From contig JBNRSN020000003.1 of the NCBI GenBank assembly GCA_051313645.2, forward strand, positions 442,370,001-442,434,000: a stretch of DNA of 64,000 bases, read 5' to 3'. Below are positions 1 to 64,000 of the stretch, piece after piece. Origin of the DNA: Centroscyllium fabricii. Its lineage: Eukaryota. The number at the start of each line of letters is the position of its first letter. Positions within the stretch are counted from its first letter, which is position 1. Below the pieces are notes generated by a model. The model was not told where the DNA came from and did no database searches. It worked only from the letters and a program-made list of their open reading frames with translations. Position numbers and translations under genes: made by a program.

Positions 1-244
1 CTTTTGGAACAGACATGAAAGCGAGGTCCAATCTACTTGCTTAGCTGGGTGTTAAAGCTGAAAGTAATCTGGAAGGACGAAATCAAATAGGTCAAGGAAC
101 CTTCTTCACCTAAACTTATCCTGTGACCCCGACATTTTGGGAGCTTTCGACTATTTTAGTGTTTCTTCCGAAGGTAAAAATGTACAAGCAGCTGTTTGCC
201 GTGTTAAAATTTATGGGTGTTTGTTTTCTCTGTGTTGGTAAAAG

Positions 245-305
245 AAGTCTATGAGCCAAGCGGTTCGAGTACGATGGTGGAGTATCAACAACGGCTTTTC
301 AATCC
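245..305 (+). other. Possible small exon in unique sequence
   Basis: Pyrimidine tract then aaag| acceptor and a CC|gtgagt donor; two frames open; product not recognised. Confidence 0.25.
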
Positions 306-430
306 GTGAGTTTCATACCTTAGGTCGTAGCGCTCCAAGGGCTTCAGGGACTGTTGGTGAGGTGCCTCAACTTGTTGATGAGCCAATGCAACAAGATACT
401 GAGGAGACAGAGTTACAGTACATTTACCCA

Positions 431-783
431 ATCCCTTGTTTTCAAAGCTCTCCATGGCCTCGCCCCTCCCTATCTCTACAACCTCCTCCAGCTCTGCGCT
501 CCTCCAATTCTGGTTTTAAGCATCCCCGATTGTTAATCGTTCCAACATTGATAGTCGTGCCTTCAGCTGCCTGGGCCCCTAAGCCTAGAATTCCCCCTCT
601 ACCTCTCTCCTCCATTTTAAGATGCTCCTTTAAAACCTACCTCTTCGACCAAGCTTTTGGTCAACTGTCCGAGTATCTCCTTATGTGGCTTGGTGCCAAA
701 TTTTGGTTGCTAACACTCCTGTGAAGCGCCTTGGGACATTTTACTATGTCAAAGGCGATGCATAAATGTAAGTTACTGTTGTT
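431..783 (+). mobile_element. L2 LINE 3' fragment
   Basis: LVFKALHGLAPPYL-type L2 ORF2 C-terminus; 3' tail resembles the aaaggcgctat..aaatgcaagt tail of the DeuSINE copies. Confidence 0.8.
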
Positions 784-1044
784 ACTGTGGAATCCACCAA
801 ACAGAAGAATTGTGGGAGATCCCACTGCACTAGATGATCTCCATTGTGTAGGTATATCAGATGGGATGCCACTTGAAATGGTTTCATAAACAATGGCTGG
901 AATCTATAAAGGTGATTATGAGTTTGCAACATGCAGTCCATACCAGTAGTTCCCTTACCCCGGCATAACAGGAGAATGAAATCATTTAAACAGAGGGACC
1001 TGGGAGTTAATCTGCATAGGTCCCTGAAGGTTGCGGGACATATT

Positions 1045-2036
1045 GGCCGAAAAATTGGTCAGTGCACGGATTGGGGCGCTAACCTCGGCGCAGCGCTAAA
1101 ATTAGCGCCGGGCGCAAATTGGTGCTGGAGCTCCCGATATTGGGTTTAGCGCCGGCCTTACAGAATGCAGCGCTAAATCTAGCGTTGCATGGCTGCGAAC
1201 GGCCAATTTCCTGGCGCTAATTGGCAGTCACGGGTGCAGCGCTCCTTCAGCCACTCCTGCCCTTCCCACGAACTCTGGCGCTGGACAGGTCTTAAAGGGG
1301 GGGCGGTAAACAGTACATGATGTCTCCAAACCTCCCTCGGCATCTCCACGATCTCTGCCCACCTCCCTCGGCATCTCCCCGATCTCTGGCCAACCTCCAT
1401 CTGCTTCTCCCCGATCTCTGCCTACCTCTCTCGGCATCTCCACGATCTCTGCCCACCTCCCTCGGCATCTGCCTGATCTCTGGCCGACCTCCGTCTGCTT
1501 CTCCCCGATCTCTGTCCACCTCTCTTAGCATCTCCACGATCTCTGCCCACCTCCCTCGGCATCTCCCCGATCTCTGGCCAACCTCCGTCTGCTTCTGCCC
1601 GATCTCTGTCCACATCTCTCAGCATCTCCACGATCTCTGACCACCTCCCTCGGCTTCTCCCTGATCTCTGACCACTTTCCTCGGCATCTCCCCGATATCT
1701 GCCGACCTCCGTCTGCTTCTTCCCGATCTCGGACGAAAAGGCAACCGAACAAAAGGGAGAAAGTGTCTCCCTTTAAGCAGCACCGCAGCGGCTCCACAGA
1801 GCCTCCACAGCGCTTCCCAAAGCTGGCGCGGGCAGCGCTGCGCCAGGGGTGGTCGCGCAAAGGGAAATTTCGGGTGCAGCCCAGTTGGCGGGCATTGCAC
1901 CAGGATATGCACAAGGATTGCCGGTCGCCAAGTAGCGCGCACTAATCGCTTGCCGAATTTAGCACCCGGCGCTAAAACCTCTAGCGCCCATTTTCGGGTG
2001 CTAATTGGCAGGCGCTAGAGTGCCAATTTTTCGGCC
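1045..2036. mobile_element. Non-autonomous DNA transposon (3-bp TSD, PIF/Harbinger-like)
   Basis: Perfect 14-bp TIR GGCCGAAAAATTGG/CCAATTTTTCGGCC, ATT duplicated on both sides, splits a CR1 copy. Confidence 0.85.
1329..1730. repeat. 31-32 bp C-rich minisatellite with 94-bp higher-order period
   Basis: Unit cacctccctcggcatctccacgatctctgcc; the variant ctgcttc unit recurs at 1391, 1485, 1579 and 1703. Confidence 0.9.
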
Positions 2037-2345
2037 ATTGAGAGGGTGGTTGGCAAAGCATATGGGATCTTGAGCTTCATAAATAGAAGTATTGAGTACA
2101 AAAGTAGAGAAGCTATGCTGAACCTTTATAAAGTGCTGGTTAGACCACAACTAGAGTATTGTGTCCAGTTCTGGTCACCACACTTTAGGAAGGATGTGAA
2201 GGCCCTTGAGAGGGTGCAGAGGAGATTTACCAGAATGGTTCCAGGCGATGGGGGATCTTAGCTACAAGGACAGGTTGGAGAAGCTGGATTTGTTTTCATT
2301 AGAGCAAAGGTTGCGGGCTGATTTGATGGAGGTGTACAAGATCAG

Positions 2346-2731
2346 GGTGGCATAGTGGTTAGCACTGTTGCCTTACAGCACTAGAGACCCGGGTTCAAAT
2401 CCAGCCTCGGGTACTATCTGTGTGGAGTTTGCACATTCTCCCCGTGTCTGCATGGGTTTCCTCCGGTTTCCTCCCACAGTCCAAAGATATGCGGATTAGG
2501 TTGATTGGCCATGATAAATTGACCCTTAGTGTTAGGGGGATTGAATATGTGGGGTTACGGGGATAAGGTGGGAAATGTGTCGGTGCAGGTTCGATAGGGA
2601 TCGAGGGATATGGGGACAAGGCAGGGACAGGGTACTGGGTTTGGATGATCAGCCATGATCTCATTGAATGGTGGAGCAGGTTCGAAGGGCCGAATGGCCT
2701 ACTCCTGCTCCTATCTTCTATGTTTCTATGT
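2346..2731 (+). mobile_element. HE1-like V-SINE, long-tail form
   Basis: tRNA-like A/B boxes, V-domain gtggagtttgcacattctcccc, CR1 tail ending ctatgtttctatg. Confidence 0.9.
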
Positions 2732-3954
2732 TTGGATAGGCTAGATGGGGAAAGGCTGTTCCCACTAGTAGATGGTACAAGGACTAGGGGACACAGATTT
2801 AAGGTTTTGGGCAAGAGATACAAGGGGGGATATGAGGAAAAACTTTTTACGGTGAGGACCTTGAACTCCCTGGCGACAGAAGTGGTGGAAGCGGGGACAC
2901 TCAATGATTTCAAGGGGAGACTGGATAAGCATTTGAGGGAAATAAACCTGCAGGGCTACGGGGATAGAGCGGGGGAATGGGACTGACTGGATTGCTCTAC
3001 AGAGAGCCGGCACGGACTCGATGGGCCGAATGACTTCCTGTGCCATTATGACTCTCTGACTAAGTCATGTCCACTTGGAAAAGCCCTGGTATCTAATTCC
3101 GAGCTGGTACCAAATACCACCATTTTTTTTAAGCGAGCCTCACTGGGTAGCTGTACTGTAGAATTCAAGTGGAATTTTTACTGCAGTCAACTCGCATTCC
3201 TTTCAAGCCTTCACACGCTGGAAACCCTGATCTATTGGTGGTGGGGACACTGCTCTCGCACCTGTGATATTCACTCTCGGGCAGCACACTCGCTGAATCA
3301 CACCTGTTCTTTACAGCTCCGAAACACTCCTGGGTTTTTATTAGGTCATAAAAGAAAAACCCACACGCGACGAGAGGTGCAATCGTCCAATTTAATCCCA
3401 GCTGTGTTGTAAACCAGATGTAAGCGGAGTTGGATTTTTATTTTAGACCATTCTGAAAGGCACAGCAAGGTGAGCAAGTACGCTCCTCTTTATTATAGAG
3501 CAAAAGGCGGCATCTGTTTCACGGTAGGTGTCCTTGTTGCCTTCTGGTTCATTAACATTGTTAGTTGAAAGATTTTGTTTTTGCTTTTTTACTACACCAG
3601 GTTGTGAGTTTAGCTCTGACTCCTTGTACTGTACTTAAAATATTAAATGGAACGGATGCACGAAGCATGTTGTATCTGATCATTGGACCAGGTGAATTGA
3701 TGGTCTGAAGGCTGTTTGTGATCTTAAATTCATCCCTAGAATGGGTTCAGGCAGAATGGGATTGAACAATGTTATCTATGTATGGGGATATGATTTATAA
3801 CATTCCATTGTTATGTAACATAGAAGATAGGAGTAGACCATTCGGCCTCTCGAGCCTGCTCCGCCATTCAATGAGATCATGGCTGATCATCCAAATTCAG
3901 TACCCTGTCCCTGCCTTCTCCCCATATCCCTTGATCACTTTAGCCTTAAGACAT

Positions 3955-4433
3955 ATATATATAAGAGCAGGGAGGTTATGATGGAGCTGTACAAAATGCT
4001 AGTTAGGCCACAGCTGGAGTACTGTGTGCAGTTCTGGTCGCCGCACGAGAGGAAGGATGTGATTGCTTTGGAGAGGGTGCAGAGGAGATTCACCAGGATG
4101 TTACCTGGGCTGCAGCGCTTCAGCTATGATGAGAGACTGGACAGGCTGGGGTTGCTTTCCTTAGAGCAGAGAAGGCTGAGGGGGGGACCTGATTGAGGTG
4201 TACAAAATTATGAGGGGCATAGATAGGGGTAGATAGAAAGGAACTTTTTCCCTTAGTAGAAGGGTCAATAACCAGGGGGCATAGTTTCAAGGTAAGGGGC
4301 AGGAGGTTTAGGAGGGATTTGAGGAAGAACTTTTTCACCCAGAGGGTGGTTGGAATCTGGAACTCACTGCCTGAAAGGGTGGTCGAGGCAGGAACCCTCA
4401 CAACATTAAAGAAGCATTTAGATGGGCACTTGA
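3955..4433 (+). mobile_element. CR1 LINE fragment (an opposite-strand CR1 tail lies at 3818-3950)
   Basis: [28 protein letters not shown]. Confidence 0.9.
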
Positions 4434-4994
4434 GAAAGACTTACGTTTCTAAAGCACCTTTCACAACCCCAAGGCATCTCAAAGTGCATTTACAGCTCAT
4501 GGGGTGCTTTTGAAGTGTGGTTGCTGTTATAGTCACTGCTGTAATGAAGGAAACATTAAGAAAATAATTCAGCTTAAAATGAAATACCCAACACTAATTA
4601 GATTTACTTGTACGTTAGCATACCCCTCAATGGGCTGAAATTTAAATGATTAAATTGAGATTTCAATGGTTGTGCCGAATGGTCAAATCAAGTTCGGGCA
4701 TCGTTGTCCATCACGTTATTGCACGCAGCATTTTCTCGTCTCTGGTTTTGCAACCGCTTTTTCCTTTTTGCGTCCCTACATTGCAGCAGCGACGACACTT
4801 CAGAAGTACTTCATTGGCTGTAAAACACCTTGGGATGTCCTGAGGTCGTGAAAGGCGCTATTGAAATGCAAGTCTTTCTTTCTATCCTTACAGCTGCACA
4901 CCATTCCACAGCGAAGACTGGTTGAAGATGACTGGGTCCCACCGCACTGCCTTTTGATTCTTGTAAACCAGATAATAAGTGGACCAAGTTAAAA

Positions 4995-5460
4995 GAAAAG
5001 AAAGACTTGCATTTCTGTAGCGCCTTTCACGAGCACTGGATGTCTCAAAGTGCTTTACAGCCAATGAAGAATGAAGTGTAGTCACTGTTGTAATGTGGGA
5101 AACGTGGCAGCCAATTTGCCCACAGCAAGCTCCCACAAACAGCAATGTGCTAATGATCAGACAATCTGTTTTACTGATGTTGATTGAGGGATAAATATTG
5201 GCCAGGACACCGGGGAGAACTCCCCTGCTCTTCTTCGAAATAGTGCCCGTGGGATCTTTTACGCCCACCTGAGAAGGCAGACAGGGTCTTGGTTTAACGT
5301 CTCATCTGAAAGACGGCACCTCTGACAGTGCAGCACTCCCTCAGCACTGCACTGGAGTGTCAGCCTAGCTTTATATGCTCAAGCCGCTGGAGTGGGATTA
5401 TGAACCCACAACCTCCTGACTCCGAGGCGAGGGTGCTACCCACTGAGCCACAGCTGACAC
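4995..5460 (-). mobile_element. SacSINE/DeuSINE-like SINE, full length
   Basis: tRNA-like head gtcagctgtggctcagtgggtagc, Deu-like core, L2-like tail; many similar copies in the window. Confidence 0.85.
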
Positions 5461-6566
5461 TAAAGTGCAAGGGTTAATCCCCATCCCCCTTAATTATTTA
5501 ATTTTCCCCTCAAAACAAATAGGGAGCCTATGGCGATAAATTATCAATCAGGGAACATTGACTGTGAGCCAAAACGCTTCGTGTATCTCTTGTGTTTGAA
5601 ATTGGCTTATCTGGCTGCTCCCTTTCCTGGGGAAATGAGATATTCTATAAAGACATACAGAAATAATTTAGAAACATTAAAATATGGATTGAAGCTCCGC
5701 AGTGTTGAACTTTAACCAAGAATTCAATTTTTAGACTCTCCAGCGTTGATCATTCTATTTTTACTTTGAGTTTGAGCTGATGTGTTAATTGTGAAACTGC
5801 GGTACCTCCTTGGAACGAATCTCCTGCTCGAGTTGGCAGGGAGAGCTCTCGCTTGATCTTAATGACCAGATTATGAAGCCATTTGACCCGTCTCTGAAGC
5901 ACAGAACTGCTGCAACAGTTTGTGCTGTTTACCTGACCCCTCGTACCTGACATTGCACCTTGCATGTTCCTTGAAGGGGAATAGTCATCATCTGAATGTG
6001 GCACTTCATTCTCAATAGTCCCATTTGCCTCAAGGTGCCAGAGGTTCTACCTTGCAGAATTGGTTCTACAATATTGCCAAAAGGTCCTTCTGCCTTTAGA
6101 TATATCCAGCTGTTTTTCCTGTTGTTGTGGAATGGACTGTGTAATCTGTAAACAGTTGGGGAATAAAGTAGATGACTTGTACAAATAAAAGGGAATATTG
6201 AATAATTTTAATGCATTTTTTTTGCTGAATGAAAACTCCTTTCACATCCTCAGGAAATCCCAAAGTGTTTCACAGCCAATTATCTTTTTGAAGTGGAGTC
6301 AGAGTTGTAATGTAGGTGAGCGCAGATAATCTGATTTTTATAAGTAGTATTGGCTGAGAGAAATGTTGGCCAGAACACTCTAGCTATGGGAAAGAATAGG
6401 GCAGTGGGACTAATTGGATAGCTCTTCACCGAGCCGGCACAGAGACAGTGGGCTGAATGGCCTCTTCCCGTGCTCTATGACTCTCCTGCTCCTCTTCGAA
6501 TACTGCCATAGGATCTTTTACATCAACTATAAAAAAAAATTAAAAAAGTGGTAGGACCTCAGTAAT

Positions 6567-8052
6567 TTGATGAGGAGAAACTTCTTCACCCAGAGGGTGG
6601 TGAACCTGTGGAATTCTCTGCCACAGAAGCCTGTGGAGGCCAAGTCATAGAATCATAGAGTTTTACAGCACAGAAAGAGGCCCTTCGGCCCATCTTGTCT
6701 GCACTGGCCATCAAACCATTTCTATTCTAATCCCATTTTCCAGCACTTGGTCCGTAGCCTTGTATGCTATGACATCTCAAGTGCGCATCCAAATGCCTCT
6801 TGAATGTTGTGAGGGTTCCTGCCTCTACCACCCTTCCAGGCAGCGAGTTCCAGACTCCAACCACCCCTCTGGATGAAAAAGTTCCTCCTCAATTCCCTCC
6901 TAAACTTACTGCCCCTTATCTTGAAACTATGCCCCCTGGTTATTGACCCCTCTACTAAGGGAAAAAGTTCCTTTCTATCTACCCTATCTATGCCCCTCAT
7001 AATTTTGTACACCTCGATCAGGTCCCCCCCTCAGCCTTCTCTGCTCCAAGGAAAACAACCCCAGCCTGTCCAGTCTCGCTTCATAGCTGAAGCTCTCCAG
7101 CCCAGGTAACATCCTGGTGAATCTCCTCTGCACCCTCTCCAAAGCAATCACATCTTTCCTATAGTGTGGCAACCGGAACTGCACACAGTACTCCAGCTGT
7201 GGCCTTACTAGCTATTTATTTTCTATATTATATATTTAATACAGGTTGAGCACCGTTAATCCGATAACCGAAAAGCCGGCAACTTCAATCGTCCGGCATA
7301 AATAGCCCCGACTGTCCTGTGCACGCGCAAAATGGCTGCCGCGATCGATGCTTCGGTGAATGATCTGCGCATGCGCCGCCGAGCGCATGCGCAGATCATT
7401 CGAAATGGCCGCCAGAGGCTGGACAGACCTTTGCCTCCTCATTCGTGCGCCACCGAACGGTAAGGATCTGCTGCTTGCTCCGGCCTCACTCCCTCAGCGC
7501 TGCCCGGGACCAGGCTCTACTAACTTGTTAGTGCTGTGCTGGGTCTGCAGCCTGGGCCTCAATTTATGGTTGTGAGCCGGGGTGGGGGGAGAGTCCCATC
7601 CTGTCTGCCTGGTGAGCCGAGCTGAGCCGAGGGATCTTTGCACGGCGGGTTCTGGGCAGCTGGAGCTACACTGCAGGTGATCAAAACTTCCGGCGGACAT
7701 TTCCAATGTTGTGCGCATGTGCACTGGCCGGCTTCATTCTCCCGTTTTTTTCGATATACCGGCGCAGGCCTAGTCCCGCCCGTGCCGAATTAACGGTGCA
7801 CAACCTGTTTATATATTAAATATATAAAATATATATTTAATACCTGTATAAAGAAAATATTATATTAGTCACTGAATATATTTAAGGAGATAGATAGATT
7901 TTTAGACACAAAACGCATAAAGGGATATGGGGAGAGAACGGAAATATGGTATTGAGATAGGGGATCAGTCGTGATCTCATTGAATGACGAAGCAGGCTCG
8001 AAGGGCCAAATGGACTACTCCTGCTCCTATTTTTCTATGCTTCTATGTTTCT
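6567..8052 (+). mobile_element. CR1 3' fragment split by a minus-strand CR1 (6646-7212) and a MITE
   Basis: Host reads ggccaagtca|...|agtcactgaatatatttaag; nested copy carries [16 protein letters not shown]. Confidence 0.8.
7242..7807. mobile_element. Tigger/pogo-like MITE
   Basis: TA-CAGGTTGAGCACCGTTAAT ... ATTAACGGTGCACAACCTG terminal inverted repeats. Confidence 0.8.
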
Positions 8053-8308
8053 AATTTCTCATCCGAAAGATGGCACCACCGACAATGCAGCACTCCCCCC
8101 GTACTGCGCCCAAGTATCAGTTTGGATCATGTGCTCAAATCACTGGAGCGGGACTTGAACCCACAACCTTCTGACTCGGAGGCAAGGATGCAGAGACACA
8201 AATAAATTATTTACTTAGCTCTCAATTATAAACCATAGAAACCGTGAATGTGGGGGGATTAAGAGCCACCAGTGAGAATGCAGGCTTTCCCTTTTGAGAT
8301 TTAGGTGG

Positions 8309-8769
8309 GTCAGCCGTGGCTCAGTGGGTAGCACCCTCGCCTCTGAGTTAGGAGGTCGTGGGTTCGAGCCCCACTCCTGAAACCTGAGCGCAAAAATCTA
8401 GGCTGACACTCCAGTGCAGTGCTGAGGGAGTGCTGCACTGTCGGAGGTGCCGTCTTTTGGATGAGGCATTAAACCGAGGGCCCCGTCTGCCCCCTTGGGT
8501 GGGCGTAAAAGATTCTATTTCGAAGAGGAGCTGGGGGGGTTGGCGGTGGGGGTGAGTTATCCCGGTGTCCTGGGCCAATATTTATCTCCCAGCGTCACTA
8601 CAACGGGTCATTATCACATGACTGTTTGTGGGAGCTTGCTGTGCGCAAATTGGCTGCTGCGTTTCCCACATTACATCAGTGAGTACACTCCAAAAAGTAC
8701 TTCATTGGCTGTAAGGCGCTTTGGGACGTCCGGTGATCGTGAAAGGCGCTCTAGAAATGCAAGTCTTTC
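8309..8769 (+). mobile_element. SacSINE/DeuSINE-like SINE
   Basis: Same head, core and tail as 4995-5460. Confidence 0.85.
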
Positions 8770-9070
8770 GTTAGGATCCTGTGTTCAGTCTCTGCGAATG
8801 GTTGTCATTAGATTGAATTAGCCTGTCCCTTTTTGATGGATCAATTTCCCTGGTAATCTCTTCCATAACTATCAATCACTCTTTGGGTGAAAAAATTACC
8901 ACCTAATTTCTCCTTATCCTTAACGTCTGGGTATTTGAGCCATTTGTCACAGTAAACCTATATTTCATGAATCAGTTTTGTCGGTTCCTTTCATAAAGCC
9001 TTCAATTACGTCACTTTTGGGTTTCTTTTACAAAGAAAGCAAGGCCAAAATCCTTAACTTTTTCTAATAA

Positions 9071-9640
9071 CTTCTTCTTCTTTCGTGTATCGTCATTTTT
9101 CATATGTCCAGCTCCGTGTCGTGCAGCCACACCCTCGTCTCAGGTCCCACTCGGAAGAGGCCCTCCTCCGAAGGTGGTCTATGCAGGGGACAGGCGGTGG
9201 TAATGTGGTCGGCAGTCCGCTCCGGCTCCCCGCACTCACACGCCGCGCTGTCTGTCAGGCCCCACCTCTTCATGGAGGCCTTGAAGCAGCCGACCCCGGT
9301 GCGTAGGCGGTTCAGGAGGGTCCATTGCCGGCGGGGTAGGTCCTCTCCCTCAACGCCATCTCCAGGATCCCGGATGTATTGGTGCAGGCGTGTATGTCCT
9401 GCCGACTCCCACTCTTGCTTCCAGGCTACCGCCAGCCAGGCTTTCATTGTCCAGTCCTCCGGAGTAGAAACAAGCATCTCCCGTGCCGCCTTGCTGTATG
9501 GGTGGCGGGACTTGAGCCTGCATGGAGGTGCTGCCTTGGTTGTGGTATCATGGAGGAGGTGCCAGTCGTGTTCCTGTGCTTTCCTTGCCAGGGCGAGGGT
9601 AGCAGCCTCTCGCCGTAGGCCGGCTGGTGCAATTCCTGCT
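9071..9640 (-). mobile_element. Vingi/Ingi-like LINE 3' fragment
   Basis: LAGIAP..RR, WTLLNRLRTG..WG..CECG..TADHI..CP zinc knuckle, (GAA)n tail, 10-bp TSD ctaataactt (9064 and 9639). Confidence 0.75.
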
Positions 9641-10139
9641 AATAACTTATATCCAGATACCTGCAATCACCTTCGTTGCACCTCCTCTCTCTCTCTATCT
9701 ACCCTCTCAAATATCCTTCCTGTGGTTAGGTCATCAGAACTGCACGCACCAGTCCAGATTGGGATCTGGACTCTAACCTATACAGCAACCATAGATCCTG
9801 CTTTTTGTATAAGTGCCTGTCAAGGATACATAACCAGTTTCAGTAGTTTGCTGGGAGATTGACTCCGATTACAGTGAGTTCTGCTTCACGTGGCGTTCTT
9901 TCAAAACTACTGATCCCAGTCACTTTTTGAGGTTTTATTTAAAAAAACAAAGACTGAAATGACAAAGTAGCTTTACTCTATGTAGATTTCCCATTGTGGA
10001 AGAATATCCTTCACTGTGCTGCTGCACGTGACTCTTTGATCTGTCACCTGTGTTTTACTCTATTATAATGTATATTTTGCTGAAACAATATATACCTTAT
10101 AATAGAGTAAAACACAGGTGACTTTGCACGTCTCCAGCC

Positions 10140-11265
10140 CTCTCCAGAGCATCTGTCTGAGGCTGAACCACACTGTTCACAACCTTGGTGTCATATTTGA
10201 CCCTGAAATGAGCTTCTGGCCACACATCCGCAGCATAACTAAGACCGCCTATTTCCACCTCCAGAACCTCGCCAGTCTCCGCCCCTGCCTCAGCTCATCC
10301 GCTACTGAAACCCTCATCCGTGCCTTTGTTACAGATGACACGGTGGCGCAGTGGTTAGCACTGCTGCCTCGCAATAAGGAGCTCCTGGGTTTGAATCCTG
10401 CTTGGCCCGGGACCTCTCTGCGTGGAGTTTGCATGTTCTCCCCGTGTTCGTGTGGGTTTCCTTCGGGTACTCCGGTTTCCTCCCACCACCCAAAGACATG
10501 CAGGTTAGGTGAATTAAAGATACTAAAAATTGCCCATGAGTATGTGTGTGAGATATAGTTCTTAGAGTTGGGGGTGTCGGGGGATATGGGGAGAGGGCAG
10601 GAGGGGGTTGCTGGGTTTGGATGATCAGCCATGATCTCATCAAAATGGCGGAGCAGGCTCGAAGGGCCGAATGGCCTACTCCTGCTCCTATCTTCTGCTG
10701 CTGTGTTACCTCGAGACTTGACTATTCCAACGCACTCCTGGCCAGCCTCCCATGTTCTACCCTTCGTAAACTTGAGGTCATTCAAAGCTCGGCTGCCTGT
10801 GTCCTAACTCGCACCAAGTCCTGTTCACCCATCACCCCTGTGCTCGCTGACCTACACTGGCTCCCGGTTAAGCAATTCCTTGATTTCAAAATTCTCATCC
10901 TTGTTTTCAAATCCCTCGCCCCTCGCTATCTCTGTAATCTCCTCCAGCCCCACAACCTCCTGAGATATCTGCGCTCCTCTAATTCTGGCCTCTTCAGCAT
11001 CCCCAATTTTAATCACTCAACCATTGGTGGTTGTGCCTTCTGTTGCCTGGGTCCTAAGCTCTGAAATTCCCTCCACAAACCTCTCCGCCTCACTTTCCTC
11101 CTTTAAGACGCTCTTTAAAGCCTCTCTCTTTGACCAAGCATTTGGTTATCTGCCCTAATATCTCCTTATGTGGCTCAGTGTCAAATTTTGTTATGATAAC
11201 AGTCCTGTGAAGCGCCTTGGGACGTTTTGCTGTATTAAAGGCATTCTGTAAATGCAAGTTGTTGT
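10140..11265 (+). mobile_element. L2 LINE 3' fragment
   Basis: NLGVIFD..AFVT|SRLDYSNALL..LHWLPV; split by a V-SINE. Confidence 0.85.
10336..10700 (+). mobile_element. Second V-SINE family (also 53093-53455; 3' piece at ~43325-43448)
   Basis: Different tRNA-like head (gcaataaggagctcctgggtttgaatcc), V-domain, CR1 tail. Confidence 0.85.
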
Positions 11266-12284
11266 GATGAATGTCCCACACTGTACAGTATAATGCGGTC
11301 ACACGAAAGGATAGTGTGTGGAGACGAGCTTGTCATTTGCCTTTACATCGAGCCTTACAGTGAATTACTTTGAAGTGCGTTGATTGTTATGTAGGCAATT
11401 GTGGCAGCCATTTTGGCAGAGGAAGATTCCACAAAGAGCACTGAGATTAGCGACCGGTTAATCAGTGCTTGGGTGGTGGTGTTGGCTGAAGGAGGATTGT
11501 TGGCCGGGACACCAGGATAACCCCCTGTTTACCTTTGAGTCGTGCCACTGGAATCTTTAATGTCCACGAGAACCACCCAATCAGATTGGGGAGGCGGGGG
11601 CAGGGATATAGCTTTAATATGTCACCTGAAGGCAACATCTCCAACAATGCCGCGTTCTCAGTCGTGCGTTGGGTTTGCCACGCTAGTTGTACCAAAAATT
11701 AACATAACAAGAAATAGGAGCAGGAGTTGGTCATTCGGCCCCTCGAGCCTGCTCCGCCATTCAATGAGATCATGGCTGATCTGATCTTGGCCTCAATCCA
11801 CTTCCTTGCCCGCTCCCCATAACCCTCGACTCCCTTACCTTTCAAAAATCTGTCTATCTCCACCTTGAATATAGTCACTGACTCGGCCTCCACGGCTGTC
11901 TGGGGCAGAGAATTCCAAATATTCACGACCCTCAAAGAGAAGAAATTCCTCCCCATCTCCATCTTAAATGGGCGACCCCTTATTCTGAGACTATGACCCC
12001 TAGTTCTAGATTCCCCCACGAGGGGAAACAACCGCTCTGCATCCACCCGGTCAAGCCCCCTCAGAATCTTACGTTTCAATAAGATCCCCTCTCATTCTTC
12101 TAAACTCCAATGAGTATCGGCCCAACCTGTTCAACCTCATAAGACAACCCCTTCATCCCAGGAATCAATGTAGTGAACCTTCTCTGAACTGCCTCCAATG
12201 CAAGTCTATCCCCCCTTAAATAAGGAGACCAAAACTGTACGCAGTACTCCAGGTGTGGTCTCACCAACGTCCTGTACAGTTGTA

Positions 12285-12861
12285 AGAAGTCACACAACAC
12301 CAGGTTATAGTCCAGCAGTTTTATTTTAAATCACAAGCTTTCGGAGCTTCTGCCCCTTCGTCAGGTGAAAGAGAGACTGACTTAAAGAACGCACATATGG
12401 GAGGAAGGGAGAAATCCGATCTCTCCCACATCTCACCTTAGCAGAGATAGACAGAGCACTCAAAGGCGTATTAACATATTTTAACACATCAGTCTGAGAG
12501 CAATGAGGCACAGTCGCAAGGGGTCAAATGCTGCAAAACACACAGAATGATTTTTTTATAAAGGAATTTCCTTACAAGAGAAAGATGTCCCTAGTCTGGA
12601 TTGCTCTCAGACTGATGTGTTAAAATATGTTAATACGCCTTTGTGTGCTCTGTCTATCTCTGCTAAGGTGAGATGTGGGAGAGATCGGATTTCTCCCTTC
12701 CTCCCATATGTGCGTTCTTTAAGTCAGTCTCTCTTTCACCTGACGAAGGGGCAGAAGCTCCGAAAGCTTGTGATTTAAAATAAAACTGTTGGACTATAAT
12801 CTGGTGTTGTGTGACTTCTTGCAATTGTCCACCCCAGTCCAACACCGGCACCTCCACATCA
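12285..12861 (+). mobile_element. Penelope-like fold-back pLTR insertion
   Basis: ~220-bp inverted arms (about 12285-12504 and 12600-12820), unique ~38-nt 3' tail ending cctccacatca, TSD ctgtacagttgta. Confidence 0.9.
12736..12773 (+). ncRNA. Minimal type I hammerhead ribozyme (Penelope-associated); antisense copy at 12331-12368
   Basis: tcac-CTGACGA-a-ggggc agaa gctcc-GAAA-gc-tt-gtga: stem I, catalytic core, stem II and palindromic AGCT helix III. Confidence 0.8.
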
Positions 12862-13424
12862 CTGTACAGTTGTAGCAAGACTTCCCTATTTTTATACTCC
12901 ATCCCCCTTAAATTATTATGATTAATTGACAGAGAAGAGCTTACTTTAAGAGGTTGTTATTACTAGGTGTGATGTGCACAGTTTTAAGGGGTCACAAGAA
13001 AGCTTTTTGTTTCAGGTAAGTTAGATAGAGAGAAACTATTCCCTCCTGTGAGTGGAGGGGGGGGGGGGTCCAGAACAAGGGGCCATAACCTTAAAATTAG
13101 AGCCAGGCCGTTCAGGGGTGATGCCAGGAAGCACTTCTTCACACAGAGGAGAGGAAATCTGGAACTCTCTCCCCAAAAAAGCTGTTGAAGCTATGGGTCA
13201 GTTGAAGTTTTGATGGATATTTGTTCAGCAACAGATATTAAGGGTTACGGAACCAAGGCGGTTCGATGGAGTGAAGATTCCGATTCGCCATGATCTAATT
13301 AAACGGTGGAACAGGCTCGAGGGGCTGAATGGCCGCCTCCTGTTCCTATGCTCCTACAAGAAATCTGCCACAGGTAAAGAGATTCTGGCGTAGAGATTTC
13401 GAATTGGAAATAACAGAATACGTA

Positions 13425-13645
13425 TCTCCAGTGAATAGCTGAGCCGTACAGAGTTTGAATCCTGTCTGTTCCAGGTTTGAGCCCTTTCTGTGGAGTTGGC
13501 CAGATTGGAGGTAGGGGCAATGCATTTAGCGTTCCTGTCCCTGGGTTACGGGTGGGAAAGACCGGCCAAGCTCCCTGCTCCTGAAGTGACCCCTGCTGGA
13601 AGTACATGTGTCTAGAAGTCAGGTGAGGACAAGTTAGTGACCATT
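13425..13645 (+). mobile_element. Old SINE fragment, LF-SINE-like
   Basis: cctgctcctga..gtgacccctgctggaa..gtcaggtgaggaca motif recalled from elasmobranch SINEs. Confidence 0.4.
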
Positions 13646-13672
13646 TCTGGAAAGTAAGAGGTAAGAAAGTAT

Positions 13673-14219
13673 GAAAGACTTGCATTTCTCTAGCAACTTT
13701 CACAACCTCAGGACGTCCCAAATGGAAGTACTTTTGAAGTGTCTGTGGTAATATTGAACAGACTTCCAGGGGGAAGACTAAGGGGTGAACTCTGTACATG
13801 TCACTTCCTGTTTCCTGTTACTATAAATACTGGAACTGCTCAGTATGGGGAGAAAGCTTCACCTGGAAGCATGGTAAAACCCATCTTTGTACATAGTGAT
13901 AATGCTTTAAGTTATTGATGTCTCAGACTCCATTATTACATCAATGTCGTCACTGTGTAACGTAAGAAACGAAGCAGCCATTTTGAGCACAGCATGATCC
14001 CACAAACAGCAATGTGATCATGACCAGATAATCAGTTTTTAGTGATGTTGGTCGAGGTATAAATGATGACCAGGACACTGGGAGAATTCGCCTGCTCTTC
14101 TTTGAATAGTGGCCATGGGATCTTTTACGTCCACCTGAAAGAGCAGACAGGACCTGGGTTTAACGTCTCATCCGAAAGACCGCACCTCCGACAGTGCCGC
14201 ACTCACTCAGTACAGCACT
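13673..14219 (-). mobile_element. DeuSINE-like SINE interrupted by a solo LTR
   Basis: Matches the other copies on both sides of 13744-13943. Confidence 0.8.
13744..13943 (+). mobile_element. Solo LTR (200 bp)
   Basis: TG...CA ends, near-perfect 5-bp TSD gtgtc/atgtc, internal tataaata, splits a SINE. Confidence 0.65.
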
Positions 14220-14221
14220 TT

Positions 14222-14718
14222 AAAAAACTTTGTTCATGGGATGTGGGTGTCGCTGGTTAGGCCACCATTTATTGCCCATCCCAGGTTGCCCTTGAGATGG
14301 TGGTGGTGAGCTGTCTTCTGGAACCACTGCCGTCCGTGTGGTGAAGGCACTCCCACAGCGCTGTTAGGGAGGGAGTTCCAGGACTGTGACTCAGTGACAG
14401 TGAAGGAACAGCGATATATTTCCAAGTCAGGATGGTGTGAGACTTGCAGGGGGACTTGGAGGTGGTGGCGTTCCCATGCACCTGCTGCCCTTGTCCTTCT
14501 AGGAAGAGGTCGCAGGTTTGGGAGGTGCTGCGAAGAAGCCTTGGCGAGTTGCTGCAGTGCATCTTGTAGATGGTGTACACTGCAGCCACGGTACGCCAGT
14601 GGTGGAGGGAGTGAATGTTTAAGGTGGTAGATGGGGTGACAATCAAGCGGGCTGCTTTGTCCTGGATGGTGTCGAACTTCTTGAGTGATGTTGACACTGC
14701 ACTCATCCAGGCAAGTGG
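14222..14718 (-). mobile_element. Older CR1-group LINE 3' fragment (second family)
   Basis: DTIQDKAARLI..NIHSLHH..YKMHCSNSPRLL; also at ~38980-39190, 47750-48155, 52238-53560 and 58920-59220. Confidence 0.8.
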
Positions 14719-15299
14719 ATTATTACAACAACAACTTACATTTTTATAGAGCCTTTAACATATTAAAAACTTCACAATGCCCTTCACAGGAGTGTCAGCA
14801 GACAAAACATTACATACAAAGCTGGCCTGGTTGTAGCAAGAGACTGGGCCTGGAGTGGTTTATTAAAAATTAAAGGGAGTTTCTACAAATGCCAGGAGCA
14901 TGTCCTTGGCCAGGTTGTCAGGCAGTTACACAGCCGCAGTGGCTGATGTTTTAGGAGCCTACCCCTTCAGGAATTGTAAGATAACATTTTTAGACATGTC
15001 GGATTAGGCCAATATTCCTACATTACGACAGTGACCACACTTCAAAGGTACTTTCCTGGCCGTAAGCAGCTGATCGATTGAGTGATCAGCAGCGTGATTC
15101 CCTGGCTGAATGCCAAACGAGAACGCCACCACCTCCAAGGTTCCCCTCCAAGTCACACACCATCCTGACTTGGAAATATATCGGCCGATCCTTCATCGTC
15201 GCTGGGTCAAAATCCTGGAACTCCCTCACTAACAGGTCTGTGGGAGCACCTTCACCACACGGACTGCAGCGGTTCAAGAAGGCGTCTCACCACCATCTT

Positions 15300-15667
15300 G
15301 GGCGGCACGGTGGCACAGTGGTTAGCACTGCTGTCTCACAGCACTGGAGACCCGGGTTCAAATCCAGCCTCGGGTACTATCTGTGTGGAGTTTGCACATT
15401 CTCCCCGTGTCTGCGTGGGTTTCCTCCGGGTGCTCCGGTTTCCTCCCACAGTCCAAAGATGTGCGGGTTAGGTTGATTGGCCATGATAAATTGACCCTTA
15501 GTGTTAGGGGGATTGAATATGTGAGGTTACGGGGATAGGGTGGGATATGTGTTAATGCAGGCTCGATAGGGATCGAGGGATATGGGGACAAGGCAGAGAC
15601 CGGGTGCTGGGTTTGGATGATCAGCCATGATCTCATTGAATGGCAGAGCAGGCTCGAAGGGCCGAAT
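15300..15667 (+). mobile_element. HE1-like V-SINE (tail resumes at 18061-18107) inside an old CR1 (about 15122-18185)
   Basis: Head and V-domain intact; tail split at cgaat by a younger CR1. Confidence 0.9.
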
Positions 15668-18055
15668 CATAGAATCATAGAAGATAGGAGCAGGAGTCGG
15701 CCATTCGGCCCTTCGAGCCTGCTCCGCCATTCAATGAGATCATGGCTGATCTTACACGTTCAGTACCCAGTCCCTGCCTTCTCCCCATATCCCTTAATCC
15801 CTTTAGCCTGAAGAAATATATCCAGTTCCCTCTTGAATATATTCAATGAACCGGTTCACCACTCTCTGTGTGAAGAATTTCCTCCTCATCTCAGTCCTAC
15901 AAGGCTTACCCCTTATCCTTAGACTATGCCCCCTGGTTCTCGACTCCCCGGCCATCGGAAACATCCTTTCTGCATCTAACCTGTCCAAGCCTGACAGAAT
16001 TTTATAAGTCTCGATGAGATCCCCTCTTAATCTTCTAAACTCCAGCGAGTATAAGCCCAGACTACACAATCTCTCCTCATAAGTCATTCCTGCCATCCCA
16101 GGTATCAGCCTGGTGAATCGTCGCTGCATTCCCTCCATGGCAAGAACATCCTTCCTCAGATGCGGCGACCAAAACTGCACACAATACTCAAGGTGTGGCC
16201 TCACCAAGACCCTGTACAGCTGCAGCAAGACATCCCTATTCCTATACTCAAACCCTCTTGATATAAAGGCCAATATACCATTTGCCTTTTTAACCGCCTG
16301 CTGCACCTGCATGGTCACCTTCAGTGACTGGTGCACAAGAACACCCAGATCTCTTTGCACTTCCCCATCTCCCAATCTATTGCCGTTCAAATAATACTCT
16401 GCCTTTCTGTTTTTGCTACCAAAGTGGATAACCTCACATTTATCCACATTATAGTGCATTTGCCATGTGTTCGCCCAATCCCCCAATCTGTCCAGGTCGC
16501 TCTGGAGCTTCCCGACATCCTCCTCAGAGCATACTCCCCTTCCAAGCTTAGTGTCATCTGCGAATTTGGAGATGTTACATCGAATTCCCTCATCCAGGTC
16601 ATTAATATATATTGTGAACAGCTGGGGTCCCAGTACCGACCCCTGTGGTACCCCACTAGTCACTGCCCGCCAATCAGAAAATGACCCGTTTATCCCAACT
16701 CTCTGTTTTCTATCTGCCAACCAGTTCTCTATCCATGCCAATACCTTGCCCCCAATCCCATGAGCCTTAATTTTGCCTGCCAATCTCCTATGAGGGACCT
16801 TGTCAAAGGCTTTCTGGAAGTCCAGATAAACCACATCTACTGGCTCTCCCCTATCTATTTTATCGGTTACATCCTCGAAGAATTCCAATAGATTTATCAA
16901 GCACGATTTACCTTTTGTAAATCCATGTTGACTCTGTCCGATCCCATCACTCTTAGTCAAGTGATCTGCTATTACGTCCTTAATAATGGACTCTAGCATT
17001 TTGCCCACAACCGATGTAAGGCTTACCGGTCTATAATTCCCCGCCTTCTCTCTACCCCCCTTTTTGAATAGTGGGGTAACATTAGCTACCCTCCAATCCT
17101 TGGGCACCATTTCAGAGTCTATTGAGTTCTGGAAAATGATCCTCAAAGCATCTGCTATCTCCAGGGCCACTTCCTTAAGCACCCTAGGATGCAGATTATC
17201 AGGCCTTGGGGATTTGTCGGCCTTTAATCCTTTCAATTTCCCGGACACCATATCCTTAGAAATATTGATTTCTTTCAGTTCCTCCCTCTCATTAGTCCCT
17301 ATGTTTCCCGACATCTCCGGGAGGCTATTTGTGTCCTCCTCCGTGAAGACAGAACCAAAATATGAATTTAATTGGTCCGCCATTTCCTTGTTCCCCATTA
17401 TATAATCTCCTGATTCGGACTGCAGGGGCCCGACTCTGGATTTCACCAGTCTCTTCCTTTTAATGTATCTGTAAAAGGTTTTGCAGTCAGTTTTTATGTT
17501 TGCCGCAAGCCTTCTTTCGTAATCTATTTTCCCCTTCTTAATTAATCCCTTTGTCCTCCTTTGCTGTATCCTGAATTGTTCCCAATCTTCAGGTTTGCTG
17601 CTTTTTTTGGCCAGTTGAAACACCCTTTCTTTGGTTTTTATGTTATCCCTAATTTCCCTTGTTATCCACGGTTGAGTCACCTTTTTTGGTTTATTTTTAT
17701 TCCAAACTGGTATAAACAAGCTCTGCGCTTCTTCCATTCGATCTTTGAATGCCTGCCATTGTTGATCCACCGTTAGCCCCCTGAGCGACACCCCCCAATC
17801 AATTGTACCCAACTCTCATCTCATACCATCATAGTTCCCTTTTCTTAAATTTAGGACCTTAGTCTCCGAGTCAATTTCTTCCCTCTCCATTCTGAGTGAG
17901 AATTCGATCATATTATGATCGCTCCGCCCCAATGGGCCTCGTACAACAAGATTGCCAATCAATCCCTTCTCATTGCACAGTACCCAGTCTAAGATGGCCT
18001 GATCCCGAGTTGGTTCCTCGACATATTGGTCCAGGAAACCATCTCGTATACATCT
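15668..18055 (-). mobile_element. Young 5'-truncated CR1 LINE, 2.4 kb
   Basis: End of endonuclease (SDHN) plus RT; cgaat duplicated at 15663 and 18056. Confidence 0.95.
15803..17812 (-). pseudogene. CR1 ORF2 reverse transcriptase remnant (669 aa)
   Basis: NYRPVSLTS, YLDFQKAFDKV, GVPQGSVLGP, FADDTK; in-frame TGA just upstream and a deletion after RVVN. Confidence 0.95.
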
Positions 18056-18706
18056 CGAATGGCCGACTCCTGCTCCTCTCTTCTATGTTTCTATGTTTCT
18101 ATGTTTCTCGAGGGCAACTAGGGATGGGCAATAAATGCTGGGCCTTGTCAACGATGCCCACATCCCAGGAACGAATAAAACTTTAAAAAAAACTTAATTA
18201 TACCTCAAGTGTTTGTGTTGGAGCTCCCAGAAGGAGCTGGGAGTTGATGAGCGCAACACAGATAAACCTCTGGGAGAGGGGGAAAAGTTACCTCCAGCTA
18301 ATCTTTTTCTGTGGTAAAATGAATCCAAATTGAACTATTTCATTACACCGGTAGCTCGAGATTCCAAATGGCAATTCCAACTTCACTTTAGACTTGTGCG
18401 TCCCTTGTTGTTTCTTCGATCATTCATACACAATAATGGTTTGCCTTGTTTATGCAAAAGAGGTTCCTAAAATAGCCCCCATAACACCTTGTGTTGTATT
18501 CCTGTTGCTAGGCGTGAATTTCGAAGAATCAGAGAATCGTACAGCCCAGAAGGAGGCCATTCGGCCCGTCATGTTCTTTAAAAGAACTATCCAATTAGTT
18601 CCACTCCCCCTGTTCTTCCCTCCTCGTCCTCCCAGTGTCCTGGCCAACATTTATCTCTCAACCAACACTACTAATAAAAAATCAGATTACCTGGTTACTT
18701 AAATTA

Positions 18707-19590
18707 CAGGTTGAGCACCGTTAATCTGGCACCCGATGGTCCGGCAGCTTCAGTGGTTCGGCACGAATCGAAACCAGCGGCCTTCAGTTTGTGGAGCAGC
18801 CGCTCGGCGCCGCCGCCGGTTCCCGCAAGGGCTGGGTGAGCGTCGGGCGTTTGGGTTGCTGTTGGACGGTGTTCTATCCCCGGGCTCCCTCCCGGGGAGT
18901 GTTCTACCGCATGCTCCGAGCCCCGGGGAGTGTTCTACCGTGCACTCCGGGCCCCGGGGAGTGTTCTACCGTACACTCTGGGCCCCGGGGAGTGTTCTAC
19001 CGTACACTCCGGGCCCCGGGGAGTGTTCTACCGCACACTCCGGGCCACGGGGAGTGTTCTACCACGCACTCCGGGCCCCGGGGAGTGTTCTCCCGTGCAC
19101 TCCGGGCCCCGGGGAGTGTTCTACCGCGCGCTCCGGGCCCCGGGGAGTGTTCTGCTCCGGGGAGTGTTCTGCCGTGGGCCCCGGGGAGTGTTCTACTGCA
19201 TGCTCCGAGCCACGGGGAGTGTTCTACTGCGCACTCCGGGCCCCGGCGAGTGTTCTACTGTGCGCTCCGGGCCCCGGGGAGTGTTCTACCGTGCGCTCCG
19301 GGCCCCGGGGGAATGTTCTACTGCGCGCTCCGAGCCCCAGCGAGTGTTCTACCGCGCGCTCCGGGACCCGGGGAATATTCTACCGGACCCCAGAGAATGT
19401 TCTACCGCACGCTCTGGGCCCCGGGGAGTGTTCCGCCTTGCGCTCCGGGCCCCGGGGAGTGTTCTACCGTGCACTCCGGGCCCCAGCGAGTGTTCTACCG
19501 CGCGCTCCCCCCGAACCTTTAGTGGTCCTGAATCTTCAGTAATCCGGCACCGGCCTGGTCCCGAGAGTGCCGGTGCCGGTGCTCGTCCTG
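18707..19590. mobile_element. Tigger/pogo-like MITE carrying a minisatellite
   Basis: TA-CAGGTTGAGCACCG ... CGGTGCTCGTCCTG-TA. Confidence 0.8.
18867..19512. repeat. 31-bp GC-rich minisatellite, about 20 copies
   Basis: Unit ggggagtgttctaccgtgcactccgggcccc; the 31-aa period in the ORF track equals three units. Confidence 0.95.
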
Positions 19591-19980
19591 TATTGCTATT
19601 TATGTGCAAATTTTTCCTTTTTCAAGTAAGAATTACACCAGCTTTCAGAATCGCTGCTGCCCCTTCTTGCTTGAAGTATCTCCGATTCTCATTAGCTTAA
19701 GGAACACATGGCCTCCAACGGGTTCTCCATTTAAACTGCAAAATTAAATATTTTTCGCCCAGTGAGTCTCTGCCAACAGTCCTCTTGAGCAATGAATTTT
19801 TGGAGTAATACAATGTTCCGCCCTGCTGTGAGAGCAAGTACGGTGCTCCAAAATCCTGGATGCATACACGTAGCATTTTCTTTTGGATGGGAGCAGATGA
19901 GGTACATTGGATTAGCAGATGGCCCTCTCGCCAGTTTAAAATTCAGGCCAGGAACATGGGTTGAATCAGTCTCACCCTTG

Positions 19981-20016
<36 letters not shown>

Positions 20017-20197
20017 TTGTGCACTAACCTGTTCACATTATTGAGTCTGAAGATGACAAAGGCATAAATGAATGTTTCAGCTGCAGATGGGATCAGGTAG
20101 GGGCGAAGGTAGGCACTGTGATGGGGGTGGTGTTTGTAATGGAGGGGGTATGGAGATGGAAACTCGTCTTGGGGTTGAGTAGGAAGAGAAGGTTACA

Positions 20198-20387
20198 AAA
20201 TAACAACAGGAAGTGCTGGAAACACTCAGCAGGTTGGGCAGTATCGAGGAGAGAAAACACAACCCTTCGATCCGAAACGTTGACATTGTTTCCCTCTCAG
20301 CAGGTCAGGCAGCATCGAGCAGAGTGTTTCCAGCACTTCCTGTTGTTATTTCAGATTTCCAGCACCCGCACTATTTTGCTATTGTCC
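20198..20387 (+). mobile_element. Fold-back element of a second Penelope-like family
   Basis: ~30-bp inverted arms aaataacaacaggaagtgctggaaacactc, cgaaacgtt ribozyme remnant, unique tail, 12-bp TSD gagaaggttaca. Confidence 0.7.
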
Positions 20388-21464
20388 GAGAAGGTTACAG
20401 TCTGGTTCAGCTGAGACAGTAGCCAAGGATGGTGGTGTGGGCGCGGAGTTTGTGCTGGGGAGGCCAAAAGGTGATGGTTTTGGTCTCCCAGAGTTCGGGT
20501 TTGAGTAAAATTACGGCTGTCCGAAAAAGCACTCTGGTAGAGGGGTCACGAGAGGTGGTGGAGAGCTGGGTGTCCACACCGCACATGTGAAAGCTGACCC
20601 CACGTTTCCAGATAATGTCGCCAAAGGCCAGCATGTAGCTGATGAAGAAGAATGAGCCAAGAAAAGATCCTTGGGGCAATCAAAGAATAGGACGGCACAG
20701 AAGGAGGCAATTCGGCCAATCGAGTCTGCGCCGGCTCTTTCGAAGAGCAATCGCGTCAGTCCCACTCCCCCCGGCTCTTTCCCCATAGCCCTGCAACTTT
20801 CTCTCCTTCATGTATTTATCCAGTTCCCCTTTGACTCCGCCTGATGCAGAGCATTCCAAATCCTTACCACTCGCTACGTAAAAAAGTTTTTCCTCGTGTC
20901 GCCTCTGGTTCTTTTGCCAATCACCTTAAATCTGTGCCCGCTGGTTATCGACCCTCAGCCATCAGAAACAGTTTCTCTTTTTATTTACTCGATCTAAACC
21001 CTTCAACGCCTTTATCGAATCTCCTCATGCCCTTCTCTGTTCTAAGGATTCATAATTCAGCATGAATTGGTTAGTTTTACTCAAATCAAGAGGATGGTTG
21101 GTACCGGTGCAGTGAAGCAATGATGTCCACGTGAAGCCGCAAGCCCGGTTAATACGGCCCTCGAAGCCTTGGGCATCAGAGTAGAGCAGCTTCCCAACTT
21201 CAGTACTTGGGTGAGCCATGTAACTGGACCGTTACTAGCCAAAGGCCTGATCGTAACTCTGTTGCTCCTGAGGTCATTGTAATCGGAATAAACAGTTGTA
21301 AGAGGATCCTCCATATGCATAAAATGCACTTGCTTCTATTTCATAGTCCTGTAAGATGGATTGAAAGTTTGTTGGGATAATTGTTCATATTAGAAGTTTC
21401 TCTCCATTCACTGAAACCAGATTTCAAGCCCAGCCTCAAGGAACACTAGAGTTTGTTCATTTAC

Positions 21465-22670
21465 TGTACCTCCATATTTAAGAAAGGACATACTTGCTCT
21501 CGAGGCACTACAAAGAAGGTTCACTCGGTTAATTCCGGGGATGAGGGGGCTGACATATGACGAGGGGTTGAGTAGATTGGGCCTCTACTCATTGGAGTTC
21601 AGAAGAATGAGAGGCGATCTTACTGAAACATATAAGATTGTGAGAGGGCTATTTTTTTTATTCGTTGATGGGATGTGGGCATCACTGGCTGGCTTGTCCG
21701 GCATTTAGTGCCCATCCCTAATTGCCCTTGAGAAGATGGTGGTGAGCCGCCGCCTTGAACCGCTGCAGTCCATATGGTGTAGGTACACCCACAATGTTGC
21801 GTAGTGGATGTTTACAACTGAGTGGCTTGCTGGGCCATTTCAGAGGGCATTAAGAGTCAACCACATTGCTGTGGGTCTGGAGTCACATGTAGGCTAGACC
21901 AGGTAAGGACGGCAGATTTCCTTCCCTAAAGGATATTAGTGAACCAGATGGGTTTTTGCAACAATCGACAATGGTATCATTGTCGCCATTACGAAGACTG
22001 ACATTTAATTCCAGAATTAAATTGAATTGAATTTAAATTCCACCAGCTGCCGTGGTGGGATTTGAACCCATATCCTCAGAGCATTTGACTGAGCCTCTGG
22101 CTTACTAGTCTAGTGACATAACCACTACGCCACCGCCTCCCGGGTGGATGCAGTGAGGATGTTCCCAATGGTGGGTGAAACTAGGACTAGGGGCATAATC
22201 TTAAAATAAGGGGCTGCCATTTCAAAACTGAGATGAGGAGAAACTTCTTCACTCAGAGGGTGGTGGGGCTGTGGAATTTGCTGCCCCAGAGAGCTGTGGA
22301 AGCTACTACATTGAATAAATTTAAAACAGCGATAGACAGTTTCCTGGAAGTAAAGGGAATTAGGGGTTATGGTGAGCGGGTAGGTAAGTGGACGTGAGGC
22401 TAGATTCAGATTGACCATGTAATCTCCTGGACCAGTTTTCGATCGCCTAGATGGGTCGGAGAGGAATTTCCCAGATTTTTTCTCCCAAATTGGCCACTGG
22501 GTTTTTTATCTGGTTTTTCGCCTCTCCCGGGTGATCACATGGGTTTGGGCGGGATGGAGAGTAAAAGTAAAATTGAGGTTAGGATCTGATCAGCCATGAT
22601 CTCATTGAATGGCGGAGCAGGCTCGAGGGGCCGATTGGCCGACTCCTGCTCCTATTTCTTATGTTCTTAT
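21465..22670 (+). mobile_element. CR1 3' fragment with extended 3' UTR
   Basis: Closely similar to the 3' part of the 40732-42045 copy. Confidence 0.9.
21652..22141 (-). mobile_element. tRNA-derived SINE with the tail of the older CR1 family
   Basis: Head ggaggcggtggcgtagtgg...gggttcaaatccc on the minus strand; tail shared with the 14222 family; splits the CR1. Confidence 0.75.
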
Positions 22671-23195
22671 GAGACTTCTGGAAGGGAATGGAGGAAAACT
22701 AACGATCATAAAATGTACACACCTAAAACGGGGCATGCTCTTCATCGGTGTCCATGGTCATTCAGTCTCGGCCTGCGGTATTGTTATTGACGGGATATCA
22801 GAACCCTCACTATCTGACGGAGCTTTTAACTCTGATTAAAATCACCGGGCGAAGGTGTTGAAGTTGCCAATAATCAAACTGGAACCCCTGCTCGAGTTAG
22901 CAAAAGCTTACTGAGCTGTGACGGAACAGAGGCTCTTTCTCAGCACTGGCTTGGCCCCTGCCCAGTTTGGACACGGTGCTGCCTCCATCGCCAGATACCT
23001 CCCCATCTCCCCCCCGCCCCCAGCCCCCCCACCCGCCCCTTCCTCAACAACAACAAAAAGGACATGCAACATATTTCAAATCTCTTGGAAGTGGTTTCAG
23101 TAGAATTCTGAAGTGGATTCACACATTGTGGGGGGTGGGCGGTGTAGTCCAAAACTAGGGGACATAGATATAAGGTAGCCACTAATACGTCCAAT

Positions 23196-23668
23196 AGAAA
23201 GACCTGCATTTCTATAGCGCCTTTCACAACCACCAGATGTCCCAAAGCACTTTACAGATAATGAAGTACATTTTTTTTGAAGTGGAGTCACTGTTGTAAT
23301 GTAGGAAACATGGCAGCCAATTTGCACACAGCAAGCTCCCACAAACAGCAATGTGTTAATGACCAGGTAATCTGTTTTTAGTGATGTTAATCGAGGGATA
23401 AATATTGGCCCCAGGACACCGGGGAGAACTCTCCTGCTCTTCTTCCAAATAGTGGCCATGGCACCTTTTATGTCCTCCTGAGAGAGCAGACGGGGGCCTC
23501 GGTTTAATGTCTCGTCTGAAAGACGGCACCTCCGACAGTGCAGCGCTCCCTCAGCACTGCACCGGGAGAGTCAGCCTAAATTTTTGTGCTGAAGTCTCTG
23601 GAGTGGGGACTTGAACCCACAACCTTCTGACTCCAAGGCAAGAGTGCGCTACCCACGGCTGACACACA
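23196..23668 (-). mobile_element. DeuSINE-like SINE
   Basis: Full-length match to the other copies. Confidence 0.85.
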
Positions 23669-25044
23669 CTAGGGAATCCGGGAGAACCTTCTTTACCCAG
23701 AGAATGGTGAGAATGTGGAACTCGCTACCACAAGGTTTGGTGTGGGGCGAATAGCGCAGATGTGTTTATGGCGAAGCTAGATAAGTGCATGGGGGAGAAA
23801 GGAATAGAAGGTTCTGCTGATAGGGTGAGAGGAAGAGGGTGTGGAGAATAAACACCGTACAGACCAGTGGGGCCGAATGGCCAGTTTCTGTGCTGTAACT
23901 TGCTGAACAAAGTCTTGATGTAGTTTGAAGATCTCGGAGTTGGAGCTGTAAAGAAAACAGATGGAAGAGCTACTGAAACAGGAACAGGCACTTTGCGCTT
24001 GGAACTTAACGCTGTCGGAGCTTAACTGACCTGCGGCCAGAGATTGCTGTTATTTTTGCTGCAGCAGAGAGTGATCGTAACAAAATGTGGCAATTAAAGT
24101 AAACCGGTGCAGCTTAAAGTGCGCAGGCAGAACCTTGCGATCATGTTGCAGCCTTTCCCTTCTGTCCCTACTCTTTGTTTGACTTTGTCACTGTTGCTGC
24201 AACCTTTTTTTTAATATAATGGTACCATCGGAAAACGTGAAAAAAGAGGCAGAGCTGCACTTTCGGATTAGATGTCAAACCGAGGCCCCTGCCCATCTGC
24301 CCCCTCGGGTGGATGTAAACGATCCCATTGCGGAGAAGTGCAAGGGAGTTCTTCCCGGCAATTATCACATTGCTGTTTGTGGGAGCTTGCTGTGCACAAA
24401 TTGGCTGCCGTGTTTCCGACACTACAACATTGATTCCACTTCGAAAAGTACTTCGTTGGCTATGAAGCACTTTGGGTCGCCCTGAGGTTGTGAAAGGCGC
24501 TATAGAAATGTAACTTCTTTCTTTTAGTGGCAAGTTTTATAAAGTAGAATATGGCAGAGGCCTGGGAGCCAGTTTGCCGTGCCAGACGGGAAAGGATAAT
24601 ATGGAAATGCTACCCTGTTCTAGTTTAATGGAATTGGCGACGTGCAAATCAAAAATGAGTCATATTCTGCTGTTAATGGCGGCATCCATTCACTTGTCCT
24701 AATAATCCTCTGCCCCTTCAATTATTTAGGAGTCATGCGTGCATAAAACGTGGATTAATGTACTTCAAGGCACTTGTTGTTAAGTTGCTGATTGCTCTAT
24801 TGTGTTAGTCAGTTGATCTTGAAAGTGGGTCATTGATTCTCGTAATAGATCATTCAGTCACGGTGCTTCAGCAAACAATGCACTCCGTAATCGACCCGTG
24901 CAATCTTGGCAGATCACACGGTAGAAATGGTCGCGTGACCGTAGTCGGGGTCCTAATCGGCGCGGAGGGCAATGGCCAGATTCCTGTGCCCTTCGCCGAG
25001 GGCAGTGATTGTTTGGGAGCTATTTTCGCAGCGCTGGAGCTTTT

Positions 25045-25453
25045 CATAGAACATAGAAACATAGAAGATAGGAGCAGGAGTAGGCCATTCGGCCCTTCGA
25101 GCCTGCTCCGCCATTCAGTGAGATCATGGCTGATCATCCAAACCCAGTACCCTATCCCTGCCCTCTCCCCATATCCCTCGATCCCTATCGAGCCTGCACC
25201 GACACATATCCCACCCTATCCCCGTAACCCCACATACTCAATCCCCCTAACACTAAGGGTCAATTTATCATGGCCAATCAACCTAACCCGCACATCTTTG
25301 GACTGTGGGAGGAAACCGGAGCACCCGGAGGAAACCCACGCGGACACGGGGAGAATGTGCAAACTCCACACAGATAGTCACCCGAGGCCGGATTTGAACC
25401 CGGGTCTCTAGTGCTGTGAGGCAACAGTGCTGACCACTATGCCACCGTGCCGC
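25045..25453 (-). mobile_element. HE1-like V-SINE, long-tail form
   Basis: Reverse complement of the 2346-2731 type. Confidence 0.9.
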
Positions 25454-26287
25454 TTTAGTTTCTGTGTTGTCGCCGTTTTATTCCTGTTTACTCCTGTGGG
25501 AATGTTCAATGCCTCATTATAGAATCATAATGATAGTGCACAGGAGGAGGCCATTCGGCCCTTTGTGAATATGCCGGCTCTTTGAACGAGCGATCCAATT
25601 AGGCCCACTCCTCCCTCCTCTTTCCCAGTAGCCCTGCACATTTTTCCCTTCAAGTAATTATCCAATTCTCCTTTAGAAGTTATTATTGAATTTACTTATA
25701 CTATTATATGCAATATCATATATTTATATTATTTTTTAATTATTATCTTACTATATTTATATTATGGGTAAATATACCGCAATAGACAGAAAGTTTCTGT
25801 ACTTGTAGCAGATTCGAGTTCAACCTCTTTTTTGTGTCCAATCCTCATTTTTAACAATTGAAGAGAACGGCAAGACGACCCGTGATTGCAGAGTGCATTG
25901 TTGCAGCGGCACACAAGTACACACCGGCTTCTCCACCGGGCGGGACCCTGATCCCAGCCAGGCCTAGGCTGAAAGTCAGAGGCTGAATCGCCCTGTTCCC
26001 CTCTCTCTCGCGCACATCTCCCCGCAGCTGCCCTAAGAGCAGCGGCAGAAACCCCAGAGGTGCGCAAGGTACATTTATGTCTTCAGTCAGGAAGTAATGC
26101 AGAGTGGTAAGACGGAAGAAATTGTGCTTTTTATTTTAGGCAACAGTGCTCTTGGACTGTCGAATGAAGTTAAATGTTTCCAATTCACTGCAGCTGCTCT
26201 GTTGCTTGGCCGTTGAAAAGAACACACACACAAAAAACCCACAATTTTGTACAGTCTTTTTCTCTTCTGAAGTGTATATTCAAAGTA

Positions 26288-26915
26288 AACAACAACTTGC
26301 ATTTATATAGCGCCTTTAATGTAGTACACGTACCAAGGCTCTTCACCCGGGCATTATTAAACAAAGTTTGACACCGAGCCCCTATAAGGAGATGTTGGGA
26401 CAGGTGACCAAATGCTTGGTCAGGGGGATAGATTATAAGGAGCGTCTTAAAGGAAGAGGGAGAGGTTTAGGGAGGGAATTCCAGAACTCGTGGGCCCAGG
26501 CATCTGAAGGCACGGCCGCCAATGGTGGAGCGATGGAAATCGGGGATACGCAAGAGGCCAGAGCTGGAGGGGGTGGAGAGATCTCGGAGTGTGGCAGGCA
26601 ACGTTCCTGCTAAGCTGCGCGGGCCGCTCGGCGGTCTGGAGGTCCCGCGCGGGCCGCTCGCCGGCTTTTAAATGCAAGAAACCGCGCCTCTGCGGAATTT
26701 TGAATTCCCCCCCCCCCCCCCCCGCTGCCCGTTAAAGGAACTGCGCACCCAAAAAAAACAAAATAAATAAATAAAAAATTACAGTGAGCATTGGTTGCGG
26801 GGCTGGAGGAGGTGACCGAGATCGGGAGGGAGCTGAAACCATGGAGGGATTTGAAAACGAAGGATGGGAATTTTAAAATCGAGGCGTTGCTGCACCCAGG
26901 AGCCAATGCAGGTCA
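26288..26915 (-). mobile_element. L2 3' fragment
   Basis: Same family as 431-783 and 10140-11265. Confidence 0.75.
26599..26793. mobile_element. Small hAT-like MITE
   Basis: Degenerate TIRs CAACGTTCCTGCTAA/TTACAGTGAGCATTG, 6 of 8 matching flank bases, splits the L2. Confidence 0.5.
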
Positions 26916-27100
26916 GTAATCACACATTTGAATGTGTAGCGTAGATCAGTGGGGATTAGAGTTCACCTGCCTCTTGTCTGCAGCCCTTCATAGAGTAACT
27001 GCTCCATGGGTCTGTAAGCATCTGCACCCAGCCAGCTCTGCGATGTTGCTGGAACCGGGATCGATGAGAGAGAGAGAAAATGGAACTGAATAAAGCTTTG

Positions 27101-27645
27101 TTCAATTCAATTCAATTCAAGTTTTATTGTCATTGCAGAGTACTAGTACAATACAACGAGACGAAGACTCGACGCTCCCGAGAGTAGTGCAAATAAATTA
27201 CATGCAAATTGCATACAGTAAAGTACATTTTCAGGTGTGCAGGTACTGGAGTTTATTTTTAGAGTTCAGGAGGCTGACAGCCCTGGGGAAGAAGCTGTTC
27301 TTAAATCTAGTCGTGCAGGTGCGAATTGATCTGTAGCGTCTCCCGGAGGGCAGCGGGGTGAACAGACTGTGGCTGGGGTGTGTGGGGTCTTTAATAATGT
27401 TCAGAGACTTCCGTAAGCAGCGTTTGAGGTAGATGCTTTCCATTGACGGTAGCTGGGTACCGGTGATTCGTTGGGCAGTTTTGACTACCCACTGCAGGGT
27501 CTTCCGGTCCGAGATGGTGCAATTTCCATACCAGACAGTGATGCAGCTTGTCAGTATGCTTTCGATTGTGCAGGGGTAGAAGTTGGAGAGGATGCCGGAT
27601 GACAGCCTGGCTTTCTTCAGCTTCCTTAGGAAGTACAAGCGCTGT
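27101..27645 (-). mobile_element. Rex1/Babar LINE 3' fragment
   Basis: QRLYFLRKL..IESILT..WYG..DPTHP..LPSGRRYRS..SFFP; tail tgacaataaa(ttgaa)n. Confidence 0.9.
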
Positions 27646-27654
27646 ATGGTTAAA

Positions 27655-28050
27655 TGAAAGAGTAATCTCATTGAAACGTATAACATTTTGACAGGGCTAG
27701 ACAGACTGGATGCAGGGAGGATGTTTTTCCTGGCTGGGGGGTCTCGAACGAGGGGTCACAGTCTCGGGATACAGGGTAGGACATTTAGGACTGAGATGAG
27801 AAATAATCTCTTCACTCAGAGGGTGGTGAACCTGTGGAATTCTCTACCACAGAAGGCTGTGGCGGCCAAATCACTGAATGTATTTAAGAAGGAGATCGAT
27901 AGATTTCTAGACACAAAAGGCATCAAGGGGTATGGGGAGAGAGTGGGAATATGGTATTGAGATAGAGGATCAGCCATGATCATATTGAATGGCGGAGCAG
28001 GCTCGAGGGGCCAAATGGCCGACTCCTGCTCCTATTTTTCTGTGTTTCTA
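27655..28050 (+). mobile_element. CR1 3' fragment
   Basis: GLDRLDAGRMF..RTRGHSL and CR1 tail. Confidence 0.9.
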
Positions 28051-29212
28051 AGCGGGTGGAGTTGCTTTATGCGTGGGGGCTGTGGGAGTCGCAAAGCATT
28101 GTAAAAGTACCTAATTGGCTGTAAAGCGCTTTGGGACACCCCGAGATCGTAAAAGGTGTTCCAGAAATACAAGCCTTTCTGTTTTCTCTTTATTGCACGT
28201 GATTGAGATTCCTCACCTTGACACAAGGTTAGTGAGGACCCCTGGCCGAGATGCCGTAACAATTGCAGCGAGGTAACATTGGGCTCAATTTTAACTCCAG
28301 GTTTCCGCCAGGCCAGAGCAGTTAAAATTGAGCGGCAGTGGGGGGTGAGGAACTTGCCCACTCCTTTCCCGCCCAATCTTGCCAACTGTGATTTTAACTT
28401 GCAGGCGACCCACCCATGGCCGATGGAATCCTCTTTAAATATGAAAATCGGGCTCCGAAGATGTTCTCCCGCGTCCCCAGCTGCATTCAATCACATTTTC
28501 CCCCCTTTTTTTTGTTGACCAAAAGTTACCGTTCTATGGAAATGGTGCTTGTGCGTGACTTTAATGGTACAAATTCACGGGTTGGCTAACATAAATTAAA
28601 TTACCAGAAGAGTTGGCTTCAGTTATCTTTTTCTATCCTCTAACAGTGCAGCAGACAATTCTATCCCAGTAACTAAAAAAGGGGACGTTGTACAGAAGAT
28701 CTTGCATACAGTCCGTATCAATGAGTGTCGATAAATTTAAATTGAAAACATGCGTAGGGAAATAATTGAGATGCAGTTTGATATCGACTCTCCTCTGATA
28801 ACATCCAGGGTGCTCTCTGATTGGATGTCAAATCAGACACTCCCAAGAACTGTCACACTGGTCTAGCAGGGAGGGGGTAGCCCGAGGTAAATCATTGGGG
28901 CTAGGTGATCGTAAGGTTAGTTTTGCTACTAAGCTGTGCCACGTCTGACTCGACAGTGCCATTGGCAAAATATGCCAGCCAGCAAGTACTTCATAGTGCA
29001 ACGATGTGAAGCCTCTCGCCCTGTGAAACACTAAGAAGGAGCGACGTGTGACGAATAAAAAAGGTTTGTCTTCTATTATGTTTGGCAAAACGCTATAACT
29101 AACTGGGGGGCGATACTCACGGCCAATTTTCTTTTTTTTTTTGTTTGAAAATTGGGTTCCGTTTCACTGGGCGGCACATTTTATCCTGTGTGCGTTGGAT
29201 GTGCCTTTTCAG

Positions 29213-29421
29213 CCAATCCACTTACTGCAAACAGAAACTGATTTTCACTCGCCCACTGCAAACCGCTCCAGGGCAGTAATGTTACGACAGAGCACTGACG
29301 AGCCTGTCCCTTCCCAAGATCTCCGGCGTTCTTGCCCTCAAGCGCTTGAAACCCTTGAAATGAAAGAGAGCTTGTACCTAACTCCAGACTGCATCGACGA
29401 CTTCCTGATTCAGCCAATGTG
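29213..29421 (+). CDS. Candidate internal coding exon of an unidentified host gene
   Basis: ccttttcag| acceptor, TG|gtaaac donor, only one of three frames open (PIHLLQTE...DDFLIQPM), unique sequence. Confidence 0.45.
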
Positions 29422-29430
29422 GTAAACCAC

Positions 29431-29693
29431 TGTATATATTATATATATATATGTCTCCCCCTTGTGTCCCCTCCCTGTAACTACTGTAATGCCTCCTTGC
29501 CAGGGAGGACTCACCTGGGAGGACTCCGCTCCTCGGCTTCCTCCCCAGGCTCCGCCCACTGGGTATAAAAGTGCTTGCACACCTGAGTGCTCTCACTTCG
29601 GCTTGGAAGATCATCGGACCTGTGTCCACTTCTATGTTAATAAAAGCCTCGATTACATCTGACCATCGACTGGTAGTAATTGATTGTGCATCA
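29431..29693 (+). mobile_element. Solo LTR (Gypsy-like)
   Basis: TG...CA ends, GC box, gtataaaa, aataaa; degenerate TSD accac/gccat. Confidence 0.7.
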
Positions 29694-30624
29694 GCCATGT
29701 CATGTATTATTGGAAATCCTGCCCCCGAGAGCGGGGAAATGGATGCTGTTGCTTTATTCCCGTGATAACGCAGTCTTCAGGAGCTGGCCAGCGTGTTACA
29801 ACAAGGAGTGGATAAGCAGCAATGCCCCACAACTAAAATAACCTGAAGACATTAGGTGCGGGGATAATGTTTAGTTGAGGGTTTTAAGCAGGTGAAGTGA
29901 GACTGATGTAACCGAACCTTATAATGAAGGAGGGGTGTGTAACAGGCAAGTTGTAGCCGAGAGCCTTGTAGGGTGCAGAACGACGCGTAGTGGGATCTGT
30001 AATAGATCATGAAAGCGAGTGTGGCACGTACAGCAATCACCTATTCACAATGCCACATGTTCTGAGTGACGGCCAGACCCAACATTTCAGCCACCTGTGC
30101 AAAATAAAAAAGATTTGCAATTCTTTTGTCTGTATCCAACCTTGTTGAACTAGGCACATTGCAATTTGGAAAAGGAAGGAAGGCCCTGAGGGGAAGATGA
30201 TTGATGAGGGTGGAGAGGAGGCTGCTGTTGTCAAGACGAGTGTTCTGTAATTCAGTGTCCATTAACAGCTAAGGCCTTAAGGACTTGTATAGATTCCTAG
30301 TCACACCACGTTCACGTTCTGCCCCTCTGGTTGGTGGTTTTGGTATGGACAAGTGTTGCAGAATTAATGACCGGGCATCGTGTACGGATATATTAGCAGG
30401 AGGGGGAGGAGATCTATGGTCAAAATAAGTTTTCAAAACCTAATTGGGGTAACTTGTGTTTTGCCTCTTGGTTTGCTGGTTACCATTTTACCTGCCGATC
30501 GGTGCAGTCCTTTGACAGCACTTAGAAAATCCTTGCTTCATTTTTGATCAAAGCTAACCCCCAGAGTTATTTCTTTGTCCCTTCCCGCCATTAGCTAATT
30601 TAAGAGACACGGGTATCTGCGGTG

Positions 30625-31037
30625 CCACATTGTCCGCATGCCCGATACGAGACTCCCAAAACAAGCGCTCTACTCGGAGCTCCGACACGGCAAGAGAGCC
30701 CCAGGTGGGCAGAGGAAACGCTTCAAGGACACCCTCAAAGCCTCCTTGAAAAAGTGCAACATCCCCACCGACACCTGGGAATCCCTGGCCCAAGACCGCA
30801 CAAAGTGGAGGAGAAGCATCCGGGAAGGTGCCGAACATCTCGAGTCTCTTCGCCGGGAGCAAGCGGGAAGCCAAGCGCAAGGAGCGCACGTCAACCCAAG
30901 CACCCCGCCCTTCAACCACCGTCTGCCCCACCTGTGACAGAGACTGTAGGTCCCGCATTGGACTCATCAGTCACCTGAGAACTCATTTTTAGTGTGGAAG
31001 CAAGTCATCCTCGGTTCTGAGGGACTGCATAAGAAGA
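30625..31037 (+). mobile_element. RTE-clade LINE 3' fragment
   Basis: RMPDTRLPKQALYSEL..GGQRKRFKDTLK..DRTKWR. Confidence 0.9.
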
Positions 31038-31564
31038 GGGTTGCTGTCCGTGCAGCGGATGCCTGAGTAAACGCTGCGCGTGCCAATATAGCTGGGGGTT
31101 GCTAGATACTGCGGTGGTACGCTGAACACTGGAGGTGAGGAGACCAGGTTACATCTCACTCAAAATCAGCGTTCGCCCAGAACGGATTCCAGAGGTGTAT
31201 TAAAGTGTTATTACAAGCTTGGTAATTAAATCATTCTTGCAACTAAATCTGCTGAGCAAGGCGGCATTTATTCTGATTTAAGCCTCAAGTATTGAAATTG
31301 TTAAGCAGCTCAGAACGAGGGCCATCAAAGTACATTGTGAAATACCGCACTGAATTGGAAAAATGTTGAGCAAATAACTTCAGACATCAAAGGATTAAGG
31401 GAGCATTCCAAGTGCAAATTGTGAAATAGGTCAGTGGAAAGATTGATGGGTGAGTTAAGTGACATCACATCTTGGATGTCAAGTCAGCAGATGGTTCTTT
31501 AAAAAAAAAAAAGTGGTCTTGTAGGTAGCCCTTGTATTACTTTGTCAACTATTTTAAATGTACT

Positions 31565-32712
31565 AAGGTATAGAATTGAAAAGTAGGGAAGTTATGCTAT
31601 CGAACCTTGTTTAGATCACACTTGGAATACTGCGTACAGTTCTGGTCACCATATTATAAAAAGGATATAGAGGCACTGGGGAGGGTGCAGAGAAGATTTA
31701 CAAGGATGATACCAGAAATGGGAGGGTATCCATATCAGGAAAGGATGAACAGGCTGGGTCTCATTTCTCTTGAAAAAAGAAAGCTGAGGGGTGACCTAAT
31801 AGAGGTCTTTAAAATCTGCTTTGGGTTGCGAAAATTATCAGGGAATAAGGGGAAATTTCTTCCCAAAATTTGCAACAACATGCCCTGAATTCAAAAATTT
31901 GAACGACCACCAAAAACTCCCATACCTATTGGGGGAACAGAGGGACTGTGTAAAATTAGCAGCAAACTACATCACAGCTTGCCATAAGCAGAGGGACAAC
32001 CAGTGACCATTGAAGCTAGGAAGAGCATACAAGCTCTATATGCGGGTATATATGTATGTGTGTGCGTAGCTATTCATTCAATACGTCTGGTTATGCATTT
32101 GTATGTCCAACTGTATTAGATCTATATGCGGGTTTTTATGTGTAAGTGTATGCATAGTTATTCATTCAATAAGTCTAGTTCTTCTTCTTCTTCGTGTCCA
32201 TATACAAAGCTATTCAGCTTATATAACGTCCAACCAGTGCTTGGTACAAGTCTAGTTATGCATTTGTATGTCCAACTGTGTATGTTCTTTTTTCTGCTTT
32301 GGCAACATAGGATGTATCTTGTCATGCCAATAAAGCAATTTGAATTGAATTGAATTGAATTGAATTGTATACAGAGAGAGTGTTTCCACTTGTGGGGAAG
32401 AGCGTAACTAGAGGCCATTAATATAAGATCGTCACCAAGAAATCCAATTGGGAATTCAGAAGAAACTTCTTTACCCAGAGAGTGGTGAGAATGTGGAACT
32501 CGCTACCACAGGGAGTGGTTGAGGCGAATAGTATAGATGTGTTTAAGGGGAGGCTGGATAAGCATATGAGGGAGAAAGGAATAGAGGGTTACGCTGATAG
32601 AGTTAGATGAGGAAAGACGGGAGGAGGCTTGAGTGGAGCATCAATGCTGGCATGGACTGGGTGGGCCGAATGGCCTGTTTCTGTGCTGTATATCCTGTGT
32701 AATCCTATGTAA
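31565..32712 (+). mobile_element. CR1 3' fragment split by an L2/Crack fragment
   Basis: [20 protein letters not shown], resumes at ~32367. Confidence 0.85.
31826..32366 (+). mobile_element. 5'-truncated copy of the L2/Crack LINE at 59771-64000
   Basis: CENYQGIRGNFFPKF...HKQRDNQ* nearly identical; catgccaataaagc(aattg)n end. Confidence 0.9.
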
Positions 32713-33030
32713 TACCTCATTTTGTCCCAGTCCTATGCAATATTATGCAACTAAGCAGATGTGTAGATCACTAGAGAAGCCTTACAGCAAGGAAGGTTAA
32801 GGGGAGATGTAATAAAGATATTGAAAATTGTGAAAGGTTTTGATGCTCCAAGGCCAATATATTCTTTGCCAGCAAACGACACACTAACCTGAAGGTGGAG
32901 GGGTCACTGGACAGCAGTGGAAAGCAGGTACCCCTGTCTCGTGATATTTTTCCCTCCACCACCCCGCCCCCCGCCCCCGCTCACCTTGGGGAACTTGAGC
33001 CCAATTTAGTGCTGCATCATCATCCAAACT

Positions 33031-33748
33031 GTGTCAGCAGTGGCTCAGTGGGCAGCACGCTCACCTCTGAGTCAGAAGGTCAAGTCCCACTCCAGGAACT
33101 TGAACACATAAATCTAGGCTGACACTCCCAGTGCAGTGCTGAGGGAGTGCCGCACTGTCGGAGGTGCCGTCTTTCGGATGAGATGTTAAACCGAGGCCCC
33201 GTCTGCCCTCTCAGGTGGATGTTAAAGATCCCAGGGCCACTATTTTGAAGAGTTCTCCCCGGTGTCCTGGCCAATATTTATCCCTCAACCAACATCAATT
33301 TAAAAATGTTTTATCTGGTCACTCTCTCTCTCTCTCTCTCGAGTGAAACAGCAGAAAGGACCTTAAGAATTTGAAGAACTTTGTGTGCAGGAGAGGTCGG
33401 AGCGGTGCGAGAACGGGACTTGCGATTGATGGTGCTGGTGAGGTGGCTGCCGTCTCACGGGCTCCGGGCGTGTCGGGCAGCTTAGTGTTCTTTGTTGCGC
33501 GGTGCGTTCGAACCGTGAAAAAAGCATTTCACTGTCTAGATCACACGTGTTGTATTTAGTACACGTGACAAATAAAATTGAAATTGAATATCTCATTGCT
33601 GTTTGTGGGAGCTTGCTGTGCGCAAATTGGCTGCTGCGTTTCCCACATTGCAACAGTGGCTACACTTCAAAAAATACTTCATTGGCTGTAAAGCGCTTTG
33701 GGACGTCCTGAGGTTGTGAAAGGCGCTACAGAAATGCAAGTCTTTCTC
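33031..33748 (+). mobile_element. DeuSINE-like SINE with an internal insertion
   Basis: Head at 33031, resumes at ~33590. Confidence 0.85.
33341..33589 (+). mobile_element. Truncated non-coding retroelement with a Rex1-like tail
   Basis: Homologous to ~48975-49200. Confidence 0.7.
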
Positions 33749-34120
33749 CCAAACTGAGCACAGAGCGGGGATTAAACCTGGGGCTTCTCTGATCTCCTCG
33801 GTTACGCATTCTGTGATATGTTTGCTCACTGAGCCATGAGAGCTGCCCATTGTTTGCTGCATTAACCTGTTGGACTGCAGCCAGCACAACCCAAAGCAGA
33901 TTAATTGCCGGCAGACTCGCTGCTGTTGGCGGGTTTTCACTACGTGGACAATCTCCCTCTGCACTCGCCTACTTAACAGTGACTGAAGCACTTGGAGACA
34001 CTTTTGAGAAATGATTAAAGTGCAACTCTTTCATTTTCATTCCCTCGGGATCGTCCGTCACACAGTCCAGCTATGCCGGATGGCACATTCTCCTCAAAGT
34101 GTGTTCATCTTATTATTTGA

Positions 34121-34333
34121 TAATGTGGAGGTGCCGGTGTTGGACTGGGGTGGACAAATGCAACAAGTCACACAACACCAGATTTATAGTCCAACGGTTT
34201 TATTTTAAATCACAAGCTTTCGGAGCTTTTGCCCCTTCGTCAGGTCACCTGACGAAGGGGCAAAAGCTCCGAAAGCTTGTGATTTAAAATAAAACCGTTG
34301 GACTATAAATCTGGTGTTGTGTGACTTGTTGCA
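34121..34333 (-). mobile_element. Penelope-like fold-back mini-insertion with two opposed hammerheads
   Basis: 87-bp perfect arms around 34246, tail on the left, 12-bp TSD cttattatttga. Confidence 0.9.
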
Positions 34334-34414
34334 CTTATTATTTGAGATCAGTAATGCTACTTCAGAATGGAATTCCTCTCACAGTGGACAACACAGGCTG
34401 CATTCAACAAACCC

Positions 34415-34769
34415 ATCACAGAGTGGCCAGAGAGTGTGTGAGCATGTGATTAATTGAGGAGTCACATTAACATGCTGGGAACGTAAGGAGGCGGAGCTTG
34501 GGCGTGTGTGCAAGTTGCTTAAAGGTGGTTCTTGACCTCCTCGAGCTCACTTGTCGAATAGGCGTATTTGCAGGATGGACTGTGTTGAATTGGGCCGCGA
34601 TATTTCTGAGGGTTACGCCAATCTGTCGTCGTTAGCGGCTGCAGCAGATGACTTGCGCTGCCTGTGAAACTGGTTTGGAGTAAGTAGGTTTCTTTCTCGC
34701 TTTCTTATCAGCACTTGTTCACGGCTATATTTACTGCATTTCCACTGAACCCAGGATATGACTGGCCCG
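34415..34769. repeat. Copy 1 of a ~355-bp local direct duplication
   Basis: Aligns end to end with 36165-36523. Confidence 0.9.
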
Positions 34770-34925
34770 TTCCTGGAGACCCACTGTCCAGATGAACGGA
34801 CAAAGATGACCAGGAAGCTTGGAGAGACTTGGACCCCTGCCTTGCAGGCATGAGGGCTTGTGATCGTAACCCCTGCCTTGTAGGCATGATGGCTTGTGAC
34901 TTTGACCCCTGCCTCGTAGGCATGA

Positions 34926-35504
34926 TGCAAGAAATCACACACCACCAGGTTATAGTCCAACAGTTTTATTTGAAATCACAAGCTTTCCGAGCGCTGCTCC
35001 TTCTTCAGGTGTAAGAGAAATTCATTTCAACACAGCATATATACGAGGGAGAGAGCAGTGTAATCTTTCCAACATCACACCTCAGCGGAGAGACATACAA
35101 AGCGAACAAAGGTGTTTTAACATATTTTAACATATCAATCAGGCACCAGCCTGAGATCAATGATTTCCTGCTGCGATTTCCAGTAAGGAAACTTTTTTTA
35201 AATCATTCTGTGGGTTTTAACACAGACACCAGACTGCAACATTTGACCCTTTGTGACTATACCTCATTGATCTCAGGCTGGTGCCTGATTGATATGTTAA
35301 AATATGTTAAAACACCTTTGTTCGCTTTGTATGTCTCTCTGCTGAGGTGTGATGTTGGAAAGATTACACTGCTCTCTCCCTCCTATATATGCTGAGTTTA
35401 AATGAATTTCTCTTCAACCTGAGGAAGGAGCAGCGCTCCGAAAGCTTGTGATTTCAAATAAAACGGTTGGACTATAACCTGGTGTTGTGTGACTTCTTGC
35501 ATTT
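34926..35504 (+). mobile_element. Penelope-like fold-back insertion (second subfamily); hammerhead core CTGAGGA at 35419
   Basis: ~240-bp inverted arms, gtaggcatg duplicated at the flanks. Confidence 0.9.
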
Positions 35505-35559
35505 GTAGGCATGGGGGCTTGCGACTTTACCGTGACTTGAGCTCTGTGATGTTGTTTTG

Positions 35560-36131
35560 TGCAAGAAGTCACACAGTGAAGGACATTCAGCCTCCGATCC
35601 TCGGGTAAGCATTCTCCAAGGCGGCCTTCGAGACACACGACAACGCAAAATCTTCGAGCAGAGGCTGATAGCCAAATTCCACACCCATGAGGACGGCCTC
35701 AACCGTGATATCGGCTTCATGTCACGCTACATGTGACCCTGCCTGACGTAGAGTCATCCAGACTACAGACATCTTTGTCTTGTAAGGAAATTCCTTTTTT
35801 TTTAAATCATTCTGTGTGTTTTCGCAGACAAGAGGACTGCAGCATTTGACCCTTTGTGACTGTGCCTCATTGATCTCAGACTGATATGTTAAAATATGTT
35901 AATACACCTTTGTCTGCTCTGTTTGTCTCTTTGCTAAGGTGAGATGTGGGAGAGATCGGATTTCTCTCTCCCTTGCATAGGTGCTTTCTTTTGGATCAAC
36001 TTCACTTCACCTGAGGAAGGAGCAGCGCTCCGAAAGCTTGTGATTTAAAATAAAACTGTTGGACTATAACCTGGTGTTGTGTGACTTCTTGCATTTGTCC
36101 ACCCCAGTCCAACACCGGCACCTCCACATCA
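35560..36131 (+). mobile_element. Penelope 3' fragment: GIY-YIG C-terminus, pLTR and tail
   Basis: GHSASDPRVSILQGGLRDTRQRKIFEQRLIAKFHTHEDGLNRDIGFMSRYM* (stop 35734-35736); short inverted 5' piece; TSD atgttgYtttg. Confidence 0.9.
36007..36043 (+). ncRNA. Minimal hammerhead ribozyme
   Basis: tcac-CTGAGGA-a-ggagc agc gctcc-GAAA-gctt-gtga. Confidence 0.8.
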
Positions 36132-36164
36132 TGTTGCTTTGCAATTGTTTTAAAATAAAAGAGT

Positions 36165-36523
36165 ATCACAAAGTGGCCAGAGCGTGTTGTGGGCATGTGA
36201 TTGATTGAGGAATCATATTAACATGCTGGGAGCTTGAGGGGGCGGAGCTTGGGCGTGTGTGCAAGTTGCTTAAAGGTGGTTCTGGACCTCCTCGAGCTCA
36301 CTTGCCGAATAGGCGTATTTGCAGGATGGATTGTGTTGAATTGGGCCGCGATATTTCTGAGGGTGACGCCAATCTGTCGCCGTTAGCGGCTGCAGCGGAT
36401 GGCTTGCGCTGCCTGTGAAACTGGTTTGTTGCAAGTAGGTTTCTCTCTCTGGCTTTCTTATCAGCACTTGTTCACGGCTATATTTTACTGCATTTCCACT
36501 GAACCCAGGCCACGACTGGCCCG
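36165..36523. repeat. Copy 2 of the ~355-bp duplication; contains GC box, GT-like box and CCAAT
   Basis: ggggcggagc, gggcgtg, gccaatc. Confidence 0.9.
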
Positions 36524-37307
36524 CAAAGTCTGCAGGACACAGAAGGCGATTGCTGCGACCCCGCTCCCCCCTCGGAGGGGTCGAGTAACCCACGGGTTTT
36601 GCGCGCACAAGGGGAATGGAGAAAACTGGAGCCAGTCTGTGTGCTGCGTTTACACAATGTGGATGAGCTGGCGGGAGCAGGCTTAGATTTGATATTCTCA
36701 ATCGGCATTCAAAGAGGCTTTGGACAAACGTTCCTCTTGGGTTGAGTTTGCAACGCACCTACACACATAGAATGTTAATTGAACCATAAAGTCGTGTTTT
36801 ACTGCGGTAGTTTTTTTTTTAAACTTGCTTTGATAGTAGGAGCTGCACATGCTGGCTTGTGTGCACCTTTCAAAGCAAAACTCTGCACGGTGCAGTTGGA
36901 TGTTTGTTTTTGTTGGGAGTGTTGGCACTGGGAGCTGATACAGTGGCTCCCGTTTTAAATAGCATATGAACCCAACACCACCCGTTATGGGGATTTCGGT
37001 TTCTAACCCTGGTCGTTTAAAATGAGCTTTACAACTAACAGACGAGCGATGGAAGCAGCCGGAGGAGCTGCCTTGTATTTGTGCACAGTGGTGTGGAGGT
37101 AGTCATTCGGGCTGTTGAGTTGGGTCCTTGTGTTGTGCAGAGCGCCCTATTTGAGGGTTTCAAAATATATATATTTACACCCATTTCATTTAAGTGTCAA
37201 CAAGACTGTTGCGTCACACCTTTTACAAAGAAAGATCAATAATCTTGTGCCCTGAAATTCATGTCCCCTTTAAAGGTCGAAAAGCCATTCTGCTTTTCCT
37301 GAACCAG

Positions 37308-37434
37308 TTTGAAATTGAGTGAAAATCGACAAAGTCTGCAGATGTTGCACATTGGGTCAGACAGGCGCAATTTGAGATTCAGCCTCACCGGTCCCCCAAG
37401 AACTTATTGCTGCAAAATCCCACTCTTTATGTAA
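37308..37434 (+). CDS. Candidate terminal coding exon
   Basis: cttttcctgaaccag| acceptor; phase matches the 29421 donor, giving ..QPMC-LKLSENRQSLQMLHIGSDRRNLRFSLTGPPRTYCCKIPLFM*. Confidence 0.35.
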
Positions 37435-38058
37435 TTGATCCGACACAGTTTTTGCTGAAAGATCTTGTTGGTGTTTCCCCTCTCTTGTGTGAACTTCGTC
37501 CCAAGGGTGTTTTTTTGTTAAATTGTATGACATGGGGAATGTTTTCTTCAAGAGAAAAAGAAATCCTGGATCACCACACAGAAGGTGACAGTGTTCAGTC
37601 TTACGGTGTTTTTATTTTAAAGTGTAGATTGTTGATGCTAATCTCGTTGCAGTCCTTGAGATTTTACACAAACGCTACATCGTAACATAGAACTGGAAAG
37701 ATGCTTTTACGAGCACGTTAGCAGATCAGTGCCTGCTTTACTTTTACACCGTGTCATTAATCAATAGTTTGCCTGCTTTCAACGCTCAGCAATCACTTCA
37801 CACTGGACATTTTATTTCCCACCACTTCTTCAACATTTGTTGCCAGCACCGGGACAAGAACGGGGCTTTAGTTTGCTGCAGCTGGCCACAGCTTGAGGCT
37901 CGGTTTGTGCCGCTGGGCTGTTCTCTCATCGCATGTTTGAAGTTGAGAGTTTTGTGTGTATTCCACTATTTCTCTCTGCAAAAAGAAGAACGCACCTTTT
38001 TTGAGATCCGTTAGGTGGCTGTGCGTTAATCTTGGAGAACATTGAGGAAAAGCACAAG

Positions 38059-38827
38059 TCATAAAGTTATACAGCACAGAAAGAGGCCCTTCGGCCCATC
38101 GTGTCCGCACTGTCCATCGAGCCCTGTCTATTCTAATCCCATTTGCCTGCATTTGGTCCGTAGCCTTGTGTGCTATGACATTTCAAGTGCTCATCTAAAT
38201 GCTTCTTGAATGTTGTGAGGGTTCCTGCCTCCACCACCCTTCCAGGCAGTGAGTTCCAGATTCCAACCACCCTCTGGGTGAAAAAGTTCCTCCTCAAATC
38301 CCCTCTAAACCTCCTGCCCCTTACCTTGAAACTATGCCCCCTGCTTATTGACCCCTCTGCTAAGGGGAAAAGTTCCTTTCTATCTACCCTATCTATGCCC
38401 CTCATAATTTTGTACACCTCAATCAGGTCCCCCCCCTCAGCCTTCTCTGCTCCAAGGAAAACAACCCCAGCCTGTCCAGTCTTTCTTCATAGCTGAAGTG
38501 CTCCAGCCCAGGTAACATCCTGGTGAATCTCTTCTGCACCCTCTCCAAAACAATCACATCCTTCCTATAGTGTGGCGACCAGAACTGCACACAGTACTCC
38601 AGCTGTGGCCTTACCAGCGTTTTGTACAGCTCCATCATAACCTCCCTGCTCTTATATTCTATGATGTGGAGGTGCTGGTGTTGGACTGGGGTGGACAATT
38701 GTAAGAAGTCACACAACACCAGGTTATAGTCCAACAGCTTTATTTGAAATCACAAGCTGTTGGACTATAACCTGATGTTGTGTGACTTGCCTTCATTAGC
38801 CGAGGCATAGAATATAAGCATCCCATA
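38059..38827 (-). mobile_element. CR1 3' fragment with a Penelope insertion near its 5' end
   Basis: [22 protein letters not shown]. Confidence 0.9.
38662..38788 (-). mobile_element. Penelope-like mini fold-back
   Basis: Tail plus pLTR end up to tcacaagct, then the inverted arm. Confidence 0.85.
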
Positions 38828-39820
38828 ATGTCTCGTAACGTTTCGTCACCCTGCTTGATTTGGATGCCGACTTCTAATCGATGTCTTTTTTTTCTGTTTT
38901 TTCTGGCTTTCCTCAGGATCTTGAGCTTCTCCGCTGTTGTGTTGGTTGTTAAAGGAGGACAGACTGACATTTTTTAAAATGTATTCATTCACGGGATGTG
39001 GGCATCACCGGCAAAGCCGGCATTTATTGCCCGTTCCTCGTTACCCTCGGGAAGGTGGTGGTGAGCCGCCGCCTTGAACCGCTGCAGTCCGTGTGGTGAA
39101 GGTGCTCCCACAGTGCTGTTAAGGAGGGAGTTTCAGGACTTTGACCCAGCGACGATGTGTGACTTGGAGGGGAATTGCAGGTGGTGGTCTTGCTGGAGAA
39201 GGGGAGGGGGGTCCCCTGCAAATAATATAAAAGTAGATCTTCTCGAAGGTCAGCCAAACAGTGATGGTGACCCTGGATTAGGGTCCTCCATCCTCCTGAT
39301 CAAGGCAACACATGTGCATGCAGCAACTGAGGTCAGAGTGAATCGAGGCAGAAAATGTCCTTAAAAAGGAGAGATTAGCAGTGCTGGGGAGAAAGAGCAG
39401 GGCAGTGAGACTAATTGAATATCTCTTTTAAAAAGCCTGCCCAAGCACGATGGGCTGAATGGCCTCCTGTGTTGTATGAGTATATTGCTCTCCTCCTTTT
39501 CGAGTAGTGCTATGGGATCTGTCACATCCACTTAAGAAAATGGACAGGGCCTCAGTAACATCTCATCCGAAAAAAGGCACCTCCGGCAATGCAGCACTCC
39601 CCCAGTACCGGACTGAAGTGCCAACCTAGTGAAAGGCCTCCTTCTGTGCTGTATGATTCTATTATTATTATATTGCACGAGATGTTAAACCGAGGTCCTG
39701 TCTGCTCTCTCAGGTGGACGTAAAAGATCCCATGGCACTATTTCAAAGAAGAGCAGGGGAGTTATTCCTGGTGCCCCGGCCAATATTTATTCCTCAATGA
39801 CGTCACTAAAAAACATATTA

Positions 39821-40197
39821 CAGACTGAGCACCGGTAATCCGGCACCCTCTGGACCAGGCCGGTGCTGGACCATTGAAAATTCCGAACCACTGAAGGTTA
39901 GGTAAAATAACACGTATTAGGTGCAACCCAAACGCCTGACGCCTTCGGCACTCGCCCACCCTTCACTGAAACTGCGACACAGTTCACTGTACTAGAAATA
40001 ACTGGAAAACTGGAAAGAAGTAGATAAAGCATACAGTATAAACACAATACAGGTAAGAATTAAATTAAATAAAAAACAAAACAATCATTTAATTACCGTG
40101 AATACAGTTCCGCAAACTGCAGACCGCCGGTTTCAATTCGGGCCGGACCACTGAAGGTGCCGGGTTACCGGGTGCCGGATTACCGGTGCTCAACCTG
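39821..40197. mobile_element. Tigger/pogo-like MITE inside a DeuSINE
   Basis: TA-CAGACTGAGCACCGGTAATCCGGCACCC ... GGGTGCCGGATTACCGGTGCTCAACCTG-TA. Confidence 0.85.
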
Positions 40198-40505
40198 TAT
40201 CTGGTCTTTACCACATTGCCATTTGTGGGAGCTTACTGTGCGCAAATTGGCGGCCGCGTTTCCGACATTCCAACAGTGACCACTCTTCAAAAAGTACTTC
40301 ATTGGCCGTGAAGTACTTTGGGACGTCAGGTGGTGGTGAAAGGCGCCATAGAAATGCAAGTCTTTTTATGAAATAAAAATTTCAAGTATTCAAATTTCTG
40401 AGAGTTGCAGTAAATGAAGCCCTTAATTTGTTTCTCTTGGCTGGGTCGTATAGAACTAGGAATCACAGTCCAGAACCAGGGGTCACAGTCTCGGAATAAG
40501 GGGTC

Positions 40506-42203
40506 GGCACGGTGGCATAGTGGTTAGCACTGTTGTCTTACAGCCCTGGAGACCCAGCTTCAAATCCAGCCGCGGGTGACTATCTGTGTGGAGTTTGCAC
40601 ATTCTCCCCGTGTCTGCGTGGGTTTCCTCCGGGTGCTCCGGTTTCCTCCCACAGTCCAAAGATGTGCGGGTTAGGTTGATTGGCCAGGATAAATTAACCC
40701 TTAGTGTTAGGGGGATTGAATATGTGGGGTTGGGGGTAATATTCTGGCATTGGTGGAGGATTGGCTTTCTAACAGAAAACAGAGAGTTGGGATAAATGGT
40801 TCGTTCTCAGACTGGCAATCAGTCACTAGTGGTGTTCCGCAAGGGTCGGTGCTAGGACCCCAACTCTTTACAATCTATATTAACGATTTGGAAGAAGGGA
40901 CCAAGTGCAACATATCAAAGTTTGCGGATGACACAAAAATGGGAGGGAGGGTGATGAATGAGGAGGACATTAAAAACCTGCAAAAGGACATAGATAGGCT
41001 AAGTGAGTGGGCAGAGATTTGGCAGATGGAGTATAATACTGGAAAATGTGAAGTTATGCACTTTGGCAGGAAAAATAATAGAGCGAGTTATTATCTAAAT
41101 GGAAAGGAACTGGAAAGTACTTCAGTGCAAAGGGATCTGGGGGTCCTGGTGCAGGGGACACAGAAAGTTAATATGCAGGTGCAGCAGGTGGTAAGGAAGG
41201 CCAACGGAATGTTGGCTTTTATTGCTAAGGGGATTGAGTATAAAAGCAGGGAGGTCTTGTTGCAGTTGTACAGGGTATTGGTGAGACCACACCTGGAATA
41301 CTGCGTGCAGTTCTGGTGTCCCTATTTAAGAAAGGACATACTTGCTCTCGAGGCAGTGCAGAGAAGATTCACTAGGTTAATTCCGGGGATGAGGGGGCTA
41401 ACATATGACGAGAGGCTGAGTGGATTGGGCCTCTACTCATTGGAGTTCAGAAGAATGAGAGGCGATCTTATTGAAATATATAAGATTGTGAGAGGGCTTG
41501 ATCGGGTGGATGCGGTGAGGATGTTCCCAATGGTGGGTGAGACTAGGACTAGGGGGCATAGTCTTAAAATAAGGGGCTCACATTTCAAAACTGAGATGAG
41601 GGGGAACTTCTTTACTCAGAGGGTGGTGCGGCTGTGGAATTTGCTGCCCCAGAGAGCTGTAGAAGCTACTACGTTGAATAAATTTAAAACTGAGATAGAC
41701 AGTTTCCTGGAATTAAAGGGAATTAGGGGTTATAGTGAACGGGCTGGTAAGTGGACGTGAGGCTAGGTTCAGATCGGCCATGTGATCTCCTGGACCAGTT
41801 TTCGATCGCCTAGATGGGTCGGAGAGGAATTTTACTGTTTTTTTTCTCCCAAATTGGCTACTGGGTTTTTTAATCTGGTTTTTCGCCTCTCCCCGGTGAT
41901 CACATTGGTCTGGGCGGGGTGGAGAGTAAAAATAAAATTGAGGTTAGGATCAGATCAGCCATGATCTTATTGAATGGCGGAGCAGGCTCGAGGGGCCGAT
42001 TGGCCTACTCCTGCTCCTATTTCTTATGTTCTTATGTTCTTATGTTACGGGGATAGGGTGGGATATGTGTCGATGGAGGCTCGATAGGGATTTGGGGAGA
42101 GGGCAGGGGTGGGGTGCTGGGTTTGGATGATCAGCCATGATCTCATTGAATGGCAGAGCAGGCTCGAGGGGCCGAATGGCCTACTCCTGCTCCTAGTTTC
42201 TAT
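40506..42203 (+). mobile_element. HE1-like V-SINE split by a CR1 and itself inside a CR1 (about 40470-42455)
   Basis: SINE reads tatgtggggtt|...|acggggatagg. Confidence 0.85.
40750..41760 (+). pseudogene. CR1 ORF2 RT C-terminal half (element about 40732-42045)
   Basis: GVPQGSVLGP, FADDTK, uninterrupted 336 aa, 5'-truncated. Confidence 0.95.
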
Positions 42204-42645
42204 TTAGGACTGAGATGAGGAGAAATTCCTTCGCTCGGAGGGTGGTGAATATTTGGGATTCTCTACCCCAGAGGCTCAGTCATTGAGTGTATTCAAAACT
42301 GAGCTCGATAGATTTTTGAATATTAAGGGAGTCGAGGAATATGGGGATCAGGCAGGAAAGTGGAGATGCGGTGGAAGATCAGCCATGATCTTATTGAATG
42401 GCGGAGCAGGCTCGAGGGGCCGTGTGGCCGACTCCTGCAACTATTTCTTATGTTAATGCGTTCTGGACGGCTTTAGCAGAGTAAAAAGACAAACTGAGGC
42501 AATTCCACAAGGTGGACTGCTTCCTGATGTAAAATCTGCTGCACGAGTTTACCAAAGTATCGTCTCGTCTCGTCTCTCTACTTGATCTCCGAGGCCGGTG
42601 GCCAGCTGCAGTCTTTCAACTGCACAGGTGAAAGATCAAAACTAA

Positions 42646-43323
42646 AGGCCCTGTCACACCTTGACGAATTAGCTAGCGCATGCCGACGTATGCAAATTTA
42701 TCTAAAACGCTGGCGTTCGCTGAACTATCGATGTTTTTTTCAGTTTTGGGCGTTTACTAGCGTATTCATAACGAGTTGGACGTATGCATAACGTATTAGT
42801 AACGTACACAGAGCGTATCGATAACTTACACCAACTTATACCAACGAATGCTTAGCGTGTTGTCTAGGCTGTATGGCTGCTTCATGGTTGGTTGTAAGGC
42901 GAAGGCATCGTCACCGATAAAGAAGTAAGGCACGTCCTGGTTGTCGTTGGGAAGAGGCTCAGGGTCAGTGAAACCAAGGGTACCGTCTTCAGCGCATTCC
43001 TTCAGCTCAGAGTCATTGTATATCTGCGCATCTGATGCAGATCCAGTACCGCCGACATCTGCCCAAATGAATTTGTAGTCAGCATCCACAAGCGCCATCA
43101 GAACAATGGAGTAGAATCCTTTGTAGTTGTAGTATTGGGACCCAGTCTTTGGAGGACAGCGGCAGGCCACGTGCTTCCCGTCAAGTGCCCCACATGTATG
43201 GGGAAAGTTCCATCGTTGGAAGAACTTGTCAGCTATGGCGCGCCAACCATCAGGAGTACTTGGGCAAACCATCACCTCATCCACGTATTCGTCAATAATG
43301 GCTTGACAGACTTCTCTGACCAC
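42646..43323 (-). mobile_element. PIF/Harbinger remnant: one terminus plus DDE transposase fragment
   Basis: GALDGKH..YNYKGFYSIVLMALVDADYKF..GSASD..FIGDDAFAL; TAA then AGGCCCTGTCACACC terminus. Confidence 0.9.
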
Positions 43324-43842
43324 TAGGAGTCTGACCTAGCAGGAGGGGGTACTGGGTTTGGATGATCAGCCATGATCTCATCAAAATGGCAGAGCAGGCT
43401 CGAAGGGCCGACTGGCCTACTCCTGTTCCTATCTTCTGTGTTTCTGTGAATTTGAAGCCTTTCCAAAGTTAAGAATATCTTAAAGAATGTAAGCCATAGA
43501 GGGCCAGAGACACCAACAAATTGGGGGTGTATTGGGACATATGTCTGGAACCACGGCCGAAGTCAGCCTGAGCGTCAGGTTCGACCCCTGTGCAGCAACA
43601 GGTGGTGTAATAGGTCAGATCTGGACCTGGCTGTGAAACCCCCTTTTACCATTAGGAAATATATAAACTCAAGTGCACATTTGGATTTCCAAAAATAGGA
43701 CTTAAGGGTTTGCCCGCCGTTATCTTCTGCCATTCCCAACAATGATGTAGTAATTGAACTCCAGTATAAATTGGTTTTACGATGCTTAAACCTGGTTATA
43801 ATGGTGTTTAAGACACTAATCCCGCTTCGGAGGGTAAATATT

Positions 43843-44620
43843 GGCACAAAAATTAGCCTGGGAGCCTTGCCGCGGGTGCAAGCTTCAAACCTACACTTAC
43901 GGAGCGCACCTGCCGTTGTCCTGTTCTGGGATTTGAAATCCCGATTCTCTGGCCGGCTCCAAGCTCCACGCGCCGCGCTGAGGCAACTCAGCGGCGTAGT
44001 TAGTGGGCAAGCTCCGCGCGGGACCACGTGGCCCACGGGGAGCCAATCACTAACAAGGATCCTCCATTCATAACTTTGACAGACAGATCTGTCAAAATTA
44101 ATGAATTATAAGAGCCCCCAAAACACACTAAACAATAAAATAAATTTAAAAAACACCACATTTTTTAACATTACTATTCCTAACATAAATTACCTATTTA
44201 AAACAAAAAATAAAACATTTTGAAAAAATATTTTATGTTTCTAACTTGTCTAAAAAACTACTTACCTTTGTTTAAATTATTTAAAAATAAAATACCTGTG
44301 AAAGAAATACATAAATTGAATAAAATAGAGACTTACCTGCTAAAAATGTGTAGTTACGGCTGATATTTTCAGTCGTATCTTTTCCGATACTTACCCTGAT
44401 AAAAAACGTTTAAAAAAAAACGGAATTGCTCTGCGCACTTCCTGGTGCACAGGCCAACGTGCTCTGGCTTTTGACCCCCCCGGAGCCGGCATCGGAAGCA
44501 CTGGTTCTGTGCGCATGCTCGGTGCACACACAGAACCAGTACCTCCGAGGGCTGCACGTGTGAGTACCTGCTCCATACTCCCGCGTTTGGCCTCGGTGGG
44601 GCCATCGGAAAATCCGGACC
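43843..44620. mobile_element. Probable old non-autonomous DNA element
   Basis: att-GGCACAAAAATT start resembles the 1045 element; GC-rich ends, AT-rich core with repeated acttacct; TIR match is weak. Confidence 0.45.
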
Positions 44621-45704
44621 AATATGTAAATGTCGATTTGTGTGGCAGATTCTACACAGGAGGCGATCTAGAGTGTGGAATTATCTTAGCTCTTACTCTT
44701 ACTCTGTTAAGGCCAAGCGTAACGCAGTAATGACTTGGTTTTTGCCTCAACCTTTCCTTATAAGATGTTTATCTTTGAGAAGCAGTTAAATAGTTGTTCT
44801 GGGCTCTACTTTCACCTGTTAGTGGAAGAAAATGTAATCAAAGTACTTCAGCTGCCTCAGTCCTAAGCTCTGGAATTCCACGTCTAAACCTCTCCACATC
44901 TCTCTCTCTCCTTCTTTAAGACGCTCCTTAAAACCTACCTCTTTGACCAAGGTTTTGGTCATCTGTCCTAATATCTCCTTACGTGGCTCGGTGTCAAATT
45001 TCACTTGTTAATGGCTCCTGCGTTAAAGGCGCTGTATAAATGCACGTTGTTGTTGTTGGAAGGCATCAACGCTGATGTGGTTCTAGTGTGCCGCTCGCTA
45101 CCTCCCCAGTGCTCCCCATTCTGTGTGAAGCTTTCACTGTCTATTCTTGAATTACTGTTTTCATATTCTGGGTTTCTCTGACTGGATCTCTTGCCTCTCA
45201 ATCCTGTTTCCTATTTCTCGGCAACACTTTTTTTTGTTTCTTTCTCTCCGTGCTATTTAAATGCAACCTCTCTCCTTTCCTGACTTGCTGCCATACCAGT
45301 CTTCTGTTGAAAAGCAAAATTCACAAATTTTTGCACCTCCTTCGGAAATGTTTTATCTGGCGGAACAGTTAACGGTGTCACTTGGTTTCAGTTAGAAGTA
45401 CCCTGTACTCTCGCCTCTTAATTCAAAAAGGTTATAGGCTCAAGCCTGTAAGGAAATGTAAAACATAACAAGTTGACAACTTGACATATGCTAACCATCC
45501 CATGGTTCTCTTTACCTATGTGATTAACTGCAAAGCTTGCAAAAATGCCAAGAAGAGATGATGTGGGGTTCAGAGTAGTTTGGCAGTGTTGGGGTTAAAA
45601 TAGATGTGTCTCAGAAAGTGCTGAGACTAGATAAGCTTGGAAGAACTGGAGCATAATGCAGCAGTGAGCAATTTTGCGCCAAAACAGGTCATTAAAAGAA
45701 GAAA

Positions 45705-46159
45705 AAAAGACTTGCATTTATATAGTGCCTTTCACGACCGCAGGACGTCCCAAAGCACCTTGCAGCCAATGAAGTATAGTCACTGTTGTAATCTGGGAAA
45801 CATGGCAGCCAATTTATGCACAGCAAGCTCCCACAAACAGCAATGTGATAATAACCAGATAATCTGTTTTAATGATGTTGATTGAGGGATAAATATTGGC
45901 CAGGACACTGGGGATAACGCCCCCTGCTCTTCTTCAAAATAGTAGCCATGGGATCTTTTACGCCCACTTGAGAGAGCAGATGGGGCCTCTGTTTAACGTC
46001 TCATCCGAAAGATGGCACCTCCGACAGTGCGGCACTCCCTCAGTACTGCACTGGAGTATCAGCCTAGATTTTTGGGCTCAAGTCTCTGGAGTGGGACTTG
46101 AACCCATAACCTTCTAACTCAGAGGCGGGAGGGCTACCCACTGAGCCACAGCTGACACT
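45705..46159 (-). mobile_element. DeuSINE-like SINE
   Basis: Full-length match to the other copies. Confidence 0.85.
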
Positions 46160-46219
46160 GCAACATACTGCAGAACTAGTTTAGGTCGGGGTTAGTCAAA
46201 GGGGATAGCACGTGGTGCT

Positions 46220-46511
46220 AGGGTTACATCATATCCTGTGACCACCGTAGGTGTGTTTTAGTAAAAGCTATAAATATGGGACAGAGCCGTAAGCTTTTTG
46301 TTATTCAAGGCTAAGAACCACCTTGGATATGATAAACTCCTAGTCCCCGATGGGTATCTTACTTGTGAGTATATCGACGAATTGCTTGCTTGTGATGATC
46401 TCTTAATTTTCAATAAATCTCTGAAGTAAATCTGTCTAGTGTCCAAGCCTGTTACAGGGAATTATTCAGGACTATGTTGTAAGTCCTAATATTTTGGCGA
46501 CCATAGCAGGA
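46220..46511 (+). mobile_element. Possible LTR end plus primer-binding site remnant
   Basis: ctataaata, aataaa, then TGGCGACCATAGCAGGA; left boundary uncertain. Confidence 0.4.
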
Positions 46512-47185
46512 TAATTTATTATATTTTACTTTTCCTTACAAAGCTCCTAATCTAGACTGACATGCTAAGAGTGCTGCATTGTTAGCGGTGCCGTCATTTG
46601 AGTGAGACATTCCACTGAGGCCCAGTCTGCGTGTTGCGATGGAGGTAAAAGATCCCAGAGCACTGCTTGTTTGAAGAAAGGGCAAGGGGAGTTCTTCAGG
46701 CCAAGATTTATCCCTCAACCAACACTACCAAAAACAAACAAAGGGATGGTGCAACTCATTTTGGTGTTTGTGGGATCTTGCTGTGTGTACATTGGCTACA
46801 GTATTTGCTTACATAACAACGCTGGCTGCACTTCAAAAATACGTTATTGGCATTGAGATATCCTGAGGGTGTGAAAAGGTGCTGCATTAATACAAGATCT
46901 TTGTCCTTTTGCATGTATAGAATTACAATAACAACAGTTTGCATTTCTATAGCGTCTTTAACGTAACAAAAGGTCCCAAGGTGTTTACAGAGGATGTGTA
47001 GCACAGAAACGCGCCATTCGACCCAACTGGGATGATGTTGATTGTGAAGCATTGGAATTGATCAGAATTTTTGAAATGTCAGTCTCCTTTATTTATGATT
47101 GAGTGAGCGGACTGCTTCCTGGCAGGAAAAAACATATATCAGTTATTGTAGAGTTTGTTGGCTTGTATTTTTATTTTTTCCCTTA

Positions 47186-47590
47186 ACATAGAAACATAGA
47201 AGATAGGAGCAGGAGTAGGCCATTCGGCCCTTTGAGCCTGCTCCACCATTCAATGAGATCATGGCTGATCATCCAAACCCAGTACCCCGTCCTTGCCTTG
47301 TCCCCATATCCCTCGATCCCTATCGAGCCTGCACCGACACACATCCCACCCTATCCCTGTAACCCCACATATTCAATTCCCCTAACACTAAGGGTCAGTT
47401 TATCATGGCCAATCAAACTAACCCACACATCTTTGGACTGTGGGAGGAAACCAGAGCACCCGGAGGAAACCCACGCAGACACGGGGAGAATGTGCAAACT
47501 CCACACAGATAATCACCCGAGGCTGGATTTGAACCCGGGTCTCCAGAGCTGTGAGGCAACAGTGCTAACCACTATGCCACCGTGCCGCCC
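47186..47590 (-). mobile_element. HE1-like V-SINE, long-tail form
   Basis: As 25045-25453. Confidence 0.9.
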
Positions 47591-48624
47591 TTGATTCTCC
47601 CCGCATCAGGTACCTACCTTGGCCACACATGTAAGCTTGAGGCCGACCACTAGACCTCCTTCAGTTAGCTCTTGCATAGCCAGAAGCCAGACAGGGACGA
47701 GGGGCTCTCTGTATTTCTTTGCTTGGGTCTGTTTTTTAGCATTTAAAAAAAAATTGTTTATGGGATGTGGGTGCCGCTGGCAAGGCCAGCATTTATTGCC
47801 CATCCCTAATTGCCCTTGAGAAGGTGGTGGTGAGCCGTCTCCTTGAACCGCTGCAGTCCGTGTGGTGAAGGTACTCCCACAGTGCTGTTAGGGAGGGAGT
47901 TCCAGGATTTTGACCCAGCGATGATGAAGGAATGGCTGGTATATTTCCAAGTCAGGATGGTGTGTGACTTGGAGGTGGTGGTGTTCCCATGCGCCTGCTG
48001 CCCTTGTCCTTCTCGGTGGAAGAGGTCGCGGGTTTGGGAGGTGCTGCCGAAGAAGCCTTGGCGAGTTGCTGCAGTGCATCTTGTAGATGGGGTACTCTGC
48101 AGCCACGGTGCACCGGTGCTGGAGGGAGTGAATATTTAAGGTGGTGGATGGGGTACATCTTCCCAGAGCAGCGTGGTTGAGATCTGGAGTAGTCAACATG
48201 AGGTTTCATCCCATCACTCTTGTAATGTTATATATTGTTTTTCCTCCTTGTAATATGAGGTTCAGCCTTAAGTATGAAGAAGTTACAAGGAAAAGAAATA
48301 AATAAAACTTGCATTTCTATGGCGCCTTTCACGACCTCGGGACATCCCAAAGAGCTTTACAGCCAATGGAGTATTTTGGGAATGTAGTTACTGTTGTAAT
48401 GTAGGAAACGCGACAGCTAATTTGCGCACAGCAAGCTCCCACAAACAACAATGAGATAATGACCAGATAATCTGTTTTAGTGATGTTGGTTGAGGGATAA
48501 ATATTGGCCCCAGGACACCGGGGATAACTTTCCTGCTGTTCTTTAAAATAGTGCCATGGGTCTCTTGGGATCTTTTACATCCACCCGAGAGAGCAGACGG
48601 AGCCTTGGTTTTAATGCCTCATCC

Positions 48625-49200
48625 AACATCATACAGTAAGGGAGCAGAATGTGGGTGAAAGTTGGCCCGACGAGTCAGAACAAAAAAGATGGCCACCGGG
48701 AGTGGGCTGCGAGTTCGAGCGGCTCCGGGGGAGCTGGCATGGCGGGAGAAGCAGACCCCGGGCCATCGGACACCGCTCCCGCTATCGCAGCTGCACATCT
48801 GCGCCGATGTGTTCGGCGAGTCAACGAAGCAGCAGAAGCGGCGACGATGACGACCCGCTGCAGCACGTCGGCCGGCAGCTCCTCGGCGGGAGGCTCGAGG
48901 CCCCGACTGTGAGGAGGGGGTGCTGGGCATGAAGAAGGAGGAGGAGGCTGCAGCGGCGGGGTGAACGGAGCGGCTGAAGAACATCGAACGTTGAGAGCAG
49001 GAGAAGCCAGAGCGGAGCAGGAACGGGGCCCGTGACGATGGCGCCGATGAATATGGCTGCCGTCTTACGGGCTCTGTGCATGCCGGGCAGCTTAGTGTCC
49101 TTTGTTGCGCGGTGTATTCGGCTCATAAAGAAAGCGTTTCACTGTCTCGATTGCACCCGTTGTATTTTAGTACATGTGACAAATAAAACTGAATTGAATT
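48625..49200 (+). mobile_element. CpG-rich non-coding retroelement with a Rex1-like tail, inserted in a DeuSINE (about 48305-49348)
   Basis: Host reads ctcatcc|gaaagacggc; ends gtacatgtgacaaataaaact(gaatt)n. Confidence 0.75.
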
Positions 49201-49689
49201 GAAAGACGGCACCTCCGACAGTGCGGCTCTCCCTCAGCACTGCACTGAGTGTGTCAGACTGGATTATTTGCTCAAGTCTCTGGAGTAAGACTTGAACCCA
49301 CCGACCTTCTGACTCTGAGGAGGGAGAGCCACCCGCTGAACCTCGGCATTGGCAGAGATCGGCGAGGAGGCCTCCTCTCCCCTACCGATCCGCTTGGGAG
49401 TGGAGAGTTGGAAGTCCAACAGGACTAAACAGGAAGATAATTATTTACTTAGTGGGAAGAAAATCAGCAATAAAAAGGGGGAGAACAGAAATCATTTTGC
49501 AGCAGTGATTCTGCATGTTCCATTTGTAGTGCCATTCTCCCCTCCTACTGAGTATGGTGCCATCACCTGTTACGACACTGTATTTGTTACGTGGCAAAGC
49601 TTTTAATGAAAAGATCAAAGATAGAACTTTTGTAAGTTACTTCAGGGGTACATGTTTCAGCACCAGTCGATTGTGGTACAGGCTGCACT

Positions 49690-50240
49690 GTGTGAAAACT
49701 ATCAGGACATAAGGGGGAATTTCTACCCAAAATTCATAAAAACATGCAAATATGCCCTGAATTCAAAAATTTGAATGACCACCAAAAACTCCCATATCTA
49801 TTGGGGAACAGAGGAACTGTGTAAAATTAGCGGCAAACTATGTTACAGCTTGCCATAAGCCGAGGGACAACCAGTGACCATTGAATCTAAGAAAAATTAT
49901 ATGTGTATTATATGTGTGTGTGTGTGTATTTTTTTAAAATATATATATATATATATATATATATAGCCATGATGTGGAGGTGCTGGTGTTGGACTGGGGT
50001 GGACAAATGCAAGAAGTCACACAACACCAGGTTATAGTCCAACAGTTTTATTTTAAATCACAAGCTTTCGGAGCGCTGCTCCTTCGTCACCTGTGTGACT
50101 TTTTAATATATATATATATATATATACATGGGTATATTTGTCTATACACTATGTCTAGATCTGCGTCTGTGTTCTTTTTCTGTGCTTTGGCAACACAAGA
50201 TGTATCTTGTCATGCCAATAAAGCAAATTGAATTGAATTG
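49690..50240 (+). mobile_element. Truncated L2/Crack copy
   Basis: CPEFKNLNDHQKLPYLL..RDNQ*, catgccaataaagc end. Confidence 0.85.
49970..50103 (-). mobile_element. Penelope-like mini insertion in a (TA)n tract
   Basis: Tail plus pLTR up to the TGACGA core, then a short inverted tgtgtgactt. Confidence 0.85.
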
Positions 50241-50932
50241 AGTGAAATGACAGGGGCTCACAGTACTGGAAATATCCCCTGTTGAAAGAATTTCACATGC
50301 TGTGACAACGTGCCCAACAAACACCTCTCTGGGGGACCTCCGTGCTTTTTCCTTGCCGCCTTTGTCTGAGTTTCATGAAAACCCATCGAGGTGACGAGTG
50401 TCCCATTACCGAATGTCTCGCTGCCCACTTCTGTCAATCAATGCTAGCATTGCTGCTTCATTCTGTAGCTTCCTGAACGCTAGGCTGCTTTGGACTGCAC
50501 TGCACTCCATTCCCCAATTGGTTTTCTTTGTGTTACACCGTCTCCTCATTCTGACCCAGCACTGTGTTTCAAATAATGCTAGCTATCACTACCATAACTT
50601 CCAATTCGCAGATAAAAATACTTTCATATCCTGGGGGTGTTTTGACATAGAAACATAGAAGATAGGAGCAGGAGTAGGCCATTCAGTCCCTTGAGCCTGC
50701 TCCGCCATTCAATGAGATCATGGCTGATCATCCAAACTCAGTACCCTGCCCCTGCTTTCTCCCCATATCCCTTGATCCCTTTAGCCTTAAGAAATATATC
50801 CAACTCCTTCTTGAATATATTTAATGAATTGGCCTCTACGGCCTTCTGTGGTAGAGAATTCCACAGGTTCACCACTCTCTGGGCGAAGAAATTCCTCCTC
50901 ATCTCTGTCCTAAATGGCTTACCCCTTATCCT

Positions 50933-51141
50933 TGCAAGAAGTCACACAACACCAGGTTATAGTCCAACAGTTTTATTTTAAATCACAAGCTTTCGGAGCT
51001 TCTGCCCCTTCGTCAGGTGAAAGAGAAGGGGCAGAAGCTCCGAAAGCTTGTGATTTAAAATAAAACTGTTGGACTATAACCTGGTGTTGTGTGACTTCGT
51101 GCATTTGTCCACCCCAGTCCAACACCAGCACCTCCACATCA
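50933..51141 (+). mobile_element. Penelope-like fold-back insertion next to a CR1 fragment (50646-50932, minus)
   Basis: ~85-bp inverted arms, tail on the right. Confidence 0.9.
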
Positions 51142-52715
51142 TCATTCCTGCTGATTGACATTACTGACGCCATCAGCTTTAACCCCCCCCCCATTAGTAG
51201 GTTTCGGGTAATAATTTTGTTTTGCTTTTAGAACACTCGCTGTCTTTCCGTGCCCAATATACAGTGTGTGTGTGCGTGTATATAATTGTTTTAAAAAAGA
51301 GACAAACACTTTCTGCTCTCTCCTGAAGCCTTTTCAGAAACCTCACCTGCAATGCAGACAGTTGTTCAGATGGGATAACTGCCCTGAACAAGGCCATATG
51401 TATAATCTGCAGGCTTCGGTTATTTGATCTGAACAATGTTGGCCTGAGAATTTGTTTACGTGTTGAAATAGCTCTTGTTCTCCTGCTACCAAAATGTTAA
51501 CTAGCTCCACCCTGTGACGTGTCGCCACTTCACCCAGGAGATTGCCAAGCTCTGCCAAGGGACACGTTTTAACCAAAGTCCTGAAACGTTGACTTCTGTT
51601 CCAATGCTCTCCTGGCTTTCAGTTCTGACCTCTTGAGCATCTCCGACTTCCTTTGCCCCGCCCTTGGCGGCCGTGCCTTCAGCTGTCTGGCCCTATTCCT
51701 TCCTTAAACCTCTTGCCCAGGACATCCCAAAGCACTTTACAGCCAATGAAGTACTTTCGAAGTGTAGTTACTTGTTGTAATATCTTAAACTATCCTTTAA
51801 GACGCTCCTTAAAACCTACCTTTATTCACCTGTCCTAATATCTCCTTATGTGGCTTGGTGTCAAATGTTGTCTGATCACGCTCCTGTGAAGTGCCTTGGG
51901 TTGTTTTACTATGTTGAAGGCGCTATATAAATGCAACTTGGTTTTTGCACAGATGCTGTCTGACGAGCCTTTTATGGTTTTGTTAACCAAAGTTCCATTT
52001 GCTAAGAGCGCTGTTAATGCTCAAGATTTCCAAATTTTTTCCTGTTGGTAGAGGCTGTGCATTCACAGGGCCAGAGATTCACCCTCCTTGTTTCCACCAT
52101 GACTGCTTGTACAGCGACAAAGCTCGACTGTCGCAGAAGAACTCTGGCCTTGGTAGGACCACGACAACATCTCGTGTCACTGTGAAGATGGGAGGGACCT
52201 CCTCGCTGCCGGGAAATCGAGAAGCCCAGACATTTTGTTTGACATTCAACGACATTACCATCGCCGAGTTCCCTACCATCAACCTCCTGGGGGTGACCAT
52301 TGACCAGAAACTTAACTGGACCAGCCACATAAATACTGTGGCTACATGAGCAGGTCAGAGGCTGGGTAATCTGCGGTGAGTGTCTCACCTCCTGACTCCC
52401 CAAAGCCTTTCCACCATCTACAAGGGACAAGTCAGGAGTGTGATGGAATACTCTCCACTTGCCTGGCTGAGTGCAGCTCCAACAACATTCAGGAAGCTCG
52501 ACACCATCCAGGACAAAGCAGTCCGTTTGATTGGCGCCCCATCCACCACCTTAAACATTCACTCCCTCCACCGCGTACCGTGGCTGCAGTGTGTACCATC
52601 TACAAGATGCACTGCAGCAACTCGCCAAGGCTTCTTCGGCGGCACCTCCCAAAACCCACGACCTCCACCACCTAGAAGGACAAGGGCAGCAGGCACATGG
52701 GAACACCACCACCTC

Positions 52716-52949
52716 TGTATTGTTTTCTATGTGGGTTCCAAGATGACACATTTATGAAGGAGAATGTTGTTTAATCTAAAGTATGTTGAAGTAACTTACA
52801 GCTTTACATGAGGCTTACAGAGAGACTCCATCTTAGAGATCACTCTTATCTGCAACTAAACTAACTTGCTTGTTGTCACATGCCCTCTGCTAGTAAGGCA
52901 TTGATAATCAAACAGGCAAACATGATCACTGTTTGCTGATGATATTACA
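52716..52949. mobile_element. Solo LTR (234 bp)
   Basis: TG...CA ends, perfect 5-bp TSD ACCTC, splits an old CR1. Confidence 0.75.
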
Positions 52950-54257
52950 ACCTCCAAGTTCCCCTCCAAGTCACACACCATCCTGACTTGGAAGTATATC
53001 GGCCGTTCCTTCATCGTCGCTGAGTCAAAATCCTAGAACTCCCTCCCTAACAGCACTGTGGGAGCACCTTCACCACACGGACTGCAGCAGGACGACACGG
53101 TGGCGCAGTGCTGCCTCGCAATAAGGAGCTCCTGGGTTTGAATCCTGCTTGGCCCAGGACCTCTCTGCGTGGAGTTTGCATGTTCTCCCCGTGTTCGTGT
53201 GGGGTTCCTCCGGGTACTCCGGTTTCCTCCCACCACCCAAAGACATGCAGGTTAGGTGAATTGGAGATACTAAAAATTGCCCATGAGTATGTGTGTGAGA
53301 TATAGTTCTTAGAGTTGGGGGGTGTCGGGGGATATGGGGAGAGGGTAGGAGGGGGGTGCTGGGTTTGGATGATCAGCCATGATCTCATCAAAATGGCAGA
53401 GCAGGCTCGAAGGGCCGAATGGCCTACTCCTGCTCCTATCTTCTGTGCTTCTGTGAGTTCAAGAAGGCAGCTCACCACCACCTTCTCAAGGGCAACTTGG
53501 GATGGGCAATAAATGCTGGGCTTGCCAGCGACGCCCACACCCCATGAACGAATGAAAAAAAAATAAAGTAGTCCATCAGTTTTATCAAACTTGGATGCTG
53601 TCGGCTCAGCAGTGTTGTACAGCACAGAAACCGGTCGTTCAGCCCAACTGGTTTGTGCCGGTGTTTATGCTCCACACGAGCCTCCTCCCACCCGAGCCTG
53701 TTCGATTCCTAACTCTGTTGCTGCTTCATATCAATAACTTCTCCAGTCGCCCTCCAAGTCAGACCATTCTTTTGTTAATGATTCCATCTAATGCACCATT
53801 ATGCTTTGACTCGTAAAGCAAAACAATAAAACTGCAACGCATTTTACTTAATGGAATTGGAACAAGGGAATGTTCTGTCCTCCACACTGGAGATGGCTGG
53901 CTGAGGATCTGGATGACCTCTTTGTATCGTTTGCTCTTCTCACTGTCATTTACTGAGCACTTGTTTAGGACTCTGTTTGGGATTGGACCTCAACTATGCA
54001 CACCCTCAAGAGAATTTATAAAGCATGTTTGCACAGCATTCCTGCACAGATGCGAGTCCTCTGGTTACACCTCTGGCCCATCTCACAAATATGCAAGAAC
54101 TCCATCAGTCGCCCTGTGAAAGGCATCTTTTTAAAGTTATCGCCATCTCTATATATCAAATTTTTTTTTTTTTAATCTGTCTGCGCCCAATTTCTGTCAA
54201 ATATTCCCATTTTAAATTTGTGTTCACATTTTATAATGGAAACTGCCTATGGAGGTA

Positions 54258-54709
54258 AGAAAGACTTGCATTTATATAGCGCCTTTCACGGTCGCAGGAC
54301 GTCTCCGTGCTTTACAGCCAATGAAGTACTTTTTGAAGTGCAGTCGCTGTTGTAATGTAGGAAACACAGAAGCCAGTTTGCGCACAGCAAGCTCCCACAA
54401 ACAGCAATGTGATGATGACCAGATAATCTGTTTTAGTGATGTTGATTGAGGGATAAATATTGGCCAGGACACTGGGGAAAACTCCCCTGCTCTTCTTCAA
54501 AATAAGTGGCCATGGGATCTTTTACGTCCACCTGAGAGAGCAGACAGGACTTCGCTTTAATGTCTCGTCCGAAAGACGGCGCCTCCGACAGTGCGGCACT
54601 CCCTCAGCACTGCACTGGAGTGTCGGCCTGGATTTATGTGCTCCGGACTTGAACCCACGACCTTCTGACTCTGAGGCGAGAGTGCTACCCACTGAACCAC
54701 TGGCTGACA
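54258..54709 (-). mobile_element. DeuSINE-like SINE
   Basis: Full-length match to the other copies. Confidence 0.85.
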
Positions 54710-56227
54710 ATGTAATTGTCTCGTCCTCGTTTTCTCTCTCTCTTCCCCATCACCCGCACACAACCTTTTACACCTTATGTACCCAGGACCTGCCTCAGCC
54801 TATTTAGCCTGAATTCTGAAGACTCTTATCTTTGTTCTTCAATAATAAATCCTTTCCTCTTTGGGCTTCATATTGACTCCTGGTATGAATGACCAGTGCT
54901 GCACGAGGTGAAGCCATACTACAGTTGAATAGCAGTTACTCATTCAGCAGTACCTGCCGGACCTTCTGACCTGGAAAATAACCAGCCAACACCCCCCCCC
55001 CCCCCCCCGAAGCCTTTCCCTTTGACCAGGCTTCTATCTGCTTTCCTTCTCCCCTTTTTCTCTCCTGTTCGGTGTCCACCTTTCTGCAGAGCTCCCTAAG
55101 CTGGGCTCCTCCGGCATCGGCAACCCCCCTTGGTGCCTTACCCAAGTGACCATTCCAAAATAAGTGTCAAAGGTATAACCAGATGATGCGTTGTAACTGA
55201 AATCGAGCCTCAAATTGTGCCCTGAACATTGCTAATAACCGTGTGAGTGCCATGGCTGTCGGAAAAGACAAAATAGGGCTTGGTGTTCGTGGATGCAATC
55301 CCCCCCCCCCCCCCCCATGGCCAAATAGCCAATAGATGCTGACTGTCTAGGCTCACACACGTAGCATGGCCCTTGGGTAAGTTGGAAGGGCTGCTGTAAC
55401 CATACCCAAGCAAGAAGGCAAGCCTTCAGATTATTACTAGGGGAGGGGACAAAGACTTAATTCCAGACTTTGGTGCGGGGGTGGGGGAGGGGGAGGGGGA
55501 GGGGGAGAGGAGAGGAGAATGAGTCATCCTATCATTTACTTGGGCTGTTATCTGAGAAACTCAAAATTCACCAAGTTTGACCCTGAAGTAAAAGAACAAA
55601 GATTGTATTAAGAAGGTTCCAGAGGTTTTCAGTTAGCTGGCCTCGACATTGTACCCACGCCAATGAAAACACGTCAAACCGTACAGGGCTTGATGTCAGT
55701 TCTTCTGTTGCTGTTTACGTGTCAGATGGGTGCAGGCTCTACCCATTGACTCCGATTTCTTGTGGTCCCTGAAACCATTTGAAGAGAAGCTGCGACAGCC
55801 TAACTATTAGTCACCACTTGGAGTTAAGGGCGAGTCGTTGCTCAATTATGGGTGGGATCTACAGTGAACTGTGGTGTGGAGTAGGTAATGGTACACCGTG
55901 ACCGGTACCAGGAAACGTACACACTAGAACACTTGACATCTCGGAGAGTGTGGCCACATAATCTAGCCTGCACAGAAAGAAAGACTTGCATTTATATAGC
56001 GCCTTTCACGACCTCCGGACGTCCCAAAGTGCTTTACAGCCAATCAAGTAATTTTGTAGTCGCTGTAGTAATATAGGAAATGCGGCAGCAATGTGATAAT
56101 GACTAGATAATATGTTTTATGATGTTGGTTGAGGGATAAATATTGGCCAGGACACCGGCGGCGGGGAGGATAACTCCTCTGCTCTTCTTTGAAATAGTGC
56201 CATGGGATCCTTTACATCCTCCCAAGA

Positions 56228-57127
56228 GGGCCTTGGTGAGACTGCACCTTGAGTATTGTGTGCATTTTTGGTCACCTTATCGAAGGAAGGATGTTCTTGC
56301 CATGGAAGGAGTGCAGCGAAGATTCACCAGGCTGATACCTGGGATGGCAGGAATGACTTATGAGGAGAGGTTGTGTCGATTGGGCTTAAACTCCCTGGAG
56401 TTTAGAAGATTGAGAGGGGATCTCATCGAAACCTATAAAATTCTGTCAGGCCTGGACAGACCAGATGCAGGCAGGATGTTCCCGATGGCCGGGGAGTCCA
56501 GAACCAGGGGTCACAGTCTAAGGATAAGGGGTAAGCCATTTAGGACTGAGATGAGGAGGAATTTCTTCACCCAGAGAGTGGTGAACCTGTGGAATTCTCT
56601 ACCATGGAGGGCGGTGGAGGCCAGTTCATTAAATATATTCAAGAAAGAGTTGGATATATTGCTTAAGGCTAAGGGGATCAAGGGATATGGGGAGAAGGCA
56701 GGGACAGGGTACTGAATTTGGATGATCAGCCATGATCGCATTGAATGGCGGAGCAGGCTCGAGGGGCCTAATGGCCTACTCATAGAATCATAGAATCCCT
56801 ACAGTGCAGATAGAGGCCATTTCGGCCAATCGAGCCTGCACTGACACATATCCCACCCTATCCCTGTAACCCCACATATTTAATCCCCCTAACACTAAGG
56901 GTCAATTTAACCTGGCCAATCAACCTAACCCGCACATCTTTGGACTGTGGGAGGAAACCGGAGCACCCGGAGGAAACCCACGCAGACACGGGGAGAATGT
57001 GCAAACTCCACACAGATAGTCACCCGAGGCTGGATTTGAACCCGGGCCCCGAGCGCTGTGAGGCAACAGTGCTAACCACTATGCCACCATGCCGCCCTAC
57101 TCCTCCTCCTATCTTCTGTGTTTCTAT
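56228..57127 (+). mobile_element. CR1 3' fragment inside a DeuSINE, its tail split by a V-SINE
   Basis: HLEYCVHFWSP..GYGEKAGTGY*. Confidence 0.9.
56781..57096 (-). mobile_element. HE1-like V-SINE, short-tail form
   Basis: Tail ggcctctatctgcactgtagggattctatg; cctact(c) duplicated at the flanks. Confidence 0.9.
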
Positions 57128-57679
57128 GAGAGGGTTGATGGAGCCTTGGTTTAACGGTGTAACATTTCCCCGGCACTGGGAGTGTCGGCCTAGATTACGT
57201 GCTCAAGTCTCTGGAGCGGGACTTGAACCCACAAGCTTCTGACTCGGAGGAGAGTTTGCAACAACTGAGCCGCGAACGACACGGCTAAATGTTGGAATGT
57301 TTTCTTCAAGTAGAACTTGGACCGTCCTCAAGCCATTTCCGATCAATAATTTATAAAAATGAATCTGTGGGGGCAATAGCGTCATTGCTTTACCCAATAA
57401 CCGCCAAGTTCCTTGGTAAAGTGTAATTGAACACTTTGGTTTCATGTAATTTGGAGATTATTTGGGGGAAACCATTTTTTTAAAATGGCAAACCCTCTCG
57501 CCCATTACTCAGATGTCCGTTGCTTAAAATGATAAAGGGATGTGATGGGGTAGATACAGAGAAACTATTTCCTCTGGTGGGACAATCCTGAACAAGGGGC
57601 CACAATCTTCAAACTCAGAACCAGGCCAGTTAGGAATGAAATGGGCAAAGTACTTTTACACACAAAAGTTAGTGGAAAG

Positions 57680-58131
57680 GAATGACATATGAGGAGAGAT
57701 TGGGTCGATTGGGCCGATACTCACTGGAGTTTAGAAGAATGAGAGGGGATCTCATTGAAACTTATAAAATTCTAACAGGACTGGACAGACTAGATGCAGG
57801 AAGGATATTCCTGATGGCAGGGGAGTCCAGAACCAGGGGTCACAGTCTAAGGATAAGGGGAAAGCCATTTAGGACAGAGATGAGGAGGAATTTCTTCACC
57901 CAGAGAGTGGTGAACCTGTGGAATTCTCTACCACAGAAGGCAGTGGAGGCCAATTCATTAAATATATTCAAGAAGGAGTTGGATATATTTCTTAAGGCTA
58001 AAGGGATCAAGGGATATGGGGAGAAAGCAGGGACAGGGTACTGAGTTTGGACGATCAGCCATGATCGCATTGAATGGCGGAGCAGGCTCGAGAGGCCGAA
58101 TGGCCGACTCCTGCTCCTATCTTCTATGTTT
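57680..58131 (+). mobile_element. CR1 3' fragment nested in an older CR1 (about 57520-58330)
   Basis: MTYEERL..RTRGHSL.. Confidence 0.9.
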
Positions 58132-59302
58132 CCAACCCCCCCAAAAGGTTGTCGATGCTCTGGGTCAATTGAAATTTTCACGGCTGCAAGCGATAGGGTT
58201 TTTGTTGGGTGAGGGTATCAAGTGGCTGTGGAGCAAAAGTGGGTAAATGCAGGTGAGGTACCAATCAGCCATGATTTAACTGAATGGCGGAACAGGCTCG
58301 AGGGTCCGAATGGCCGCCTCCAGTTCCTAGTGTATATTCGAAGTATTTCACACCCAAGCTCGGTTTTTTGAACTCTCCTACCTGGCTGAATATGTTAGTC
58401 GTCTTCCCCCAATACCTCATCGAGAAACCAGCATTTGAGGTTGTGAAGTTGGCACACGGCAGTCACAGTCTGTCAGAAGGAAGCTGCATCCAATGGTGAA
58501 GGTGAGCGTCCCTTCATTCCTGGGTGCTGATTTGGAGCAAGCTGCGAAGTTGGGCACTAAATGCCCACCAATCACACAGTAAGAGGGAGTGCTTTGGATT
58601 AAATATGCTTCCCTTTCCCTCCCATAATTGACTTCCTAATAAAGAGCCAATGTAAATTGTGCCTCTGGTACCGCAGTAGCATTGGGTAATGTACTCCACA
58701 AGCAAATTTGTTTATCCCATTCCTGCCACGTTCCTTCCTTGTCCCTGGACACAAGCCACCCCTAACTCAGCAGGCAACCTGCTCGCAGGCCTTTGCCAAC
58801 AGAACTGTGTTGAATTGGCTACTTGGAATAAAGATGACTCGCTCGCTCGCTCTCTCCAATTTCACAATTCTGGGGCAACAATCCTGGACACCTTGCAGAT
58901 TGTGTCACCTGATGTCCCAGCAGGTGCATGGGAACACCACCACCATCCACAGCTTCGTGAAAATCTGGAAAACTCTTCCCCCCCGCCCCCAAAAAGGTTG
59001 TGTACGCCGGAGTCACCCACCATCCAGGCTTGGACATGTATTGCCGTTCCTTCATCGTCGCTGTGTCAAAATCTTGCAACTCCTGACCTTGCAGGAAGCG
59101 CCGTCACCCCATGGACTGCGGCGCTTCAAGAAGCAGGCCCGTCACCACCCTCTCGAGGGCAACGAATGATGGTCAATAAATGCCGGCCTTGCTGATGATG
59201 CCCACATCCCGAGAATGGAAACACTAAACATCCCAGGATCAAAAACATGAGGCATGAGTGGTAACGTGGCACAGTCACATTAGTGGAACCAATACATTGT
59301 GC

Positions 59303-59608
59303 CACGGTGGCATAGTGGTTAGCAGTGTTGCCTCACCGCGCCAGGGGCCCGGGTTCAAATCCGGCCTCGGGTGACTATCTGTGTGGAGTTTGCACATTCT
59401 CCCCGTGTCTGCGTGGGTTTCCTCCGGGTGCTCCGGTTTCCTCCCACAGTCCAAAGATGTGCGGGTTAGGTTGATTGGCCATGATAAATTGACCCTTAGT
59501 GTTAGGGGATTGAATATGTGGGGTTATGGGGATAGGGTGGGATATGTGTCGGTGCAGGCTCGATGGGCCGAAATGGCCTCTATCTGCACTGTAGGGACTC
59601 TATGATTG
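59303..59608 (+). mobile_element. HE1-like V-SINE, short-tail form
   Basis: As 56781-57096. Confidence 0.9.
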
Positions 59609-60021
59609 AACCTCCTCCAGCCCAGCAATCCTCCTAAGATCTCTGCGATCCTCCAATCCCGGCCTCTTGCACATCCCCGATTTTCATCGCTCCACCATTG
59701 GCAGCCGTGCCTTCAGCCGTTTAGGTCCTAAGCTCTGAATTCCCTCCCTGAACCTCTCTGCACCTCTCTTAATTCAATTCAATTCAATTCAAATAGCTTT
59801 ATTGGCATGAATGGTATCAACCGTTGTTGCCAAAGCATTGTAACATACACAAAAAATATTACATTAGTAGAGCATTGTAACATACATAAAAATAATACAT
59901 TAGTAGACGTAATACATAGAATAATACATTAGTAGACGTATTGACAACCGTACATTAGTTACGCACACATCTACATTTATACCCGCATATAGAGCTTGTA
60001 TGCTCATCCTAGCTTCAATGG

Positions 60022-63000
60022 TCACTGGTTGTCCCTCTGCTTATGGCAAGCTGTGACGTAGTTTGCTGCTAGTTTTACACATTCCCTCTGTTCCCCTAAT
60101 AGGTATGGGAGTTTCTGGTGGTCGGTCAAATTTTTGAATTCAGGACATGTTGCAAATTTTGGGAAGAAATTTCCCCTTATTCCCTGATAATTTTCGCAAG
60201 TTGTGAGGAAGTGCAGCTCTGTCTCCACCACTCCCTGACTGCAGTGGGAGCACAGCCTTTCCTCTCTGGGCAGCCAAGTCTTTCTGTGTCTGCCTTTTTC
60301 GATGGCTAGGCTGTGCTCGCAAAGTCTGTACCTTGTCAGGGTTTTTCTCAGTTTGCTATCTTTCACCATGGACAGGTAATCCGCCATGGTGTACTGTCTG
60401 TTTAGGGCCAAATAACAATCTAGTTTGTTTTGGGTTTTTGTCGTTTCTGTCCAGTAGTTCAGGTATTTTTCTTTTTGTTTAGTAATAATTGTGTTGGGTC
60501 GGATTCTGAGTGCTAGGGCATCACTGTCCAGGGGCTGGTTGTTACCAGTAGTGTTAGTAGTTTTTCCGCTAGGTTGGTTGTTAACAGTAGTGTTAGTAGT
60601 TACTTCGCTAAGTCCTAGGACTAGTTGGTTGAGGGGACTTCTTTTTATGTTCGCTTCTTGGCATTTCAGGGCTTTGTAGTGGTAACTGTGGGGGTTGCTC
60701 AGTTTGAGATGTTTCCAGAATTTGATTGCTCTTTTTTGGATTTTAAATAGTAGTGGGTATTGGCCTAACTCTGCCCTGCATGCATTGTTTGTGGTTTTCC
60801 TCTGAGTCCGAAGGATACTCTTACAAAACTCAGCATGCAGGGTCTCAATTGGGTGTTTGTCCCATTTTGCAAATTCGTGGTGTGTTAGCAGACCCCACAC
60901 CTCGCTGCCATAAAGTGCAATTGGTTCAATTACTGAATTAAAAATTTTGATCCAAATGCCAGGTGGAATTTCTATTTGGATTGACTTCTTAATGGCATAG
61001 AATGCCCTTCTCGCTTTCTCTTTCAGTTCGTTCACAGCCAAGTGAAAATTTCCCGTGGAACTGATTTTTAACCCTAAGTATGTGTAGTTTGTAGTTTGTT
61101 CAATTTGTGTTGCTCCTAGTGTGTAGTTTGTTTTGGTTCCCTGATGTCTGGTTCTTTGCTGGAATACAAGAACTTTGGTTTTTTTGGGGTTTATTTTCAA
61201 TGCCCAATTCTGGCAGAATGACTCTAACCGATCGAGGTTCTGCTGTAGACCCTCCTCTGTCGGTGACAGCAGGACTAGATCATCTGCATACAGGAGGAAT
61301 TTAACCTCGGAGTCATGTAGGTCGAGGCCCGGTGCTGTAGATTGTTCCAGTGTTTTTGCCAGTTCATTTATATAGATGTTAAAAAGAGTTGGTGAGATAG
61401 ACGAGCCCTGTGCCACGCCACGCCCCTGTGGGAAGTATTTTGTTTGTTTATCTCCGATTTTAACTGCACATTTGTTTCCTGTGTACATTGATTTAATCAC
61501 ATCATACGTTTTTCCCCCTATCCCACCTTCGATGAGTTTTAGGAATAGACCGTCGTGCCAAATAGAGTCGAATGCCTTTTGGAAATCTATAAAGCAGGCA
61601 AAAATTTTGCTTTTATTTTGGTGGACATGTTTGTCTATTAGGGTGTGTAGGGTGAAAATATGGTCAGAGGTTCTATAGTTTGGTAGGAATCCAATTTGGC
61701 TGTTACTCAGGACATTGTGCTCCGTGAGAAAGCTTGTGAGTCTTTTGTTTATGATACTACAGAATACCTTCCCCAGGTTGCTGCTCACACAGATGCCTCT
61801 GTAATTGTTTGGGTCAAGTTTGTCTCCACTTTTAAATATGGGTGTTATGAGTCCTTTGTTCCAGACTTCAGGGAAGTAACCGACACTCAGAACCAAGTTG
61901 AAGAGTTGTAGGATAGCCAATTTCATTTTATCATCTGTGTGTTTTAGCATCTCGTTTAGTATGCCGTCTGCGCCACCTGCTTTTCTTGGTCGCAGGTCCC
62001 TAAGTTTTTCGGCTAGCTCTCTTTCAGTGATTAAGGAGTCTAAGGGGTTTTGGTAATCCTTTATGACCAATTCGAGTTCTTGCAATTTTTTACATATTTG
62101 TTCTTGCTCTGGGCTTCGTGTGTGTTTCTGGTACAATTGTACAAAATGTTTTTCCCATATTTCACCATTTTGAATGGGCAGTTCGTCTTGTTGCTTTTTG
62201 TGTAATGCGTTCCAGTTGTCCCAGAAACTATTTGAATCAATAGATTCTTCAATGTCACTAAGTTTTTTCTTAATATACTGTTCTTTCTTAGTTCTGAGTG
62301 TGTGTTTATATTGTGTTAGTGCCTGACAATAGGCAAGGCGTAGTTCCTCATTCTTTGGTTGTCTATGCTTTTGGTTTGATATATTTCTGAGTTTTTTCCT
62401 CGTGTTATGACAGTCCGAATCAAACCATTTCTCGTGGTTTCGCGTCTTGGGCTTATTCTGGGAGGGCTTATTCTGGGAAAAGAATTTCAAGTCGGACATT
62501 GATGCCAATTTATCAAAAATATTATTAATGTTGTTCACTGCCAGGTTTACGCCTTCTTTATTGTGGGTGTATGTGTTTTCTAGAAAGGTGCCCAAGAGCA
62601 ATTGAATTGATTGACTGCTAATTGCTTTTAGGTATCTTTCAGAGCTGTCTTGGGCCCATCTGTGTGATTTTTTAGTTTTGTACAGCTTACTGGGCTGTGT
62701 TTCTGTGATGGTTGTTTCCGCTCTTTTGATATACGCAGTAATTTGGCTGTGATCTGACAGAGGTGTTTGCGGTTTGACTGTGAACGCTCTGAAAGAGGAA
62801 GGATCCAGATCCGTAATCATATAGTCTACGGTGCTGGTGCCAAGAAGTGAAGAGTAGGTTGGTCTTCCTAGGGAGTCCCCTCTGAACCTACCGTTGACAA
62901 TGTACAGCCCCAGGCTTCGACAGATCTGCAGGAGCTGTTTTCCGTATGCGTTTGTTTGTTTGTCATAATTGTTCCTGTGTGAGTGGGAAGGGAGATCAAA

Positions 63001-63567
63001 TTGGTTATTCCCAAAAATGTAACTATTCCCCCTAGAACTGATAAAGTCTGGTTCTTCACCAGTTCTTGCGTTTAGGTCCCCGCAGATCAACACGTTTCCC
63101 AGGGCCTGGAAATGGTTAATCTCTCTCTCAATAGTGGGGAAGGTGTCCTCTTTGGAGTATGGGGATTCTATAGGGGGGATATAGATTGCGCAGATGAAAA
63201 CATCCTGCCTGCTCGAGATTGTGTCTTTCTTCATCTTGAGCCATATATGATTTTCGCCCTTTTTTATAAATTCAATGCAATGGCTGATCTCTGCTTTAAG
63301 CCAAATCAACATGCCTCCGGAGTCTCTGCCCTGGGTTACTCCTGGCAGTTTATTGGAGGGCACTGACAGCTCTGTGTACCCGGGGGGGCACCCAGTGGAC
63401 CCTTCTCCTCTACACCAGGTTTCCTGCAAAAAAATTATGTCCAGATCTTTGATTTCCTGTAAGAACTCTGGGGTCCTGCTTTTCAGACCAAACGTATATG
63501 AGCGTAGGCCTTGAATGTTCCAGGTTGAGATGCGTAATGAATCCATGTTAATGTTAGTCATCATCAT
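60022..63567 (-). CDS. LINE ORF2: AP endonuclease, reverse transcriptase and C-terminal zinc knuckle (about 1181 aa from the ATG at 63567)
   Basis: WNIQGL, LQETW, GDLNAR, SDH; NYRGI, FIDFQKAFD, GVAQG, YADD; CSHC..ETELHF..C; no stops. Confidence 0.95.
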   Translation of the reverse strand: MMMTNINMDSLRISTWNIQGLRSYTFGLKSRTPEFLQEIKDLDIIFLQETWCRGEGSTGCPPGYTELSVPSNKLPGVTQGRDSGGMLIWLKAEISHCIEFIKKGENHIWLKMKKDTISSRQDVFICAIYIPPIESPYSKEDTFPTIEREINHFQALGNVLICGDLNARTGEEPDFISSRGNSYIFGNNQFDLPSHSHRNNYDKQTNAYGKQLLQICRSLGLYIVNGRFRGDSLGRPTYSSLLGTSTVDYMITDLDPSSFRAFTVKPQTPLSDHSQITAYIKRAETTITETQPSKLYKTKKSHRWAQDSSERYLKAISSQSIQLLLGTFLENTYTHNKEGVNLAVNNINNIFDKLASMSDLKFFSQNKPSQNKPKTRNHEKWFDSDCHNTRKKLRNISNQKHRQPKNEELRLAYCQALTQYKHTLRTKKEQYIKKKLSDIEESIDSNSFWDNWNALHKKQQDELPIQNGEIWEKHFVQLYQKHTRSPEQEQICKKLQELELVIKDYQNPLDSLITERELAEKLRDLRPRKAGGADGILNEMLKHTDDKMKLAILQLFNLVLSVGYFPEVWNKGLITPIFKSGDKLDPNNYRGICVSSNLGKVFCSIINKRLTSFLTEHNVLSNSQIGFLPNYRTSDHIFTLHTLIDKHVHQNKSKIFACFIDFQKAFDSIWHDGLFLKLIEGGIGGKTYDVIKSMYTGNKCAVKIGDKQTKYFPQGRGVAQGSSISPTLFNIYINELAKTLEQSTAPGLDLHDSEVKFLLYADDLVLLSPTEEGLQQNLDRLESFCQNWALKINPKKTKVLVFQQRTRHQGTKTNYTLGATQIEQTTNYTYLGLKISSTGNFHLAVNELKEKARRAFYAIKKSIQIEIPPGIWIKIFNSVIEPIALYGSEVWGLLTHHEFAKWDKHPIETLHAEFCKSILRTQRKTTNNACRAELGQYPLLFKIQKRAIKFWKHLKLSNPHSYHYKALKCQEANIKRSPLNQLVLGLSEVTTNTTVNNQPSGKTTNTTGNNQPLDSDALALRIRPNTIITKQKEKYLNYWTETTKTQNKLDCYLALNRQYTMADYLSMVKDSKLRKTLTRYRLCEHSLAIEKGRHRKTWLPREERLCSHCSQGVVETELHFLTTCENYQGIRGNFFPKFATCPEFKNLTDHQKLPYLLGEQRECVKLAANYVTACHKQRDNQ

Positions 63568-63569
63568 TT

Positions 63570-64000
63570 TTACTGTGTGGGGAGGCGGGAGCAGATGATG
63601 TTTAGCGTCTGCTGAATTTCCTTCAGTGTGTTGTCTCTGCCTTCGGTATTTCCCACTACCTGGGCATAGCTCCAACTGTTGGGTCAGGATTTCTGCTGCA
63701 GGGGTGGTCCTGTCAGCCTTGGGGCTGGTGTTGCCCTGTCATTTTTGCTGTGCTCTGTTGCACCGGGTCTTTGTAGCAGTGGAGGTATTCCCCGCGTTGG
63801 TCCTTGACTGTACCCCGCTGTTCTCTGGTGGCCTGGGGATCTTTTTTCTCTTTGATTCTGGGTGTGGATACGTTTAAAAGCAACGTCCTTCAGGGCCTTG
63901 GCAAAGGCAGGTATTGCCTCCTTGTAGAGATGAACGTGATCGTAAAGGCAATCCTCCCCCAGGGTGGGATGTTGAGCTACGCACACGTTTTGTTTTGCTG
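63570..64000 (-). CDS. LINE ORF1 C-terminus (SGNH esterase-like), with an in-frame TGA at 63684-63686
   Basis: LYDHVHL (DxxH) motif; the frame continues past the TGA as SYAQVV..LKEIQQTLNIICSRL to a TAA at 63570-63572. Confidence 0.8.

What the first reader, a model, noticed from the sequence alone, without database searches (positions are those of the whole stretch)
12285..51141. Family of short fold-back Penelope insertions carrying minimal hammerhead ribozymes
Seen: seven insertions (12285, 34121, 34926, 35560, 38662, 49970, 50933) share a pLTR end. Their inverted arms begin at nearly the same point (around tgcaagaagtcac). Six have a single-copy ~38-nt tail, and four have direct TSDs of about 9-13 bp. 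The motif tcac-CTGANGA-a-stemII-GAAA-gc-tt-gtga keeps stem II paired while the loop varies (ggggc-agaa-gctcc, ggggc-aaaa-gctcc, ggagc-agc-gctcc). Established: Penelope-like elements carry minimal type I hammerheads that are thought to cleave as dimers through a palindromic helix III. Inference: these 130-580 bp units put a ribozyme on both strands, so a host transcript crossing them could form long dsRNA or self-cleave. Some may move as non-autonomous, retrozyme-like units.
Basis: partly seen in the sequence, partly recalled or inferred. Interest (0 to 1): 0.7.

Follow-up and report, generated by a model that had tools for sequence, protein, structure and literature searches.

The report
Penelope fold-backs with fossil ADAR edits
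These hairpin-shaped insertions are real but are back-to-back stubs of a known jumping gene (a Penelope-like element), likely built anew at each landing from two separately primed copies rather than spreading as a family; dozens of copies elsewhere in the genome carry dense one-way A-to-G changes, likely RNA edits by ADAR that were copied back into the DNA.

Summary
The seven insertions, six one-sided tails, four direct TSDs and the minimal hammerhead motif are confirmed. They are ends of an abundant RT-encoding Penelope-like element (about 250,000 copies, 135,000-433,000). Inverted arm, tail, TSD and opposite-strand hammerheads are all published.

They are not a self-copying retrozyme family. 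Joints differ among 65 sampled fold-backs, and where a joint recurs, tail side and variants differ. Only 1 of 7 has intact motifs on both strands, and the duplex masks them (52-73 kcal/mol).

Mechanistic clues: exactly one tail in 20 of 21 joint-selected copies; either arm can be longer; 5 of 49 have arms of two haplotypes; inner ends pile up 7-11-fold at the hammerhead's 5' edge. This fits two cDNAs primed on a 12-13-nt staggered cut and then joined.

The dsRNA inference holds elsewhere in the genome. One source/copy pair shows 76 of 160 A>G in the arms against 8 of 455 in flanks, with ADAR's neighbour bias. Fifty places carry an edited motif, and 17 of 28 have a SINE/LINE tail on the RNA's 3' side (controls 12 of 119). 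None of the seven is edited. The scan noted similar stubs and edited fossils before on other DNA of this genome.

The parts
12285..12861 (+). Fold-back insertion: inverted arm 12285-12601, joint with 2-nt overlap at 12600-12601, sense arm 12600-12861 with tail; 13-nt TSD 12272-12284 / 12862-12874
12736..12773 (+). Intact minimal hammerhead motif (TCAC-CTGACGA-A-GGGGC-AGAA-GCTCC-GAAA-GCTT-GTGA); predicted cut after 12769
12331..12368 (-). Intact minimal hammerhead motif on the inverted arm
34121..34333 (-). 213-bp near-perfect fold-back, tail on the left (34121-34158), joint at 34246, 12-nt TSD; motif intact on + (34245-34282), helix I mismatched on - (34210-34247)
   Evidence: same joint 90 times genome-wide
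34926..35503 (+). Fold-back without tail, 9-nt TSD; motifs at 35415-35451 (+, helix I 2 of 4 pairs) and 34976-35012 (-, closing G-C of helix II lost)
35560..36131 (+). 5'-truncated copy: 17-nt inverted arm, last 52 codons of the ORF (35578-35733), 3' UTR/pLTR, one intact motif (36007-36043), tail ending at the ORF's start codon; 11-nt TSD with one mismatch
38662..38788 (-). 127-bp fold-back, tail on the left, joint at the AAGCT palindrome, no hammerhead core; right flank 38789-38819 is an inverted copy of the target
49968..50101 (-). Tail arm that stops inside the core (C3 missing) plus a ~12-nt second arm, in a (TA)n tract
50932..51142 (+). 211-bp fold-back, tail on the right; intact motif only on - (50983-51020); no TSD; left flank is the same site of a LINE-tail repeat that is a genome-wide insertion hot spot
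   Evidence: hot spot 485 matches

Best explanation
The seven units are 5'-truncated ends of an RT-encoding Penelope-like retroelement joined head to head, likely made anew at each insertion when both strands of a 12-13-nt staggered cut prime separate cDNAs, one from the tail site and one about 37 nt inside it, and some such units elsewhere in the genome were likely ADAR-edited as RNA and recopied into DNA. Shown: origin from the element; two fixed outer ends (about +54 and +91 from the predicted cut, the latter at the ORF's ATG); one tail per unit; TSD length; either arm can be the longer; inner ends pile up at -27 to -46; recurrent joints differ in tail side and variants; one-way A>G clusters confined to paired arms. 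Inferred: that the two outer ends are the two RT start sites found in vitro for the anole element; that a dimeric protein primes both strands; that early-stopped cDNAs are joined end to end at short or no overlap; that the pile-up marks a 5' boundary of the template RNA or a strong stop. Predicted: the hammerhead is masked inside fold-backs and does not cut host RNA. Inferred: edited read-through RNAs were reverse-transcribed from a downstream SINE/LINE tail by LINE machinery in the germ line.
For: RT ORF upstream of the same end (Pfam RVT_1 E 4e-11); tail runs into the ORF's ATG. Inverted arm starts at +53 to +57 in 45 of 65. One tail in 20 of 21 joint-selected copies, none with two (p 1e-5 against free choice). 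TSD in 46 of 60, mode 12-13 nt, 73% A+T. Short arm reaches more than 10 nt further in 24 of 65, tail arm in 14, so neither is simply a copy of the other. Arms differ together at stem II pair 3 and loop length in 5 of 49. Stop rate in -27 to -46 is 6.8-fold (tail arms) and 10.7-fold (short arms) the rest. Two RT start sites bound the tail, both strands are cut and extended, a dimer is predicted and uncleaved RNA is the main template in PMC11167929. Editing: 76 of 160 A>G in arms, 8 of 455 in flanks, 0 of 6 in the tail; edited after U 25/31, A 29/48, C 18/48, G 4/33. 50 places match an edited motif; 27 of 28 examined are skewed outside the motif; tail repeat on the RNA's 3' side in 17 of 28 against 12 of 119, and in the opposite orientation in 1 of 28.
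Against: Arms mostly share their variants (42 of 49 at stem II pair 3, shuffled mean 24), as self-copying or one shared RNA would also give; mixed arms could come from later gene conversion. Inner ends are correlated (Spearman 0.58) and several joints are near-perfect palindromes. PMC11167929 saw no difference in start site between strands, so the one-tail rule is not explained by that assay. The pile-up zone was chosen after seeing the data; only 5 of 37 single-arm copies end in it (12 of 37 in -27 to -70) and only 1 of 8 copies with the ORF's 5' end starts there. The 12285 joint recurs three times, more than I would expect without a hot spot. Samples are the first matches on one contig. Only one source/copy pair was found; none of the seven window units is edited. 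The second part of the ORF gave no Pfam hit, so the GIY-YIG label is by eye.
Confidence: 0.7

Rival explanations
1. Self-priming: one cDNA (or an antisense template) folds back at its 3' end and copies itself to make the inverted arm, as proposed for rotifer Penelope elements; the tail would come from endonuclease resolution of the intermediate.
For: Proposed in PMC3846280 and, for the tail, PMC8557442. Arms share variants in 42 of 49; 27 of 65 have inner ends within 10 nt; palindromic joints at CATATG and AAGCTT.
Against: Either arm can run hundreds of bases further into the element (24 and 14 of 65); 5 of 49 have arms of two haplotypes; it does not by itself fix the second end at about +54.
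Confidence: 0.13
2. The short fold-backs are a non-autonomous family: the unit's own RNA is copied whole by the Penelope protein, or circularises like a retrozyme.
For: A size class of about 180-240 bp (median 240); the 34121 joint occurs 90 times and the 12285 joint 4 times; non-autonomous PLE derivatives are published.
Against: Among 21 copies with the 34121 joint the tail is left in 12, right in 8, absent in 1, and loop and diagnostic bases vary. The four 12285-type copies differ in tail side and arm variants. Only one position pair recurs among 65 joints, with different letters. No tandem direct hammerheads; motifs masked.
Confidence: 0.1
3. The A-to-G clusters are not ADAR edits but assembly error or a DNA-level mutational process acting on cruciform DNA.
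For: No RNA of this organism was on hand; the fossils are known from one assembly plus short contigs of runs that may be the same sample.
Against: The changes are on one strand in both arms, stop at the arm ends, avoid a 5' G, and their polarity tracks a SINE/LINE tail; the two flanks of the L262 segment are joined directly in contigs, so it is an insertion.
Confidence: 0.05

Closest known systems
Complex insertions of endonuclease-containing Penelope-like elements (Adineta vaga Pen2/Pen3a, PMC3846280; overview in PMC8557442; D. virilis Penelope, PMC2377424)
   Same: 5'-truncated copy, adjacent inverted pLTR, one-sided 30-40-nt tail at the start of the ORF, TSD, palindromic joints.
   Different: TSD 12-13 nt here against 8-10 nt in the rotifer; most copies are reduced to the two ends; about 250,000 copies allow counts (one-tail rule, mixed arms, pile-up) that I did not find in those passages.
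Poseidon element of Anolis carolinensis, PAc (PMC11167929)
   Same: Two ends 30-40 nt apart that define the tail; A+T-rich targets; hammerhead in the pLTR; uncleaved RNA as main template.
   Different: In PAc the start sites lie 111-118 nt inside the ORF and the ATG is at stem II; here the outer site is at the ATG, 91 nt behind the predicted cut. In vivo each unit uses each site once.
Minimal type I hammerheads of metazoan PLEs (PMC4209133)
   Same: Short helix I, extra A between A9 and G10.1, G10.1-C11.1, palindromic helix III without loop; opposite-strand pairs 100-700 bp apart already reported.
   Different: Activity untested here; masked in fold-backs.
Non-LTR retrozymes (10.64898/2026.07.22.740005)
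   Same: PLE-derived, non-coding, type I hammerhead.
   Different: Those are head-to-tail arrays with two or more same-strand motifs; these are head-to-head with at most one sense motif per RNA.
ADAR hyper-editing of inverted repeats: lizard Penelope RNA with over 40,000 sites (PMC5625713); A-to-G hypermutated avian retroviral DNA (review PMC12925331)
   Same: About half of the A's changed in paired regions, depletion after G.
   Different: Here the edits are fixed in chromosomal DNA of non-viral retrocopies; APOBEC G-to-A fossils in LTR elements (PMC4866542) are the published genomic analogue.

Membership tests
Endonuclease-containing Penelope-like elements | Single ORF with reverse transcriptase | tested here: met
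   RVT_1 E 4e-11 in L051; ORF pieces continuous with the window's end
Endonuclease-containing Penelope-like elements | C-terminal GIY-YIG endonuclease | tested here: inconclusive
   Motif-like VVYLIRC...WYIGET seen by eye (label recalled); no Pfam hit
Endonuclease-containing Penelope-like elements | pLTR repeated before and after the ORF, with 30-40-nt tail | tested here: met
   pLTR precedes the ATG in L180, L182, L185, L187, L189, L197; two end classes
Endonuclease-containing Penelope-like elements | Inverted 5'-truncated copy and TSD | tested here: met
   65 of 116 with an inverted arm from the inner end; TSD 46 of 60
Penelope/Poseidon clade | Placement in an RT tree | not tested
   No reference proteins were fetched; the clade name is a resemblance only
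Minimal type I hammerhead | CUGAnGA and GAAA core, helices I and II, extra base 9.1, palindromic helix III | tested here: met
   All features in 64 of 87 tail arms that span the motif; GCTT in 84
Minimal type I hammerhead | Compensatory base changes | tested here: inconclusive
   Only a one-sided change at helix II pair 3; the 3' neighbour region is as conserved as the motif (0.97 against 0.89-0.99)
Minimal type I hammerhead | Self-cleavage as a dimer | not testable with these tools
   6 of 23 arm ends between +45 and -26 lie within 1 nt of the predicted cut, but helix I and AAGCTT also offer overlap there
Non-LTR retrozymes | Tandem direct repeats with two or more same-strand hammerheads | tested here: not met
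   Head-to-head units, at most one sense motif per strand
Non-LTR retrozymes | Copies descend from a replicating unit | tested here: not met
Non-LTR retrozymes | Circular RNA | not testable with these tools
   No raw RNA reads were available
ADAR hyper-edited retrocopies | One-strand A>G cluster limited to dsRNA, depleted after G | tested here: met
   (copies outside the window)
ADAR hyper-edited retrocopies | Unedited source locus and a retroposition tail | tested here: met
   L261 to L262, 2,253 aligned nt ending in a LINE-type tail; tail polarity 17 of 28 against 12 of 119; source found for one case only

The most novel reading that the evidence does not exclude
Each fold-back is the footprint of a dimeric Penelope RNP that holds two element RNAs, paired through the hammerhead's AAGCUU palindrome as a dimerisation signal rather than as a cutter, and primes them asymmetrically (one at the tail site, one at the inner site) on the two strands of one cut. 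The resulting hundred thousand or more ready-made hairpins feed ADAR, and LINE machinery writes the edited RNAs back into the germ line hundreds to thousands of times, so that this genome archives its own past RNA editing.
Probability: 0.25. Interest if true: 0.8.

Novelty: new member of a known kind. Interest (0 to 1): 0.5.

Why it matters
How Penelope-like elements make their inverted arm and one-sided tail is still open. The one-tail rule, the mixed-haplotype arms and the pile-up at the hammerhead's 5' edge give predictions that the existing in vitro system can test directly. The fossil edits show that these hairpins are paired and deaminated in germ-line RNA and that such edits can become heritable DNA changes through retroposition; my searches found this for retroviruses and for RNA, not for chromosomal non-viral retrocopies. 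The seven window units themselves are ordinary dead stubs.

Tried and rejected
Rfam scan: no hammerhead family, only hairpin look-alikes below the gathering score. RNA evidence: no RNA holder listed. Two runs of another organism guessed to be RNA cover mainly the hammerhead-to-tail block; they are contigs of uncertain kind and were not used as evidence. Splicing as cause of the pile-up: a donor-like AG/GTG site lies about 80 nt upstream, as in D. virilis, where the intron ends at helix I, but no spliced copy was found against 177 unspliced matches (loci overlap; four short hits were false); undecided. Simple start-site model: TATA-like and pyrimidine-rich motifs are present, but 5 of 8 copies with the ORF's 5' end begin further upstream; undecided. 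The idea that L162/L169 marked a replicating composite family was rejected: the 485 matches are mostly independent insertions at one site of an abundant repeat. Source search with the flank of L322 was uninformative, the flank being a repeat. A 60-nt DNA search for the tail returned nothing because common words are skipped. First TSD count (33 of 60) was cut short by a private variant in the reference copy and replaced. No host exon was recognised among the window's long ORFs (by eye only). Lunse et al. (PMC5785218) is not held.
Full report
Observation. The seven insertions are present as described. Six carry the tail on one side only and four have direct TSDs of 9-13 nt. Positions below are counted from the predicted hammerhead cut (0 = G of GTGA). 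Complete, undamaged motifs on both strands exist only in 12285; 34121 and 34926 have one or both damaged, 35560 and 50933 have one, 38662 and 49970 none. The stem II variation is a one-sided G.U/A-U change.

Identity. The window lies in a 7.21-Gb genome; earlier scan notes call it a shark, which I did not test. Unit 35560 ends an ORF; longer copies carry an RT frame (RVT_1, E 4e-11) and a nuclease-like C-terminus that Pfam did not name. The tail runs straight into the ORF's ATG at +91. In 37 evenly spaced 10-kb stretches from four large contigs I counted 13 units by eye, or about 250,000 copies (135,000-433,000). The layout is published: inverted truncated copy, 30-40-nt tail and TSD (PMC3846280, PMC8557442, PMC2377424; passages), minimal hammerheads including opposite-strand pairs 100-700 bp apart (PMC4209133; parts 1-2 of 4), and two RT start sites that bound the tail (PMC11167929; parts 1-2 of 4).

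Sample. I took 120 loci selected by the tail alone: the first 90 of 1,332 matches and the first 30 of 6,629, all on one contig. Four were dropped (L169, a copy of L162; L143, L159, L170, which run on into the ORF), and one inner end (L109) was set by hand. Of 116, 65 have an adjacent inverted arm starting at +40 to +66 (45 at +53 to +57), 37 have none detected and 14 have one starting elsewhere. Exact TSDs of 8 nt or more occur in 46 of 60 scored, mostly 12-13 nt, against 2 of 600 shuffled pairs.

Not a replicating family. Among 65 joints only one position pair recurs (three times, with different letters). The 34121 joint occurs 90 times; in the 20 fetched plus the window copy the tail is left in 12, right in 8 and absent in 1, and loop and diagnostic bases vary. 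The 12285 joint occurs 4 times with up to two mismatches, again with different tail sides and arm variants. Low-level recopying cannot be excluded. The common size (median 240 bp) arises because inner ends pile up at -27 to -46: 32 ends in 1,678 nt at risk for tail arms and 23 in 969 for short arms, 6.8- and 10.7-fold the rest (zone chosen after seeing the data). The cause is open. An RNA 5' end, a strong stop and an intron boundary were considered; no spliced copy was found. Six of 23 ends downstream of the zone lie within 1 nt of the predicted cut, a hint of some cleaved templates that short overlaps could also explain.

How they form. Exactly one tail in 20 of 21 copies chosen by joint, none with two (p 1e-5), means the two outer ends are used asymmetrically. 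The short arm reaches more than 10 nt further into the element in 24 of 65 and the tail arm in 14, so both were templated on the element. In 5 of 49 the arms differ together at stem II pair 3 and loop length, pointing to two template copies; in 42 of 49 they agree (shuffled mean 24), which also fits one RNA or self-copying. With the in vitro findings for the anole element (both strands cut and extended, two start sites, predicted dimer, uncleaved template) the best reading is dual priming and end joining of two short cDNAs. The joining step and the dimer are inferred.

The ribozyme in host RNA. In a head-to-head unit the antisense arm is transcribed first in either direction. Forcing the hammerhead fold costs 52-73 kcal/mol in 12285, 34121, 34926 and 50933, but 3 kcal/mol in 35560, which is almost unpaired. 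Minimal motifs need a partner and cleave weakly even then (PMC4209133; PMC6765202, passages). Self-cleavage of host transcripts by fold-backs is therefore unlikely; it was not tested.

dsRNA and ADAR fossils. L262 is a 2.25-kb copy of L261, 8.3 Mb away, ending in a LINE-type tail (label by eye). Read as that RNA, 76 of 160 A's in the paired arms are G, against 8 of 455 in flanks, 2 of 28 in the imperfect centre and 0 of 6 in the tail; editing follows U 25/31, A 29/48, C 18/48, G 4/33. Depletion after G is the general ADAR signature, and lizard Penelope RNA is heavily edited (PMC5625713, passages). A 27-nt edited motif from L262 matches 50 places with up to two mismatches. Of 30 fetched, two were duplicates; 27 of 28 are skewed outside the motif (440 T>C of 1,335 T, 35 A>G of 955 A), and a SINE/LINE tail repeat lies on the RNA's 3' side in the right orientation in 17 of 28 against 12 of 119 controls, and in the wrong orientation in 1. 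Short contigs of unclassified runs carry edited letters and join the two flanks of L262 directly; these runs may be the assembly's own sample. Edited copies are rare: one locus among 191 arm pairs scanned (duplicates included) and none of the seven window units. One motif in one polarity gives only a lower bound.

Known and new. A-to-G hypermutated retroviral DNA is known (review PMC12925331, passages; the 1994-95 papers not read), and APOBEC fossils in LTR elements are known (PMC4866542, listing and passages). Searches listed no paper on ADAR-edited non-viral retrocopies fixed in chromosomes, and none on the one-tail rule or mixed arms; the library lacks most subscription papers, and no supplements were read, which may hold such counts. 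Retrozymes are tandem arrays (10.64898/2026.07.22.740005, parts 1-2 of 5) and these units fail that test. Earlier scan notes on other DNA of this genome report the same stubs and other edited fossils; my editing result came before that look-up, and the notes supplied the retrovirus papers and the splice-site lead.

Verdict. The units are new members of a known kind. Interest is 0.5, for testable constraints on Penelope integration and for the fossil editing.

Noticed in passing
window 50860-50932; L261-L290: One site (CCCTTATCCTTA) in an abundant LINE-tail repeat is an insertion hot spot: 485 matches of tail plus target with up to one mismatch, with different joints in the 30 examined.
   Followed up: partly
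window 60022-63738 (-): Uninterrupted 1,238-residue frame that looks like a LINE endonuclease-RT ORF2 (by eye), possibly young.
   Followed up: no
window 15803-17815 (-) and 40720-41760 (+): CR1-like RT frames of 670 and 346 residues (by eye).
   Followed up: no
window 42826-43335 (-): Harbinger-like transposase fragment (by eye).
   Followed up: no
window 34415-34770 and 36165-36523: A 92% identical local duplication brackets the three clustered insertions 34121, 34926 and 35560. The window holds 7 units against 2.2 expected (p 0.008).
   Followed up: partly
window 38789-38819: Inverted copy of the target sequence in place of a direct TSD.
   Followed up: partly
L007:1481-1914; L075:3112-3653: Some inversions do not overlap the sense arm but continue upstream of it, the geometry of L1 twin priming (recalled).
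   Followed up: no
L095, L115, L205, L207 (tail arms): Four tail arms stop at +27/+28, at ACCTGG.
   Followed up: no
L324:1051-1642: Most heavily edited copy (99 of 156 T>C) with further inverted pieces behind it, possibly a multi-arm structure.
   Followed up: no
library of 81 pLTR copies: Sequence upstream of helix I falls into diverged subfamilies (0.63-0.77 conserved) while helix I to +54 stays at 0.89-0.99.
   Followed up: partly
window 10043-10122, 15568-15802, 20178-20372: Other hairpin-like inverted repeats unrelated to this element.
   Followed up: no
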